From NCBI GenBank assembly GCA_965240325.2, contig OZ251234.1, forward strand, positions 620,001-684,000: a DNA stretch of 64,000 nucleotides, in the 5' to 3' direction. Shown here one piece after another: positions 1 to 64,000 of the stretch. Numbering within the stretch: position 1 is the first letter of the stretch; every line of letters begins with the position of its first letter. The notes below the pieces were generated by a model that was given only the letters and a program-made list of their open reading frames with translations, ran no database searches and was not told the origin of the DNA. Both the position numbers and the translations under genes were made by a program. Origin of the DNA: Rebecca billardiae RCC1528 (Eukaryota; Protista; Haptophyta).

Positions 1-1
1 G

Positions 2-411
2 CCGCCGCTGCCGCCGTGCGCCTCGCACAGCACGCCGCCCCAGCGCAGCACGCGAGCGCTCGCGCGCCACGCGGCGGCAAGCCCCCCGCGCGCTCCGCCA
101 TCGCTGCGCGCGCACTCGCCGGCGGCGCGCGCCGCCGCGTCCGCAGCCACGCCTACGCCGCGCGGCGCGGCCGCAGCGCGCGCCTCGGCGACGGAGGCGG
201 CGGCGGACGAGGCGCCGAGCACGCCCAGCGCAGAAGGGTCGCTCAACTGGCGAGGCCAAGGCAGCTCGCGCGCGATGCCGTCGCGCGGTCACGGCGCGGC
301 TGGCGGCGCGCACAGCCCTTCGCCCAGGCGCGACGGCGGTGGCGGCGACGGCGGCAGTGGCGATGATGGCGGCGGCGGCGGCGGTGGCGGCGACGGCGGC
401 AGTGGCGATGA

Positions 412-450
<39 letters not shown>

Positions 451-651
451 TGGTGGCGACAGTGGCCGCTGCCGCCGGGCGCGCGTGGCGGGCCACGCGG
501 CGCGCGCGCGCGTCCCGGCGCCCACCGCCCGCCCCAGCCCCCTGCCGCCGCTGTACGCCGCGCCCTCCGCCGCCGCCTCGCCCGTGCCGCGCGTGCACCT
601 CGCCGGCCTTCTTGCTGAGCTCGAGGTGGCAGCGGAGGTGGCAGCGGAGGT

Positions 652-682
<31 letters not shown>

Positions 683-2764
683 GCCGAGGGCGCGGCGGCG
701 GCGGCGGCATGGGCGCGGCGCGCGTCCGCGGCCAGGCTGCTGCCGATCTCGCGGACACGCTCTGCGCCGAGCCTCGCGGCGGAGGCGCACGCCGAGTGGG
801 TGTGGGCAACGCAGCCGTGCGCGCCAGACTTGCGCCTGCCGTTGCCGCCGGACGCGCGCGCCGTCGAGCGCGCGCGGAGCGCGCCGCCCGCCCTCGCCGG
901 CGCCGCGCGCCGTCGCTCGGCCGCGGCCGCGGCCGCGGCCGCGCGCGCGCGGCGTAGCCACAGCCGCAGTCGCTCGGTCTCGCCCGCGCACGCCGGCTCG
1001 GCGAGCAGCACGCCGCCGCGCGCGCGCCTCGCGCGCACGCCGCCGCCGCCGCACGCCGCCGCCGCCGCGCACGGCGCGACGCTTCGGCGCAAGCTTGGCG
1101 GCGCACTCAGGCACTGGTCCCGCGTGCGCGCCGCGGCGCGTGCGTACCGCGCGCAGCTGCGGCGCGCGCTGCGGGCGTGGGGCCGACTGGCGCGCGGCGA
1201 GCCGCGGCCGCCGCTGCGGCTGAGCGGCGCGTCCCGCCTCTCCGCGCGGCGCCTCTCGGCGGGGCAACCACCGGCCGCGCCCGCGCTCGGCGCCTCGCCT
1301 CGCGGCGACGGCGGTCATCACGGCGACGGCCGCGCCGCGCGCGCCCGCGCCGCCGGCGGTGGCGGCGACCGATTCGGCGGCGGCGGGCTTGGCGGTGGCG
1401 GCGGCGAGGAGCAGCCGTTCCTGCTGGGGCACATCGCCCTGTACGGCTCGCCAGAGCGCGCCGCGCGCGGCGGGCGCGGCGGCAGAGGGGGGCGGCGCGC
1501 GCGCTCGCTCTCGCCGGCGCGCCGCCAGCTGAGCAGCGGCGCGCGCGCCGTGTCGCGCGCGCGCGCCGGCCGAGCGGGCGGAGGCGGCGGCGGTGGCAGC
1601 GGCCATCGCGTGGCCTGGGACGAGCGGGATGAGGGCTGGGCGGGCGGCGAGGGCGAAGCGCGGCGGGTGCGCTGGACGACGCGCGTGCCACGCGTGTGGG
1701 CGCGCACCCTCGCGCGCCGCGTGCTGCGCGGCTGGGCAGCGGCGGTGGCGCGCGCACGCGCGCGCGCGCGAGCCGCGCTCGCGCGCGCGCCGCGCACGCA
1801 CGCGCACGCCATGGCTGTGTGCGCGCTGCGCGCGCTCGCGGCACACGCGCGCGCGCGCGTGGACTGGCGCGTGGCGGCGCGCGGCGCGGGCGGCGCGGCG
1901 GCGCTCAGCGGCGCGCTGCACTCCAAAGCACGCGCCGTCAGCCTGCGCGCCGCGCGCGCCGCGGCGGCCCTAGCCCTCGAGGGCGCAGCCTCTGCCGTCC
2001 GCGGCGGCGCAGCCGTTGGCGCCAGTGCGCCCGGCGCCGGCACCGGCGGGCTCGGCGGCGGCGGCGCGGAGGGCCGCGTGCGCGCGTGCGTCGCGAGGCT
2101 GGAGCTGGTGCACGGCGCCGCCGGCCCGCGCACGCGCCCCGCGCTGTGGCCGAGCCCGCTGCTCAGCGCCGCGGAGCGCGCGCGCGCACACGCCGCCGCA
2201 TCCGTCGCAGCACAATGGGCCAGGCGCGCCGAGGCGCGCGCGCGCGCGCTCGGCGTGCCTGGCGCGCGTGGCGCGGCGCGCGTGGCGCGGCCGGCGCTCA
2301 AGGCCGCAGCTGGCGCGCGTGCGCGCGCCGAGCAGCCTGGTGGCTCTGCCACGGCCGAGGCCGACGGGGCGCGCCGGGGCGTGCCGCTCAGCGCGGCCAG
2401 CACCGCGCGCGCCGCCCCGCGCGCCGACCGCGGTGGCGCTGCGCTTGCGGTCGCGGCGTCCGCGCGCGCCGCTGCCCCCACGCTGCTTCGCGCGAGCACC
2501 GCTGACGAGCGCGCTCCGCCGAGCGGCCGGCACGTGCTGCCGGGCCACGGCGACCCGGAGCGGTTGGCCGTGCCGCTGCTCGGCCTGCACGGCGCGCCGA
2601 TGGCGACCCCCGTGATGGGCGCGGCGGCGGCCGCGTCACACTCTCACGGTCCCACCGCCACCCCACCGTCATCATTGATGACGGCAGTGGCACCATGTCC
2701 GTGGCCGATCTCGCTGCTCACGCACCGCGTCCGCGAGCAGGGCCGGCTGCTCACGACAGCATAG
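2..2764 (+). CDS. Low-complexity Ala/Arg/Gly-rich hypothetical protein, 5'-truncated by the window; possible Sfi1-like (centrin-binding) repeats
   Basis: The frame of ORF 275..2764 is open back to position 2. Repeated Trp-ended helical motifs (LRRALRAW, LARRVLRGW, GALRHW); GGC/poly-Gly tract at about 330-460. Confidence 0.5.
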
Positions 2765-2897
2765 TGCACTAACGACAGCACACCGGGTATACCACTGCTG
2801 ATACCCGCGTATTATGGCCCGCGGTGCAGGGCGGAGCGCGCAGCGTGGAGCCCGCACCAGCGGGCCCGAACCACGTTTCAAAAAGATCGATCTTTAT

Positions 2898-4073
2898 CAG
2901 GGGCTGGTGCTCGCAGCGAGGCACTCGCGGTGCGAGTGCGAGCAGGGCGCGAGCGCGAGTGCGAGCAGGGCACTCGCACTCGCGCTCGCAAGGCGCCGAT
3001 CCGGCCCAGCGGGCTTGCGAGTCAACTCGCAAAGGTACTCGCAAGGTGCGGTCTAGCGCGAGTATGCGAGTTGGCGCGAGCAGAAGTGCGAGTCCCTGGG
3101 CGGCCTCGTGACCGCCTGCACGGCAGGCGAGTCACAAAGCGTCAAAGCCTCGCTGCCCCCGCCCAGGGCGGCAAATGGCGAGCTCATCGGCGGCGCCGGT
3201 CGCTTCGGCGCCTGCGTCGGCGCCGGCTGCCGAGATCACCGTCTGGTCGCTGTCGAACCAGCGCGGGGTGATCGACCCGGCCTGGCTCGATCTGCCCCCC
3301 AACGGCAAAGGTGTCTCGCTCTTGTGGACGCACGTCCACCCCATCTCGCAAGCGGCGCCGACCGACTTCTCGTACGTTCAGGTGGGCAGTCAGTCGAGCA
3401 ACCCGAAGCTGTACACGCACGTGTGCGTCATGCCGGGATGCGGCCAGCGCTTCACGCTCCCCCTCGACAAGGTGCGCTCGAAGGGGGGCAAGTCGGTCTT
3501 CACGATCACAAACGCGGGCAACCACCTGAAGACGATGCACCCGCTGACCGAGTACAGCAAGAAGGCCTCCATCAAGGCGGACGAGGCAGCGCTGGGGGCG
3601 AAGCGGACCATGCAGCAGGTGGGCATGTCGGTGAGTATGCCCGTCGAGAAGCAGCTCAAGCAATCGGGCCTCCTCGCTGCGGGCTTCAAGAAGGTGTCGC
3701 GCGCCGACAAACAGCTGGCGACGCAGGCGCGGTGGCAGGGTGGTCAGGGCGGCGGGTCGGGTGTAAGGCATGCTCTAATAGGGCCAAATAGGGCCAAAAA
3801 ATTTCTTCGCCTCAGGCCGGCGGGGCCCCGGGGGAGGCCCCCCGGACCCCCCGCTGGGCGTGTCCGGGGGCTGCGCCCCCGGACACGTTGCCAGTTGGGA
3901 CTCGCACTTTGCGAGTTGGGACTCGCACTTTACTCGCACTCGCACTCGCAGCCGCCCATTCCGCCCAGTGGGCCTGCGAGTTCAACTCGCAGTGCACTCG
4001 CAAAGTCCCCTCAAAAGTGCGAGTGCGAGTTCACTCTACTCGCAGCCGCGGAAAGTGCGAGCGACGGTCCCTG
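2898..4073 (+). mobile_element. Internally deleted hAT DNA transposon
   Basis: 8-bp TSD ATCTTTAT (2890-2897 and 4074-4081); imperfect TIRs CAGGGgCtGgtGCTCGCA / CAGGGaCcGtcGCTCGCA (14/18); many subterminal CTCGCA/TGCGAG motifs; absent from the homologous site in A2 and A3. Confidence 0.9.
3175..3740 (+). pseudogene. N-terminal hAT transposase fragment with a BED zinc finger
   Basis: LLWTHVHP...HVCVMPGC...TITNAGNHLKTMHP matches the BED pattern (W..C..C..H...H). The frame then runs into the right terminal region; no DDE core. Confidence 0.75.
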
Positions 4074-6141
4074 ATCTTTATTGATCAAGAAAAAAGGGAC
4101 GGGGGGCGGCGGAAAAAAAGGGACGGGGGGCGATTTTTAGGGCTGGCGGAGACCGAGTTTCGAGTTTTTGAGATCGCATTGAGAGGTCTATCAGGCCAAA
4201 AAAAAGCGCGCCCAGCTGATTCCCTTAAGTAAAGTGCGATCTGGACGTCAGCTGGACGTGACATTAGTGTAACGGTTCGTTACGAGCGAATCGTACTCGT
4301 CTTCCCGGATCGCGTGACGTCCGGACTGGGCCACATCCGGATCGTCGGAGGTGACTCGTGCCCCGGCACGATGGGCGATGGCGGATATGCGGGACGGCGC
4401 CTGCACGTGCCTCCGGACCCGCCTCCCGCTTGCTGCTCACGCAGTCAGCTGCGACCGTGGCGCATGATCGCAGAAGCAGTGCCGGCAGTACGGCCTGCAT
4501 CAGCTAGTGCCGCGCCGTCGTGGCGCGCGCGGTACGGTTGCGCGTTTGCAGCGCTCGCCGCTCGCCGGCTCGGCGACGGCACGCGCGTGCGGCTCAGGTG
4601 TGTCAAATGCGGTCTCGTCGGCGCGCTTTCGCCTGCCACCTCGTGCACCCGTGCCGCCAGTTTCATCGTCTTCATGAGGACTGCTGCTGCTGTCGCCATC
4701 CGCTCTCCATCACCCCGAGTCGCCGGTCGCGCGGCGCGCGCGGTAGGCACTAGGCAGGGCGTACGGTCACTCACCCGTGCAACGGGTCAAGTGGCCAGAG
4801 TACGTCTGGTCGTTGGCTGGCACGGGCCGCAGCGCTAAAGCACCCTGCTGTCACACCCGACTCCTTCAATACTCCGAGCTCCGCGGCACGACTCACTCGG
4901 CACGATCGCGGACGGGTCGGATCCGAGCTGATCAGCCAGAGTTGGACACAGTTTGGCAGCTACTAGTAGTAATTCCGATGCCGATGGCACGATCGCGGAC
5001 GGGTCGGGTCCGAGCTGATCAGCCAGTTGGACATTTGGCAGCTAGTTGTCAGACGGACGTCCGATTTGACGACCGGTGCCGGGTGCGGTCTCAGGTCCGC
5101 TGCTGTGATTGTGTGAAGTGTGAATGAGTCTCGCGGTCGCGCAGGCAGGGCGACGGTCGGACTAATATATAGCTTCAGTCATCTCAGAACCGACTTCAAC
5201 TGGCGAACTGCCACTACGGCGGAGAGCCGCGATTGCACGGCCACCGCGGGCCCCCAACTGCGTTGATTCTATGCAGAAAAGGACCGCGGAACGCGGTCAT
5301 TCTGCTGCTCATCCTTACTGATGAGCTGCTGCTGCGCTGATATGTTGACGACGATGCGCGCGTAATGACCCGGTGACCGCGCCTGCGGCCCGCTGCGCCG
5401 GCAGGCCCGCGGCCGCGACGCGGGTGGGCCGCCCGGGCCCCGGCGGCGGCGGCCTGACTCGGGCGACAGGCCGCCGCCGTGACAGGCGGGGCCGCCGGGG
5501 CCGGGCCCGGGGCCGCCCGGCCGCCCGCGGCCGGCCGGCCGCCGGGGCTGCGGGGGGGCAGCGCCGCGGGGCCTCGCGCCTCGCTATCCGACCGGGACCG
5601 GCGGCGTCTCATCAGCAGTGACTGTCAGATATAGAGTAGTGATGAGAGACAGCTGAGACAGTCTAGGCTCCGTAGCGGACCGTAGCCGCTGCCCGGCTCG
5701 TCGCTCGTCTATGGTCATGGACTATGATGCTTCGGCTGAGACGTACGGCTCTGCTGAGCCTGAGCCGCCTGATATGTTATTGCGCATGCGCATCATCAGT
5801 CACTAGTGAATCAGTGCAGATCATCATGACGACCGATGATCATCAAACATCATCGGATATATATATCTGCTATATAACTGCTGCTGCTGCTGTAGTCGTC
5901 GTCGCTGCATGAACTGGCTAGCTGCTGCTGCCGGCACACCAAGCGCAGGCACCGTAGGCGTAAGATAAGGGCAGATCGAAGCCAGAAGGTCAAGGTGCCC
6001 GCAGTGAAGCGTGCATCATACCCGAAATAAGTCAGTGTCGCCGTGACCTGTGTCGAAAGCGGCGAAGCCACGAAGCCGCGCTCGGTCAAGGCCGTAGCTA
6101 CTGCCAAGCCCCAAGCACGACGTCGAAGCCGACCGCAGGCG

Positions 6142-7647
6142 TCAGTCGGCCGCCACCGCCGCGCCGTCGGCGTCGTCGCGTGGCCGCTTGACCCCGCTCG
6201 GCGCCCCAGCCGCGCCGTCGCGCGCGCCCGCCTCCCCGCCGTTCGCCGCGGCGGGCGCGCCGGCCGAGCCCGTCCACTGCACGTACGCGCCGCGCGCGCT
6301 GTCGTACCACCAGTACGTAGGCTGCGCGACGCTCGGGTCCCACGACAGCTGGCTCGCCGGGTCAAACAAGAAGCCCGTGCGCACGTTTCTGAACAGCCCC
6401 CCCTCCGCAGGCGCGTACTCGCCGCCCACCGCGCCGCCGCCGCCGTCGGCGGGCGCGAGGGCGGGCGCGAGCGGGCCCGACGCGCCGCCTTGGCCGCCGC
6501 GCGCCGCGCCGCCCAGCAGCTGCTCCCGGCTGCGCGAGTAGACGTCCACCTCGCCCGCATCCAGCAGGGTGGACGCGAGCTCGGTGAGCTGCTCGAAGCG
6601 CGCGCGCTCGTCGGCAGTGCGCGTGTCCGCGCGCGCGCCGTCCTCGCCGCCGCGCGCGCGGGCGCGGCCTCGGCCCGCGCCCCGCGCCGCCGCCGCCGCC
6701 GGCCTGCTCGGCGCGCCCAGCCTGCGCAGCGCCTGCAGCACCGTCTCGTCCGGCCCAAGGAGCACGGCGCACTGCGCGCACAGGGCTGGAACATCGGCCG
6801 AGCGCGCGCGCGCGTCCGCCTGCGCCTCGCGCTCGGCCTGCCGGCGCGCCGCCTCCGCCCTGCGCCGCGTCTTCTCCTCCGGCTCCTTCAGCTCGTCCAT
6901 CGACGCCAGCCACGCATCCGACACGGGCCCGTCGGCCTTGTCCAGCTCACCGTCCGCCTGCGCGCGCGCCGATCGGCGCACGGGGCGCGCGGCGCGGGGC
7001 GCGCGCGGCGGCCGCCGGGCGTGAGCGCGCGGCGCGGGCGGGATGCGCGCGGGCAGCGCACCCGAGCCGCGCCCACCCGCCCCACGCCCCACGCGCGCGC
7101 GCACCACGCGCACGCGGTTGGGCACGTAGTTGAAGTCCGAATCGAAATGGCCACCCTCGCGCTCCGCGTGCAAATTAAACGGCTCGATCTCGTAGCCCGC
7201 CTCCTTGCGGTCGAAGGAGAGGGCGGGCTCCTCGAAGCGCTCGGTCGAGGCGAAGTGGACGCCCTTGTCCTCCGCGCCGAGAGCGAAGCTCGACGAGCCG
7301 GCGCCGCCCTCGCCACCGGTGCTGGGCGCGGCGCCAGCGGCCGAGCCTGAGCCCGCGGCCGAACCCGCGCCGGCCGCAGTTGGACCGCGGCCGCGAGGCA
7401 CATAATCAGCGGGCGGCTCGGCAAAGCCGACGACACTGCGCGCAGTTGACGCGCGGATCGCCGCCGCGCGTGCGCGCCGATGGATCATCTGTGAGCACTC
7501 GCGCGCGTGCAGCGCACGCCGCGCGCATGCGCGCGGTCGCAAGCTAGGCGCTGCGCACCCTCTGCCGCGGCCGGGCACGTATCCCGGCGGCGCCTCGACG
7601 TTGAACTTGTCGGCGAGGTGCGCGAGAGACTTCTTCTTGTCGGCCAT
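6142..7647 (-). CDS. CD2BP2/Lin1 (U5-52K)-like spliceosomal protein with a PRP6-like N-terminal motif and a C-terminal OCRE-like domain; introns 7558-7436 and 7113-6958
   Basis: Motifs EIEPFNLHAEREGGHFDSDFNYV, DAWL, PDETVLQALRRL, FEQLTELASTLLDAGEVDVY; aromatic repeat GFLFDPASQLSWDP..YWWYDSARGAY. Two GT..AG introns (123 and 156 nt) remove non-conserved stretches. Confidence 0.8.
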   Translation of the reverse strand: MADKKKSLAHLADKFNVEAPPGYVPGRGRGCAAPSLRPRACARRALHARECSQMIHRRARAAAIRASTARSVVGFAEPPADYVPRGRGPTAAGAGSAAGSGSAAGAAPSTGGEGGAGSSSFALGAEDKGVHFASTERFEEPALSFDRKEAGYEIEPFNLHAEREGGHFDSDFNYVPNRVRVVRARVGRGAGGRGSGALPARIPPAPRAHARRPPRAPRAARPVRRSARAQADGELDKADGPVSDAWLASMDELKEPEEKTRRRAEAARRQAEREAQADARARSADVPALCAQCAVLLGPDETVLQALRRLGAPSRPAAAAARGAGRGRARARGGEDGARADTRTADERARFEQLTELASTLLDAGEVDVYSRSREQLLGGAARGGQGGASGPLAPALAPADGGGGAVGGEYAPAEGGLFRNVRTGFLFDPASQLSWDPSVAQPTYWWYDSARGAYVQWTGSAGAPAAANGGEAGARDGAAGAPSGVKRPRDDADGAAVAAD

Positions 7648-7743
7648 GACGCCCGCTGGCTGGCCGCACGCTCGCCGTCGGCGGCTGGAGCAACCGGAGC
7701 CAACCTCGCCTCGGCCGAGCCGGCAGCGGCCGAAGGCACCCTG

Positions 7744-10710
7744 ATGCTGTCTGCACCAGCGTGCCCGGCCGTCGCCATCATCACGTCGTGTCGCGCGGTG
7801 CTCGTCCTCGTAGCCGGCCTGCTTGCCGCCGTCAGTCGGGCGATGCCCGCGCGGCCAAGCGGCGTGGCCCTCATCGAGCACCTGCGTGCGCAGGCCGCGC
7901 CCCGTGCGGCGGCGAGGCTGTACGCCGCGAGCGCGTCGCTTCGGCGCGAGGTGCACGCGCACGACTCGGCGCTCGGCGCGCGGCTCGAGCGCGAGCTCGA
8001 GCTGGACTGGCCCGCGTCGACGGTGACCTCCGGGCCCACGGCACAGTTCCGCGTCGATCCCGCCCGCGTGCACCTCGTCGACGACGAGGCCTCCGTCCGC
8101 GCGCTCGGCCGCGCGGTGCAGGAGCTCGGCCGCGATGCGGACGTGGAGGCCCCAGCCGTCGCGCTCGACGCGGAGTGGCGGCCCGACTCGCTGCACTCGG
8201 GCGGCAGCGGCGTTGGGAGCAGCGGGCAGCAGAACTCGCCGAGCTTGCTCCAGCTCGCCCTCCCGGCCGACGTCTGGCTCATCGACCTGCAGCAGCTCGT
8301 TCGGCCGTCGGCACCGGGCGACGCCGGCGCGGCGCAAACAGACATCGAGCGTCTTCTCGACGAGGCGCTGTGCGGTGTGCTGCCTTCGGAGGGCGTGCGC
8401 GTGCTCGGCTTCTCGTTCCAGACGGACCTCGACCGGCTGCACGCCGCGTACGGCCGGCGCATGCGCTGCTTCCGCGCCGCGCGCGACGTGGTCGACATTC
8501 GTGACGCATGCGCAGCGGCGCTCGGCGGCGGCGCGGGCGGCGGCGCGGGCACGAGCGGCAGTCTCGCGGCACAGCTCGAGCGCTGGTGCGGGTACACGCT
8601 GGACAAGAGCGAGCAGTGCTCCGACTGGGCCGCGCGTCCGCTGCGGCCCGCCCAGATCGAGTACGCCGCCGCCGACGCCGCTTGCCTACGCGCGCTCGCG
8701 TCCGCGCTCGTCGCGGGCGCCGGCGCGCAGAGCGTCCGCGCGTGCGAGCGCGCGTTTCGACCGTCGGCGGAGGCGATGGCGGCGGCGGAGGCGGGGCAGG
8801 CCTCCCCCGTCGAGCGCGGCACGGCGGCGCTGGCCCTCGCCCCGGCCGCCGACGCCGAAGCCGGTGCGCAGCAGCTCGGCCCGAGCGCGCTGCGCGCTGT
8901 CCTGGCAGCTGCAGAGCAGGTGGCCGCTGCGGCGCCGCAGCCTGCGCAGCCAGGCGCAGGTAGCGCTAGGGACTCCGATTCGGCCGGTGTGCTTGAAGGG
9001 CCGCCGGTGTGCGGAGTGTACCCCGTCGAGCTCGTGCGCGACGCGATCCGCGCAGGGCGAGGCCTCCCGGCAGACGCCGCGCGCGTGTCGTCCGCCGAAG
9101 CACCCACCGCCGCCGCATCTCGGGAGAGCACGCCGCGGCCGGCGAGCGCCGGCGCGCCGCCGGCCGACTGCACGGCCGCTGCGCCCGGCCACGTCCGCTG
9201 GCGTGAGGTGAACGCGCTCTGCCTCCTCGTCGCGCGGCGCAAGCCCGAGGAGGCGACGGAGGACGCGGTGCTCGTGCTCACGCCGGCGAACGCGCGCCTC
9301 GACCTGCGCTGGCTCGCGTGCGTGCTCGGCGTGCCGCGGCGCGCGGTCCGGCTCGCGCGCGCCGCCGAGTGCGCTCCGCTGTTCGGTGCCTGGCCGGGCG
9401 CTGTGCCGCCACTCGCGCTGCGCGCCGGCGTGCGCGTGCTCGCGCATCCGGCGCTGGGCGCACGGGCGTCGGGCAGCGGCGATGGCGGGTGTAGCAGCGA
9501 CGACGGCAGCGTCGGCGGCAGCAGCCGCGATGGCGGCGACAGCAGCAGTGATGGCGGCGGCAGCAGTCGCAGCGACAGCAGCCGAGGCAGCAGCACCGCG
9601 CACGCCGTGCAGCCTGCTGCTCGCCTCCCGTCTGCCCGCAGCGGATTGGACGGAGATGGTGGCGGCGCGTGGGGCGGGGCTGATGCCACGCTCGAGTGCC
9701 TGTGGGCGTCCGCGGGGCACGGGAGTGTGCGGCTGGTGATCGCGCAGCCGCGGCGCACGCTCCCACGCCTGTGTGCTGCCGCTGCGGCACGCGCGCGCTC
9801 AGACGCCGAGGGAGCGGGTGCGGCCGCGCCGGCCTCCGCCGGCGCAGGCGACAGCGCGGACGTGTCCGGGGAGTCCGGAGCAGCTGGCGCAGAGGCAGCC
9901 CTGGTACACCATGCGCGCCCCTTCGCGTGGCTGCCGGACCCGCGCATCGCCGCGCTGCGCCTCGACGAGGCGATCTGCGGCTCGCGAGAGCACTACGCGC
10001 GCGGCGGCCGCTCGCGCCCGCGCGCGGGCGCGCCCCGTCCCGAGTACGGCACAGCGGAAGCCGGCGCGGCGCGCAGCGGAGCAGACGGCGGCCCGCCGCC
10101 GCCAGAGCTCGCGATCCGGCCCCTACGGATGACGCTCGAGCCCAGCCTCGCCGCGCTCGCGCGCAAGCTGCGCCTCGTCGGCGTGGACGCGGCGGTCGCC
10201 GGCGAGGTGGTGCGCGCCGACACGGCGGCCGACGGCTCGGCGTGGCGCGGGCTCGAGCGAGTCAGAGTCGAGGTGTCGGGCGTCGAGGCCGCGTTCAGGC
10301 GCGCCGCCGTGCGCGGCCGCGTGCGCGTGCACGCGCGCACGCGCGTCGCCGAGGGGCTCCCCGGCCCCGCGTACCGGCTGCTCGCCACCGACCCGGAGGC
10401 GCAGTTCGCCGAGCTGCTCGCCGTCTTTGGGCTGAGCCACGCGGTGCACGGCGGCGAGTCTCGGTGCGGCATCTGCAATGGCGACCGGTGGCGCCGGCTG
10501 AGCCCGCGCGAGGCGCGCGGCCGCGTGCCCGATGGCGTGCTCGCCGAGAACGACGACTTCTTCCAGTGCGGCGTGTGCAGCCAGATCTTCTGGCCCGGCC
10601 CGAAGTACACCTCGACGATGGACACGCTCAAGGCGGCCGTCGGGCGCGGCGGAGCCTCGGCAGCCACTGCTGGGCAGCGCACCACGACATCGTCATCAGG
10701 CTCCGGTTAA
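7744..10710 (+). CDS. MUT-7/EXD3-like protein: DEDDy 3'-5' exonuclease + YbaK/ProX-like domain + Mut7-C (PIN-like, Zn ribbon)
   Basis: ExoI VALDAEWRP; ExoII GFSFQTDL; ExoIII EQCSDWAARPLRPAQIEYAAADA; YbaK-like VRLARAAECAPLFGAWPGAVPPL..WASAG; Mut7-C LARKLRLVGVDA and RCGICNG..FFQCGVCSQIFWPG. Confidence 0.85.
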   Translation: MLSAPACPAVAIITSCRAVLVLVAGLLAAVSRAMPARPSGVALIEHLRAQAAPRAAARLYAASASLRREVHAHDSALGARLERELELDWPASTVTSGPTAQFRVDPARVHLVDDEASVRALGRAVQELGRDADVEAPAVALDAEWRPDSLHSGGSGVGSSGQQNSPSLLQLALPADVWLIDLQQLVRPSAPGDAGAAQTDIERLLDEALCGVLPSEGVRVLGFSFQTDLDRLHAAYGRRMRCFRAARDVVDIRDACAAALGGGAGGGAGTSGSLAAQLERWCGYTLDKSEQCSDWAARPLRPAQIEYAAADAACLRALASALVAGAGAQSVRACERAFRPSAEAMAAAEAGQASPVERGTAALALAPAADAEAGAQQLGPSALRAVLAAAEQVAAAAPQPAQPGAGSARDSDSAGVLEGPPVCGVYPVELVRDAIRAGRGLPADAARVSSAEAPTAAASRESTPRPASAGAPPADCTAAAPGHVRWREVNALCLLVARRKPEEATEDAVLVLTPANARLDLRWLACVLGVPRRAVRLARAAECAPLFGAWPGAVPPLALRAGVRVLAHPALGARASGSGDGGCSSDDGSVGGSSRDGGDSSSDGGGSSRSDSSRGSSTAHAVQPAARLPSARSGLDGDGGGAWGGADATLECLWASAGHGSVRLVIAQPRRTLPRLCAAAAARARSDAEGAGAAAPASAGAGDSADVSGESGAAGAEAALVHHARPFAWLPDPRIAALRLDEAICGSREHYARGGRSRPRAGAPRPEYGTAEAGAARSGADGGPPPPELAIRPLRMTLEPSLAALARKLRLVGVDAAVAGEVVRADTAADGSAWRGLERVRVEVSGVEAAFRRAAVRGRVRVHARTRVAEGLPGPAYRLLATDPEAQFAELLAVFGLSHAVHGGESRCGICNGDRWRRLSPREARGRVPDGVLAENDDFFQCGVCSQIFWPGPKYTSTMDTLKAAVGRGGASAATAGQRTTTSSSGSG

Positions 10711-10822
10711 CTCCTGCTCGCGGACCGTCGGACTCGCGGTCATCAACTAGGGAGTCGTCGCGCCTGACAGAGTCTGACGATTACTCGATGCTGATGACGA
10801 CAGCACTCTGAGTCTGATGAAT

Positions 10823-10893
10823 TGACCGCGTTCCGCGCCCGCGGTCCTTCTGTAAAACCAACGTAGCAGTTGGTCCGAGCCCGCGGTGCACCC
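10823..10893 (-). mobile_element. Solo, degenerate family-A 3' end
   Basis: Reverse complement reads GGGTGCACCGCGGGC...AGGACCGCGG[gcgcgg]AACGCGGTCA, i.e. the family-A end with small insertions. Confidence 0.75.
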
Positions 10894-11137
10894 TATGATG
10901 CTGTCTGACACTGAACAGTGACGACGTACCTATCGGTCGGAACACGGCGCGGCGTTATTCATCACGCCTCGCGGCGCCGTTGATGCCAACAGGCAACACC
11001 GCCAACTCCGACTCCGAGTCCGCGATAGAATTGCTGCGGTCATCTGTCCGCCGACCGGCGCCGGGCGGCGGCCGGTCGGGCGGCGGCCGGCCGCCGCGGG
11101 ACGATTCTGCGCCGCCTGAGGCTCACTGTGAGTCAAG

Positions 11138-11400
11138 CTGCGCCCAGCACCTACCTTAGTACAGTAGCTTACCTACCTTAGCACTGCGCCCACCTACTAC
11201 CTAGTGGCTAGTTACTTGCCAGCAGTACCTTATACCTCACTGCGCCCACCTACCTTAATAATATATATCATCATCAATAATCAGCTACTCACTCACTGCG
11301 CCCACCTAGTTACCTTAACTCCTTGCCTCACTGCGCCCACCTACCTTACCTCATATATATAGACATACTGCGCCCACCAATACTGCGCCGGCTGCGCCCT
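11138..11400 (+). repeat. Degenerate tandem repeat with core CACTGCGCCCACCTACCTTA (about 6 copies), interrupted by micro-insertions
   Basis: The CTGCGCCCAC core recurs at irregular spacing with short insertions (agc, act, tatata, atcatc). Confidence 0.7.
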
Positions 11401-12350
11401 ACTAATAGGCCTAGACGGTTTGCGCTCCGTACTCGTAGCTATCAGAAACGGTGGAACCCCATCAGTTCAGGCGGCTCGGCCATTGTGGCGTCGTCTGGCT
11501 AGTGGCTGTTCTATAACATGCTGTTCGCCTGTTGCCAGTTATTCTTTCATGCAGCCTGGTGTGGCAGCCGGGTGTCTGCTGACCGTATTAGCCAACTCAA
11601 CTAACAGTGCGGCGCCCGCGTGGGTGGGCATCGCCATCGTGGCAGCACTGTATATATATATACTCACTGTAAAATTTAAAAACGGCCCGCCATTCGTCCG
11701 CCTATAGCGTGCCTATTCGTCATCATTATTAGCAGTACAATATATATGCGCAGGCCTCAGTCGTCTGACAGTAAGACTCAGTGTACCTGTACTCACTCAC
11801 AGTCGGTCTCGGCCTGCATGGCGCATGCCTGCCACTCAGTATAGTGCGGACGACGATGATATTACTACGCGGCGGCGGGCTTATAATGCGATCCGGATCA
11901 TCATCTATGACGAATTATAATATATAATAATTTATAAGCAGGCTGGCGGCTTTAAAGTTTACTAAGGGCAGTAGCCAGTTAATAGGCCCGGTGAGGCGGC
12001 AGGGCCGTGGGGCCCGTGGGCTGCAACGGGCCGACCAACGGGCAGTACCGCCGCGCCTGAAGGTTATTTATTTAATAGTATAATATATATATTATTACTA
12101 CTATTATTATTAGGACATGCAAGTTTCTGAATAAAGGTCAGCACTAACTAATAATACTGTAGCTAATCGTCAGACTCCGCGTCGGAGCCTCGGAGGCTGC
12201 GTTGACCAGACTTATAAAGCACGACTTCATCTAAATTAAGCTGTTATTAAGCAGTCGGCGGCGCGTCAGACACAGACACAGACTGTCTCATCGGAGTCGT
12301 CGGAGTCCTCGGGCTCGGACGGCGCCGCGCCCACTGGCACGTGCATGTGG

Positions 12351-13583
12351 TCACAGCGTGTGCTGCGTCGGCGCCGCCGATGGCGCACCCCAGCTGAGGC
12401 CCGCGAGGATGCCGATGTGGCAGCCGAGCAGCGCCAGCGACGTGACGGCCGCAGGCGGGTAGACGTTCCACGCGGACTCGATTGCCGCAAACAGCAGGAG
12501 GCGAGAGGCGGTGGGTATGGGCAGGGACCAGAGCAAGTGCGGCAGCGCGTGGAAGTACCACGAGTAGAACTGGCAGTGCAGCGTGCGCGCGAAGACGATG
12601 CCGACAAAGTTGGCGACTAGCATTGTGTGCACCACCTCGCGCGCGCTGAGGCGCTGCGCGTGCTGCGCGCCCGCACGCGTGGCCAAGAGCGCCGGCAGCC
12701 CGCCTTCGCGGCGGCACCATCGCCAGTGGCCGAGGGCGAGCAGCGTCAGCGCGTTCCCAGCAAGCAGCGCCGCGGCCAGCCGCTTCGAGACGAAGACCGC
12801 CTCTGGCAGAAAGCGCAGGTTGACCGTCCACTTGTACAGGAACACGCGCCCGAGCTCAAACGAGCGCGAGATGTAACCGCGCGCGTTCGTGACGAGGTAG
12901 GGCGCGCCGATGGTGAGCTGGATCGCAGCGCAGAGCCCGACGTGCTGGGCGGCGAAGCGCGCGCCGCCGCGCTTCCACAGCAGCACGAAGAGCGCGGGAG
13001 CGCACAGCAGCGGGTGCATCTTGACGCTCACAGCGAGCGAGTACAGGCTGCAGCCGATCGCCCATCGGTCGCGCGAGAGCTGAGAGAGCGCGGCGTACAA
13101 GAGGAGTGTGGTGATGCCATCGTTGAATAGGCGGAGCATGTAGATCGAGTGCACGCGCTTCGACAGGCACAGGAGCACGACTGTCCACGGCGGCGCGACG
13201 CGCGCCTGTCGGTACACATCGAGCGCGAGTGCAAGCGTCGTGAGGTACGCGAGGAGGAAGATGTACTGCGCCAATCGGATGTCCACGCCCCCGCCAGTGA
13301 GGCTGTACAACGCCGAGTACACGAGCACGAAGCCGCCGGGATACACGAGAGGGCCTGTCCCTCCGCGCGCATGCGTGTAGTCAAAGTCGCCGGAGAGTAT
13401 CGTGCCCACCTCGTCCATGTACGCCTCCCAGTCGATCTCCGTGTAGGGCACGCGACGGATGATTGCAGCGCCTAGGGCGGCTTCTGCGCAGAGAAGGCTC
13501 GCTGCGATCAGCGGGAACCAGCCTGAGTCGTAATCGGTGCATGCTCGGTGTGCCTCGCGTGCGAGCACGCGGACGATCGCCAT
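12351..13583 (-). CDS. ALG3: Dol-P-Man:Man5GlcNAc2-PP-Dol alpha-1,3-mannosyltransferase (GT58)
   Basis: Hallmark motifs VPYTEIDWEAYM, GGTGPLVYPGGF, LSKRVHSIYMLRLFND, SLAVSVKM, FLYKWTVN, ARTLHCQFYSWY, WNVYP. Confidence 0.95.
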   Translation of the reverse strand: MAIVRVLAREAHRACTDYDSGWFPLIAASLLCAEAALGAAIIRRVPYTEIDWEAYMDEVGTILSGDFDYTHARGGTGPLVYPGGFVLVYSALYSLTGGGVDIRLAQYIFLLAYLTTLALALDVYRQARVAPPWTVVLLCLSKRVHSIYMLRLFNDGITTLLLYAALSQLSRDRWAIGCSLYSLAVSVKMHPLLCAPALFVLLWKRGGARFAAQHVGLCAAIQLTIGAPYLVTNARGYISRSFELGRVFLYKWTVNLRFLPEAVFVSKRLAAALLAGNALTLLALGHWRWCRREGGLPALLATRAGAQHAQRLSAREVVHTMLVANFVGIVFARTLHCQFYSWYFHALPHLLWSLPIPTASRLLLFAAIESAWNVYPPAAVTSLALLGCHIGILAGLSWGAPSAAPTQHTL

Positions 13584-13813
13584 CGTTGCGGCGGGCGGAC
13601 GTGGCTCTCGTTTCCGGACAGCGGTGCCCACTGCCACAGCCCCCCCCGGCTCGGGCGGCCCCGCATCCGCCCCGCCCCTGACGCGCGTGGCTCACACTCC
13701 ACGGCTAGGAAGCGCTGACGCGCCGAGTCCAGGCTGGCGCAGCACGTGCGCCCGGAAGCTCCACGGGTTGTCGCTTCCTTCAGCCTTCACGCCCAGAGAC
13801 TGCCTGTGCGAGC

Positions 13814-14956
13814 ATGCCACATGGCAGCAACGCGTCCACCGCACTCCTGTCAGCGCTCCTGGTGGTGAAGCGATTCCACATGGGCTCATACTGGATGGCG
13901 ACTGCGGCGTGCCGGCGCCCCTCGACGAGGTTTGCTTTCGAGATGTTTCACTGCTCTCGAAGGTCGAATGAGACCAACAAGCGGGGGGCGGATTACCAGT
14001 ACCTGCTGCGGCTGTTTGATCAGGAGCACCCCCTGTGCTGCGACCACACCAGATGCACCGGGGGTCAGAGCTGCCCAATGCTCCCATTCCGCCTGGCCAC
14101 TGACAAGGGCTGCATCCGGCCATGCGAGCACGTCGGAGCTTCCCTGGTGATGAGCGAACAGGGCTACAACCTCGGCACGCACAACCTCCAGCTGTTGTTG
14201 GGCGCACGCCCACACGTGCAGCTCGTGCTGCACTCTCGGCGCAACCTGGTCAAGTGGGCATGCTCGATGCTCAGCGACCGGTACAAGCGGCAGCACAAGA
14301 AGGAGGTCACGGGCGCGTCGCATGCGTTCAATCCGCGCAAGTTAGGAAACATGGCCGTGAACTTGCACCACCTCCGTGTGATGAACGTGGGCATGCTCGA
14401 GCGAATGGCACCTCTGACACGCTCGGGACGGTTTGTAACGTTTGACTACGAGGACCTGCAGGCCGACTTGGATGGCACGTTTGCCGCACTCTTCGAGCTC
14501 GCCACAGGTGCGCCAGTCCCCGCCTCTATTGGCGCCGCTAGCGCGCGCGCGCAACGCCGCTCATTGCACTCCGTCAGTAAGGTCCATGGCGAGGCGCTGC
14601 GCAACCTCATCACCAACTTCGACGAGGTGCAAACGTATTTGAGCGAAACCAGCCCGTGCATGGCCGACATGCTTATGGCGGAGGCGCCATTGGCCCGCAT
14701 GCCGCGCTCGTGCGTGGGGCTGCGCAAGGAGCGATGCTTTAATCATGGCCATTTATTGGGGAGACGCAGCGACGCGAATCAGAGTTCCTTGACGGGCCAC
14801 GAGCAGCCCGACTCCAATGCGCGCCTCCTCATCTCCGTGCACTACTCGATGCGAGGCATACTCGGCGTTGGCACGCTCGTTGGTACACCGTGGTGTCCTG
14901 CACCCGATTGGCGGCCCGACCCCAAGCTTGCAGTGGCGGTTATGGACTACGAATAA
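13814..14956 (+). CDS. Stf0-like P-loop sulfotransferase
   Basis: RFHMGSYWM (5'-PSB-like), LHSRRNLVKWACS (3'-PB-like), FDYEDL, KVHGEALRNLITNFDEV. Confidence 0.6.
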   Translation: MPHGSNASTALLSALLVVKRFHMGSYWMATAACRRPSTRFAFEMFHCSRRSNETNKRGADYQYLLRLFDQEHPLCCDHTRCTGGQSCPMLPFRLATDKGCIRPCEHVGASLVMSEQGYNLGTHNLQLLLGARPHVQLVLHSRRNLVKWACSMLSDRYKRQHKKEVTGASHAFNPRKLGNMAVNLHHLRVMNVGMLERMAPLTRSGRFVTFDYEDLQADLDGTFAALFELATGAPVPASIGAASARAQRRSLHSVSKVHGEALRNLITNFDEVQTYLSETSPCMADMLMAEAPLARMPRSCVGLRKERCFNHGHLLGRRSDANQSSLTGHEQPDSNARLLISVHYSMRGILGVGTLVGTPWCPAPDWRPDPKLAVAVMDYE

Positions 14957-14959
14957 TAT

Positions 14960-15040
14960 TGACCGCGTCGGACTCCGCGGTCCTTTTCTGTCAGAATCAA
15001 CCGCCCAGTTTGGGGCCGCGGACGCGGTGGCCGTGCACCC
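14960..15040 (-). mobile_element. Solo, degenerate family-A 3' end
   Basis: Reverse complement GGGTGCAC[ggc]CACCGCG..GGCCCC...AAAAGGACCGCGGA[gtccg]ACGCGGTCA; begins 4 bp after the sulfotransferase stop codon. Confidence 0.75.
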
Positions 15041-15438
15041 CGTCGCATATAGCAGACACTGCTACGATCTGCTCACTTGTCCGTAGTCGTCACGACTGGT
15101 GCTTGCTAGGACCTACGGCCTACCGGCCGCCGGGCCCGGGAGGCTGCGGGCAAGCGGGGCCGGAGCCCTCGCTCGGCTGCAGTTCCGGTATAATAACTAA
15201 GTGATAAACTGATTTAAAGACAGTAATAAAGTGATCGGACCGGAGGCGAATGCAGCATCATTGCCGGGTGCAAGCTGGCAATGCCCGCCTGAATGGTATA
15301 TTACAAGACCTGACTCTGGCAGACAGTCTGTGACGCCGACGAGTTGACGAGTCTGGTATGGCAGCGGGATCCTGGTCCGGCCGGACCGGATCGCTTGCCC
15401 ACCGTTGTGCGTTGAGGAACGGGCGCGGCGCACGAATA

Positions 15439-16398
15439 TCAGGCGCCCAAACCCGTCCGCGGCTTGCGGATCTGAACCACCACGCTGTGTGGCCACTTGC
15501 TGCTCATATCCGTGGTGTGAACCGTGCAGCCGCGCCGCCAGATCAGCCGCACGATCTCATCTGCGGGTGTGTAGTGCATTTGCATCTGGCCGCGCGAGAT
15601 CGAGCCGTCGATGTCACACGGGCCCTGCAGGGGGCTCTTCGAGGGAGCGTTGCCCAGGTGATCAGATGACCGGACTTGAAACCAACCAACGCCACCCGGC
15701 GCGAGCACGTCGCACAGCTGCTCCATGTACGCGGCCTGCAACGGTGCGACCATGTGCTGCAGCACAATGACCGAGTGCACCACGTCGTACCGCTGCCCGC
15801 GCACGGCTCGAAGCAAGTCCACATCACTGAGCACGAACTCCACGTCGCCGTCCCCGGGGCGCTTCCGTGCCTGCCACTCCTCCTTGGCGATGCGGAGGTG
15901 GTTGACTGATTGGTCGACACAGGCCACCCGGCGGACAGCGCTTAGATGCGCGAATGCAAAGGCCAGGCGACCCAGTCCGCAGCCAAAGTCCAGCACGTTA
16001 AGGTGCTTGGCACCGTCTTCACGAAGATGCAGCTCCCGAAAGACGTACTTGACGTGGTTGCCGCCCGTCTTGTAGAAGCGACGCTTGTCGTCCTCCGAGA
16101 TGGTTTTCGTTTGCGGCAAATTCGTAAGCACGGAATACCACGCGCGATCTCGCCCGAGGATATTCCACTCGACCGCGTGAGCTGCGAATGGGCGGTAGAG
16201 CGACGCAACCGTCTGGTTCGTCATGCAGAAGAGCGATTCGAAATGGCGCACCCGGCCGTCGCGCTCGAAGAGCGCCGACAGCTCCGCATGTTCGTTCGGG
16301 GCCATCGCCACCGTTTTGTACAGCTGCGAGGGCTGGCCGCGACAGACCGCGAGTGCCGCGACGATTAGCAAGGCGGTTCTGGAGGAGGTGGTGCACAT
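15439..16398 (-). CDS. Class I SAM-dependent methyltransferase with an N-terminal signal peptide
   Basis: Motif I VLDFGCGLGRL, CVDQS, YDVVHSVIVLQH, LAPGG; hydrophobic N-terminus TALLIVAALAVCRG. Confidence 0.85.
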   Translation of the reverse strand: MCTTSSRTALLIVAALAVCRGQPSQLYKTVAMAPNEHAELSALFERDGRVRHFESLFCMTNQTVASLYRPFAAHAVEWNILGRDRAWYSVLTNLPQTKTISEDDKRRFYKTGGNHVKYVFRELHLREDGAKHLNVLDFGCGLGRLAFAFAHLSAVRRVACVDQSVNHLRIAKEEWQARKRPGDGDVEFVLSDVDLLRAVRGQRYDVVHSVIVLQHMVAPLQAAYMEQLCDVLAPGGVGWFQVRSSDHLGNAPSKSPLQGPCDIDGSISRGQMQMHYTPADEIVRLIWRRGCTVHTTDMSSKWPHSVVVQIRKPRTGLGA

Positions 16399-16624
16399 GA
16401 CTTGCCTGCAAAAGCCAGGTCGTCTCTCGAGGGTGGGAAGGCAGGGGACCAACCCCCCAAGGGCGGGCGGCGGCGCTCGGCGGGCGGCGGCGTAGCACTC
16501 ACGCTCGCTCGCGGGGGCGCCTCGTCGGAGGACGGCGGGCCGTACCGGCAGGTCCGCCCCTTGGCCCTTGCCCGCACCGGCAGGGCAGGGGCGTTTCCCG
16601 CATTGGTCAAACGCCAAATTGAAC

Positions 16625-18786
16625 CAAGGGGTCTTACAAATAACCCACTGGGGAGGAAGCCCCCAGTGCGAGCTAGGACCCATGCTCTGTACCCCGGGGT
16701 TTGAGAGTCCGGTGTTTTTGCAGGCTTCAGCGGTATACTTTTCTCGCTGAAACGCCTATTCTGGGCGATCTCCGGACAAAAAGCCACAGTGGCCAGCCTT
16801 CCATAACCGTAAAGAAGAAATGGTCCGCGGCCGTCCGGCCGTGCTGCGCAAACGATGTCCTCGCCAGCACTCAGCAGCGCTCCCTCTGTCCATCCAGCGC
16901 CGTGACCATCCCGCAAGGTTCCCTCACCTTCTAGACGACGATCTCTGGTTCCAGCATAGGAGACAGTCGAGGTCGGAGGTGTGGCCCGTGCGAGTGACGG
17001 AGTGACCAGCCCGCAGCCGGCCAGTCCTCGTGAGTGCGGTGTGGCGCCACCTGTGCAGCACGACTTCGGGTTCCGGCATAGCTTCCCCCTGGCTTTGCTC
17101 GTGCTGGCTAACCTGACTGACGCGCATCAGTCGGCTGTGACGTCTGACACGATCCGCGGAAACTATACGAATCTTACGAACGCGCCCTGGTGCCGGCCAG
17201 GCGCCGCAGACGCACTGCGAGCGAGCCAACCGCGCCGTGCACTGGCCGGTTGACCCACAAGTGGCCATACGGCGAGACGTCACCAGGCACCTGTCGCACG
17301 AGTCGCACGTTAATTCACGTGGTGCGCTCCCTCCGCCTCCCTGCCGATTCAGACTTGATGCCCGGCGCCACAGCTGACTGTCACCTGGCACACACCAGCT
17401 CACTACCCCAAGGCCCAGACGTGAGAGGTAAAATGGAGTCTGGGCTGCCGGCCGGAGCCCATCAAGCAGACACGCCTGCGGCTGCTGCAGCCGCAACGTG
17501 CTGGCGATGAGACAGGGGACCAAGACCACCCGTCCGCACCAAGCCATCCGCGATTGTGGTCATCCAGCCGCCCGAGGAGCCAGCCTCGCGCAAGCAGGCG
17601 GACGCCCGACCACCTGAGCGCGGCACCTGGCCGCAGCACATGCCACACAACGGTGGCGCAGCTGCCAAGGGCAAGGCAACGCAGAAGGATGCAATCGTGC
17701 GGCCAGCGTCGTAGCGGGCATCCATCCAACCCACACGGGAGGCCCGCAGCCGCCTAGCAGCCCAGCCCAGCCCGTCACAGTCAGTCACAGCACTGGCTCT
17801 CGTGCAGCATCCGCACCCTGCGAGCACGGAGAGTTCAGGACGCAACACAGGGCGGCGCGCGCGCGGCAGACGAGCCAGGCCGTCACCGCCCGCCTCCACA
17901 AGCCGCCCCCCCGCGCGCGGCGCGGCGCGCGCCGCGACCCTCGGGTCGCCGGGACGCACTGCTCACGCCGTGGCGCAGCGCGACGGGCGCGGCGCGGCGA
18001 GGTCGCATGTGCTTCCCCCGGGGGGCTGAGCGTACTGGCTGAGGCCCCCACGCGCGGCGGACTCCGTGCGCGCCCCGCCTGATGTGCGCGCGGCGCGCAG
18101 CCGCAGCGCGCGGCGGGCCGCCGGGCCGGTGCCGGTGCGTCTCGTCGGCACCGTGCTCGGTCTCGTCAAAGCGTTACCCGCATCGGCCCCCAGGCGGCCC
18201 CCTTTAGCGCGGTCCTCGACAGCGAGGCCAACCATCGACGCTTGGAAGCCTACGGCCGCGCCAAGCGACGGCGCCGAGCGGGCGCGCGCGCGCGGCACGA
18301 GAGGTAGACTCCCGTAGCGTGCCTCCACACCCCGCCCGCGCCAGCGCACCCGCTCGCGGCTCTCTTTCCGCTCCGCGGCGGCGCGCGGCACCCGAGCCGC
18401 ACTGAACGCGTGCACGGCGCACGCCGTGGCGCGGCGCGACGGGCGCGGCGCGGCGCGCTCGGAGTGAACTCGCCCGGGGCTCCGAGCGTACGGGCCGACG
18501 CGCCCGCGCGCGGCGCGCTCCGCCCGCGCCCCGCCAAATGCGCGTGTTATCACGAGGCGCGGGTCGCCACCCTTACGCGCGGCGGCGCGGCCGTCGCGAG
18601 GGGTCCCCGCACTTGGCGGCGACGAGAAGCGTCCGGACTCTCCTTGATGTTGCACAAAGCCGCGGGGGCGGCACGGTTAAATCCGGGCGTGCCCCCCCCG
18701 CGGAAAAACACCGGACACTCGAACCCCAGGGTACGGAGCATGGGTCCACTTGCCTTCCTCCCCAGTGGGTTTTTAAAGTCTCCTTG
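16625..18786. mobile_element. Non-autonomous TIR element with CAAGG...CCTTG termini and a 7-bp TSD (P-superfamily-like)
   Basis: TSD ATTGAAC at 16618-16624 and 18787-18793; imperfect TIRs of about 85-95 bp (AACCCACTGGGGAGGAAG..GGACCCATGCTC.GTACCC.GGGGTT.GAG.GTCCGGTGTTTTT). No transposase recognised. Confidence 0.8.
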
Positions 18787-18803
18787 ATTGAACCACCTTC
18801 CTA

Positions 18804-19824
18804 TTAGCGGAAGGTTCGGGGGCCGAGTCCGGGAGCTGCCCCTTCAACTTTAGTGGGCACGCTGCGGCCGCATGGCGGCCGGCCGCCCGCCGCCCACGCG
18901 AACAAAAGTCCGTGCGCGGGCGTGGTGGGCACGCACGTGTCGATGGCGTAGGGCTGGCAGGTCCGTATGTGCCATGGCCGATCCCCCGGCGCGTTTGAGA
19001 CCCCATCGCCGGCGCCTGAGGCACCACACATGCTGGCGATGACAGATGTCGTGTTCAGCACGGGTTGCTGTGCACGCGCCGGTACGGCGGGGTGGTGCAC
19101 ACGGAGAGAGGGCCTAGAAAGGGGTGGCGTGCGTTCTCACAGGTCTGGTCTCCACTGCCGTCGCCCGGCGCGGCGCGTCGTGTGTCCCAGTAGGCCCGCC
19201 CTTGCCCCCGCAGCCGGGGGCAAGGGCGACGAAGGTTGGCGCCCTTGCCCCCGCAGCCGGGTAGCAGCGGGTCGAGTCTGAGCACCATGGTGGGGCGCAG
19301 CTCGTGCATAAGCAGCGCCCCGTCCAGCCCGCAGTCGTCGTACATGCCATGGTGGTCTTGACCTTGGTCTTCGTGCCGCATGTGGTAGTACACAAACGCG
19401 TCGGCGCGCCACTGGCTCAGCAGCGGAGCAGCGCGGCGTACGAGCGCGCGACCAGCGGCATACTGAAAGAGCGCAGCTCTCCGACCAGGCACACGGCCAC
19501 GCCGCCATCGCCGCGCTCGAACGCGGCCCTGTGCTCGAGGCTCGCGTTGGCCGGGATGCGCAGCGCGGCCATCTTCCTAATCACATCGGCTGTGGCATTC
19601 GGCTTGTCGTGGCGCCCCGGCGAGCGCCGAGCAGGTCGCGAGCGCCGAGCAGGTCGGGACGACGACGCGTTGGCCGCGCCTCCGGGCCTGCGCGGCTCAG
19701 TGACATTCACGTTGTCGGCCGGCGCAATTTCGTGGGCGCCGCCAGCATCACCGGCCGGCTGCTGCAGGGGTTGGATGGGGGACGCAGCCCCTAGTGGCAT
19801 GAGCACGAGCCAGCACGCCAGCAT
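18804..19824 (-). pseudogene. Frameshifted secreted/Golgi-type protein (VAVCLVGELRSF motif, possibly glycosyltransferase-like)
   Basis: Signal peptide MLACWLVLMPLGAA. The frame switches at an 8-bp duplication (19418-19433); a further duplicated/inverted segment lies at about 19197-19262. The 3' limit is uncertain. Confidence 0.55.
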
Positions 19825-20000
19825 CGCGATGAAGCGTTTCGCGATGGACCGCCGGCGGACGGGTACCCGCGATGGGGCGGGAGGCCAGGCAGGCTCATTT
19901 TTTCGCGCCGCCATTGCGGTACATCAGATAGTTTCTGCAGGGCAGTCAAAACAAGAAATCCCCGCCAGCGGTGAGCGGAGCATCGTGCAAGACCCAGACC

Positions 20001-20231
20001 CTCCGCCGGCGGAGATTTTTGTGGCCACCAAAATCCCCGCTGGCGGAGCATGGATGCCCAGAATGCTCCGCTGGCGGAGCCTGGGCTTGCAGGAATGACA
20101 TAACAAACTAGTTACCAGAAGTCTGTCAACCACCGAACAGCAGTCACCTCCGCTGGCGGAGCTCGCTAATGAGCCATGCCTTTGGTAAACTAATACACTC
20201 GCCACTTGAACTGAGCTCCGCTGGCGGAGCT
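20001..20231. repeat. Five spaced copies of the palindrome CTCCGC(C/T)GGCGGAG
   Basis: Copies at 20001, 20037 (partial), 20065, 20148 and 20214. Confidence 0.75.
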
Positions 20232-20877
20232 TCGGGGGCGCCGAATGCCATTCTTGACAGGGCTGGGAGTTCGTGATCACGTGAGCGTGATATCACTGCG
20301 TGATCACACGTGACACGTGATCACGTGACGCGTCACGTCGGCAATGGGTCCGTCACGTGACAGCAGTCCGGTAGTCATGGTGCGCACCCGGACAGGCCCC
20401 CGGGTCCGAGGCCGCGGGGCAGTGCGCGCCTGTGCGGCGGGGCGGCGCCGACTCGCCGGGTCCTCGAATCCGAGCCACTGAGGCGGGTTCGCGGCAGCCA
20501 GTGAGTGCGCGCGAGCTGGCCAAGTTGATGGCTCGGCAGGCGACTGTGAGGCGAGCCTCAATCCTCATGCAGGTCTTCAAAGCCACTGCCGGGGGCTGCT
20601 GACCGCGACTACTGACTAGTCGGAGTGCAGCTGATGTCTAATCGCGCTCTTCATGAGTCTGACTCGTCAGTACTGATACAGTGATAGTCTGTCGTAGTTA
20701 GATTTCGTCATTATTCACTCCCAAATAGGCCCAAAAAATTTCTTCGCAGCCTCGGGCCGGCGGGGCCCCGGGGGGGGAACCCCGGACCCCCCCGTGGGCC
20801 GGACTCGTCACGTGATGTGGCCTCACTCGGCCTCGGGGCAGGCCGTGCGACGGTGCGTCTGGCCGTGCCTGCGGTCT

Positions 20878-21873
20878 TCACGCACCGTCCGCGGGCAAAG
20901 CGTAGCCTGCGGCGCGCAACTGCTCCTCAGTTGCCGCCCAGAGCGCTGCGCGCAGCTCACCGCGAGCATCATCGGCCTCGTTTGTCGCGTGGCCGCGCGC
21001 GCTGTCGACGAGGTACGCGCCGGCCATCTCGGGGCGCGCCACCTCGGGCGAGAGGCACGCGAACAAAGACGTGGCCGCGCCCTGCGCCGGCGTCTTGTTG
21101 TACGCGCGCGTCGCCACAAAGTCGGGCGCCTGGTGCCGCCACAGGTCCGTGGCAATCACGCCTGGGTGGAGCGACACCGCGTGGATGGGCGCGCCGGATG
21201 CGGCGGCGCGGTCGGCGACTGACTTGGCGAAGAGCACGTTGGCCAGCTTGGACTGCGAGTACGCCATGAGCGGCACGTACGCGCGGCTACGGTAGTGCAT
21301 GTCGCGCACGTCGAGGCCGCCGCGCGCGTGCGCGCCGCTCGACAGGCACACGACGCGCACGTCCTTGTGCGCACGCGCGGACGTGACGAGCTTGGCCTCG
21401 AGCAAGCGGTAAAGGTAGTGGTGCGCAAAGTGGTTGATGGCAATCTGCTTCTCGAAGCCATCCTTGGTGTGCTCGAGCTTCTGGATGGCCATCACCCCGG
21501 CATTGCACACGAGGAAGTCGATCCGCGGCTCAGAGCTCAGCTCGGCGCCGAGCGCGCGCACCGAGCTGAGGTCCTCGAGATCAACGCGCAAGTGGACGAG
21601 CGTCGCGTCAGGTACCTGGTAGTCGCCCTCCTCACGGATCGCCTTCTCTACCTTCGCCTTGTACCCCTCCGGGTTGCGCGACGCGACGAGCACACGGCAG
21701 CCGGCGTACGCCAGCGCCTTGCACGTCTCGAGACCAACGCCTGAGGCGCCGCCGGTCACAACGGCGGTCTTGCCGCGGGCGCAGCCGGGCCCGCCGTACG
21801 CGTCGACCACCTCCTTGGCCGTTGTCTGCTCGGAGAAGCTCGGCATAGATGGCGCCGAGATGCAGTCGCCCAT
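20878..21873 (-). CDS. Short-chain dehydrogenase/reductase (RDH12/WWOX-like)
   Basis: TGGASGVG, CNAGVM, catalytic YSQSK, SLHPGVI; N-terminal MGDC (possible acylation site). Confidence 0.92.
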   Translation of the reverse strand: MGDCISAPSMPSFSEQTTAKEVVDAYGGPGCARGKTAVVTGGASGVGLETCKALAYAGCRVLVASRNPEGYKAKVEKAIREEGDYQVPDATLVHLRVDLEDLSSVRALGAELSSEPRIDFLVCNAGVMAIQKLEHTKDGFEKQIAINHFAHHYLYRLLEAKLVTSARAHKDVRVVCLSSGAHARGGLDVRDMHYRSRAYVPLMAYSQSKLANVLFAKSVADRAAASGAPIHAVSLHPGVIATDLWRHQAPDFVATRAYNKTPAQGAATSLFACLSPEVARPEMAGAYLVDSARGHATNEADDARGELRAALWAATEEQLRAAGYALPADGA

Positions 21874-22256
21874 GCAACCCGCGCCGGTGCGGTGGTGAGC
21901 GTCGCTGGTTCGATCGGGCAATAAAGAAAGAGACTACCAGTAATAGAGGCGTGCGAGCGCCGGTCGAAAAACCGCGTATCATAGACAATTATTGCCCGTA
22001 TGTGTGGTACCCGTACGTGTGGCCGTGTAATCCGTTTCGGCGGCGGCGGTTTCAATAATATTCACGGTCTTCCCGCCAATCATCATCAATCGGGCGGGTG
22101 CCGCAGGTGGCCCGGGTCGAGGCGGTGGTTCTCGCGAGCGCGCGGGCGTGGGCAGGGCCACCCTCGCGCGGGCAGTGTCGCCGATCCCGGAACGCCGATC
22201 GTGCTGAGTTCGCACGTGCCGGGTGCGCCCCTGGTGCGTGCAAGGCGCCGCGCGTG

Positions 22257-23039
22257 ATGGGATCCCTGCACAGCACTGCTGTGTTTGCCGAGGTCCCGGG
22301 CATGGTGTGCGTCGTCTACCCGTGGACGCCCGACGACTCATGCTACGCGTGCACAGCCAACGAGTGGAGCTACTACCACTCTCGCTTCGACATGATCGCA
22401 GACCAGGTACCCCAGGCGTTGGCTGGGCGCGTGCCGCTCGACCTGTGGTACCGCCTGCTTGACGGCTGCCACGAAGCATCTCGCCCGGATTACCTGTACT
22501 ACAAGTATGGCTTCGGTCTGGGCCTCATGACGCTCGTGCTTCTCGTGTTCATCCTGGCGCCCACGCTGGGCCTCGTATGGGGCGTTTTGCCCTTCGTCCT
22601 CGTAGGCGTCCCCATGGCCGTCGTTCAGCGCATTCTTGCCATCATCCTGAACCGCAAGCTCTCGACTCTGATCGAGCGCCTGCGGCCGGAGTTTGAGGCG
22701 ACGGGCTGCTCCATCGAGTGGCGCTGCGCGTGGGTGGGCGGGATGGAGGCGCTCTCGCGGCACGTGTGGGTGGAGATCATTGCCGGCGGCTCCTTGCATC
22801 CCGCTGGTGGGCGAGGGGCGGCCGGTGCAGGGGGCGCCGGGCCCGGCGCTCCCACACGTGCGTGGGAGCAAGCGTCGGTCACGCCTGCTGCAGCGTCGCG
22901 AATTGCGCCAGTCCGCCCGGGCCGTGAAGACGCGGGCGAAGGGCGGGCTGTTGCCAGCGGCGACAGTGGTGACGAGGCCGACAGCGTTCGGCGATTCGCG
23001 ACCGACGATCCGGCGACAGAATCGGACATGGCGGCGTGA
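22257..23039 (+). CDS. Two-TM membrane protein, Erf4/Golgin-A7-like
   Basis: VPQALAGRVPLDLW, a hydrophobic hairpin, then LSTLIERLRPEFEATGCSIEW. Family assigned by motif recall only. Confidence 0.55.
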   Translation: MGSLHSTAVFAEVPGMVCVVYPWTPDDSCYACTANEWSYYHSRFDMIADQVPQALAGRVPLDLWYRLLDGCHEASRPDYLYYKYGFGLGLMTLVLLVFILAPTLGLVWGVLPFVLVGVPMAVVQRILAIILNRKLSTLIERLRPEFEATGCSIEWRCAWVGGMEALSRHVWVEIIAGGSLHPAGGRGAAGAGGAGPGAPTRAWEQASVTPAAASRIAPVRPGREDAGEGRAVASGDSGDEADSVRRFATDDPATESDMAA

Positions 23040-23495
23040 TGATCGTCGCGATGCTCCGCGGTTTTGCGCCCGCCGCAAAGACGCCCGTCACTCGCGAGTC
23101 GCGTCGCGACACTCTGATGACAACAGCCAGCATCAGTCATGGCATCAGTGATCAGGTGCCACCTGGCAACGCACGCCGCCGCACGCGACGCAGGGGATTT
23201 GCCGTCGCCGGCGCCATCGGGGCCACCAGCGGCGGGCGGTTGCCGAATGCAACGTCAGCCCGGCGCGCCGCCCATTACAGCCTAAGTTACTTGAGCATTC
23301 AGCGCCATCCAGTTATAACTATAGTAGACTCAGCGACGACCGTAGTGGAAGCGAGTCACACCGGAGTATTATGCCGATTTCGGGCAACTGAAATCAAGGG
23401 CGCTAATCGGCGACGACAATCCCGCGGCTCACCCACGGCCAACGCGCTCCGCGGACATCCTGCTCCGCCTCTGCAATCATCATCATCATCAGTAT

Positions 23496-23497
<2 letters not shown>

Positions 23498-23557
<60 letters not shown>
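23498..23557 (+). repeat. (AC)n microsatellite
   Basis: About 30 perfect dinucleotide units. Confidence 0.98.
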
Positions 23558-23559
<2 letters not shown>

Positions 23560-25224
23560 ACGATGTTTATTCCGCCTTACCAGTTCCCCGGTCACGCAGG
23601 GGCTTATCACAGTGTCACAGTGCATGAATGACTCAGGCACGGCGTTTGACTCGGTTATGTTGCGCGCCGCGCGGGCGCGACGGTCACGAGCCGTCCTTGC
23701 GCGAGTGCTTTCAGTTCGGGCATCCTGCCGCGGTGTCGCGCACGCTCACGCTCGCTGTTGGCGCGGCAATACGCCTCGAGCTCGGCCGGTGTGCTCGGCT
23801 GCGCTTCCACTTTCCAGGTTGCGATCGCTCGTTTGCGCCCGTGCCGTGGGTACTGGACAGGTGCGATCGAGCGACCGCGCGCGTCGAGCGAACCGGTAGA
23901 TACCGGCCCCCACGTTCGCAAAGCTGCAAACGATCGATACAGTAATCCGAGCGGGTACTTGCACTTATCCGCACACGGCAGCGACTAGCGAGCGCGTATT
24001 GATGCGGTCGGTCCGTCTTCGATCAGCGAGCGACTTTCGCATGCAGGCGGGTAGGCATTTGCGCCTATGTATCCACGCACGATCTTTTCTTGTCCCTCCT
24101 AATAATTTCCCCTTATTTATAACGGGCTCCGGGTGATCAGACTGGCGGCCGAAGCCTCCAGCGGAGTGAGTCCAGCCCACCCTGGCCAGCCCCCAACCAA
24201 CCACCACCCCACCCAACCTCAAACCACTGACCGAGACACCTAGTGTCTTGACACCACTCCACTGTGGACAGCCCGCCTCCAGAGGGGGCGGGGGTATGCC
24301 ATTGCCAACAGCATACAAGCCCAACACTGTGGGGTGGTCCCAGGTACAACCTCAGACTCCTCCTCCTCCTGGCTCCTCCTCCTCATCATCCACTCCAGGG
24401 GCTGGTCCCCAGACAATACTGTAAGGTCTGGCGCTCTGCAGTGGCGGATGCCAGCTGAAACTGGGGCTTTTGGCCCAGTTTGCGATGGCACAGTGGGGGG
24501 CTTCGCGGGTCAGTAAACTGGGGAAAAGCCTCAGTTTCAGATGGCACGCGCCCACTGCGGCCGTGCCATCGCAAACTGGGCCGAATCGCCCAGTTTGCGT
24601 GTGCACGGGGACGCACTGCGGCCGGCTGCAACTTGGCTCAGCATGGGGCAGCTGTCCACAGCCCAGGCGGGGCGTCACCGCCTGCGGGCCGCCGGTGGGC
24701 AGGGCGGACGGCGTCGCAGAGCTCATGCGTGGGAGCAGCGCGTTGAGGAAGCAACCAAGGTCGAGAAGGAGGGGGCAAGGCCGGCAAGCAGCAGGGGCCA
24801 CCGGTACGTTCGTACATGCCTCCACACCGGTGCACATCATCACCATTGCTCGCGGCCGTGACCTGTGCTGGCACGTATCTCATCATCGCCCACCTTGCAG
24901 TGACGGCCGAGCTAGGGCGAACACTCACAGGCACCGAACACGCATCGGCGGTGCCCACTGGTGCTGGCATGCTGTCCTCTACTTGCTGCCGGACAGCAAG
25001 GAGACGGCACCGCCGCAGCTTCGAGCGGGTGAGGTGCTGCTCTGCTCAGCGAGGCTGAGAGGCTGAGCACGGATCACGGATGGTGAGCCCTGGTCTCTCA
25101 ACGCATCCAGGAGAGCAGTTGGTGCATAACTGTGCTCAGACGTGCAGGACCAACCATCCGGTGCTGCTTCAAGCACCCGCGCCAACAGCGGCGGTACTCA
25201 ACTCCACGCTGCTCATGCGGCCGC

Positions 25225-26645
25225 ACAGCTGCAGGGATGGTACCACGGCGGGCTGCGGCGGTCGCTGGAGCTGGCAGCTCGGTGGTGCCTGCCCGATGGG
25301 CCTGGGCGCTGGGCGCACCGAGCGCGGTGACGCTGCTCGTCTCGCCCAGCGCGCTGGAGCCGCTGCCATCGGGTGCCGCTGCGCCCGCGCCCAGCTTGGG
25401 CAGTAGCAGCTGCGCTCGACTCCGCGCCGAGTGCGGCGGCAGCAGCAGGGATGGTGCCACGGCGGGCTGCGGCGGTCGCTGGAGCTGGCAGCTCGGTGGT
25501 GCGCGCCCGATGGGCCTGGGCGCTGGGCGCACCGAGCGCGGTGACGCCGCTCGCCTCTCCTCTCGCGCTGGAGCCGCTGTCATCGGGCGCTGCTGCGCCC
25601 GCGCCCAGCCGGGGCAGCTGCAGCTGTGCTCGACTCCGCGCCGAGTGCGGCGGCAGCAGCAGGGATGGTGCCACGGCGGGCTGCGGCAGTCGCTGGAGGT
25701 GGCAGCTCGGTGGTGCGCGCCCGAGGAGCCTGGGCGCTGGGCGCACCGAGCACGGTGACGCTGCTCGCCTCGCCCAGCGCGCTGGAGCCGCTGCCATCGG
25801 GCGCTGCTGCGCCCGCGCCCAGCTTGGGCAGCTGCGCTCGACTCCGCGCCGAGTGCGGCGGCAGCAGCAGGGATGGTGCCACGGCGGTCGGCGGCGGTCG
25901 CTGCAGCTGAAAGCTCGTTGGTGCCTGCTCGATGGGCCTGGGCGCTGGGCGCACCGAGCGCGGTGACGCTGCTCGCCTCGCCCAGCGCGCTCGAGCCGCT
26001 GTCACCAGGCGCTGCTGCGCCCGCGCCCAGCTTGGGCAGCTGCAGCTGCGCTCGACTCCGCGCCGAGTGCGGCGGCAGCAGCAGGGATGGTGCCACTGCG
26101 GGCTGCGGCAGTCGCTGGAGGTGGCAGCTCGGTGGTGCGCGCCCGAGGAGCCTGGGCGCTGGGCGCACCGAGCGCGGTGACGCCGCTCGCCTCTCCTCTC
26201 GCGCTGGAGCCGCTGTCATCGGGCGCTGCTGCGCCCGCGCCCAGCCGGGGCAGCTGCAGCTGTGCTCGACTCCGCGCCGAGTGCGGCAGCAGCGGCAGGG
26301 ATGGTGCCACGGCGGGCTGCGGCAGTCGCTGGAGCTGGCAGCTCGGTGGTGCGCGCCCGAGGAGCCTGGGCGCTGGGCGCACCGAGCACGGTGACGCTGC
26401 TCGCCTCGCCCAGCGCGCTGGAGCCGCTGCCATCGGGCGCTGCTGCGCCCGCGCCCACCCGGGGCAGCTGCAGCTGCGCTCGACTCCGCGCCGAGTGCGG
26501 CGGCAGCAGCAGGGATGGTGCCACGGCGGGCTGCGGCAGTCGCTGGAGCTGGCAGCTCGGTGGTGCGCGCCCGAGGAGCCTGGGCGCTGGGCGCACCGAG
26601 CGCGGTGACGCTGCTCGCCTCGCCCATCGCGCTGGTGAGCCGCTG
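25225..26645 (+). repeat. 214-bp tandem repeat, about 7 units (left arm)
   Basis: GGGATGGTGCCAC recurs at about 25234, 25448, 25662, 25870, 26083, 26298 and 26512. Confidence 0.92.
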
Positions 26646-26953
26646 CCTCCCGGCGCTGCCTCCCGGCGCTGCGCTGTCTGCGCGCAGCCGGAGCAGCTGC
26701 AGCAGTTCAGATCAGCACCGTCGCGACAGCTCGGTCGATGCGTATCATGAACTAGAAGAGTGACGATGAATTCGTCGTCTCTTCATCTTCTGCTCATACT
26801 ATAGAGTCATAATCAAATGCGCGCGCATATAATAAGTATATTGAGCTAATTGAGCAGAGTGCTGCGACTGCTCAGATCGCAGATCGGACTCACTATTCGA
26901 CCGATGGTCACTCGGACTGCGGTCGCAGCGGACTGTATAGGCGTAACGTGATG

Positions 26954-28673
26954 ATGGCCCGCGGTGCAGGGCGGAGCGCGCAGCGTGGAGCCCGCACCAG
27001 CGGGCCCGAACCACGTTTCAAAAAGATCTTTGATCAAGAAAAAAGGGACGGGGGGCGATTTTTTAGGGCTGGAGGAGACCGAGTTTCGATTTTGAGACTC
27101 CCTTACAGGTGCATTAGCGTCGAAAAAGGGCGCGTCCGCCGTCTCGAATAGTGAACAGAGGAATCAACGAAACCGACGCCCAAGTGCGCCAGGCAGGGTA
27201 ATTGTGGGTAGACTCTCGTTCATGTGTGACCATAGTAATAAATAAATATGGCCTCGCCGCCGCAACGACTCTCATCGTATTTATCTTCACCGCGGGCCAT
27301 AATGTATCGTAGTACCCGCGTATGCCGAAAGCTGGGATTGCAGAGGAAGCGGGTCGCGTATGACCGGACTCTTTACCACTCGTTACCTGATCGTCGCCAT
27401 CTGACAAATGGTATTCATCAAGGAGCCATCAGGAGAACGAATCCACCGCTTCGTGACGACAAATGGTATTCATCAATGAGCCATCAGGAGAATGAATCCA
27501 CCGCGTCGTAACCTACTGATCAGAGAGCTACCCGGCACGCAAGGCACTCTTGATCAGAGAGCTACTTAAGGCACGTGCCGAGGTGAAAGAGGTCGTCAAC
27601 TGCGGAGCCTGTCCAAGGGAGTGCCTTGCGACGCGCGCCGGTTCCTGGGTCGCGCAGCGGCGCCCAGCTGCCTGCACGCGAGCGGCGGCCACGTGGCGCG
27701 AGGAGCTGCGTGGGGAAATCGCCGCGCGCGTCGACGCGGCGATCACCGGGCTGCAGGCCTCGGCAATCGACGCGGTGCGCACCCTCGCCGCCAGCCGCGA
27801 CGACTCCGCCGTCGAGCTGCAGCAGCTGCGCGCGCAGATGCCAGAAGTGCCGATGGGCGGCGGCGTATCAGCAGGCTGACGTGCACGAGCACGTGACACG
27901 CGGAGGCGCTAGGCGCCAAGCTGGCGAAGTGCGGCGCCGAGCTCGACGAGCTGAGCGACGCGGCAACGGACGCGCTGGGCGCCCGCGCCGCCATCGTCGC
28001 GGCGCCCTCCAGCAGCTCGAGCAGCTGTGGATAGATGGCCGTCGAGGCGACCGCGGGTGTGACTCACAGTGTGAGTGACTCACTGAGTGAGCGCGCGCGG
28101 CTCAGCCTGCCGCTGGCAGCCGCCGTCTTCGAGGCCGACGCGGCGGAGGAGGCGGCGGGCGAGCACGGCGGCGCGGTGGAGCAGGCGCGCACGCGCGGCG
28201 GCAGGCGCGACGCGCCGCTCGCCTCGTTCCACCGCCCCGAGCTCCGCTCGGTCGGTCTTGGTGCGCGGCTGCGCAGCCGGCAGGCCGGGGCCAGCAGTGG
28301 CGCGCGCTCTCGCTCTGCCGGCACGAGGCGCGCCGGCTGAGCGACCAGCGGCCCGTCGTCGAGCGCATGGCGCAGGGCGAGTACCTCAAGCAGGTGCGCC
28401 CGCTCGCGCGCATGCGCCGGCTCGCGCCGCGCCAGCGCCTCTCGGCCTCGCCCTGCCTGCGCGCGCGCGCCGGCCGCTAGTCCCCGCGGCGGCCCGCGGC
28501 GACAGTCCTCATCGGCCCGCCGGCCCGGTGGGCGGCAGTGACTGAGTTGGCGGTGGCAGCTCAGGCGAACTGTTACACTTACACATGTCAGACTGAGACA
28601 GCAGCCGACGGAGGGTGCACCGCGGGCCCCGAACTACGTTCGTTCTACGGAAAAAGACCGCGGAACGCGGTCA
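26954..28673 (+). mobile_element. Family-A Helentron-like element, copy A2, with captured coding-like fragments
   Basis: 5' ATGGCCCGCGGTGCA; perfect subterminal inverse TGCACCGCGGGCC (28616-28628); hairpin 28656-28672; segment 28086-28445 is shared with A3 (about 52868-53340). Confidence 0.8.
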
Positions 28674-29204
28674 TATATCACTCATCAGATATCAGTACTA
28701 GCAGTGTCTGACTAGTGATGATGACCTGAGAAGCAGTCGTCGTAGATGTACGTACGGATGATAGCAGTCGGATGATGACCGGGGGCTCCGATCACGGACT
28801 GCTCTCCGGCCGCGCGACTATACGGCATTATGATGATGATGATGCGTGCTGATGATGCCGACGATGTATCGCGCGACGATAGTCCAATACCGGCCGGGCC
28901 GTGCGCGGCACTCCGGATCCGACGGCGACTACGACTCAGTACGCTGCTACGAGTTCTCTCGTCAATCTCTGGCCGCACCGTCAGTCATCGGGCACTCCGT
29001 GTGACCGTGACTCCGAGTTAGTACCGCGCCACCGCGCCAGTCACGCCACTCGGCCGCCCTCGGCTGCTGCTGCTGCCTGCGGCCCGGCACAAGCGACTCG
29101 CTCATCTACTTCATACGCAGCGACCGAGCAGCAGTCGCGGTAATCTGCTGAGCAGCAGCAGTTAATCACCAGCCTGCTGCTGCTGCTGCCTGCCACGACA
29201 CGGC

Positions 29205-30695
29205 ACGCGGCGTGGAGTCGAGCCGGCAGAGTCTGCAGCTGCCCGGGCGCGGTGCAGCAGCATCAGATGGCAGCGGCTCGAGCGCGGTGGGCGAGGCGAG
29301 CAGCGTCAGTGCGCTCTGTGCGTCCACCGCCCAGGCCCCTGGGGCACGAACCGCCGGGGTGTCAGCTCCAGCGACCGCCGCCGACCGCCGTGGCACCATC
29401 CTTGCTGCTACCGCCGCACGCGGTGGGAAGTCGAGCGCAGCTGCTGCTGCCCAAGCGGGGCGCAGGCGCAGCAGCATCGGATGGCAGCGGCTCCAGCGCG
29501 CTGCGGGAAGCGAGCGGCGTCACCGCGCTCAGTGCACCAAATGCCTAGCCCCCTCGGGCGCGCACCGCCGGGCTTTGAGCTCCAGCGACCGCCGCCGCCA
29601 GCCGTGGCACCATCCCTGCTGCTGCTGCCGCACTCGGCGCGGAGTCGAGCGCAGCTGCAGCTGCCCCGGCTGGGCGCGGGCGCAGCAGCGCCCGATGACA
29701 GCGGCTCCAGCGCGAGAGGAGAGGCGAGCGGCGTCACCGCGCTCGGTGCGCCCAGCGCCCAGGCTCCTCGGGCGCGCACCACCGAACTGCCAGCTCCAGC
29801 GACTGCCGCAGTCCGCCGTGGCACCATCCCTGCTGCTGCCGCCGCACTCGGCGCGGAGTCGAGCGCAGCTGCAGCTGCCCCGGCTGGGCGCGGGCGCAGC
29901 AGCGCCCGATGGCAGCGGCTCCAGCGCGCTGGGCGAGGCGAGCAGCGTCACCGTGCTCGGTGCGCCCAGCGCCCAGGCTCCTCGGGCGCGCACCACCGAG
30001 CTGCCAGCTCCAGCGACTGCCGCAGCCCGCCGTGGCACCATCCCTGCTGCTGCCGCTGCACTCGGCGCGGAGTCGAGCGCAGCTGCTGCTGCCCAAGCTG
30101 GGCGCGGGCGCAGCAGCGCCCGATGGCAGCGGCTCCAGCGCGCTGGGCGAGGCGAGCAGCGTCACCGCGCTCGGTGCGCCCAGCGCCCAGGCTCCTCGGG
30201 CGCGCACCACCGAGCTGCCACCTCCAGCGACTGCCGCCGCCCGCCGTGGCACCATCCCTGCTGCTGCCGCCGCACTCGGCGCGGAGTCGAGCGCAGCCGC
30301 TGCTGCCCAAGCTGGGCGCGGGCGCAGCAGCGCCTGGTGACAGCGGCTCCAGCGCGCTGGGCGAGACGAGCAGCGTCACCGCGCTCGGTGCGCCCAGCGC
30401 CCAGGCCCATCGGGCGCGCACCACCGAGCTGCCAGCTCCAGCGACCGCCGCAGCCCGCCGTGGCACCATCCCTGCTGCTGCCGCCGCACTCGGCGCGGAG
30501 TCGAGCGCAGCTGCTACTGCCCAAGCTGGGCGCGGGCGCAGCGGCACCCGATGGCAGCGGCTCCAGCGCGCTGGGCGAGACGAGCAGCGTCACCGCGCTC
30601 GGTGCGCCCAGCGCCCAGGCCCATCGGGCAGGCACCACCGAGCTGCCAGCTCCAGCGACCGCCGCAGCCCGCCGTGGTACCATCCCTGCAGCTGT
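29205..30695 (-). repeat. 214-bp tandem repeat, about 7 units (right arm, inverted)
   Basis: GTGGCACCATCC recurs at about 29390, 29604, 29818, 30032, 30247, 30460 and 30674. Confidence 0.92.
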
Positions 30696-31595
30696 GCGGC
30701 CGCATGAGCAGCGTGGAGTTGAGTACCGCCGCTGTTGGCGCGGGTGCTTGAAGCAGCACCGGATGGTTGGTCCTGCACGTCTGAGCACAGTTATGCACCA
30801 ACTGCTCTCCTGGATGCGTTGAGAGACCAGGGCTCACCATCCGTGATCCGTGCTCAGCCTCTCAGCCTCGCTGAGCAGAGCAGCACCTCACCCGCTCGAA
30901 GCTGCGGCGGTGCCGTCTCCTTGCTGTCCGGCAGCAAGTAGAGGACAGCATGCCAGCACCAGTGGGCACCGCCGATGCGTGTTCGGTGCCTGTGAGTGTT
31001 CGCCCTAGCTCGGCCGTCACTGCAAGGTGGGCGATGATGAGATACGTGCCAGCACAGGTCACGGCCGCGAGCAAGGGTGATGATGTGCACCGGTGTGGAG
31101 GCATGTACGAACGTACCGGTGGCCCCTGCTGCTTGCCGGCCTTGCCCCCTCCTTCTCGACCTTGGTTGCCTCCTCAACGCGCTGCTCCCACGCATGAGCT
31201 CTGCGACGCCGTCCGCCCTGCCCACCGGCGGCCCGCAGGCGGTGACGCCCCGCCTGGGCTGTGGACAGCTGCCCCATGCTGAGCCAAGTTGCAGCCGGCC
31301 GCAGTGCGTCCCCGTGCACACGCAAACTGGGCGATTCGGCCCAGTTTGCGATGGCACGGCCGCAGTGGGCGCGTGCCATCTGAAACTGAGGCTTTTCCCC
31401 AGTTTACTGACCCGCGAAGCCCCCCACTGTGCCATCGCAAACTGGGCCAAAAGCCCCAGTTTCAGCTGGCATCCGCCACTGCAGAGCGCCAAACCTGGCT
31501 GCCCCAGACGGCAGTCGCTCCGCTTTGTGCAGTTGGGTTTCCAGAATTTTCTGTTTTCTTTTGCGGAATAATCCTCGTTTACCTGACCCTCCTCG

Positions 31596-33083
31596 ATGGC
31601 GATCGTCATCGCACGCAGGCCTGTGGCACTTGTGTCCGCGTGGGCTCTCCTGGTGCTCTGCCTGCTGCTCGCAGCCGATGCAGCTGCTACGGATCAGCTG
31701 CATCGTGTGGGCAGCCTCTGGCCAGCGTGTTCGGCGCGCTGGGTCCAGGGCACGCCAGAGTACCCTCTGATTGGGCTCAGCGAGCAAGAGCTGTGGCGAG
31801 TCAAGCATTACGTCGGCCCAATGCTGGCGGCCGCAGTCGATCGCGCCGCCGCGGGCGCCATTGCAGAGCGTGATTCTGAAACAGGGGAAGGCAACCACTC
31901 CATCGCGCTGACAGTGCAAGGGCTAGGTGGGGGACGCCGCAAGGTGATGAACAACATGATGAACAGAACCTCGTGCACGGCGCCGATACTCGGCAGGCTA
32001 AGGGCGCTCACGCTCGCAGAGTTTAAGAGATTGACGGCATGTCTGACGACAGCCGATCGTGGTGAACGCTTACGTGGCATCGAGTACCTTACTGGCATGG
32101 TATGCCTACTGGAAGCGTACATGGCAGCACTGAGCAGTGGCAGGGCAGGCTTGCAAGTTGGAGCAGAGCATGATTGGCTATGGTTGTTCCACTTCGGCGA
32201 CACTGTGCTGATGAGCAGCGCTCTGGCAGGCGTGCCTGTGCTGACTAAGGCACGGCTGGTAGGAAGCAGCTTGGAGGTGGTGCTACCTCTAAATCACAAT
32301 CGCCACAGTGAGGGGCTGCAAACTGTGCTGGATCTGGAGAAAAGACATCCACTGCCCTTCCGCCAGCGCAATCGGTCTGCCCTCTGGAGAGGCTCCGCCA
32401 CTGGGCGCACTGGTGTATTACTCCGTGGTGAGGAGAGGTGCAGCAACAAGGCCAGTGGTGCGAAAGCACGGGGTGACAAGAGTACATCAACAGCCTCTGG
32501 GTGCTTCTCGAGCAGGCTGCCCAGATCGGACAGACTCGCCCTGGTGCGCACATGGTCGGGTGTGCCCAGCTCGCAGCGGACAGGTGGGGTCAGCATTGAT
32601 GTGGGCTACACTCAACCGCGCGGCGCAGCTTTGGATGCACGCCTGGCCGGCTTTCGCAAGGACCGTCTCTCTGTGAAGGAGTTTCGCCAGCATAGGTACC
32701 TGCTGTCTGCAGAGGGCAACGATGTGGCGACAGGGCTTTCATGGATGCTGCTGAGTGGGAGTGTGGTGTTGATGCCACCACCCACGAAAGAGACATGGGC
32801 ACTGCAGGGAGAGCTCATGCCATGGGTGCACTATGTGCCCGTCCAGCCTAGCTGGGCAGACCTTGGGGAAAAGCTGGCTTGGTGTGAAGACCACGTGGAA
32901 CAGGCAGAAAACATCACTCACAATGCCAGGTCACACATCTTGAGGGTGTATGGCAACCCTGCTGCATCTGAAAGGAGGGTGGCAGTGGCTGTACTGCAAA
33001 TTGTCCGCAAGGCACTGGGCAAGTTGGGCCCTGCTGCTGCTCTGGGCCCGAAACTATTAAATCGCGATGGGCTGCTCGGATGA
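31596..33083 (+). CDS. Glycosyltransferase family 90 (CAP10/POGLUT-like), type II membrane protein
   Basis: N-terminal anchor; ALWRGSATG; HRYLLSAEGNDVATGLSWMLLSGSVVLM; LMPWVHYVPV..DL. Confidence 0.88.
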   Translation: MAIVIARRPVALVSAWALLVLCLLLAADAAATDQLHRVGSLWPACSARWVQGTPEYPLIGLSEQELWRVKHYVGPMLAAAVDRAAAGAIAERDSETGEGNHSIALTVQGLGGGRRKVMNNMMNRTSCTAPILGRLRALTLAEFKRLTACLTTADRGERLRGIEYLTGMVCLLEAYMAALSSGRAGLQVGAEHDWLWLFHFGDTVLMSSALAGVPVLTKARLVGSSLEVVLPLNHNRHSEGLQTVLDLEKRHPLPFRQRNRSALWRGSATGRTGVLLRGEERCSNKASGAKARGDKSTSTASGCFSSRLPRSDRLALVRTWSGVPSSQRTGGVSIDVGYTQPRGAALDARLAGFRKDRLSVKEFRQHRYLLSAEGNDVATGLSWMLLSGSVVLMPPPTKETWALQGELMPWVHYVPVQPSWADLGEKLAWCEDHVEQAENITHNARSHILRVYGNPAASERRVAVAVLQIVRKALGKLGPAAALGPKLLNRDGLLG

Positions 33084-33133
33084 ACCAGCAGTCAGTGTGA
33101 GCAGTGATGTGGGGTCAGCGGACAGCGGGTCAT

Positions 33134-33187
33134 ATATGTATGTATGTATGTATATGATGTATGTATGTATATGTATATATATGTGTG

Positions 33188-33240
<53 letters not shown>

Positions 33241-33286
33241 GTGAATGTGTGTGTGTGTGTGTGATGTGTGTGTATCTATCTATCTA
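33134..33286 (+). repeat. Compound (TATG)n/(TG)n/(TATC)n microsatellite
   Basis: Directly visible in the sequence. Confidence 0.95.
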
Positions 33287-33307
33287 ATCCGTATGTCGGG
33301 AGGTGTC

Positions 33308-34291
33308 ACCAAACCGCGAGCTCAGAATGAGGCGGAGTGTACCGAGCTAAGCGGATGTACCACTACCATGGTACACTTTGGTACATAATTGGTACACTAT
33401 TGGTACACTATTGGTACATGTAAAGATGTACCAAGCCGTGTACCAATAGTGTACCAATAGTGTACCAAAGTGTACCAACGCATCCTGACAATGTACCAAA
33501 TGTCATTGGGTGTACCATGGTACATTTTGGTACATCCACATAGCACATGTTGGTACATTACCTGATGTACCAACTCCCGTCCCAAATGTACCAACTCGTC
33601 CGAAGAATGTACCAATGTGTCCCAACGATGTACCAAATGTACCATCCCATGTGTACCAACCGTCCCCCAATGTACCATCAATGTACCAACTTTTCATGAA
33701 TGTACCAATAGTGTACCATCGTCGGCGATTCAGAGCTGGTACACTTTCCTGGGTGTACCTGGTACACCCACTCCCAGAATCCCTGGACCTGGTACATCGG
33801 GGGTTCAGTAGATGGTACACTCGTGCCGGAGTTGTCGTACACTTTTGGTACACCCTGCTGGGCCGAGTTGGTACATTCCGCGGAAATTTGGTACACTTGG
33901 TACATTTTCAGGACGAGTTGGTACATTTTTTGGTACACCCTGGGACAAGTTGGTACACTTTGGGGAGCAGTTGGTACATTCAGGGAGGAGTTGGTACACT
34001 TGGTACACTTTTGTGTGCAAACTGGTACATGGTTGGTACACGTTGGTACACTCATGAAATGTACCAAAGTGTACCATTTATGTACCAAAGTGTACATGGT
34101 ACACCCAATGGCATTTGGTACATTGTCAGGATGCGTTGGTACACTTTGGTACACTATTGGTACACTATTGGTACACTTGGTACATCTTTACATGTACCAA
34201 TAGTGTACCAATAGTGTACCAATTATGTACCAAAGTGTACCATGGTACATCCGCTTAGCTCGGTACACTCCGGTTCTGAGCTCGGTTTGGT
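33308..34291. mobile_element. About 1-kb foldback MITE-like element built from TGTACCA/TGGTACA heptamers
   Basis: TIRs of about 220 bp starting ACCAAACCG(CG)AGCTCAGAA..GGAGTGTACCGAGCTAAGCGGATGTACCA; dozens of GTAC-core motifs at about 10-20 bp spacing. Confidence 0.85.
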
Positions 34292-34304
34292 CGATGATCT
34301 ACCC

Positions 34305-34305
<1 letters not shown>

Positions 34306-34358
<53 letters not shown>

Positions 34359-34392
34359 ATATGTATATATATAGATATATACATGCATATAT
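34306..34392 (+). repeat. (ATCT)n/(AT)n microsatellite
   Basis: Directly visible in the sequence. Confidence 0.95.
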
Positions 34393-35447
34393 ATTGCTCG
34401 GCTCTCTTGCTGGCTGCTGTAACTGAGTAACTTGTCCGGTCAGTCACTAGACCTAGTCAGTCCGATTACGGGGTACGTGGCAGTAGCTCAGTCAGTCCAC
34501 TTGCTGCAGTAGTAGATTATTCGTTGTCGGGCAATCTCAGGGGCTTGCCAGATTTACCCGCATGGCACCGAAGAGCTACGAGGAGCCAATCGGCTACTCT
34601 GCTCGAGGTGCAGCTTACAAGTGACCTACATGCAGTTGATTACTGCATCGTCGATTATTACCTGTTCTATTTACCTCCCTCATTGGTAATTGCTAATTAC
34701 CACTTCCGTATGCGTCCCACAGGCTCCCAGTCAGTCCCAGCCTGAAAGGTGGGAGATACCTATGGAGATGCATTTCCACTTGACGAGCCGAATCGGTCTT
34801 AAACCGGTTTGGGGCGCAGCTCTCAGCTTCCAAGGCCAGCTTGGAGGCGGGGGCCAGGCAGTGCCTGCTCACACAGGAGCATCCCTCTGTTGCACTTGCG
34901 GAGGCTGGTCGACACTGCCAGCTGCAGCGAGCCACCTGCTTCGTTTCGAGTCTCCTAAGTCTCACATTCGTCTGTCCGTCTGTGAGTCATGCCTGCTGCC
35001 TGCCAGGAGTGCGACCTGACGAGTTCGACACTCAGGCGGCCGCTGATCTCCATACATAGTCCATTTAGAATAATGGTCGTAGTCATCGATCGTCCATCTC
35101 GGCATTTAGACATCTGGCCGCCGAGTCCACCGGCCGCGCTCCAGCAATCGTGTGTCGGAGCCCGGACCATGACGTGACGACCGTGCCCTGTGTGACATTG
35201 TTATAACGCGGCCGGTGTCGCCTACCGGGAGAGCGGGCCCGGGGTAGCGACTACAATAGCGTGATGGGGCCGTGCTGCTGCAATCTGTCTGCGCCAAGGC
35301 GGCACTCGGCATGACACGTCTTTAGACCGGACCGTCGGCGGCATGGCGGTCAACCGGGAGCCAGAGCCGCGACACGTCCGCCGCATCGGCGCGAGCACCA
35401 GGCCATCCCCGTCGCCACGGATGGCGTCGCAGCACAAGACGCAAGTC

Positions 35448-36428
35448 CTAGCTTGAGTGGGATCCTTTCAGTTTCAGGCGTCCGAGCTTGAGGCCACCCG
35501 GATGGGCACCGCCCACTATCCACGCAAGCACGTATGCGACTGCACTCAGGAATCCCAGCGCCAGACACGCGACCATCGTCGATGCCAGTGGGTACGCGAA
35601 GATGTACAAGTGCGCGAGGTGCTTGAGGTACAGGAGGTTCTGCTTCATCGTCAGCTTCGACTCTCCGTGCTCGCTGTACCGGCAGCCGCGCCGAGGGACA
35701 CAGCGGCCGTGTGAGTGTGAGGTCAGGGTGGGTGCAGCGGGGTGCGCGTGCTGGGCGCGCGCGCGTGGCGAGCGTGGCGCACACCGGTCACGGAATGTGA
35801 TGCCAACTTCGGCGACCGCCTTGCATCTGCTGCGAACCATGAGCTCCAGCCCAATCTTGTACCCCATCGGGTTCACGCCTCCCTCCTCGGCGCGCTGGAG
35901 CACACGGCGCGACAGGCAGAAGAAGCCGCTCATCGGATCGGAGCATGTCGTGAGCGGCCGAGCGAGGAGCGTCGCGCCCTGGCTGATCACGCGGCGCACG
36001 AGCGGCCATCCTTCGGCGACCTGGCCGCCCGTCACGTTGCGCGACCCGACAGCAAATTCGGCCTGGCCCGTGAGCACGGGCGCGGCGACAGCAGGCACGC
36101 TCTCGGGCTCGTGCTGCAAGTCCGCATCCATCACAAGAAGGACGCGATTCTTGGCCGTGCGCAGCCCGAGGAGCACCGCCGAGCTCAGGCCCTTCCCCTC
36201 GCGCTTCTCGCGCACGCGCACGTGGATGTTGTAGCCCGCGCGCCGGAGCTGCTCGACAATGCGGCGGGTGTCTGCCGTGCCCTGGCCCGAGTCATCGTCG
36301 ACCAGGAGAAGCTCGACATCGAGCCCGGCCGCACGTGTCGCCTCGAAGAGCCGGGTGCAGAGCGGGCGCACGTTCTCCGCTTCCTCGTACGTCGGCACGA
36401 TGACGGAAAGCTGCGTCGTCGACTCCAT
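35448..36428 (-). CDS. DPM1: Dolichol-phosphate mannosyltransferase (GT2) with a C-terminal TM anchor; intron 35784-35674
   Basis: LSVIVPTYEEAEN, VDDDS, GLSSAV, VMDADLQH, SDPMSGFF, GYKIGLEL. Removing the 111-nt GT..AG intron restores ITFRDREHGESKL. Confidence 0.92.
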   Translation of the reverse strand: MESTTQLSVIVPTYEEAENVRPLCTRLFEATRAAGLDVELLLVDDDSGQGTADTRRIVEQLRRAGYNIHVRVREKREGKGLSSAVLLGLRTAKNRVLLVMDADLQHEPESVPAVAAPVLTGQAEFAVGSRNVTGGQVAEGWPLVRRVISQGATLLARPLTTCSDPMSGFFCLSRRVLQRAEEGGVNPMGYKIGLELMVRSRCKAVAEVGITFRDRCAPRSPRARAQHAHPAAPTLTSHSHGRCVPRRGCRYSEHGESKLTMKQNLLYLKHLAHLYIFAYPLASTMVACLALGFLSAVAYVLAWIVGGAHPGGLKLGRLKLKGSHSS

Positions 36429-36551
36429 CGCCAGGACCGAGCGCGCCCTTTCCGCGCGGGCGGGGCGGGCCACGCGGCACCCGTGCGTGGGATCGAGCGA
36501 GCTTGCCGCCCGAGCGGTGCCGGCGCTGCGCTCCCCCGGGACGAAGTTTCC

Positions 36552-38615
36552 ATGATGGCGGCGCCCAGGGCGCCCCCATTCAGCCAACTCATGAGCTCCT
36601 CGCGAGGGCGGAGCCCTCACCGCTCGGGCCTGCGAGCATTCGCCTCGCGCAACCGCGTCGAGCTCTCTCTGCTGCTGTGGCCGGTCGTGTGGCTGCCGCT
36701 GCTTGGACTGGGCATGCCCCCCCGCGCCGCGCGGATGCTGTACGTGGCAGCGATCATGGCATCGCTCTGGATCCAGCAGCCCGTGCCGCTCGCCGTGACG
36801 GCTTTCGTGCCCATCGTCGCGCTGCCCGCCTTGGGCATCAGCACCGCGTCGCGTGTCGCCGGCTCCTACATGGGCGACGCGAACGCCCTCTTCCTTGCGG
36901 GCTTCATGATCGCGGCAGCGGTGGAGCGATGCGGCCTGCACCGCCGGCTCGCGCTGGTCGTGCTCGTGCACTCGGCGGGGAACCCGGGGCGTTTGATGCT
37001 GGGTTTCATGGGCACGACGGCGCTCCTCTCCGCCTTCATGTCGAACACGGCCACGGCAGCGATGCAAGTACCGCTCGCAGAGGGTGTCATCAAACGCATG
37101 CGCCGCGCGGCTCGGCAGAAGCTGGACTCTGAGCTGGCTGCTCCCGCGAGACCCGCGCTCGAGCTGCAAGAGGTGGAGTCGCACCTGCCGCCCGGCAGCG
37201 GCGCGGGTGACTCGGGCATCTCGCCCGATGCCAGATCCAGAGATGAGCCGGGCCACGCGGACGGCCAGAACGGCCGCCAAGCGCCGAAGGCGCGCTCTCC
37301 GCCCGAGCCGTCCCTTGCGCCCGAGCAGGCGCCACGCTCACCGGGCGTGGGCGCTCGCGGCTCGCTCGAAGACGCCGAGCGCGACATCGAGACCTTCGCG
37401 CGGGCGCTCATGCTCGCCATTGCGTACTCGGCATCGCTGGGCGGCATCTCAACCCTCACCGGCACCGGCCCGAACATCGTCTTCTCCGGCCAGTTTGCGG
37501 CGCTCTTCCCGGAGGCGCCGCCCGTCTCGTTTGCGCAGTGGACGGTGTTTGCGCTCCCCATCTCGCTCGGGCTCCTGCTGCTGGCGTGGTGCATGTTCTG
37601 GGCGACCCGGCGGTTTTGCGGCGGGTCGGGCCGCGCGCGCGCCATGCACGTGGACACCGCGTCGCTGCGCGCAGAGCTGCGCGCGCTCGGCCCGCTCTCG
37701 CGCGCGGAGGTGTCGGTGACGGCAGTGCTCGCGCTCACGTTTGCGCTCTGGCTCACGCGCTCGCCCGGCTTTGCGCGCGGCTGGGAAGACCTCTTCGAGC
37801 CCAAGTACGTGTCGGACACGACCGTCGCGATCTTCGCGCTGCTTCTTCTCTTCGTGCTGCCAGGCGACGAGCCCGAGGGGGCGCGTGCCGGCGCGCACCA
37901 GGATGCAGCCACACGCGTCGACGTGGGTGGCGATCCGGCCGACCGCGCAGATGCGCGGCCCGAACGCCGGCCGAGCGACGGAGCGCCGTCGCTCGCCGAG
38001 CACTCCGCGCCGCCACCGCCGCCGCTGCGGCTGCTCGACTGGAAGACGGCCAACGGCATCCCTTGGAACATCGTCCTCTTGCTGGGTGGCGGCTTCGCCG
38101 TCGCGAACGGCTTCGTCGACTCCGGCCTCTCGACTGTCATGGCGTGCTCGCTGCTGGGCGGCTCGGCAGTCGCGTCGCTGCCGCCCGCCCCGCTCGCGCT
38201 GCTCCTCACCGGCGTGGTGACGCTCTTCACCGAGCTGTGCTCCAACGTGGCGACCTCGACGATCGTGCTCCCGATCGTAGCGACCATTGCCCAGGCGATG
38301 GGCGTCGACCCACGCTTACTCATGATCCCCACGACGCTCGCGTGCTCTCTCGCGTTCATGCTGCCCGTCTCCACGCCGCCGAACGCGATCGCGTTCGCGA
38401 CGGGCCACCTGCGCGTGCAAAATATGGTCATCCCGGGCGCGGTGCTGAACATCGCTGGCACCCTGTGCATCGTCGGCGCCATGTTCACCTACGGCACCGC
38501 GCTCTTCGGGATGGAGGCGTCAGGGGGGCTGCCCCCGTGGGCGGTGGTGCGTGGAGGGTCCGACGGCGGCGACGCCGGTGGCAGCACCATGGCGGCGTGC
38601 GGGGCAGCAGGCTAA
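36552..38615 (+). CDS. SLC13/DASS Na+:sulfate/dicarboxylate symporter
   Basis: LSAFMSNTAT, TLTGTGPN, TELCSNVAT, AFMLPVSTPPNAI; many TM helices. Confidence 0.93.
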   Translation: MMAAPRAPPFSQLMSSSRGRSPHRSGLRAFASRNRVELSLLLWPVVWLPLLGLGMPPRAARMLYVAAIMASLWIQQPVPLAVTAFVPIVALPALGISTASRVAGSYMGDANALFLAGFMIAAAVERCGLHRRLALVVLVHSAGNPGRLMLGFMGTTALLSAFMSNTATAAMQVPLAEGVIKRMRRAARQKLDSELAAPARPALELQEVESHLPPGSGAGDSGISPDARSRDEPGHADGQNGRQAPKARSPPEPSLAPEQAPRSPGVGARGSLEDAERDIETFARALMLAIAYSASLGGISTLTGTGPNIVFSGQFAALFPEAPPVSFAQWTVFALPISLGLLLLAWCMFWATRRFCGGSGRARAMHVDTASLRAELRALGPLSRAEVSVTAVLALTFALWLTRSPGFARGWEDLFEPKYVSDTTVAIFALLLLFVLPGDEPEGARAGAHQDAATRVDVGGDPADRADARPERRPSDGAPSLAEHSAPPPPPLRLLDWKTANGIPWNIVLLLGGGFAVANGFVDSGLSTVMACSLLGGSAVASLPPAPLALLLTGVVTLFTELCSNVATSTIVLPIVATIAQAMGVDPRLLMIPTTLACSLAFMLPVSTPPNAIAFATGHLRVQNMVIPGAVLNIAGTLCIVGAMFTYGTALFGMEASGGLPPWAVVRGGSDGGDAGGSTMAACGAAG

Positions 38616-39748
38616 GCTTTATTATTATTTTTAAAAAATAGATCGAGTTATATAGTAGTGTCATCCGCCATTCGGTAACCGCCACTGGCGCCGCCAGCCG
38701 ACCGCTACGTACGACAGCCGGCAGCCGCGGCGGGTCGGGCGAGCCAGGCGACTGAGGCGAGAGTAGTATATATATATAGCCTTTGCTCCGACAGCCGTGT
38801 TTGCCATCAGTATTCAGTACCAGGGTGTACCGTAGTAGTCTAATAAGTAGAATCGTGCGTAGCTAATTACACCGGGATCGGGGATGGGTGACCAGCACGC
38901 GCCACGCTTTCATTGTCACTGTCAGCCAGGGGCGTTGCGCCAGCTGGACAAACACGGTTCCGGTCTTCTTCAGATCTCGCTTTTCAAAACGAAATGTTCC
39001 GGCCGTGCCCTAACCCCTTGTAACTAAAGTTCTCTGTATGTAATTTACCCACCACAGGTGGCTCCGGCTCCAGTCCACCCCCCCCAGCTCGTCCGTTACG
39101 TCTTGGCCCCGAGCCGAAGTCAACCAAGCGGACCATGCAGCAGAGTCCCCGCCAGTTCCGACCCCCGATTGATGACTTCAACGAGAAATGTCGCATCCTC
39201 GGACCACCTCCCAATATGTTCAGACTCTATTTTTGCTATGTAATTACCCGTCCCTGACTCAGTTTCAGCACAGTCCGGGAGCGTTCCGGACACCGGTATA
39301 CATATGCGAAAATTATACCCGGACTGGGTATTTAGTTATATAGAAAATAGAGTCTGAACCTATTGGAGGTGTGGCTGATGATCTGCATCTGGCCGTAATA
39401 TCGTCCAAGGGACCGCCTGGGGTGGGCTAGGAGCTATTGTAGATCATCAGAGGCTGCGATCCCGTCGATCAGTGCAGTGTCAAGATGTAACGCTCCACTG
39501 ACCGGACTGGGGGGGGTGGACCGAAGCCGGAGCCAGGTCCAAGGATCCTGGGTCTTGGGTCCTTCGCGTTTGTCCAGCTGGCGCAACGCTCCGGGGTCGT
39601 CGGTACAGTTTACTACGTACAGTTTACTAAGAATAAGAGACGCACACAGCGGCAGGCAGGCGAGATTGACGCCCAAGAATAAGAGACGCAACCTGCCACC
39701 GTGAGCCTTACGCACGTTAAAACAAATAAACTGTACGCTTTCCACCGC

Positions 39749-40618
39749 ATGGCGGAGCGCACGCTCGCACGGCTTACGGCGGCGGCCGTGGCGGCCCTCG
39801 CTATCGTCGCCGTCGCCTCAACGGCCATCGCACTCGGCGTTCTGGGCCGCTACCTCGGCAGCGCACGGGCTGCCACCCACGACGCCGCGGCCATGGCGCA
39901 TGCGCCTCTGGAGAAGGCCTACTTTGACGACACGTGCCGGGCCGCATGCGGGGGCGCGAACAACGGGAGCAGGTTCCTTGGCCCGGGCTACGACGTGTGC
40001 AGCCAGGGGATGCCGGAAGGCGAGTCGTGCAACGCGCTGGCGTGCGAAACGTTCTGTCCCGGCCGCAGCTGCTTCAACGAGCACATCCCGGACTACTCGG
40101 CACACATTGGCTGCTGCTGCGCGTTCGCGGCGGGTGCGGCGGGGCCCCCGCCCGACGACCCCGTGTACGTGCCGATCACCCCGCCGCTCGGCGAGGTCAC
40201 GTCACTCACCTGCGCGCAGTTTTGCAACGCGGGCGGCTTCGGCGGCGGCTACATCATCGGCACGGCGCCCGATTGCGGCGGCGACTGCGCGACGGACTGC
40301 GGCGACGGCATGTGCTCCCGAGCCAAGCCCACGTACTTCACGGACTATGGCCACCTGTGCGACTCGGACTCGGGGGACAAGGTGTGCTGCTGCGCGTCCA
40401 AGGTGCCGCGCACGCGCCAACGCCTCGTCGCGAGCGGTGTGGGCAGCTGCCTCGACTTCTGCCACTCGGCGGGCTACACGCGCGCCGAGATCGACGGCAC
40501 CGCGCCCGCCTGCGGCGGCGACTGTGGCGACGCGGCCGCGTGCTTCACGGCCACGGACGCCCTGTCCGACTACGGCGATGGATGCTCGTCGGGCGTGAAG
40601 AAGTGCAGGTGCTACTGA
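39749..40618 (+). CDS. Signal-anchored Cys-rich protein with three ~60-aa repeats
   Basis: Repeat pattern C..FC..G....IxGTAP.CGGDC...C......DYG..C..G.K.C.C; N-terminal hydrophobic stretch. Confidence 0.8.
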   Translation: MAERTLARLTAAAVAALAIVAVASTAIALGVLGRYLGSARAATHDAAAMAHAPLEKAYFDDTCRAACGGANNGSRFLGPGYDVCSQGMPEGESCNALACETFCPGRSCFNEHIPDYSAHIGCCCAFAAGAAGPPPDDPVYVPITPPLGEVTSLTCAQFCNAGGFGGGYIIGTAPDCGGDCATDCGDGMCSRAKPTYFTDYGHLCDSDSGDKVCCCASKVPRTRQRLVASGVGSCLDFCHSAGYTRAEIDGTAPACGGDCGDAAACFTATDALSDYGDGCSSGVKKCRCY

Positions 40619-40804
40619 GCGCCCGGCTCGCTGTGGGCATCATACGTTCTACTCACGTGGATGCACTCGGCGCTGGCCCGGTGTTGAGAACGACACTGAG
40701 TATCATGCGGATCCGCCGCCGCTGCCGCGGAAGCACTCCGGAAATCACCCCGCGAAGACACGCGGCGGCGCGATTGAAAATGATATTGCAATACCCCCAT
40801 ACAG

Positions 40805-41304
40805 GGGTAGTTGGGCAGCCAGGGGCTGGCGGCAGCCGAGAGGGGCCGCTTTCCCCCGCCCCCACTGCTGCGAAGGCGGCGGGGGCGCGCTGCTTGCCTC
40901 TGCGGGCGAGCAGCGCGCAGTTAGGCGGCAGTTTTACTCAGTTTACGCCGGGCATGTGGACCTGCCCACCCTTCATCTTCCAGTTCTTCCCTTCGGCTGG
41001 GGCTCGATCAGTCGACGCGGCGTCGCTCGTAACAGCGCAGGCAGGTGTTTGGCGCGGCTGCACTCTTGAGGTGGCTGGGATACGACATCCAGGTGCACTA
41101 GGTGCAGGCTGCAGAGTGCAGCACCCTCCCCGCGTGGTGTCACTACTGTCAGAGCGCGCTCTCGAGCGCGTGCCTTCGAGCGCGGGGCGGCAGCTTGCTG
41201 CAAGGGCCGGCTCGATGAGGTGCGGCAACGCGCCCCTCACCTGCCTGCGCCGGTCTGTTTTGTGGCGGTGTCTTTGTGCAGTGTTGGATGCCTGGATGGC
41301 ATCA
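40805..41304 (+). repeat. Direct repeat, copy 1 (pairs with 43370-43806), carrying extra micro-insertions
   Basis: Colinear with 43370-43806 apart from at least five short insertions. Confidence 0.9.
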
Positions 41305-41428
41305 AATTAATTATTGCGCAGCAAAAAGCCAGAATTGTTTTCAGAAACTCACGCCCGCAAGTCTTGGGCTTGTCAGACAAACCCACACGGACAGGATGGC
41401 CAATTGTCCGGGAGGCGCAGATCAGCAT

Positions 41429-42568
41429 CCGGACGACACACCTGCCCCAAGGGTGGTCAGGGTCGCCGACTCCAGTGGCGTCCGGCGCCGGAGGTTCACC
41501 TCCGATTTTTTGCAGCGGCGCGGCGCGCGGGGCCGCCGCCGCTGTGGCGGGCCGCTCGGGGCGTGCACGGCGTGGGCTCGTGCGGCCGCTGCCGCGCACG
41601 CCGAGCGATCCGGCGCGGGCTCGCGGCTTGTCGATGGCCTCGCGCGCCGCAGCGCGACGCGCGCCTTGCCTAGCTTCGCCTGTCTCGCGCCTTGGCCGCC
41701 GTGCACGCGTGCGCCGCCAAACCGCAAGCTCGGCATAGCTCTCAGCCGAGCGTGCACGTGCCTTGCGCGACGCGACGCGGGCATTGCCAGCGGGCGATGT
41801 AGCCGTAGTGCGAGCGCGCGCCGTGAAGCCTCGGCGCGGATCGAGAGTGTCTTCAACGTCTCGGTCAGCTGTCGACAACTGCTGACGCATCAACCACCAA
41901 TGGACATCACGGTCCTCCGTTGAACGATGGGCTATCGCGACGCTGCGACTCGTGAAGACTAGGCGAGCGTTGTAGCCAAAACGATGAACGCCACTATGAC
42001 GTGTGTGTGAGCCTTGCGTGACGATGCGACGTGACGATCGCCCCGGCAAGAGAGTCAGTCGTGCAGCTTTCAGCACTGCTCAACGAACAGACGGTCCACG
42101 CGCGTACGCGGCATCATTTCATTGTTCTCGATCCGCGCCGAGGCTTCACGGCGCGCGCTCGCACTACGCCTACATCGCCTGGCGGCAATGCCCGCGTCGC
42201 GTCGCGCAAGGCACGTGCACGCTCGGCTGAGAGGTATGCCGAGCTTGCGGTTTGGCGGCGCACGCGTGCACGGCGGCCAAGGCGCGAGACAGGCGAAGCT
42301 AGGCAAGGCGCGCGTCGCGCTGCGGCGCGCGAGGCCATCGACAAGCCGCGAGCCCGCGCCGGATCGCTCGGCGTGCGCGGCAGCGGCCGCACGAGCCCAC
42401 GCCGTGCACGCCCCGAGCGGCCCGCCACAGCGGCGGCGGCCCCGCGCGCCGCGCCGCTGCAAAAAATCGGAAGCGAAGCTCCGGCGCCGGGCGGCCTCCG
42501 CTGGCTAGAGTCGGCGACCCTGACCACCCTTGCCTGCCCAGTGGAAGGTCAGAAGGTGTGTCGTCCGG
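41429..42568. mobile_element. Foldback with ~420-bp inverted arms (41429-41846 / 42126-42568), MULE-like MITE candidate
   Basis: Near-identical reverse-complement arms with a 280-bp loop; no TSD identified. Confidence 0.7.
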
Positions 42569-42605
42569 TGCGCAGCGAATACTGTCCTCGTCGCCACCCT
42601 CCGCG

Positions 42606-43376
42606 ATGGAGTGTGGCCCGCCCGACGCTGACCAGGCGATGGGCGTGCCGACGGGGGTGGGGCCGACGATGGCGCGCGCGGTGGCGGACGAGACGGCGAG
42701 ACTCGTCGACCACCTGCTCGCCCGCGACCCGGCCCGCAGCTACACCGTGGAGGCGAGGGTCACCGGCGACGGTGGCTTTCAAATCAAGGTGTTCATGTCG
42801 GGCAACTCCCCTGGGGACGTGGACGGTGCGGCGACCCCACAGGGCGGGGCTGGGCTTCCGAGTAGGAGCCGCGGCCCCGCCCCCAGCGCCCCGGCCCGCG
42901 GGCCGGTCCCACCTCGCAAGGGGGGGGCAGCCACGCCAGCCTCTGGTGTGCCTGGTGCTGCGAAGAGGTCCAAGTGTTGGAAGAAGAAGCACCGCGCGGA
43001 TGGCTCGCTGAAGCCGGCTGCGCGTGCGCGGCGGGACAAACGCGCTGCCGAGGCGAGTGATGGCCCGACGCCGCAGCTTCCCAACTCTGGCCCCTTCCGT
43101 GAGCTCGCGCCTTCGGCATCGTCGGACCCGTCGTCGCGGCCGTCCCGCATGTCTTCGGACCGCCAAGAGGCCGGGGGCTGCCATCACCCTCTGGGTGATG
43201 GCGCCCCGGCTGCGGCGTCTGGGCATGAGGGCGCGGCGTCGGCGACGACCGACGAGGTCGTGGGCGCGCTCTTCGCGGGCCCACTCGTCCCGATGGGGCG
43301 TGGGGCCGCGCCTGGCCCTGTTCACAAGGTGTTTGTGTTCGGGGCAGGCGAAGGCTCTGTGCCACAACCGGGGTAG
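42606..43376 (+). CDS. Hypothetical protein embedded in repeats
   Basis: ATG-initiated ~256-aa ORF with a plausibly globular N-terminal part (ARLVDHLLARDPARSYTVEARVTGDGGFQIKVFM); no family recognised. Confidence 0.35.
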   Translation: MECGPPDADQAMGVPTGVGPTMARAVADETARLVDHLLARDPARSYTVEARVTGDGGFQIKVFMSGNSPGDVDGAATPQGGAGLPSRSRGPAPSAPARGPVPPRKGGAATPASGVPGAAKRSKCWKKKHRADGSLKPAARARRDKRAAEASDGPTPQLPNSGPFRELAPSASSDPSSRPSRMSSDRQEAGGCHHPLGDGAPAAASGHEGAASATTDEVVGALFAGPLVPMGRGAAPGPVHKVFVFGAGEGSVPQPG

Positions 43377-43806
43377 GTGGGCAGACAGGGGCTGGCGGCA
43401 GCCGAGAGGGGCCGCTTTCCCCCGCCCCCGCTGCTGCGAAGGCGGCGGGGGTGCGCTGCTTGCCTCCGCAGGCGAGCAGCGCGCAGTTTACGCCGGGCAT
43501 GTGGACCTGCCCACCCTTCATCTTCCAGTTCTTCCCTTCGGCTGGGGCTCGATCAGTCGACGTGGCGTCGCTCACAGCCAGGCAGGTGTTTGGCGCGGCT
43601 GCACTCTCGAGGTGGCTGGGATACAACATCCAGGTGCAGCACCCTCCCCGTGTGGTGTCAGAGCGCGCTCCAGAGCGCGTGCCTCCGAGCGCGGGGCGGC
43701 CGCTTGCTGCAATGGCCGCCTCGATGAGGTGCGGCAACGCGCCCCTCACCTGCCTGCGCCGGTCTGTTTTGTGGCGGTGTCTTTGTGCAGTGTTGGATGG
43801 CGTCAA
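43370..43806 (+). repeat. Direct repeat, copy 2
   Basis: Matches 40805-41304 without the insertions. Confidence 0.9.
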
Positions 43807-43845
43807 TCACGCCTTAACCAAGTGTGCACGTTAAAACATAGTAAA

Positions 43846-46800
43846 CTGTAGGCGTCGCGCGTGCGCGGACGCCGGTCTACGGCGGGGATGGCGCTCACCA
43901 AGGCGACGCGAGGGGCAGGGCCCGCCTTGCGCCACGCGCCCAAGGCGGCACACGAGCTTGACGGCCGTGCGCGGGCGCCTCTTGGTGGCGAGAAGACCCG
44001 GTGGCAGCATTCCCGCCGCCTTGTCGACGCCCTCGCCACCTTTTCCGCGCGCAGAGACTGCTGACTGGCACGAGCGGCCTTGAGAGAAGGGACTTGAAGG
44101 CCTGCCCGATGAGGCGCACGAAGGGCACGCGTGCGCCCCTGAGGTATTCAACGGTCGGGGTTTTCGCTTCTGTGCGAGGGGCCTGAGAGTGCTGAACAGC
44201 GCGAGGGGCCTGAGAGTGCTGAACATCACCGCTGCGTCTTGAGCCATGCTGGCATCGGTCAGACCGCACGCATGTGCTACAGTACGGTGACAGCCCGGAC
44301 TGAGGCCAGTGTCACTTGGCATTCGCGCCGCCGTTGGCACGCGTCGCACAGTTCAGTAAGTGTTGCGTCGACTCCCGATACCTTGCGGTCTGCTTCGTCG
44401 CGCATGCCTCGACCTCCCTACGAATGGCTGCATGGGCACCCGGCTCGCTTGGCCGGCGGCCGGGAGTCAGTGCCGATGGCCGAGTGTTACTCGACCGGCC
44501 TTCTTCGTGCAGCAGTCCGGACACCTTCCTGCTCCAGATCAGACCACACCATGCTACCAGCGTAGGTACACACGAGCCTGCAGACGATCGCTCACAGGTC
44601 GAGCGCGCTGTCTACGGCCAGCAGGTGCCCGAGAACGCACCATGCGGCAACATGAGCATTTGAGGTGTTTGAACAATATACTCACCAAGCAACAAAACCG
44701 CTCAACTCCGCTGAGTATGCACGGGGATCGTCGCGCGCGGGGGCTCGCCGACGCGCCAACACCTAGGCCCATCAGGCGGACGCTGTAACTCGTCCTTAGG
44801 AGGCCTCTGGCACTTGCGTGCGCGCGTTCTCGCGCGGCGTTCCGCATGGTGTACATGTCGCGTCGAAAATAACAGGGCCCTGCGCGCGGCGAGAGCGGCG
44901 AGGGCGGGCAGGAGCGCGCGGGCGTGAGGCCCATAGGTGTCCTCGGCCGCGCCGACCTCGCGCGCGCACCCGCAGCGGCCGTGGGTGCGCGTTCGAGCGC
45001 GCCGCGTGAGGCCGCCATCGTGCCGTGCGCGCGCCGAGCCCCATCCTGTCCGTGCTGGGGTTTGTCTGACAAGTCTTGGGCATCCGGATCATCCACGATG
45101 GCCGAGCTCGTGGCCGAGCTCGACGAGCAGGCCTTGGCGCGACAGGCGCTCGATGAGGAGGGAACGATCATGCAGGCGATAACGCTGACGCCCGTGCAGC
45201 AGCTACTGCGCATACCTCCGTTGCTCGTCCATCTCGCCGGGCTCGTCATCACGCCTGAACAGCACGCCGCGCTTGCGGCCGGGCAGCCCGTCGAGCTTTC
45301 CGCCGAGCAGGATCGGCAGTTTGCTCGCCTGCAGATCTACTTCCACACGGCGAAGCAGGAGCGTGAGCCGGGCCTCGGACAAGCGCGCCTCTTCAAGCTC
45401 GCGCCGTCCTTGATACAAACGCCGCCGTCGCTTCCGCCTGCCGACGTGAGCGCGCATGCGCCTGCGGTGGATCAGGCGGCTGCGCAGGCACGCGCGCGAG
45501 AGGCGGAGGAGGCGCTCCTGGCGGAGATCGAGGCTGAGGAGCGAGCCACGCGTAGTAAGCGAGGCCGCCGAGGCGGCCGCGGCAAGCGCCAGGCGCACAA
45601 CGCGCCCCCAGCCCCTCACGACAGCACGGACGACTCATCGAGCGCGGACGAGCCGGAAGCCGACGAGGGACACGCCGATGGCGCGAGAGGCGCGCAGCTG
45701 CATGGCGCTTCCCTCGAGGCGCTCGCCGCACTGCGGCCAGTGCCACTCGACGAGGCCGACTTCCGCCCGGAGGATTGGGTCGAGGTGGTGCCGCGCCGAC
45801 ACAGGAAGCAGCAGCTGGCAGCGATGACCGCACCCGCACTTGACGGGGCAGGCCAAGCGCCGCCGCTCGATGCCGTCTCGGCGTGGCCCCGTGCGGACAG
45901 CGGCGGCGCAGCGGCGCCAGCATCGTCCCGCGTGCCCGAGCCGGCTGCGACTGGGTCCGCGCCCGCAGAGCCGGCGCCCGCCGAGGAGGCGGTGCGCCCG
46001 GCTGCGGCGGCGACCGCGCCCACTGAGGCGGTGGAACCGGATCGCGCCGCTGTGACGTCCTCCTCCGCTGCGCCCGTGGCTTCGCGCCAAGAGCCCACCG
46101 CGCCGCGCGCGCAGCCGGTGCTGTCCCATGGCACTGCCACGGCCGCTGCGTCCGCGCAGCCCCCGACGCGCTCGGCCAACGGCCCACCAGTGGCGACCGC
46201 GGCAGATGCGGCCGGCGGGATGCTGCGTGCGCGGGTGCCGTCAGAAGTGCATGCAGCGGCTGCGCAGCCGATCGCATCGCCCTGGGTCGGCGCGGCGGGC
46301 GACGAGTGCGCGGCGAGCATCGGCGAGGCCGTGCGCAGGTACGTGCACCAGGTGCTCAGCTCAGAACGCGCAGCACACGACAGCGCACTGCGCCGTGCGC
46401 TCCAGGAGGCGCATGATCGCTCCGAGGCTCGAGTGCAGTCGCTGCGGCTGCGGCTGTACATTGCGGAGAACAAGTGCCACGAGCTCGAGCAGATGGTGCG
46501 GGAGCTGCAGGCGACGGTCACGCAGCTACGCACGACGCCGGCTGGTGGATCCGGTCCGGGCGACGGCTCCCGAGCCTTTGACGGCTCACCCACCTCGGCG
46601 ATCACAGTGCTGACGGTCAACAGCGCGGCCACAGCGGATGGTGGCGCCGATGCCGGTCTCGCCGCGGCGGCTGCGGCTCGCGGTGCCTCGGGCTCTCCTC
46701 GAGGGACCTCGCCGGACGACCATGTGTGATCATGTGACGCAACACAACGGCCAAAGCTGTCAACCATCACTGGATCACTTACGGGGCGATTGACCGCACG

Positions 46801-47433
46801 ACGCTCACAAAATGCTGGTCACGCAGCAGCCGCTGCCAGTGCGTGCCCACGAGTCGTCATTATTCGCATCGATCAATCACAATGGCTGCGACTTCGCCGT
46901 CACTGAGCAGCAGTGCTGCACAGTGCACGCTCTGTCGCGCTCACAAGTGGCTCCAGTCCTATACCCTGGCCAGCCCCCAACCAACTGCATGGGCTCCGGC
47001 TCTGGACAGAACTTCGCGGAGTCGGACCCGCCCCCGCCAGTAGCCATCACTCATCAGTGCTGCTGCTGACCGTGCGGGCGGTGAGTGACTGGCGGCCGGC
47101 CGGCCGAGCCCGCCGCCGAGGCCTCCCGGCAGCGCTAAACGGCTAAATCAGCCCGGCTGGTAGCTTAGTGGTAGCGTGTCACCAGTTGTTCAGCACTGGT
47201 CTCTGCGCGCAGAAAGCGTAGCGAGGGCGTCGACAGCATTACTAGCAAGGCGGCGAAAATGCTGCCCACCGCCGGGTCTTATCGCCACCAAGAGAGAGGC
47301 GCCAGCGCACGGCTGTCAAGCTCGTGTGCTGCTTTGCGGGCGCGTGGCGCAAGGAGGGCCCTCGCGTCGCCCGGTGAGCGCCATGCCGCCCATGGGGCTT
47401 GGCGTCCGGCGTCCGCACGCGCGACGCCTACAG
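43846..47433. repeat. Diverged ~220-bp inverted repeat pair (43846-44058 / 47199-47433) enclosing a gene
   Basis: CTGTAGGCGTCGCGCGTGCG...GCGCGCAGAGAC and its reverse complement; no TSD seen. Confidence 0.75.
45098..46729 (+). CDS. Hypothetical protein with a C-terminal coiled coil
   Basis: 543-aa ORF with host-like composition; heptad region RVQSLRLRLYIAENKCHELEQMVRELQATV. Confidence 0.7.
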   Translation: MAELVAELDEQALARQALDEEGTIMQAITLTPVQQLLRIPPLLVHLAGLVITPEQHAALAAGQPVELSAEQDRQFARLQIYFHTAKQEREPGLGQARLFKLAPSLIQTPPSLPPADVSAHAPAVDQAAAQARAREAEEALLAEIEAEERATRSKRGRRGGRGKRQAHNAPPAPHDSTDDSSSADEPEADEGHADGARGAQLHGASLEALAALRPVPLDEADFRPEDWVEVVPRRHRKQQLAAMTAPALDGAGQAPPLDAVSAWPRADSGGAAAPASSRVPEPAATGSAPAEPAPAEEAVRPAAAATAPTEAVEPDRAAVTSSSAAPVASRQEPTAPRAQPVLSHGTATAAASAQPPTRSANGPPVATAADAAGGMLRARVPSEVHAAAAQPIASPWVGAAGDECAASIGEAVRRYVHQVLSSERAAHDSALRRALQEAHDRSEARVQSLRLRLYIAENKCHELEQMVRELQATVTQLRTTPAGGSGPGDGSRAFDGSPTSAITVLTVNSAATADGGADAGLAAAAAARGASGSPRGTSPDDHV

Positions 47434-48347
47434 CTTGGGACGTCAACCCCCGAGATCGGGCTCGCAGCGGCCCGGACACGATGGCGCGCCCACGAGAGGC
47501 GCGCGTGCGCCCGCCTACCGGCGCTGCAGGCCGGCGCGGCTGATCGGCGCGGTCCACAGGACACGTGGGCACCGCGCGCGCCTCTTTTCCTGTCCTCTCG
47601 CGCTCCTCGCCGCGCGCAGTAGCCCGCTGCCAAGCCATCAACGCCTGCCAAGCGAGCCGGCGCGCGCACCAAGGGCGCGCGCTCGGCGCGGATAGGGCCA
47701 ATTAAGGTCGGGGCACGGCATGGGCGAGTGGGCACGCATGTTATACACCGCTCGGGCGCACGCGCCCGGCGTTCTGCGCGCGCCCTTGCCCCTGGCAAGT
47801 GCTCGCGCACTGCGCGCGTAACTCACGAATGGTGCACCTCGCGGCAGCCCGCAGGGTATGCTCTGCATGGAGGCATCCTTCGCTTCCCAGCGGGCGAATC
47901 GGTGCCAGCCGCAGCCTGGGGGTCGTCTGTGAGTACCCCGGTCCAAGATGCCCCATGGGCACGCTGATACGGGCCGCCATGTCGTCGATGCTGCCGAGGA
48001 GTGCCGAGCGGCCCTGCTCTGTGACGTCCCGACTCCCGGCACATGGGCCTTGTCGACTCTCGACCTTCCGCTCCGAGTTCATCACGCCAGACGCAGGCGA
48101 TGCCGCTGTGGACGCTCGCGTTCGACCACTTCGTACCCACCAGACCGGCCCTTCTGTCTCTGTTGGCGTGGGTGGCGTGCGCGCGCGCGCGCGTGCCGCC
48201 TGCCGCCACAGTACAGTGAGACGTAGTCGGTGCCGCGGACGCGGTGGCCGTGGGCCGCGTAGCGACCTGCTCGGACCTCGGATAGTCGTAGTCGCTTTAA
48301 AATAAGACTGCACAGCCTGGTTGATTTATGATACATATACAGCATAT

Positions 48348-50320
48348 ATGGCGGGCCGTAGGTCCGCCCCTTGTAGTGCCCGGGAAAAAGATAAGAAAAA
48401 TAAAATGAAAAAATAAAATCGCCTCGCAAAGAAAAGAAAATCGCCTCGCTCACTGCCGGGTCGCTTCGCTCACTACCGGGCGCCCTCGCAGCTCCCACTG
48501 GGGACGCTCGGCCGAAAACCATCTGCGCCATGGCGCGGAGCGCATGGGCCGCGCGCGCCAAATCCAACGCCGGCGCGGACATCGCGCGGGGATTCCCGAG
48601 ACGTGTTTTCGCCCGATTCGCGATTGCTGCCCTCGTCGTCTCGCGTGCAGGTCGAACGGGGGCTAAATCGACGCGTTTGGAGCGGTACGCTCGGCGCGTC
48701 GACACGATCGTGCGACCTGGGGCGATCCTCGCCCGACGTGCACGTCGAAAGCTCGCACCGGCCATAGCATCATGCGCTGCGCACGATGGCCGCCTCGCGC
48801 GATCCACCGTCGCGCGTCGGGCTCGGTGCGGAAACGCATTCATCACGAGGCGTCTCGCGGGCGGGAAGCGCCATCGCACGCGACGCAAGCTTTGGCGCGG
48901 CCTTCTACACCATACAGTAACCGGAATCCACACACCGGACTGTCGCGTGCCCCGGTTGGCACAAGGGCGTTCCCGGGATCCTGCCACACGCTCCGAACGG
49001 CATGCCCCCCCCTGGGGGGGCATGGCTACGGACTGGCGCGGGCCATAATATCAAATGTACCCGCTTGAGATAGAGAAAGCCAATTTCAATAGGAACGCGG
49101 TTCGATTTGGCGTATGACCAGGCTTCGGCCGCCAGCCTGATCACCCGGAGCCCGTTATAAAGGGGAATTTAATAGTGCGGGGAACGCCCCTGAAGGTCGG
49201 GCGCATGAAATCCGTTTGCTACGATCGGTGGTTTTCCAGAGCGAGCGATCATCTTTCACGCTCGCGAGCTCGCGACCAAAGATCGCTCGGCGCCTGAGGG
49301 CCCACGTCCAGCCTGCATGGCGTCGACGGTGGCCAGTGCGACGGAGGCGCAGCGCGAAGCGGCGTACGAGGCGCACCGCACGCACCTGCCGGTTATACCG
49401 CCGTGGCCGGAATCGCGTCTTCGCGAATCGGCGACTGAGGCGACAGCGCGCTATAACCGATCCCAGGTGCGCATTCGCGACGAGCTGAAACGTCGCGCGT
49501 GCAAGATCGCCGCACCATACTTGTCCATGGCACGGACGCTGCGGGACGAGGCCAACGTCGTGAAGCCAGTGGCGCATGCGCTGCGCTTCCTGTGCCTGCT
49601 CGAACAGCGCGTGCCCACCCTCGATCGCGAGTGGCACACGCTCTCGCACTGCGCGCGCGCGCACCACCGAGAGCTCCTGATACCGCCGAACGTGCGAGTG
49701 CCGGACCTGTCGCGCGGAGCGGCGAGCGCCAACGAGCGCTTGGACCTGGACGCGCTGTTGCGCAGCGTGGCGGCCGTGCACGACGCCGACACGACCTTCG
49801 CCGAGCCCATCGTGCCCGGAGCGGACATTGGCATCCTCGCGACACACCATCTCAGCTGGCAGCACGAGGAGATGCTCACAATCTCCTCTGGCGGATTCGT
49901 CGGCGGCGAGGCGCTCGACTACGTCATCGCGGTCGAGATGCGGCACATGCAGCGCGTACGCGCGCTCGCGCGGAGCAACGGGCTGCCCGCCCCGCCCCGC
50001 GTGCTGCACGTTCCCTCGTGGGTGTGGACCTTGCTGATGGGCGCAGGCGTGTACGCGTGGGAGAAGGTGGCTGCACGAGTCGACAGGACACACACGATCT
50101 CAGCTACGAGGGTCACGCGAATGATCATGGTGCGTGATGAGGCATGTGGGCACATCGTGTTCGTCAGTGCCGTCGGGTAGCTCACCATCATCTGTATGTC
50201 GCATTGTTATTCGTCATCCTGCCAGTCAATCCGCGCTAAAAGACGCGAACCCGCTGGGGAAATATTGCGACAGCACTGGCACGGCCCGCCGACCCCCCCG
50301 CCCGCCAGGGCAGAGTTTAA
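48348..50320 (+). mobile_element. Family-B Helentron-like element, copy B1
   Basis: 5' ATGGCGGGCCGT; subterminal inverse ACGGCCCGCC (50281-50290); short stem GCCC-GCCA-GGGC (50300-50311); AT-rich flanks. Confidence 0.7.
49317..50180 (+). CDS. Cargo ORF whose C-terminal part resembles a truncated Ulp1/SENP (peptidase C48) domain
   Basis: LTISSGGFVGGEALDYVI ~ L..L....WLNDEVINFY; LHVPSWVWTLL..YAWEKV ~ FNSFFY.KL..Y..V; MIMVRDEACGHIVFV ~ IFIPI...HW.L. The ORF stops before a catalytic Cys. Confidence 0.5.
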   Translation: MASTVASATEAQREAAYEAHRTHLPVIPPWPESRLRESATEATARYNRSQVRIRDELKRRACKIAAPYLSMARTLRDEANVVKPVAHALRFLCLLEQRVPTLDREWHTLSHCARAHHRELLIPPNVRVPDLSRGAASANERLDLDALLRSVAAVHDADTTFAEPIVPGADIGILATHHLSWQHEEMLTISSGGFVGGEALDYVIAVEMRHMQRVRALARSNGLPAPPRVLHVPSWVWTLLMGAGVYAWEKVAARVDRTHTISATRVTRMIMVRDEACGHIVFVSAVG

Positions 50321-50321
50321 T

Positions 50322-51630
50322 ATGGCGGGCCGTAGGTCCGCCCCTTGTAGTGCCCGGGAAAAAGAAAAGAAAAAGAAAAGAAAAAAGAAAATCGCCTCGC
50401 CAAGAAAAGAAAATCGCTTCGCTCACTACCGGGCGCCCTCGCAGCGCTCTCCCACTGGGGACGCTCGGCCGAAAACCATCTGGCGCCTGGCGCGGAGCGC
50501 ATGGGCCGCGCGCGCCAAATCCAACGCCGGCGCGGACATCGCGCGAGGATTCCCGAGACGTGTTTTCGCCCGATTCGCGATTGCTGCCCTCGTCGTCTCG
50601 CGTGCAGGTCGAACGGGGGCCAAATTGACACGTTTGGAGCGGTACGCTCGGCGCGTCGACACGATCGTGCGACCTGGGGCGATCCTCGCCCGACGTGCAC
50701 GTCGAAAGCTCGCACCGGCCATAGCATCATGCGCTGCGCACGATGACCGCCTCGCGCGATCCACCGTCGCGCGTCGGGCTCGGTGCGAGAAAGCCCTCAT
50801 CACGAGGCGTCTCGCGGGCGGGAAGCGCCATCGCACGCGACGCAAGATTTGGCGCGGCCTTCTGAACTCGATCGCCGGAATCCGCGCACCGGACTCAGTC
50901 ATTGCTCGCGGTCCGGTCCCTCAGCCGAAGCCCACGTCCGGCCTGCATGGCGTCGACGGTGACCAATGCGACGGAAGCGCAGCGCCAACGGCGTACGACG
51001 CGCAGCGGACGCACCTCCCGGGTCTGTCGCCGTGGCAGCAACCGCGTCATCGCGAGTTGGTGACCCTCGCCGCAGCGCGACACAGACAAGCCCGTGATGC
51101 CATCCGCAGAGAGATGAAACGTCGAGCATGCAACTAATCGCCGCGGCATGGCCTCGTCCATGGCGCAGGCGCTGCGGGACGAGGCGGAAGTCGTCACGCC
51201 GGTGACGGATGCGCTGCGATTCGTGTGCTCGCGTGAGCAGCGCTTGCCCACTCTCGATCGCGAGTGGCACACGCTGTCGCTGTGCGCGCGCGCGCGCACA
51301 ACCGCAACAGCTCCTCGTGCCGCCGAGCACGCGAGCGCCAGACCTGTCGAAGAGGCGAAGAGCGACGACCGCGTGAACGTCAACGCGCTCGTGATTCCCT
51401 CGTGGGTGTGGGCCTCGCGGATGGAGTGATGCGCATACTACTAAGAGTACAGACCGTGAGACGTGTGTACACGTCGGAGAGCCAACTTCACGTGTCACTG
51501 GGGCCTTGCACTCGACTGTCCGTCACCCACGGCCACGAGCGAATGTGGAAAGCAGACGCGAACCCGCAAAGGATACATTGCGACAGCACTGGCACGGCCC
51601 GCCGACCCCCCCGCCCGCCAGGGCACAGTT
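50322..51630 (+). mobile_element. Family-B element, copy B2 (deleted, cargo ORF broken)
   Basis: Same 5' ~540 bp and same 3' end as B1 (ACGGCCCGCC at 51594-51603); diverged cargo remnant (PTLDREWHTLS, IPSWVW). Confidence 0.7.
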
Positions 51631-51631
51631 T

Positions 51632-53637
51632 ATGGCCCGCGGTGCAGGGCGGAGCGCGCAGCGTGGAGCCCGCACCAGCGGGCCCGAACCACGTTTCAAA
51701 AAGATCTTTGATCAAGAAAAAAGGGACGGGGGGCGATTTTTAGGGCTGGCGGAGACCGAGTTTCGAGTTTTTGAGATCGCATAGAGAGGTCTATTAGGCC
51801 GAAAAAAAGCGCGTCCAGCTGATTCCCTTAAGTAAAGTGCGATCTGGACGTCAGCTGGACGTGACATTAGTGTAACGGTTCGTTACGAGCGCGATTTTAA
51901 GTATGAGATTGCCGCCAACCGCCAACCGATAAAAACGGCAAGGCAAGGGCTCGGGAAACTTGATCACTTCTAAATGTGAATAGTAAAATGCTCTCCCCGA
52001 GCGCGCCTGTCGCCTCGCAGGCCGCGCGTCTAGCCCTCTCGCTCCGCTCTCCCCGAGGCTGAGCTCGCGGCCCGCCTGTCACCTCGCAGGCGCGCGCCAC
52101 GGACACATGCGCGACGAGATCGCGGCGGGGGCGGCGAGATCGCGGCGGGGGCGACGGGCAACAACCTGCCCGCGGGCGCGTTCGTCACTCGAGGAGCAGC
52201 GCGCAAGGGCGAGCCGAGTCCGGAGCACGCGAGCTCGTTATCGCTCGCCGACCGGAGCAGAGCGCGCCGCCCGCCGCCGCCGAGCGAGCGGCGCGGCAGA
52301 GCTGATGAGCCGGATGCGCCCGGAGCTCGCGCGGCTGAAGGGCGAGCTCGAGCACGCGAGCTCGCGCCTCGACGCCGAGCCCGAGCTCCTCCTCAACTCG
52401 GTCGACGGCGGCGCGGAGGTCCGGCAGCAGCGTGAGGACTCACAGACAGTGTGAGTGAGCCGCGCGCAGCTCAGCCTGCCGCTGGCAGCCGCCGTCTTCG
52501 AGGCCGACGCGGCGGAGGAGGCGGCGGGCGACGAGATCGCGACGGGGGCGGCGAGATCGCGGCGGGGGCGACGGGCAACAACCTGCCCGCGGGCGCGTTC
52601 GTCACTCGAGGAGCAGCGCGCAAGGGCGAGCCGAGTCCGGAGCACGCGAGCTCGTCGCTCGCCGACCGGAGCAGAGCGCGCCGCCCGCCGCCGCCGAGCG
52701 AGCGGCGCGGCAGAGCTGATGAGCCGGATGCGCCCGGAGCTCGCGCGGCTGAAGGGCGAGCTCGAGCACGCGAGCTCGCGCCTCGACGCCGAGCGCGAGC
52801 TCCTCCTCAACTCGGTCGACGGCGGCGCGGAGGTCCGGCAGCAGCGTGAGGACTCACAGACAGTGTGAGTGAGCCGCGCGCAGCTCAGCCTGCCGCTGGC
52901 AGCCGCCGTCTCCGAGGCCGACGCGGCGGAGGAGGCGGCGGGCGAGCACGGCGGCGCGGTGGAGCAGGCGCGCACGCGCGGCGGCAGGCGCGACGCGCCG
53001 CTCGCCTCGTTCCACCGCCCCGAGCTCCGCTCGGTCGGTCTCGGTGCGCGGCTGCGCAGCCGGCAGGCCGGCGGGCCAGCAGTCTGCAGTGGCGCGCGCT
53101 CTCGCTCTGCCGGCACGAGGCGTGCCGGCTGAGCGACCAGCGGCCCGTCGTCGAGCGCATGGCGCAGGGCGAGTACCTCAAGCAGGTGCGCCCGCTCGCG
53201 CGCACGCGCCGGCTCGCGACCAGCGGCCCTTCGTCGAGCGCATGGCGCAGCGCGAGCACCTTGCAAGCAAGCTGAAGCAGGTGCGCCCGCACGCGCGCAC
53301 GCGCCGGCCCGGCGCCGCGCGGCGCCTCTCGCCCTCTCGCCCTGCGCGCGCCGCCGCCCCGCTTCCCCGCGCGGCCCGTCCGCGCCTCTCGCCCTGCGAG
53401 CGCGCCGCCCCGCTTCCCCGCGCGGCCCGTCCGCTGGTGTCCCATGCCACCCTTGGCCGTGCGCGCCCGCATACTCGCCGAGTCCGAGACTCGGTCTCGG
53501 GTCTAACTCTCCCTCTCAGAGTGGCTGAACTGTCTTTCTGACTCGGACTGACTGACTCGTCAGTCTCATTCTCAACCACTGCGCCGCGGGCCCCGAACTG
53601 CGTTGGTTCTACGGAAAAGGACCGCGGAACGCGGTCA
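51632..53637 (+). mobile_element. Family-A element, copy A3, with an internal 414/417-bp tandem duplication (52111-52527, 52528-52941)
   Basis: 5' ATGGCCCGCGGTGCA; TGCgCCGCGGGCC (53580-53592); hairpin 53620-53636 followed by (AT)n. Confidence 0.8.
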
Positions 53638-53802
53638 TATATATATACATACATACATCGTCATCATTCTGCACAAGTGATGTTCGTCGGCCGCCTCCAG
53701 TTTCCTATCCAAGCTGCACACGTACCATCAAAGTTATTAATTTGTCAACGACTAAGTGCTGAACCGATTTCATCAACTTTCTTATTTGCTGTTGGGAGTT
53801 GG

Positions 53803-53833
53803 CACCAAACCGAGCTCAGAATGAGGAGTGTAC
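53803..53833 (+). repeat. Isolated left terminus of the GTAC-foldback family
   Basis: CACCAAACCGAGCTCAGAATGAGGAGTGTAC matches 33307-33342 except for two micro-insertions in that copy. Confidence 0.75.
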
Positions 53834-53925
53834 TCATGTGGTTGATGGCCGCCCCCTGCCCCCGCTGGCGCGAGGCGGCGGCGCCGCGTGCGTAGGCACG
53901 ACCCCCGCAGCCTGCGCGGTCACGC

Positions 53926-55530
53926 ATGACGGAGTGGGGAGACCCTGTCTGCCCACCCTTTCTCCTCCCCGAGCCGCTCGCTCAACCAGCCGCGCTCGCC
54001 ACTGCGCAGAGCACATCGACAATGCGCACGCGGCCGACGCGTTTCGACGACCTTGACTTTGACAAGACCCCACGGCTCGCAGACGGCACGAGGCAGGGCC
54101 GGCAGCGCCGTGGAGTACAGTCTGGCCCTCGACATGCTCCTTCCAGCGCGCAGCCGTGCCCCAACGCGCAGGCGGCGCCCGTGCTGGCGAGACGGCAGCC
54201 CTCGGCCAGGCCCACGAACGTGCTCGACGAGTCCATCCAGTCCATGGGTTGCAGGCTCAGCCAGCTGAGCCTGCGTAATGCCCACCCAGCCGCCCGAAAG
54301 GGCCCCATGCCGGCCTACACTGGCCTTAAACGTGTAGCCCTCACCGGCTTAAAAGGTGTACCGCCCGACTCTCCAGCCCCTGTGCGGCACCATGGGCATG
54401 GCACCGCTGGCAGGGACGACTGCTCTGCGCTGCCCATGCGCGCGCCTACACATCAGCTGCACTGGGTGCGCAGTGGCAGCGTTGTAGGTGCTAGTCCGGG
54501 GCAGACAACAGGGAGGCAGGTGGCCTGTGATGCAGGTGGGCCCGGGGCTGGCCCGAGGGCCCGCGAGCGCCCGACCGCTACCCTCGACGCCGGCGTCCCT
54601 GCCCGCGCTACTAGTCTCCGGCGCTCGGGCTGCAGCGGTAGTGCAAGCTGGCTAGACGAAGATGCGGGTAAGAATGGTAACGGTTGGGTGCGGGTGGGCG
54701 CCCGGAATTCGTCCCGAGTGCACCGCCGAAGTGCTGGATTACAGGTGAGGTCTCCTCCAGGTGCGGTCAAGGTGAACAGTGAGCCTGATGCACGCACTAC
54801 AAAATGGGGGAGATACTATTGTCTCGCGACTGAAGCGTTTGCGGATGGTGGTGACACCGGTTCGTCTGCCTACGGTTCCTATCGGTTGGGCAAGTTTTGC
54901 GGCGAGGCTTGCCGTCCCGCAGGCTTGTCAGAGCAGGACGGCGGCTGCTCCAGCGCGGCCCACCGTGACACGCTGCTGCGACGGCAGATGGAGACTCGGC
55001 GGCCGCGCGACGTCGATGGCGTGGGCGCGGATGCCAACATGAGTGACGCTGAGGAGAACGACCCGCCACATACTCCGTTGGGTAAACGGCGCCGCGGGGC
55101 GCGCGCGCAGCGGGCCGGTGCTGGTGCTTGGGCCAAGACGCCTGACGCGGGGGCGCAGGCATCGGCCGAGCCGGGATTGCTGAGCGCGCACGTGCGCTGC
55201 GCCAAAGGCAACGCCGTCATTACTCTCCCAGATGACAGGATGCGAAGGGCGGCAGAGGCGATGGCCGAGGAAACGGGCCGCATGCGGCCGCATGACATGG
55301 CCTCCACTGCCGCCGTGCTCGCTGGCGACCAGGCGGCGGAGAAGGTAAATGCCGAGGTGGGCACTTCGTCTCGCCTCATCGCTTTCGACCACGCTGCCAG
55401 GATCGTATGGCTGGCCCACGCTGTGGTGGCAGCACTGCTGGTGTTGATGCAGATCACACGGATGCCGGCTGCTGGCTGCTTGGCAACTGGGCTGGGCCTG
55501 GCCTCCCTGCCCCCCCCCCAGTGTGGCTGA
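53926..55530 (+). CDS. Retrotransposon ORF1 or N-terminal part of the polyprotein; disordered region, then hydrophobic helices
   Basis: 534-aa ORF that ends just after a C10 run (55510-55519); no RRM or CCHC recognised. Confidence 0.55.
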   Translation: MTEWGDPVCPPFLLPEPLAQPAALATAQSTSTMRTRPTRFDDLDFDKTPRLADGTRQGRQRRGVQSGPRHAPSSAQPCPNAQAAPVLARRQPSARPTNVLDESIQSMGCRLSQLSLRNAHPAARKGPMPAYTGLKRVALTGLKGVPPDSPAPVRHHGHGTAGRDDCSALPMRAPTHQLHWVRSGSVVGASPGQTTGRQVACDAGGPGAGPRARERPTATLDAGVPARATSLRRSGCSGSASWLDEDAGKNGNGWVRVGARNSSRVHRRSAGLQVRSPPGAVKVNSEPDARTTKWGRYYCLATEAFADGGDTGSSAYGSYRLGKFCGEACRPAGLSEQDGGCSSAAHRDTLLRRQMETRRPRDVDGVGADANMSDAEENDPPHTPLGKRRRGARAQRAGAGAWAKTPDAGAQASAEPGLLSAHVRCAKGNAVITLPDDRMRRAAEAMAEETGRMRPHDMASTAAVLAGDQAAEKVNAEVGTSSRLIAFDHAARIVWLAHAVVAALLVLMQITRMPAAGCLATGLGLASLPPPQCG

Positions 55531-55580
55531 CGTTCACCGTCGTCGTGCGACCACGGCCAGCACTGGCAGCAGCAGGAGTA

Positions 55581-58500
55581 ATGGCTGAGGTGCTTGTCTG
55601 GCTACTGCTGTTGGCACTGCGCAGTCGCCCCGCTTTGCCCCCCGCCACAGCAGTGGTCGTCTGTGATGATGATTGCTGTGACGTGAAGCTGTCTGCCACG
55701 CAGCGCTGCACTGGCACTGCGCGCGGTCGAGAGGAGGCAGCGGCGGTGCCAGCCCGCCGCAACTACTGGTCAGAGGTGGCCCGGCTTGCACTGGGTGAGT
55801 CTCCCTGCCCAGGCTGGCGACAGGCACGCAGGGCCCACCCGCGTGAGCTGATGCTGGTGCATAGCACAACATGGGTCGGACTGCCCAGGAGCAGAGCATG
55901 TAAGCAAACTCGCAGGCGCAGGTGCTTGGCCCTGCCCCAGTCCCAGTGGCAGTGGGGCAGGGCGCCCCAGCGGCACCACTGCCGCCACCAGGGGCAGTGC
56001 AATGGCAGGACAGTTGCCGGGCGGAGTGCCTGCAGAGGTGCTGCCTCGGCCAGACGCAGGCGTCAGCAAGCGCCACATAAGCAGGCGGTCTTGTTTCTGA
56101 TTACCATGCTCATGCATGTCCCCCCCGAGCACAAGTGGCACCTGCGTGTGAAGCACGACTATGATGCAGCCGGGCATAGCGGGGCAGCAGGCAGGGCAGG
56201 GCATCAGTGCTGTGAACCCACCCGAGCAGAGGACGCCACTTCCAACCAGCGTGTCGGCGACCCAGACAATGGCCAGCGCCAAGGCGAAGCCAAGAACCCA
56301 GGCCCTGGTGGCTGCAGGCAGCGCCTCTCCATTGCGTCAGTCAACGTGGGGGGCATAGCCAAGCTCTCCAGGAGGGCCATGCTCCAGACCCTGCTGGATG
56401 ACCACCAATGGGACATAGTACTGCTCCAGGAGACAAACCTGCGGTCAGCCCTGGCCACACCAGACATCCTACAGGGGTACACCACATACCACGACCCCCT
56501 CCCAGCGCACCATAAGAGCTCAGGCAAAGGGGTAGCGATTGCTGTCCGCCGGGACCCTGCGCGGCCCATGGCTGCGCTGGACATCCAAGTGCAGGGGGGC
56601 ACCATGCACAAGTCAGTGGCAGGCCACCTCCTGATGGGCACCCTGATATTCGCCACAGCAGCAGGAGATGTCTACCACATCCAACTCACGTGCTTCTATA
56701 TCCCATGCAACCCAGCCATGCGCAGCGCGGTGCTCCCTGCCCTGCACCACACTCTGGAAATGCACTCGGACATGGTCACTGGGCGCACAGATGCCCTGCG
56801 GATGGCAGCAGGTGATGCAAACGCAGTCTGGGCGCAGGGGGAGGCTGTCGCCCTGGACCCTCGCCGGAGGCACCAGAACAAGTCCCCATGCACGTTCCGG
56901 AATATGATGGAGTCATTGACAGGCATGCACAACATGAAGCCGCCGGGCACGTTTGACCCCGCTACGGAGTACACCCACGTGTGTGGCAATACCGCCTCGC
57001 GCATTTCGTACATGCTCTCGAACAGAGCTGACCTGGCCTGCCACGTCAGGCACAGTGACCCTGCTGCAGCGCTCGGCATCCCGCTCCAGACCACCGGCGA
57101 GGGTCGGAGCACCCACTTCTTCATGATCGCAGACATACCTGTCGACAAGCTAGGCCACATACGACGGCCAAAAGTGCATGTGCGATGGCAGCCCCACCGG
57201 TTTTATTTCAGCGCCTCTGACCCACAGCATCGGGCCAAGGTGGTACAGGCCCTCCGCGGCCCAGCAGCTCAAACCCTGGCCAGAATAGCTGACGACAGTG
57301 GCACCATGCACCCGCTGTACAATGACAATAACCTCCTTGACTTCCACGAGCACATGGATGCAGCAGCACGCGCGGCGGCAGAGCAGGCCCTCCCGGACAC
57401 GTTGGCGGAGCTTACCAGCCTCGCTGTGGACGGAGTGGGGGCGGCTGACCCAGCACAGGCCCCCAAAGAGCCGCTGCGCCCAGTGGGCGGGCCCCAGAAC
57501 AGGGCAGTGGACCCCCGGGCACAGTCCCACCTGACCATGCACAGAGTGTATAGGGGAATGGTGGCCACCGTCACTCGCATCCTGCAGCTGCGCAGGGCCC
57601 ACAGACACACCGAGTGCCTTGAAGGCCTCACCACTGCAGCACAGCGGGGGAAGATGATCCGCTCGCTGGCCATGCCTAACAGCAGGAGGGCAGTCCGCGC
57701 TCATGAGCACATATGGGGGGAGCGCGCCGCTCAACCCATGGCACAGCGAAACATGGGGGTGCCCCTGCCGGGTGGGGCCACCGCCCCGCCAGGTCAGGCG
57801 GGTAACCTGTACGCGCTGTGGCAGCTGAGCCAGCGCGAGATCGCCTTGTGGCTGGCCGACCTTAAACAGATATGCACAACTTGCCTCATGGCCTTCGAGC
57901 GTGTCCAGCACAGATTTGAGACCGCTCGAATCAAGGAGCGCTATGCCAAGCTCACCCGTGAGATGCACCGGAAAGGTACTCACCACTTGCGGAAGGAGCT
58001 CCTGCCCAGGGATAGGCCATCTGGCTTCGAGCTCACCCTCCTCCGCACCACCGACCCCGCCACTGGCAGAGCAGTTGTCACAGACGACCCTGCACGGATA
58101 AAGGAGCTAGCTGCAGCCTACACTGCCTCGAACATCGGTCAGCCGGCAGAACGCACCCCAGGGCCCCACCCGTATGAGGACGACGCCATATGGAGGCCGA
58201 TCAGGGACAGGTGGACCCCAGAGCTAGTGAGGGCTGTCACTGCACCCATGCGCGCCGAGGACCTCAAGCGTATCCTGGGCAGGGCCAAGTCCAACGGGGC
58301 CCCCGGGCTGGATAAGGTGCAAATCTGCAGCCTCAAACTGATACTAGAGGCACAGCCCGCGCTGAGGACAGTGTTGGTCAACTGCATCAACACTATCCTG
58401 CACTCCGCCTCTCCCCTCCCTGCACACATCACCCAGTCAGAGATTGTGTACTTCTACAAGAAGGGCGATGCCCTCGCCCTCAGCAACTATCGGGGGATCG

Positions 58501-61500
58501 CGCTGCAGAGCGTGATATACAAGATTGCTGCGGCCCACCGGGCCAACCAGATACAGCACGTCTGCGACAGGCTGGGGCTGCTCCGGCCCGAGCAGGCCGC
58601 GTCGCGCGCTGGCGGGCAAGGTGACCTGCACGTGGCCGCGCTCACTGCAGCCATCGCACATGCCAAACGGCACAACCGCGAGCTGCACATCACAGCGTGC
58701 GACATTGCCAAGGCATACGACAGCGTGCCCATCTCGTCCCTCAGGCAGGCCCTGGCCCTTCACGGGTTCCCGCCGCAGCTCATCGCCAGCCTCGATCGGC
58801 TGGACGAAGGGTCCACAGCCGTCACTAGAACCCCACATGGCCTTACACACCCGGTGCCCATCCGGAGGGGATGCAAGCAAGGCTGCCCGCTGAGCCCCAT
58901 CAAGTTCTGCCTGTTCATGAACATGTTCATCCAGTGGTTCACAGCCACGTCCGCCACCGGATACACGTTCCAGCTAGATGCCACTGCCCGCCTCCCGCAG
59001 AGAGCCCCCCCGACAGCCTGCATCCAAGTGCAAGGGTATATGGATGACTTGGCCCTGGTGGCCGCCACTGCGGCGGAGAACACTGCCCAGCTCGAGGCCC
59101 TCCATAAGTTCCTCGCTGCGCATGGCATGGTTCTCAATCACGCCAAGTGTGTGCACGCGTACAGGCCGGCGCGCGCCCCGCGCGACGGGCGCGCGCGCCA
59201 GCCGGCTGGCCCAGCAGCCCCTCTGTTCCCCCGGGCCGGCCAGGCGGTGGCCACCGTCCCCACCCTGGACCCGGCGCACCGTGAGTCGTTCGCGTACCTC
59301 GGATACCACCTCAACATGGAGCTGGCCTGGGGCGCGCACTCTCGGAGAGTGGCTGAGCGCCTCCAGAAAGCTGCGTGGCGCGTGGGGGTGGCGGCCATGG
59401 ACCCCTGTTGCCACACAGTGATGACAGGGACCCTCCTCCAGCACGATGTGGTGTCCACACTGGACTACAAGCTCAGTGCCAGCAAGCTCACCAAAGACGA
59501 GCTGCGCAGCATGCGCACCACGATCCTGCGCCCTGTGTGGCAGCGTGTTGGGCTGCCGCACGCGTCTGCACGCATCGCCGCGTGTGGCCCCGCCAAGACG
59601 TGGGGCATTGGCCCCGAGGATCCCCAGGCCCGAGATGCTGGGCAGAAGGTGACCACTCTGCTGAAGGCTGCGAACTCGCTGGCGGCGGATGGCCACCTGG
59701 CCCGGAGCGCCCTCGGCGAGTGGCACGCCGGCCTGCACTCGCCTGGGTTTGCCCCTGCAGCGTACCCCCCGTTCGTCGAGGGTGGGCTGCGCGCGCTGAA
59801 CGCTTGCCCAGACGGTGCTGCGCGGTGGGCGCCAGCCACCTACCGTGAACTCGCGCTCCTCACTCTCAGGGAGGCGTGCGGCTCGCGTGTCGAGCACATC
59901 ATGGATACGTACGCCAGTAGGCTGTCTTGGCGGAAGCGCAGCAGCCGGACTGCCAGGCTCAACGCCATCCTCGACATGACTGTGGGTGCCACGATCGAGA
60001 TGGCTGTGCCCAGGGCTGGCCCCAACCTGCCCGGCCATGCCCACACGAGCATGCTGGAGGAGAACATCCTGCACGACGGTGGGACCTCCGCCGCGCAGAT
60101 GATACGCGCCACAAATGGGGGAGCAGCCGCAGCTGTCCTCTCCCTCTTCACAGCAGACGGCAGGAGGGCCCTCCATGCATACGACCCCGCACAGGAGTGG
60201 ATGTGCGGTCGCCTGGCCCATGCCTTGCTGGATGGGCTAGTTGACAACTGGCTCACCGCCCCGGAAAATTTTCTGCTCACCGGGCACCTGGGCCCTGCGG
60301 ACCGGGCTGCAGCCCACGAACGGGAAATCCCTACGGATGGCAGGCTGCCAGTGCGCGGCCTGCAGGCCGACACAGACAGGCTGATGGCCGGAGTGGATGG
60401 CTCCTACGTCCCAGGCAGGGGCCAGGGGGCAGCTGCTGTGGCATATGCGATACCCCTCACACCGGGCGGCGAGCGCCATGCCATCACCATCTTCACTGCC
60501 ACGTACCCCGGCGAGCAGTCGGCCCAGAACTCTGAGATTGCAGCTGCCACCCTGGGAGTGAAGGTGCTCTCTACTATTGGAGCACGGCACGCCCACATAG
60601 GGTGGGACTGCGATACTGCCCTGCACCACGCCCTCCGCGCCCGACCGGACTTGGTAGCCCCGGGAGAGTCTGTTCCCCGCCAGGGCACTGGCGCCGCAGC
60701 CAAGCTCCTCTCTGGCAGCCCCCACATGGTGCGCCTCCTCCGGCTCCTGGACATCTGCGTCCCGCAGGCGTCGGGTCACCAGTGGGCGTTTCGCCACCAA
60801 CAGGCAGGTCATGCGGAACTAGACCGCCGGGTTGGCAACACCCTGGCCCCATGGTGGTCGGCCCGCGACAATGCCTTCTGCGTGAGCTCTGCCCAATGCG
60901 AAGCGCTGCTGCGCATAGTGCTCGGACATGCCCCTGGCACCCCTCACGAAGCTGCGCTCCGTACGGTCTGCAACCTGTGTGCGGATTGGGCCAGCAAGCA
61001 GGTCGCCAGGGGTGACCAGCAGGCATCGTTCGCGCTGGGGCCGATGGTCTGGCTGCCGTACAGAGTGTCACTGATGGAGCACGGCTCTGCCACGTTGCTA
61101 CCATCCTGCCCAAACCAGGTCCGCACCCGCGTCATGGACAGGGCGCGCAGGGCTGCGCTGGAGGCACATGCTGCCACGCCTGCTGCAGCAGCGAAGTACA
61201 GGCTCAAACTGGCTGGACCCGACAGTGACCAGGAACCCGACCACCAGGGCGATACCCCGCTCCCATGCGATGTCCACGAGTCCACACACTCGCTTCAGAA
61301 CCAGTGGTGCCGCGAGCGCATCAGTAAGTTTGTGCTGCGCTGCGCGGTCGGTGCACTGGTTTACAATGCGGATGCTGTGGCAGCCACACCGGCCCTGGCT
61401 GGTGTCCGGCGACGGTGCACCAGCTCGCGGGCGACCTATGCCCTGGGCACAGAGTGCCTGTTCTGCCTGAAGGCGGGGGACCCGAACCCAGGGCCGGATA

Positions 61501-64000
61501 GCGTGCACCATGTCTTCCATCAGTGCCCGCACGCACACGCACAGCGGGACGCTGAGGACAGGGTGGGAGCTGCGATACGCAAGGCCTCGAATGGCGCCAT
61601 CCCACAGCTCGAAGCCACCCGACTTGCGGTCCAGGCGACGCTTCACCCCTTCTACTATGCTGGCAAGGTGACTGAGGCCACTGTCACTGCTGTGAAGCAA
61701 GCACTGGCTGCCCACCAGCCGCCTGGCAGCCAGCCGGTGCAGTACGCCAGGGGGATGATCCACAATCCCTTGGCCCTGGCCGCCAGCAAAATCCACGACA
61801 AGCGCAGGGCGCTGAGCCTCAGCTCGGCATATGCCAAGACGTATGACTTGGATAAGTACTGGGCCCTCCTCCATAAGCAAGGGCGGGCGGCTGCCAGCCA
61901 GGCGGAGCCCGCCCCTGCGGCTGAGGTGGCAGAGCCAGACCCACCTGCTGAAGACTCGCCAGCCCCCAATGAGCTGCTGCAACAGCAGCCGGCCACAGGC
62001 GCAGCAGCTGCCCCACCGGCTGCAGATGCCCCCGCCAGCGATGCGCAGGCGCCCGCTGCATTGGGGCCTGACCTTGCTCCAGCAGTCGCAGAGGCGAGCC
62101 ACCCCCTGCCTGCACAGCTGCTGGGCCCGGTGCAGGAGGGCGCAGCAGCTGAGCCGCCAGCAGCAGCGCACGCTGGCCTGGCTGGCGCTGCGCTGCACGG
62201 CACACAGAGTGGCAGCAGGCGGCGGCCCCGCTCGCCCGATGCAGACGCCCTGGCACACCAGGATGATAACGGTGTGAGTGGGCCCCCTGCCCAGCAGCGG
62301 CGGTTGGCAGCAGCAGCAGGCTCCACACCTCGCACTGCTGGCCCCCCAATCGACGATGTGGCTGCCGGCCACGCTCAGCACCCTACTGCAGACCGGCAGC
62401 CAGCAGTGCAGCTGCCACCTATACCCGCCTACGTTGCTGTCCAGCCACAGCGGCGCGGGGCGGCCACTGAGCTCCTGGCAGCAGTGGGGCATGCTGTGTA
62501 CCCTACTTGCATGCATGGGGACTGCCTCCTGTTGGCAGCCATGGGCTATGTCGAGGAACGTGCAGCCGCAGTGGGCCCCTGCACCGCAGCCTACCAGGCA
62601 GTCCGCTTCCTCAGGGCAGCTGCTGTGGACTGGGTGCTCGGCACAGCACGTCTCTCACGGACACACCGGCTTCAACTGGGGCTCGTGGATGCTGATGGAC
62701 TGGAGGCAATCAGCATGTCTGACAGCTATAGGGCCACGTACCATGGGCAGGGTGCCCAGCCAACCCTGCACGAGTTCGCCGCGCCGCTCAGGGCTGCAGC
62801 GAGCTACGGGGTCGATGGCAGGCTCGCCGCCGGTGGGGCGTCGAGGTACTGGCCCACTGTCATGATACCCGCCGTTGCGGCCGTCATGGGGCGTGACATC
62901 GCAGTGTTCCAGCCGCGCGCCAGCCAGACTGCCCCTGCTGATGGGACAGCAGGCAGGCCAGAGAGCTCGGATGCAGTCGGGCACCTGGTGGCGTGCACGC
63001 TGTATAGGCACGTGCCGCGGTGGTCCAGCATGAACAACCCAGTGTATACGGACCCCCAACGCTGGCAACACCCACAGGGGGGCCCTGCAGGTGCTCCCGC
63101 TGACCCGCGCCAGCAACAGTCGGTACGCGAACGCCTCCTTGCGCGTGACCCAACTCTTGCAGCAGTGTACTTTGATGGCACCGGGCACTACGAGCCTGTG
63201 CTGCCGCTGCCGAGCCGACCGGGGCTCGAGCACAGGGAGCGCGGCCCCACAAGCAATCGGCGCGGCAAACAGCCCAGGGACCGGCCAGACGACTGCTCTG
63301 AGGACCATGGCACAGGTGCTGGTGATGGGCAGCGGCGGTTGCCAGACAGCTCTGCACTGCCTCCTCCCAGCACTGCTGCAGGCACCGGCAAGCGCCCTGT
63401 GCACAGGGGCTTCACAGGCAGCCCCCAGTCACCGGTGGCACGCTGCCCCCCGCTTGGACACCCCCCGGGGTGTAGCCAGGGAGGTGCCAGCAGCAGCGCC
63501 GGCGCGCAAGCACCACCAGTCGCGCCGCGTGGCGACCCCCCCGCTGTGGGGCGTGGCCCGCCGGCCAAACGGCGCAGCCCGGATTCCGATACCCTGCAGC
63601 AGCCTCTCTGGCCTGGCGCCCCCGCTCCTGACCAGCCCAGACCCCCGACGCCTGCGGTGCCTGAGGCCCCACCCCTGCGCAAGTCTGCCAGGCTGTGCCA
63701 GCGCCGCACGCGCGGAGCAGGCGCCACTGCAGCTCCTCACCAGCGAGACGACGCTTCGCGCGCACCCGGCGTGCAGGCACAGCCCGCCCTGGAGCAGCCC
63801 GCCGAGGCGGACCTTGGGCAGCAGCCATACATGCAGGTCGGCACACGCGGAGGGGTGGCACCAGTGCCGGCCCCAGCCCGCAAGCGCAAGCAGCCGGATG
63901 CCCCGGCCCTCGCCGCTGGTGAGCCAGCAAACCCTCCGGGCAACAGAACCCTGCCGCCTGCCTTGACCGTGAGGCCGACACGCCATACCGGGGCACATAT
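55581..64000 (+). CDS. Retrotransposon polyprotein (>2800 aa, no stop found in the window, absent from the ORF track)
   Basis: All in one frame: GEAKNPGP (56283), APE IASVNVGG..LLQET..GDAN (56331-57130), RT GCKQGCPLSP and GYMDD (59034), RNase H VDGS..SAQNSE..WDC..ADWAS (about 60390-60995), C-x2-C..H-x4-C knuckle (61455), OTU GDC (62517) and HY (63186). Domain motifs and both ends were frame-checked by hand, not every codon. Confidence 0.92.
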   Translation, partial: MAEVLVWLLLLALRSRPALPPATAVVVCDDDCCDVKLSATQRCTGTARGREEAAAVPARRNYWSEVARLALGESPCPGWRQARRAHPRELMLVHSTTWVGLPRSRACKQTRRRRCLALPQSQWQWGRAPQRHHCRHQGQCNGRTVAGRSACRGAASARRRRQQAPHKQAVLFLITMLMHVPPEHKWHLRVKHDYDAAGHSGAAGRAGHQCCEPTRAEDATSNQRVGDPDNGQRQGEAKNPGPGGCRQRLSIASVNVGGIAKLSRRAMLQTLLDDHQWDIVLLQETNLRSALATPDILQGYTTYHDPLPAHHKSSGKGVAIAVRRDPARPMAALDIQVQGGTMHKSVAGHLLMGTLIFATAAGDVYHIQLTCFYIPCNPAMRSAVLPALHHTLEMHSDMVTGRTDALRMAAGDANAVWAQGEAVALDPRRRHQNKSPCTFRNMMESLTGMHNMKPPGTFDPATEYTHVCGNTASRISYMLSNRADLACHVRHSDPAAALGIPLQTTGEGRSTHFFMIADIPVDKLGHIRRPKVHVRWQPHRFYFSASDPQHRAKVVQALRGPAAQTLARIADDSGTMHPLYNDNNLLDFHEHMDAAARAAAEQALPDTLAELTSLAVDGVGAADPAQAPKEPLRPVGGPQNRAVDPRAQSHLTMHRVYRGMVATVTRILQLRRAHRHTECLEGLTTAAQRGKMIRSLAMPNSRRAVRAHEHIWGERAAQPMAQRNMGVPLPGGATAPPGQAGNLYALWQLSQREIALWLADLKQICTTCLMAFERVQHRFETARIKERYAKLTREMHRKGTHHLRKELLPRDRPSGFELTLLRTTDPATGRAVVTDDPARIKELAAAYTASNIGQPAERTPGPHPYEDDAIWRPIRDRWTPELVRAVTAPMRAEDLKRILGRAKSNGAPGLDKVQICSLKLILEAQPALRTVLVNCINTILHSASPLPAHITQSEIVYFYKKGDALALSNYRGIALQSVIYKIAAAHRANQIQHVCDRLGLLRPEQAASRAGGQGDLHVAALTAAIAHAKRHNRELHITACDIAKAYDSVPISSLRQALALHGFPPQLIASLDRLDEGSTAVTRTPHGLTHPVPIRRGCKQGCPLSPIKFCLFMNMFIQWFTATSATGYTFQLDATARLPQRAPPTACIQVQGYMDDLALVAATAAENTAQLEALHKFLAAHGMVLNHAKCVHAYRPARAPRDGRARQPAGPAAPLFPRAGQAVATVPTLDPAHRESFAYLGYHLNMELAWGAHSRRVAERLQKAAWRVGVAAMDPCCHTVMTGTLLQHDVVSTLDYKLSASKLTKDELRSMRTTILRPVWQRVGLPHASARIAACGPAKTWGIGPEDPQARDAGQKVTTLLKAANSLAADGHLARSALGEWHAGLHSPGFAPAAYPPFVEGGLRALNACPDGAARWAPATYRELALLTLREACGSRVEHIMDTYASRLSWRKRSSRTARLNAILDMTVGATIEMAVPRAGPNLPGHAHTSMLEENILHDGGTSAAQMIRATNGGAAAAVLSLFTADGRRALHAYDPAQEWMCGRLAHALLDGLVDNWLTAPENFLLTGHLGPADRAAAHEREIPTDGRLPVRGLQADTDRLMAGVDGSYVPGRGQGAAAVAYAIPLTPGGERHAITIFTATYPGEQSAQNSEIAAATLGVKVLSTIGARHAHIGWDCDTALHHALRARPDLVAPGESVPRQGTGAAAKLLSGSPHMVRLLRLLDICVPQASGHQWAFRHQQAGHAELDRRVGNTLAPWWSARDNAFCVSSAQCEALLRIVLGHAPGTPHEAALRTVCNLCADWASKQVARGDQQASFALGPMVWLPYRVSLMEHGSATLLPSCPNQVRTRVMDRARRAALEAHAATPAAAAKYRLKLAGPDSDQEPDHQGDTPLPCDVHESTHSLQNQWCRERISKFVLRCAVGALVYNADAVAATPALAGVRRRCTSSRATYALGTECLFCLKAGDPNPGPDSVHHVFHQCPHAHAQRDAEDRVGAAIRKASNGAIPQLEATRLAVQATLHPFYYAGKVTEATVTAVKQALAAHQPPGSQPVQYARGMIHNPLALAASKIHDKRRALSLSSAYAKTYDLDKYWALLHKQGRAAASQAEPAPAAEVAEPDPPAEDSPAPNELLQQQPATGAAAAPPAADAPASDAQAPAALGPDLAPAVAEASHPLPAQLLGPVQEGAAAEPPAAAHAGLAGAALHGTQSGSRRRPRSPDADALAHQDDNGVSGPPAQQRRLAAAAGSTPRTAGPPIDDVAAGHAQHPTADRQPAVQLPPIPAYVAVQPQRRGAATELLAAVGHAVYPTCMHGDCLLLAAMGYVEERAAAVGPCTAAYQAVRFLRAAAVDWVLGTARLSRTHRLQLGLVDADGLEAISMSDSYRATYHGQGAQPTLHEFAAPLRAAASYGVDGRLAAGGASRYWPTVMIPAVAAVMGRDIAVFQPRASQTAPADGTAGRPESSDAVGHLVACTLYRHVPRWSSMNNPVYTDPQRWQHPQGGPAGAPADPRQQQSVRERLLARDPTLAAVYFDGTGHYEPVLPLPSRPGLEHRERGPTSNRRGKQPRDRPDDCSEDHGTGAGDGQRRLPDSSALPPPSTAAGTGKRPVHRGFTGSPQSPVARCPPLGHPPGCSQGGASSSAGAQAPPVAPRGDPPAVGRGPPAKRRSPDSDTLQQPLWPGAPAPDQPRPPTPAVPEAPPLRKSARLCQRRTRGAGATAAPHQRDDASRAPGVQAQPALEQPAEADLGQQPYMQVGTRGGVAPVPAPARKRKQPDAPALAAGEPANPPGNRTLPPALTVRPTRHTGAH

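Follow-up and report, generated by a model that had tools for sequence, protein, structure and literature searches.

Short tandem duplications in the DNA past stop codons of Rebecca billardiae, a plausible case of cryptic simplicity

What process fills the DNA downstream of genes with short stutters and palindromes is the question raised by this locus of Rebecca billardiae, a haptophyte of the Pavlovales whose compact genome is very GC-rich (roughly 65-70% GC). All counts given here come from one 64-kb stretch of that genome, hereafter the window, and from eight RNA contigs. Genes in the window are laid out as divergent pairs with promoters of about 180 bp, so that the longer non-coding stretches nearly all follow a stop codon. 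A first-pass annotation had named a series of patches in such DNA and had interpreted them as "footprint fields" left by transposons, with a templated-insertion repair pathway as its alternative. The named patches do fall downstream of stops, in intergenic sequence between convergent or tandem genes.

Texture of the patches and their place among genes

When measured against dinucleotide shuffles, the patches hold 3.4 times the expected number of 3-nt stutters (z 17), 3.8 times that of 4-nt stutters (z 11) and 4 times that of 10-nt palindromes (z 9). The same measures reach 1.1-1.5x in CDS, and the divergent promoters show no palindrome excess over dinucleotide shuffles. The stutters had been described as 2-3 bp long; the 3-nt class is enriched, as is the 4-nt class, but 2-nt stutters stand at only 0.8-0.9x expected. 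Nor do the patches consist largely of such elements, a wording too strong for tandem repeats and palindromes that together cover 51% of patch bases versus 34% expected. (TA)n, (GGCC)n, GC-rich islands and, at 20272-20361, a cluster of CACGTG account for many of the palindromes, and those of mixed sequence are in roughly two-fold excess. The duplicated units are diverse and share no target consensus. The patches are poor in homopolymer steps and in runs of purines or pyrimidines, and stop-codon trinucleotides occur on both strands at 1.35x expected. Trinucleotide use relative to the upstream gene is strand-symmetric, which favours an origin at the level of DNA and speaks against motif selection at the level of RNA. 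Long (AC)n, (TG)n and (TA)n arrays are present near the patches.

Patch strength differs greatly between genes, and the patches are mosaics, with repeat ends and small families of repeats among their contents, rather than uniform fields. The strongest simple-sequence patch (5560-5930) is found 210-580 nt past the stop codon of a minus-strand gene at 6142-7647 and has a local 4-mer recurrence of 8x expected; over 5300-5930, tandem repeats and palindromes cover 69%, and the sequence there includes a GC-rich (92%), hairpin-forming island at 5377-5584. Similar islands occur at 3808-3860 and 11044-11104, and inspection by eye showed others near 15110-15170 and 20750-20810. The largest patch (10711-12350) lies between the convergent genes for a Mut7-C exonuclease (plus strand) and ALG3 (minus strand); at 11138-11400 is a degenerate plus-strand array of a 20-nt motif, with insertions of 3, 4 and 3 nt in three of its five full copies. 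At 28617-29200, ATG, CTG and CGT stutters form a strong patch after (TA)n. On the plus strand, texture directly follows the stop of a sodium:sulfate symporter gene (38616-38900), where contig L006 stops 13 nt past the stop codon, and that of the ORF at 45098-46729; this latter patch (46730-47180), with 4.0 per 100 nt, is the richest in 3-4-nt duplications of all zones chosen without bias. GACT repeats, a repeat end and (TA)n or ATAC repeats make up the patch at 53480-53680. Of the patches named originally, those at 14960-15360, 20270-20720 and 26740-26950 are only weakly simple. The surrounding convergent interval at 14957-15438 has weak simple texture and is matched by contigs L001 and L009 without indels; the one at 20099-20877 has weak stutters, its palindromes being mostly those of the CACGTG cluster; and 26740-26950 is an AT-richer spacer of weak-to-moderate texture, which precedes a repeat unit starting at 26954.

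The position of the duplications was assessed in zones set without regard to texture. Within 400 nt after 12 stops there are 89 triplet duplications versus 53 expected (1.7x, z 5.1), and before 9 starts there are 46 versus 43.5 expected (1.06x), so that the proposed enrichment 3' of genes is borne out in these small samples.

Among the repeats that reside in these zones is a 65-nt repeat end, found five times in the window, which has a 7-bp stem, a 3-nt loop and then a T-rich stretch, and which forms the end of a larger repeat unit. Comparison of repeat copies places it at 5236-5300 on the minus strand; at 10822-10890 on the plus strand, 112 nt past the Mut7-C stop and with two 6-nt insertions that the other copies lack; at 14958-15040 on the plus strand, with a 5-nt loop insertion that is palindromic with its flank; at 28617-28680 on the minus strand, where it opens the stutter patch and adjoins its (TA)n; and at 53578-53640 on the minus strand, within the patch mentioned above. 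We considered this hairpin element as a gene 3'-end signal or a structured RNA and rejected both, given that its orientation to the upstream CDS varies and that it is the end of a larger unit. Its fold is no better than that of shuffles (z -0.75), Rfam and tRNA scans gave no match, and a search for more copies in metagenome and viral collections returned chance 18-mer matches only. A non-autonomous terminal-inverted-repeat (TIR) element with many TGTACCA subterminal repeats, set in microsatellites, occupies 33296-34291, and its two ends differ by +2, +4, +6 and +3 nt. An autonomous transposase beside a solo TIR at 53805 was also considered and received no support from the Pfam or Atlas search.

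Sizes of the duplications and direction of change

In the census of tandem duplications in the patches, the ratio of observed to expected is 0.8x at 2 nt, 1.9x at 3 nt, 2.1x at 4 nt and 1.0x at 5 nt, with 115 two-copy duplications of 3 nt versus 60 expected and 31 of 4 nt versus 15. There is no excess in the patches at 1, 2 or 5 nt; duplications of 6-9 nt are present in smaller numbers than those of 3-4 nt, and one event of 8 nt was counted. Whereas transposon footprints had been predicted to give peaks at the target-site sizes 2, 3 and 8, the peaks lie at 3 and 4, with nothing at 2, 5 or 8. Most stutters are two copies in otherwise unique sequence, indicating de novo events rather than microsatellite growth. 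Triplet arrays of at least three copies number 20 versus 1.5 expected (13x), a mark of slippage.

Short direct repeats were also counted as recurrences of 5-nt words, with an order-2 Markov model as the null. Observed and expected numbers are 104 and 12 at spacing 3, 57 and 12 at spacing 4, 73 and 8 at spacing 6, and 16 and 8 at spacing 30. The excess of direct repeats falls off with distance, with enrichment at every spacing of at least 3 except 5, and at short range inverted as well as direct short repeats are enriched.

Repeat copies within the window also give a direction to the change. When small indels are polarised by majority among the copies, about 13 are insertions and 2 are deletions, an uncommon ratio for eukaryotic DNA that evolves neutrally. 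Of the 13 insertions, about half repeat the flank in tandem, exactly or nearly so, and one, the 5-nt loop insertion at about 14970, is an inverted copy of it. On these small samples the first-pass annotation was right about an insertion bias and about insertions that copy neighbouring sequence, micro-insertions being the dominant change in the 3' zones, and the four indels that it cited (about 14970, 4933 vs 5020, 52237 vs 52654, and 33356) are all present. Two plus-strand tandem duplicates offer close comparisons: the copies of about 88 bp at 4890-5062 differ by +2 (AG, in tandem), +3 (CAG) and other small indels, and those of about 414 bp at 52111-52945, which are 99% identical, differ by one 3-nt indel. 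The longer, unpolarised indels between paralogues start with the 4-6 nt that come after them, which constitutes junction microhomology.

Comparison of RNA contigs with the assembly

The RNA contigs, which are Illumina-based, match about 1.6 kb of the 3' zones of the assembly. Contig L005 matches 5896-6141 without indels, the ALG3 transcript contig L002 extends to 11938, and 11894-12248 matches exactly to 151-nt pieces of another data set. The texture is thus reproduced in short-read data, which rules out an assembly artefact as the source of the texture as a whole, a concern that the first-pass annotation had itself raised.

In the 3' zones covered by contigs (about 1.6 kb) there are 5 indels and 2-3 substitutions, versus no indel and 12 substitutions in about 9.4 kb of covered CDS and 5' DNA. 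Between contig L007 and the assembly there are four indels, all within 120 nt, and not one substitution over 1193 nt. These indels, which lie in the plus-strand 3' UTR patch (23040-23240) of the gene at 22257-23039, are at 23115 (3 nt), 23144 (7 nt), 23217 (3 nt) and 23234 (1 nt); they comprise TGA/TGATGA, TCG/TCGTCG, a 7-nt near-tandem copy and a change in a G run, three of the four being copies of adjacent sequence, and none comes with a deletion, each being purely a duplication or a change in copy number. Such a cluster on a substitution-free background suggests either that indels arise here at a very high rate or that a single complex repair took place. Given that these indels rest on one contig, an artefact is less firmly ruled out for them than for the texture.

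A larger difference lies between 12339 and 12340, where contigs L001 and L003 carry a GC-rich insert of 73 nt (minus strand, 11 nt 3' of the ALG3 stop) that is absent from L002 and from the window. It has no target-site duplication and no match in the window. We rejected an intron, as its boundaries do not allow the short form to be produced by GT-AG splicing.

Origin of the texture and its known relatives

The balance of the evidence tilts toward a reading of the patches as non-coding DNA of the 3' UTR and terminator zones that is cryptically simple and prone to indels, built by slippage-type duplication. The main source of new sequence would be de novo tandem duplication of 3-4 nt of neighbouring DNA, with duplications of 6-9 nt and an occasional copy from the opposite strand as lesser sources. 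This may be no more than the ordinary origin of short insertions, namely misalignment of primer and template in replication or repair synthesis, with slippage later growing some duplications into short arrays and point mutation scrambling them. The product would then be interleaved with decayed non-autonomous repeat ends, GC-rich hairpin islands and true microsatellites, and DNA once simple would itself be more prone to indels. As for location, we infer tolerance rather than targeting: zones past the stops would be nearly the only DNA to tolerate such change, the promoters being short and constrained. Cryptic simplicity, reportedly described by Tautz, Trick and Dover in 1986, calls for a local excess of short direct repeats beyond composition that decays with distance and for new insertions that copy adjacent sequence, and both are found here, the latter in three of the four L007 indels and in about half of the polarised insertions. 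The triplet arrays likewise agree with a rate of slippage that rises with copy number. Slippage is, however, usually strongest for the shortest units, and the lack of excess at 1, 2 and 5 nt makes the size spectrum odd for plain slippage. Nor does slippage explain the two-fold excess of mixed-sequence palindromes, and the 73-nt insertion without target duplication counts against this reading, which does not account for it. The preponderance of two-copy stutters in unique sequence, the ratio of insertions to deletions near 13:2 and the clustered L007 indels on a substitution-free background weigh against it as well.

In the transposon model of the first-pass annotation, cut-and-paste elements repeatedly enter and leave landing pads downstream of genes, depositing target-site bases and palindromic filler. 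Non-autonomous elements and solo ends do occupy the 3' zones, beside microsatellites such as (TA)n; an element with a 3-bp target site would be expected to leave a 3-nt tandem duplication, and TACWGTA, the canonical Tc1/mariner scar, occurs 6 times versus 2.2 expected under a local null (P about 0.025), with two of the six in the largest patch. Yet target-site duplications measure 2 bp for Tc1/mariner, 3 for CACTA and 8 for hAT, and a 3-bp family, which alone fits the observed sizes, would leave the 4-nt and 6-9-nt events unexplained. Stutters and L007 variants are exact tandem copies of many unrelated units, with no filler, element-end or trimmed bases found between them, and the triplet arrays point to slippage. 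The window holds the one TIR element and the five repeat ends, and no transposase was recognised among its large ORFs. In addition, about 100 events beyond expectation in 5 kb imply precise visits in enormous numbers, and three independent cycles within 120 nt on a substitution-free haplotype are implausible. We consider this model quite improbable, and footprint-like sites should not be taken as a sign of transposon activity. It is harder still to credit that the texture was selected for 3' end formation, RNA stability or chromatin rather than arising as a mutational by-product. The texture begins near stop codons within transcribed 3' UTRs, and the depletion of homopolymer steps and of purine and pyrimidine runs, together with the surplus of stop trinucleotides, might suit such a function, but the strand symmetry of word use, the diversity of units, the uneven strength among genes, the indel variation and the absence of a matching Rfam family all speak against it.

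Break repair is the remaining source to be weighed. There is a small chance that gene 3' ends are hot spots of break repair, by staggered-break fill-in or templated end joining, which would write 3-4-nt duplications into the germline at a rate well above that of substitutions, with a strong bias to insertion by which DNA between convergent genes would be continuously extended and overwritten and the repeats landing there eroded. In the staggered form, which we hold to be unlikely to a similar degree, abortive cleavage by topoisomerase II would leave 4-nt 5' overhangs where supercoils gather between convergent genes, or another enzyme would make 3-4-nt staggered cuts, and the overhangs would be filled and end-joined into tandem duplications. 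This would account for an insertion-biased excess of 3- and 4-nt units only, in non-repetitive sequence of transcribed 3' zones, and for the absence of spacing 5, the sole one of at least 3 that is not a sum of 3s and 4s. Published systems do yield such products: topoisomerase II mutants of yeast and human, etoposide and Top2 overexpression give de novo duplications of 2-4 bp, which require end joining and show enrichment where transcription is high, and the authors noted evolutionary implications (Stantial et al. 2020, Boot et al. 2022). However, neither the 6-9-nt duplications nor the triplet arrays are predicted, and the sizes differ from those of Top2, as set out below. Somewhat less probable again is end joining of the polymerase-theta type, in which microhomology-primed abortive copying, direct or snap-back, would leave templated insertions in the 3' zones. 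The joint short-range enrichment of direct and inverted repeats, the inverted loop insertion at about 14970 and the junction microhomology of the longer indels are all consistent with it, and the four clustered L007 indels could be one error-prone repair tract. Against this, a typical product of such end joining is a deletion with filler, which the L007 indels are not, and many palindromes stem from self-complementary microsatellites, GC islands and the CACGTG cluster.

Should the small-sample signals hold genome-wide (indels that equal or outnumber substitutions in 3' zones, insertions to deletions at about 6:1, and units of 3-4 nt), this would be a natural case of insertion-driven non-coding turnover in a compact genome, with bearing on the insertion-deletion balance that sets genome size and on whether transcription-linked break repair leaves a mark in evolution. 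In practice, the 3' UTRs of Rebecca billardiae are unreliable for alignment-based markers, and the building of repeat consensus sequences must tolerate many small insertions.

The closest relatives of the texture are cryptic simplicity and the short insertions of flies and primates, most of which duplicate sequence in tandem, in a simple or a complex manner and at times from the reverse strand; deletions there carry junction microhomology (Tanay and Siggia 2008, PMC2374710). With these it shares scrambled short motifs, a local excess of direct repeats, the copying of adjacent sequence, now and then from the reverse strand, junction microhomology, and a strong dependence of indel rate on sequence context. 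Unlike theirs, its excess is limited to 3-4 nt (plus 6-9 nt), its insertion bias appears strong, and it is concentrated past the stop codons of a compact GC-rich algal genome. The Top2 signature (COSMIC ID17 / ID_TOP2alpha) resembles it in small exact tandem duplications in non-repetitive sequence, in substitutions that are not raised and in an association with transcription; however, 4 bp is its commonest size and 2 bp is frequent (3 bp being under-ascertained in the yeast assay), whereas here 3 nt exceeds 4 nt without any excess at 2 nt, and the published cases are somatic or mutant-driven, not germline and genome-shaping. Natural variation in C. elegans, reportedly shaped by polymerase-theta templated insertions (PMC4032859, PMC4490562), shares the local direct and inverted templating in non-coding DNA, the variants here differing as pure duplications without deletion. 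Footprints of hAT, CACTA and Tc1/mariner elements, lastly, are alike in their small insertions, possible palindromic bases and transposon remnants in the same zones, and unlike in their family-specific sizes, filler and target consensus, with no transposase recognised and the Tc1/mariner scar rare at this locus.

Texture of the sequence downstream of stop codons

The window derives from a Pavlovales haptophyte, since its minus-strand ALG3 gene encodes a protein 63-65% identical to the counterparts in Diacronema lutheri and Pavlovales sp. CCMP2436. The genome of D. lutheri is compact, with 73% GC and 45% single-exon genes (PMC8379373). GC per kilobase across the window is 58-84%, and the mostly intron-poor genes, defined by long, Pfam-matching ORFs that are strongly GC-rich at third codon positions, lie in divergent pairs about 180 bp apart (gaps between listed ORFs at 13637/13814 and 21921/22098) with their 3' ends convergent. 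Logan contigs from runs ERR14847148-51, which look like transcript assemblies, match the window at 98.8-100%, confirm six genes and reach 13-482 nt past the stop codons.

Eleven patches 3' of stop codons (5.1 kb) had been described in the first-pass annotation as consisting largely of 2-3 bp stutters, that is, short tandem duplications, and palindromes. Measured against dinucleotide shuffles, this texture is real: stutters of 3 and 4 nt occur at 3.4 and 3.8 times the shuffle level, and palindromes of 6, 8 and 10 nt at 1.6, 2.3 and 4.1 times. While the triplet stutters were borne out, those of 2 nt, like those of 5 nt, show no enrichment over expectation, and "largely" was an overstatement, given that tandem repeats and palindromes cover 51% of patch bases where 34% is expected. 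On a sliding map, simplicity is strong at 5700-5900, 11100-12200, 28700-29100, 38600-38800 and 53500, as well as at two places that had not been listed (48100-48400 and 50200-50400), but weak in the listed patches at 14960-15360, 20270-20720 and 26740-26950. The texture was also said to be absent from coding sequence and divergent promoters; no palindrome excess over shuffles was found in the short divergent promoters, but in coding sequence triplet stutters reach 1.5 times the shuffle level and other classes about 1.1-1.3 times.

An event census of the patches gave 115 two-copy duplications of 3 nt (60 expected), 31 of 4 nt (15), 4 of 5 nt (4.2), 6 of 6 nt (1.2) and 4 of 7 nt (0.4), together with 20 triplet arrays of at least three copies against 1.5 expected. 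Relative to an order-2 Markov model, short direct repeats are in excess at all spacings of at least 3 except 5, an excess that wanes by 20-30 nt, and inverted repeats at gaps of 0-20 reach 1.5-4 times expectation. Words of 3-6 nt likewise show a direct-repeat excess in the patches at each spacing from 3 to 15 nt, 5 excepted. AAG, GGA and GAA-type purine/pyrimidine runs and homopolymer steps are depleted about two-fold there. The simple repeats (TA)n and (GGCC)n, GC-rich islands and a CACGTG cluster account for many of the palindromes, leaving about twenty mixed-sequence ones with arms of 5-6 nt, by a rough estimate about twice the expectation. The cluster, a dense set of overlapping CACGTG-centred palindromes of G-box or E-box type at 20272-20361 and 20805-20815, between two convergent genes, looks more like a putative binding-site set or a repeat end than mutational texture.

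As the patches had been picked by eye, zones were set blind to texture. The 400-nt stretches that follow 12 stop codons together hold 89 triplet duplications against 53.1 expected (z 5.1), compared with 46 against 43.5 (z 0.4) in those that precede 9 start codons, and the reported enrichment downstream of genes therefore holds, albeit unequally, with 0.8-4.0 events per 100 nt depending on the gene. In the 3' zones, words are used symmetrically on the two strands with respect to the upstream gene, which points to an origin at the DNA level rather than in RNA motifs. Three transcript contigs end 13-246 nt past the stop, where simple sequence begins (38615-38628, 20819-20877 and 5896); these ends could mark nearby poly(A) sites or places where assembly broke off in variable DNA of low complexity.

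Repeat copies and the direction of indels

True microsatellites are among the patch contents, as are several other elements. A 65-nt element (stem 7 bp, loop 3 nt) with five window copies adjoins (TA)n and forms the terminus of a larger repeat unit, found at about 26954-28680, at 51632-53640 and partly at 2814/4114-5300; the other two of the five stand alone as solo ends, one 4 nt and one 112 nt past a stop codon. A non-autonomous terminal-inverted-repeat (TIR) element of about 1 kb (33296-34291) contains many TGTACCA repeats and has a solo TIR at 53805. In both copies of a small repeat (3777-3860 and 20715-20810), an A-rich leader precedes a hairpin of some 50 nt made of G and C alone. The patches also contain GC-rich islands, 40-200 nt long, that can form hairpins, and a degenerate array of a 20-nt motif spans 11138-11400. 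The segments 24424-26647 and 29269-31496 form a large inverted duplication (95% identity overall, 99% across 1.4 kb) with 214-bp tandem-repeat arrays within long ORFs that have no Pfam match. At 47150-47200, 3' of a patch, the sequence resembles a tRNA 5' half (A-box-like GGTAGCTTAGTGGTAGCG), for which ARAGORN gives no tRNA call.

Comparing repeat copies, we recovered all four indels cited in the first-pass annotation. Pairwise comparison is unable to polarise indels, and majority rule was used where at least three copies exist. By this rule the 65-nt family has 7 insertions (1-6 nt) and 1 deletion, the 20-nt motif 3 insertions (+3, +4, +3) and no deletion, the TIR family 1 insertion (+2), and the repeat-start family 2 insertions (+4 exact tandem, +24 tandem) and 1 deletion; the control, the GC-rich 214-bp arrays, has no insertion and 1 deletion. 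The total of about 13:2 (two-sided binomial against 1:1 estimated at ~0.007) tentatively upholds the proposed insertion bias, although the sample is small and could be distorted by subfamily structure. In about half of the polarised insertions the added bases repeat the flank in tandem, exactly or nearly, and in one they are its inverted copy, giving a palindrome. Several longer indels (7-23 nt, pairwise and unpolarised) open with the 4-6 nt that come after them and would fit microhomology-mediated deletion or near-tandem duplication equally.

Differences between transcript contigs and the assembly

One contig, L007, aligns to 22257-23457 with no substitutions and four indels, all at 23115-23234 in the 3' UTR: TGA/TGATGA, a 7-nt near-tandem copy, TCG/TCGTCG (the contig being longer) and a G-run of 3 versus 2. 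With a single contig as their source, these indels may reflect a local error of assembly; the other contig alignments, about 11 kb, contain no such micro-indels. Between contigs and window, some 1.6 kb of 3' zones hold 5 indels and 2-3 substitutions, as against 0 indels and 12 substitutions in about 9.4 kb of coding and 5' DNA. A few 151-nt pieces from the listed runs match exactly at 11894-12248.

A 73-nt GC-rich, hairpin-forming insertion (-35.6 kcal/mol) lies 11 nt beyond the ALG3 stop (site 12339-12340, minus strand; L001:3283-3355) in contigs L001 and L003 from two runs; L002, from a third run, and the assembly do not carry it. No target-site duplication flanks it, and its sequence is matched nowhere in the window. 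Similar GC islands, a regular presence in 3' zones, may come and go as whole units. At the other end of the gene, L002:1-72 and L003:1-72 share an identical 72-nt start, which joins at 13631-13633 (minus strand) exactly after an AG and has no match in the 64-kb window, whereas the third contig is genome-colinear; possible sources of this start are a 5' exon lying far away, trans-splicing, an insertion confined to one allele, or chimerism of the contigs.

Origin of the micro-duplications

The observation itself is largely real, and an insertion-biased, 3'-enriched micro-duplication is tentatively supported. What caused it had been sought in transposon insertion and excision at reused landing pads, a model that is not supported and fares worst: sizes of 2 and 8 nt form no peak, the duplications show neither filler bases nor a target consensus, no transposase was recognised in the window, and the canonical Tc1/mariner scar occurs just six times against 2.2 expected. 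Templated insertion by polymerase theta would explain part of the pattern, namely the inverted copies, but leaves the pure duplications unaccounted for.

On our analysis, the best explanation appears to be tandem-duplication-type insertion, or cryptic simplicity, an older concept that the patch features match. Short insertions would arise as copies of adjacent sequence, now and then from the reverse strand, and the location of the patches would largely be set by where a compact genome tolerates change. Plain slippage sits poorly with three things: events of 1, 2 and 5 nt show no excess, insertions seem to outnumber deletions, and four indels cluster without substitutions. These misfits, together with the avoidance of spacing 5, the sole spacing from 3 up that cannot be reached by summing 3s and 4s, keep an origin of the duplications in break repair alive. 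Among known processes the nearest to it is that of topoisomerase II, whose signature of transcription-linked de novo duplications of 2-4 bp differs from the patches in size mode. With modest probability, the texture stems from a more specific process tied to gene 3' ends.

Sequence evolution of this kind is already known, and the window offers a strong local case of it. Flies and primates show the same pattern in their short insertions (PMC2374710), which the patches resemble in their exact copies of adjacent sequence, a few copies from the reverse strand, microhomology at the junctions of possible deletions, many different duplicated units, growing arrays and strand symmetry.
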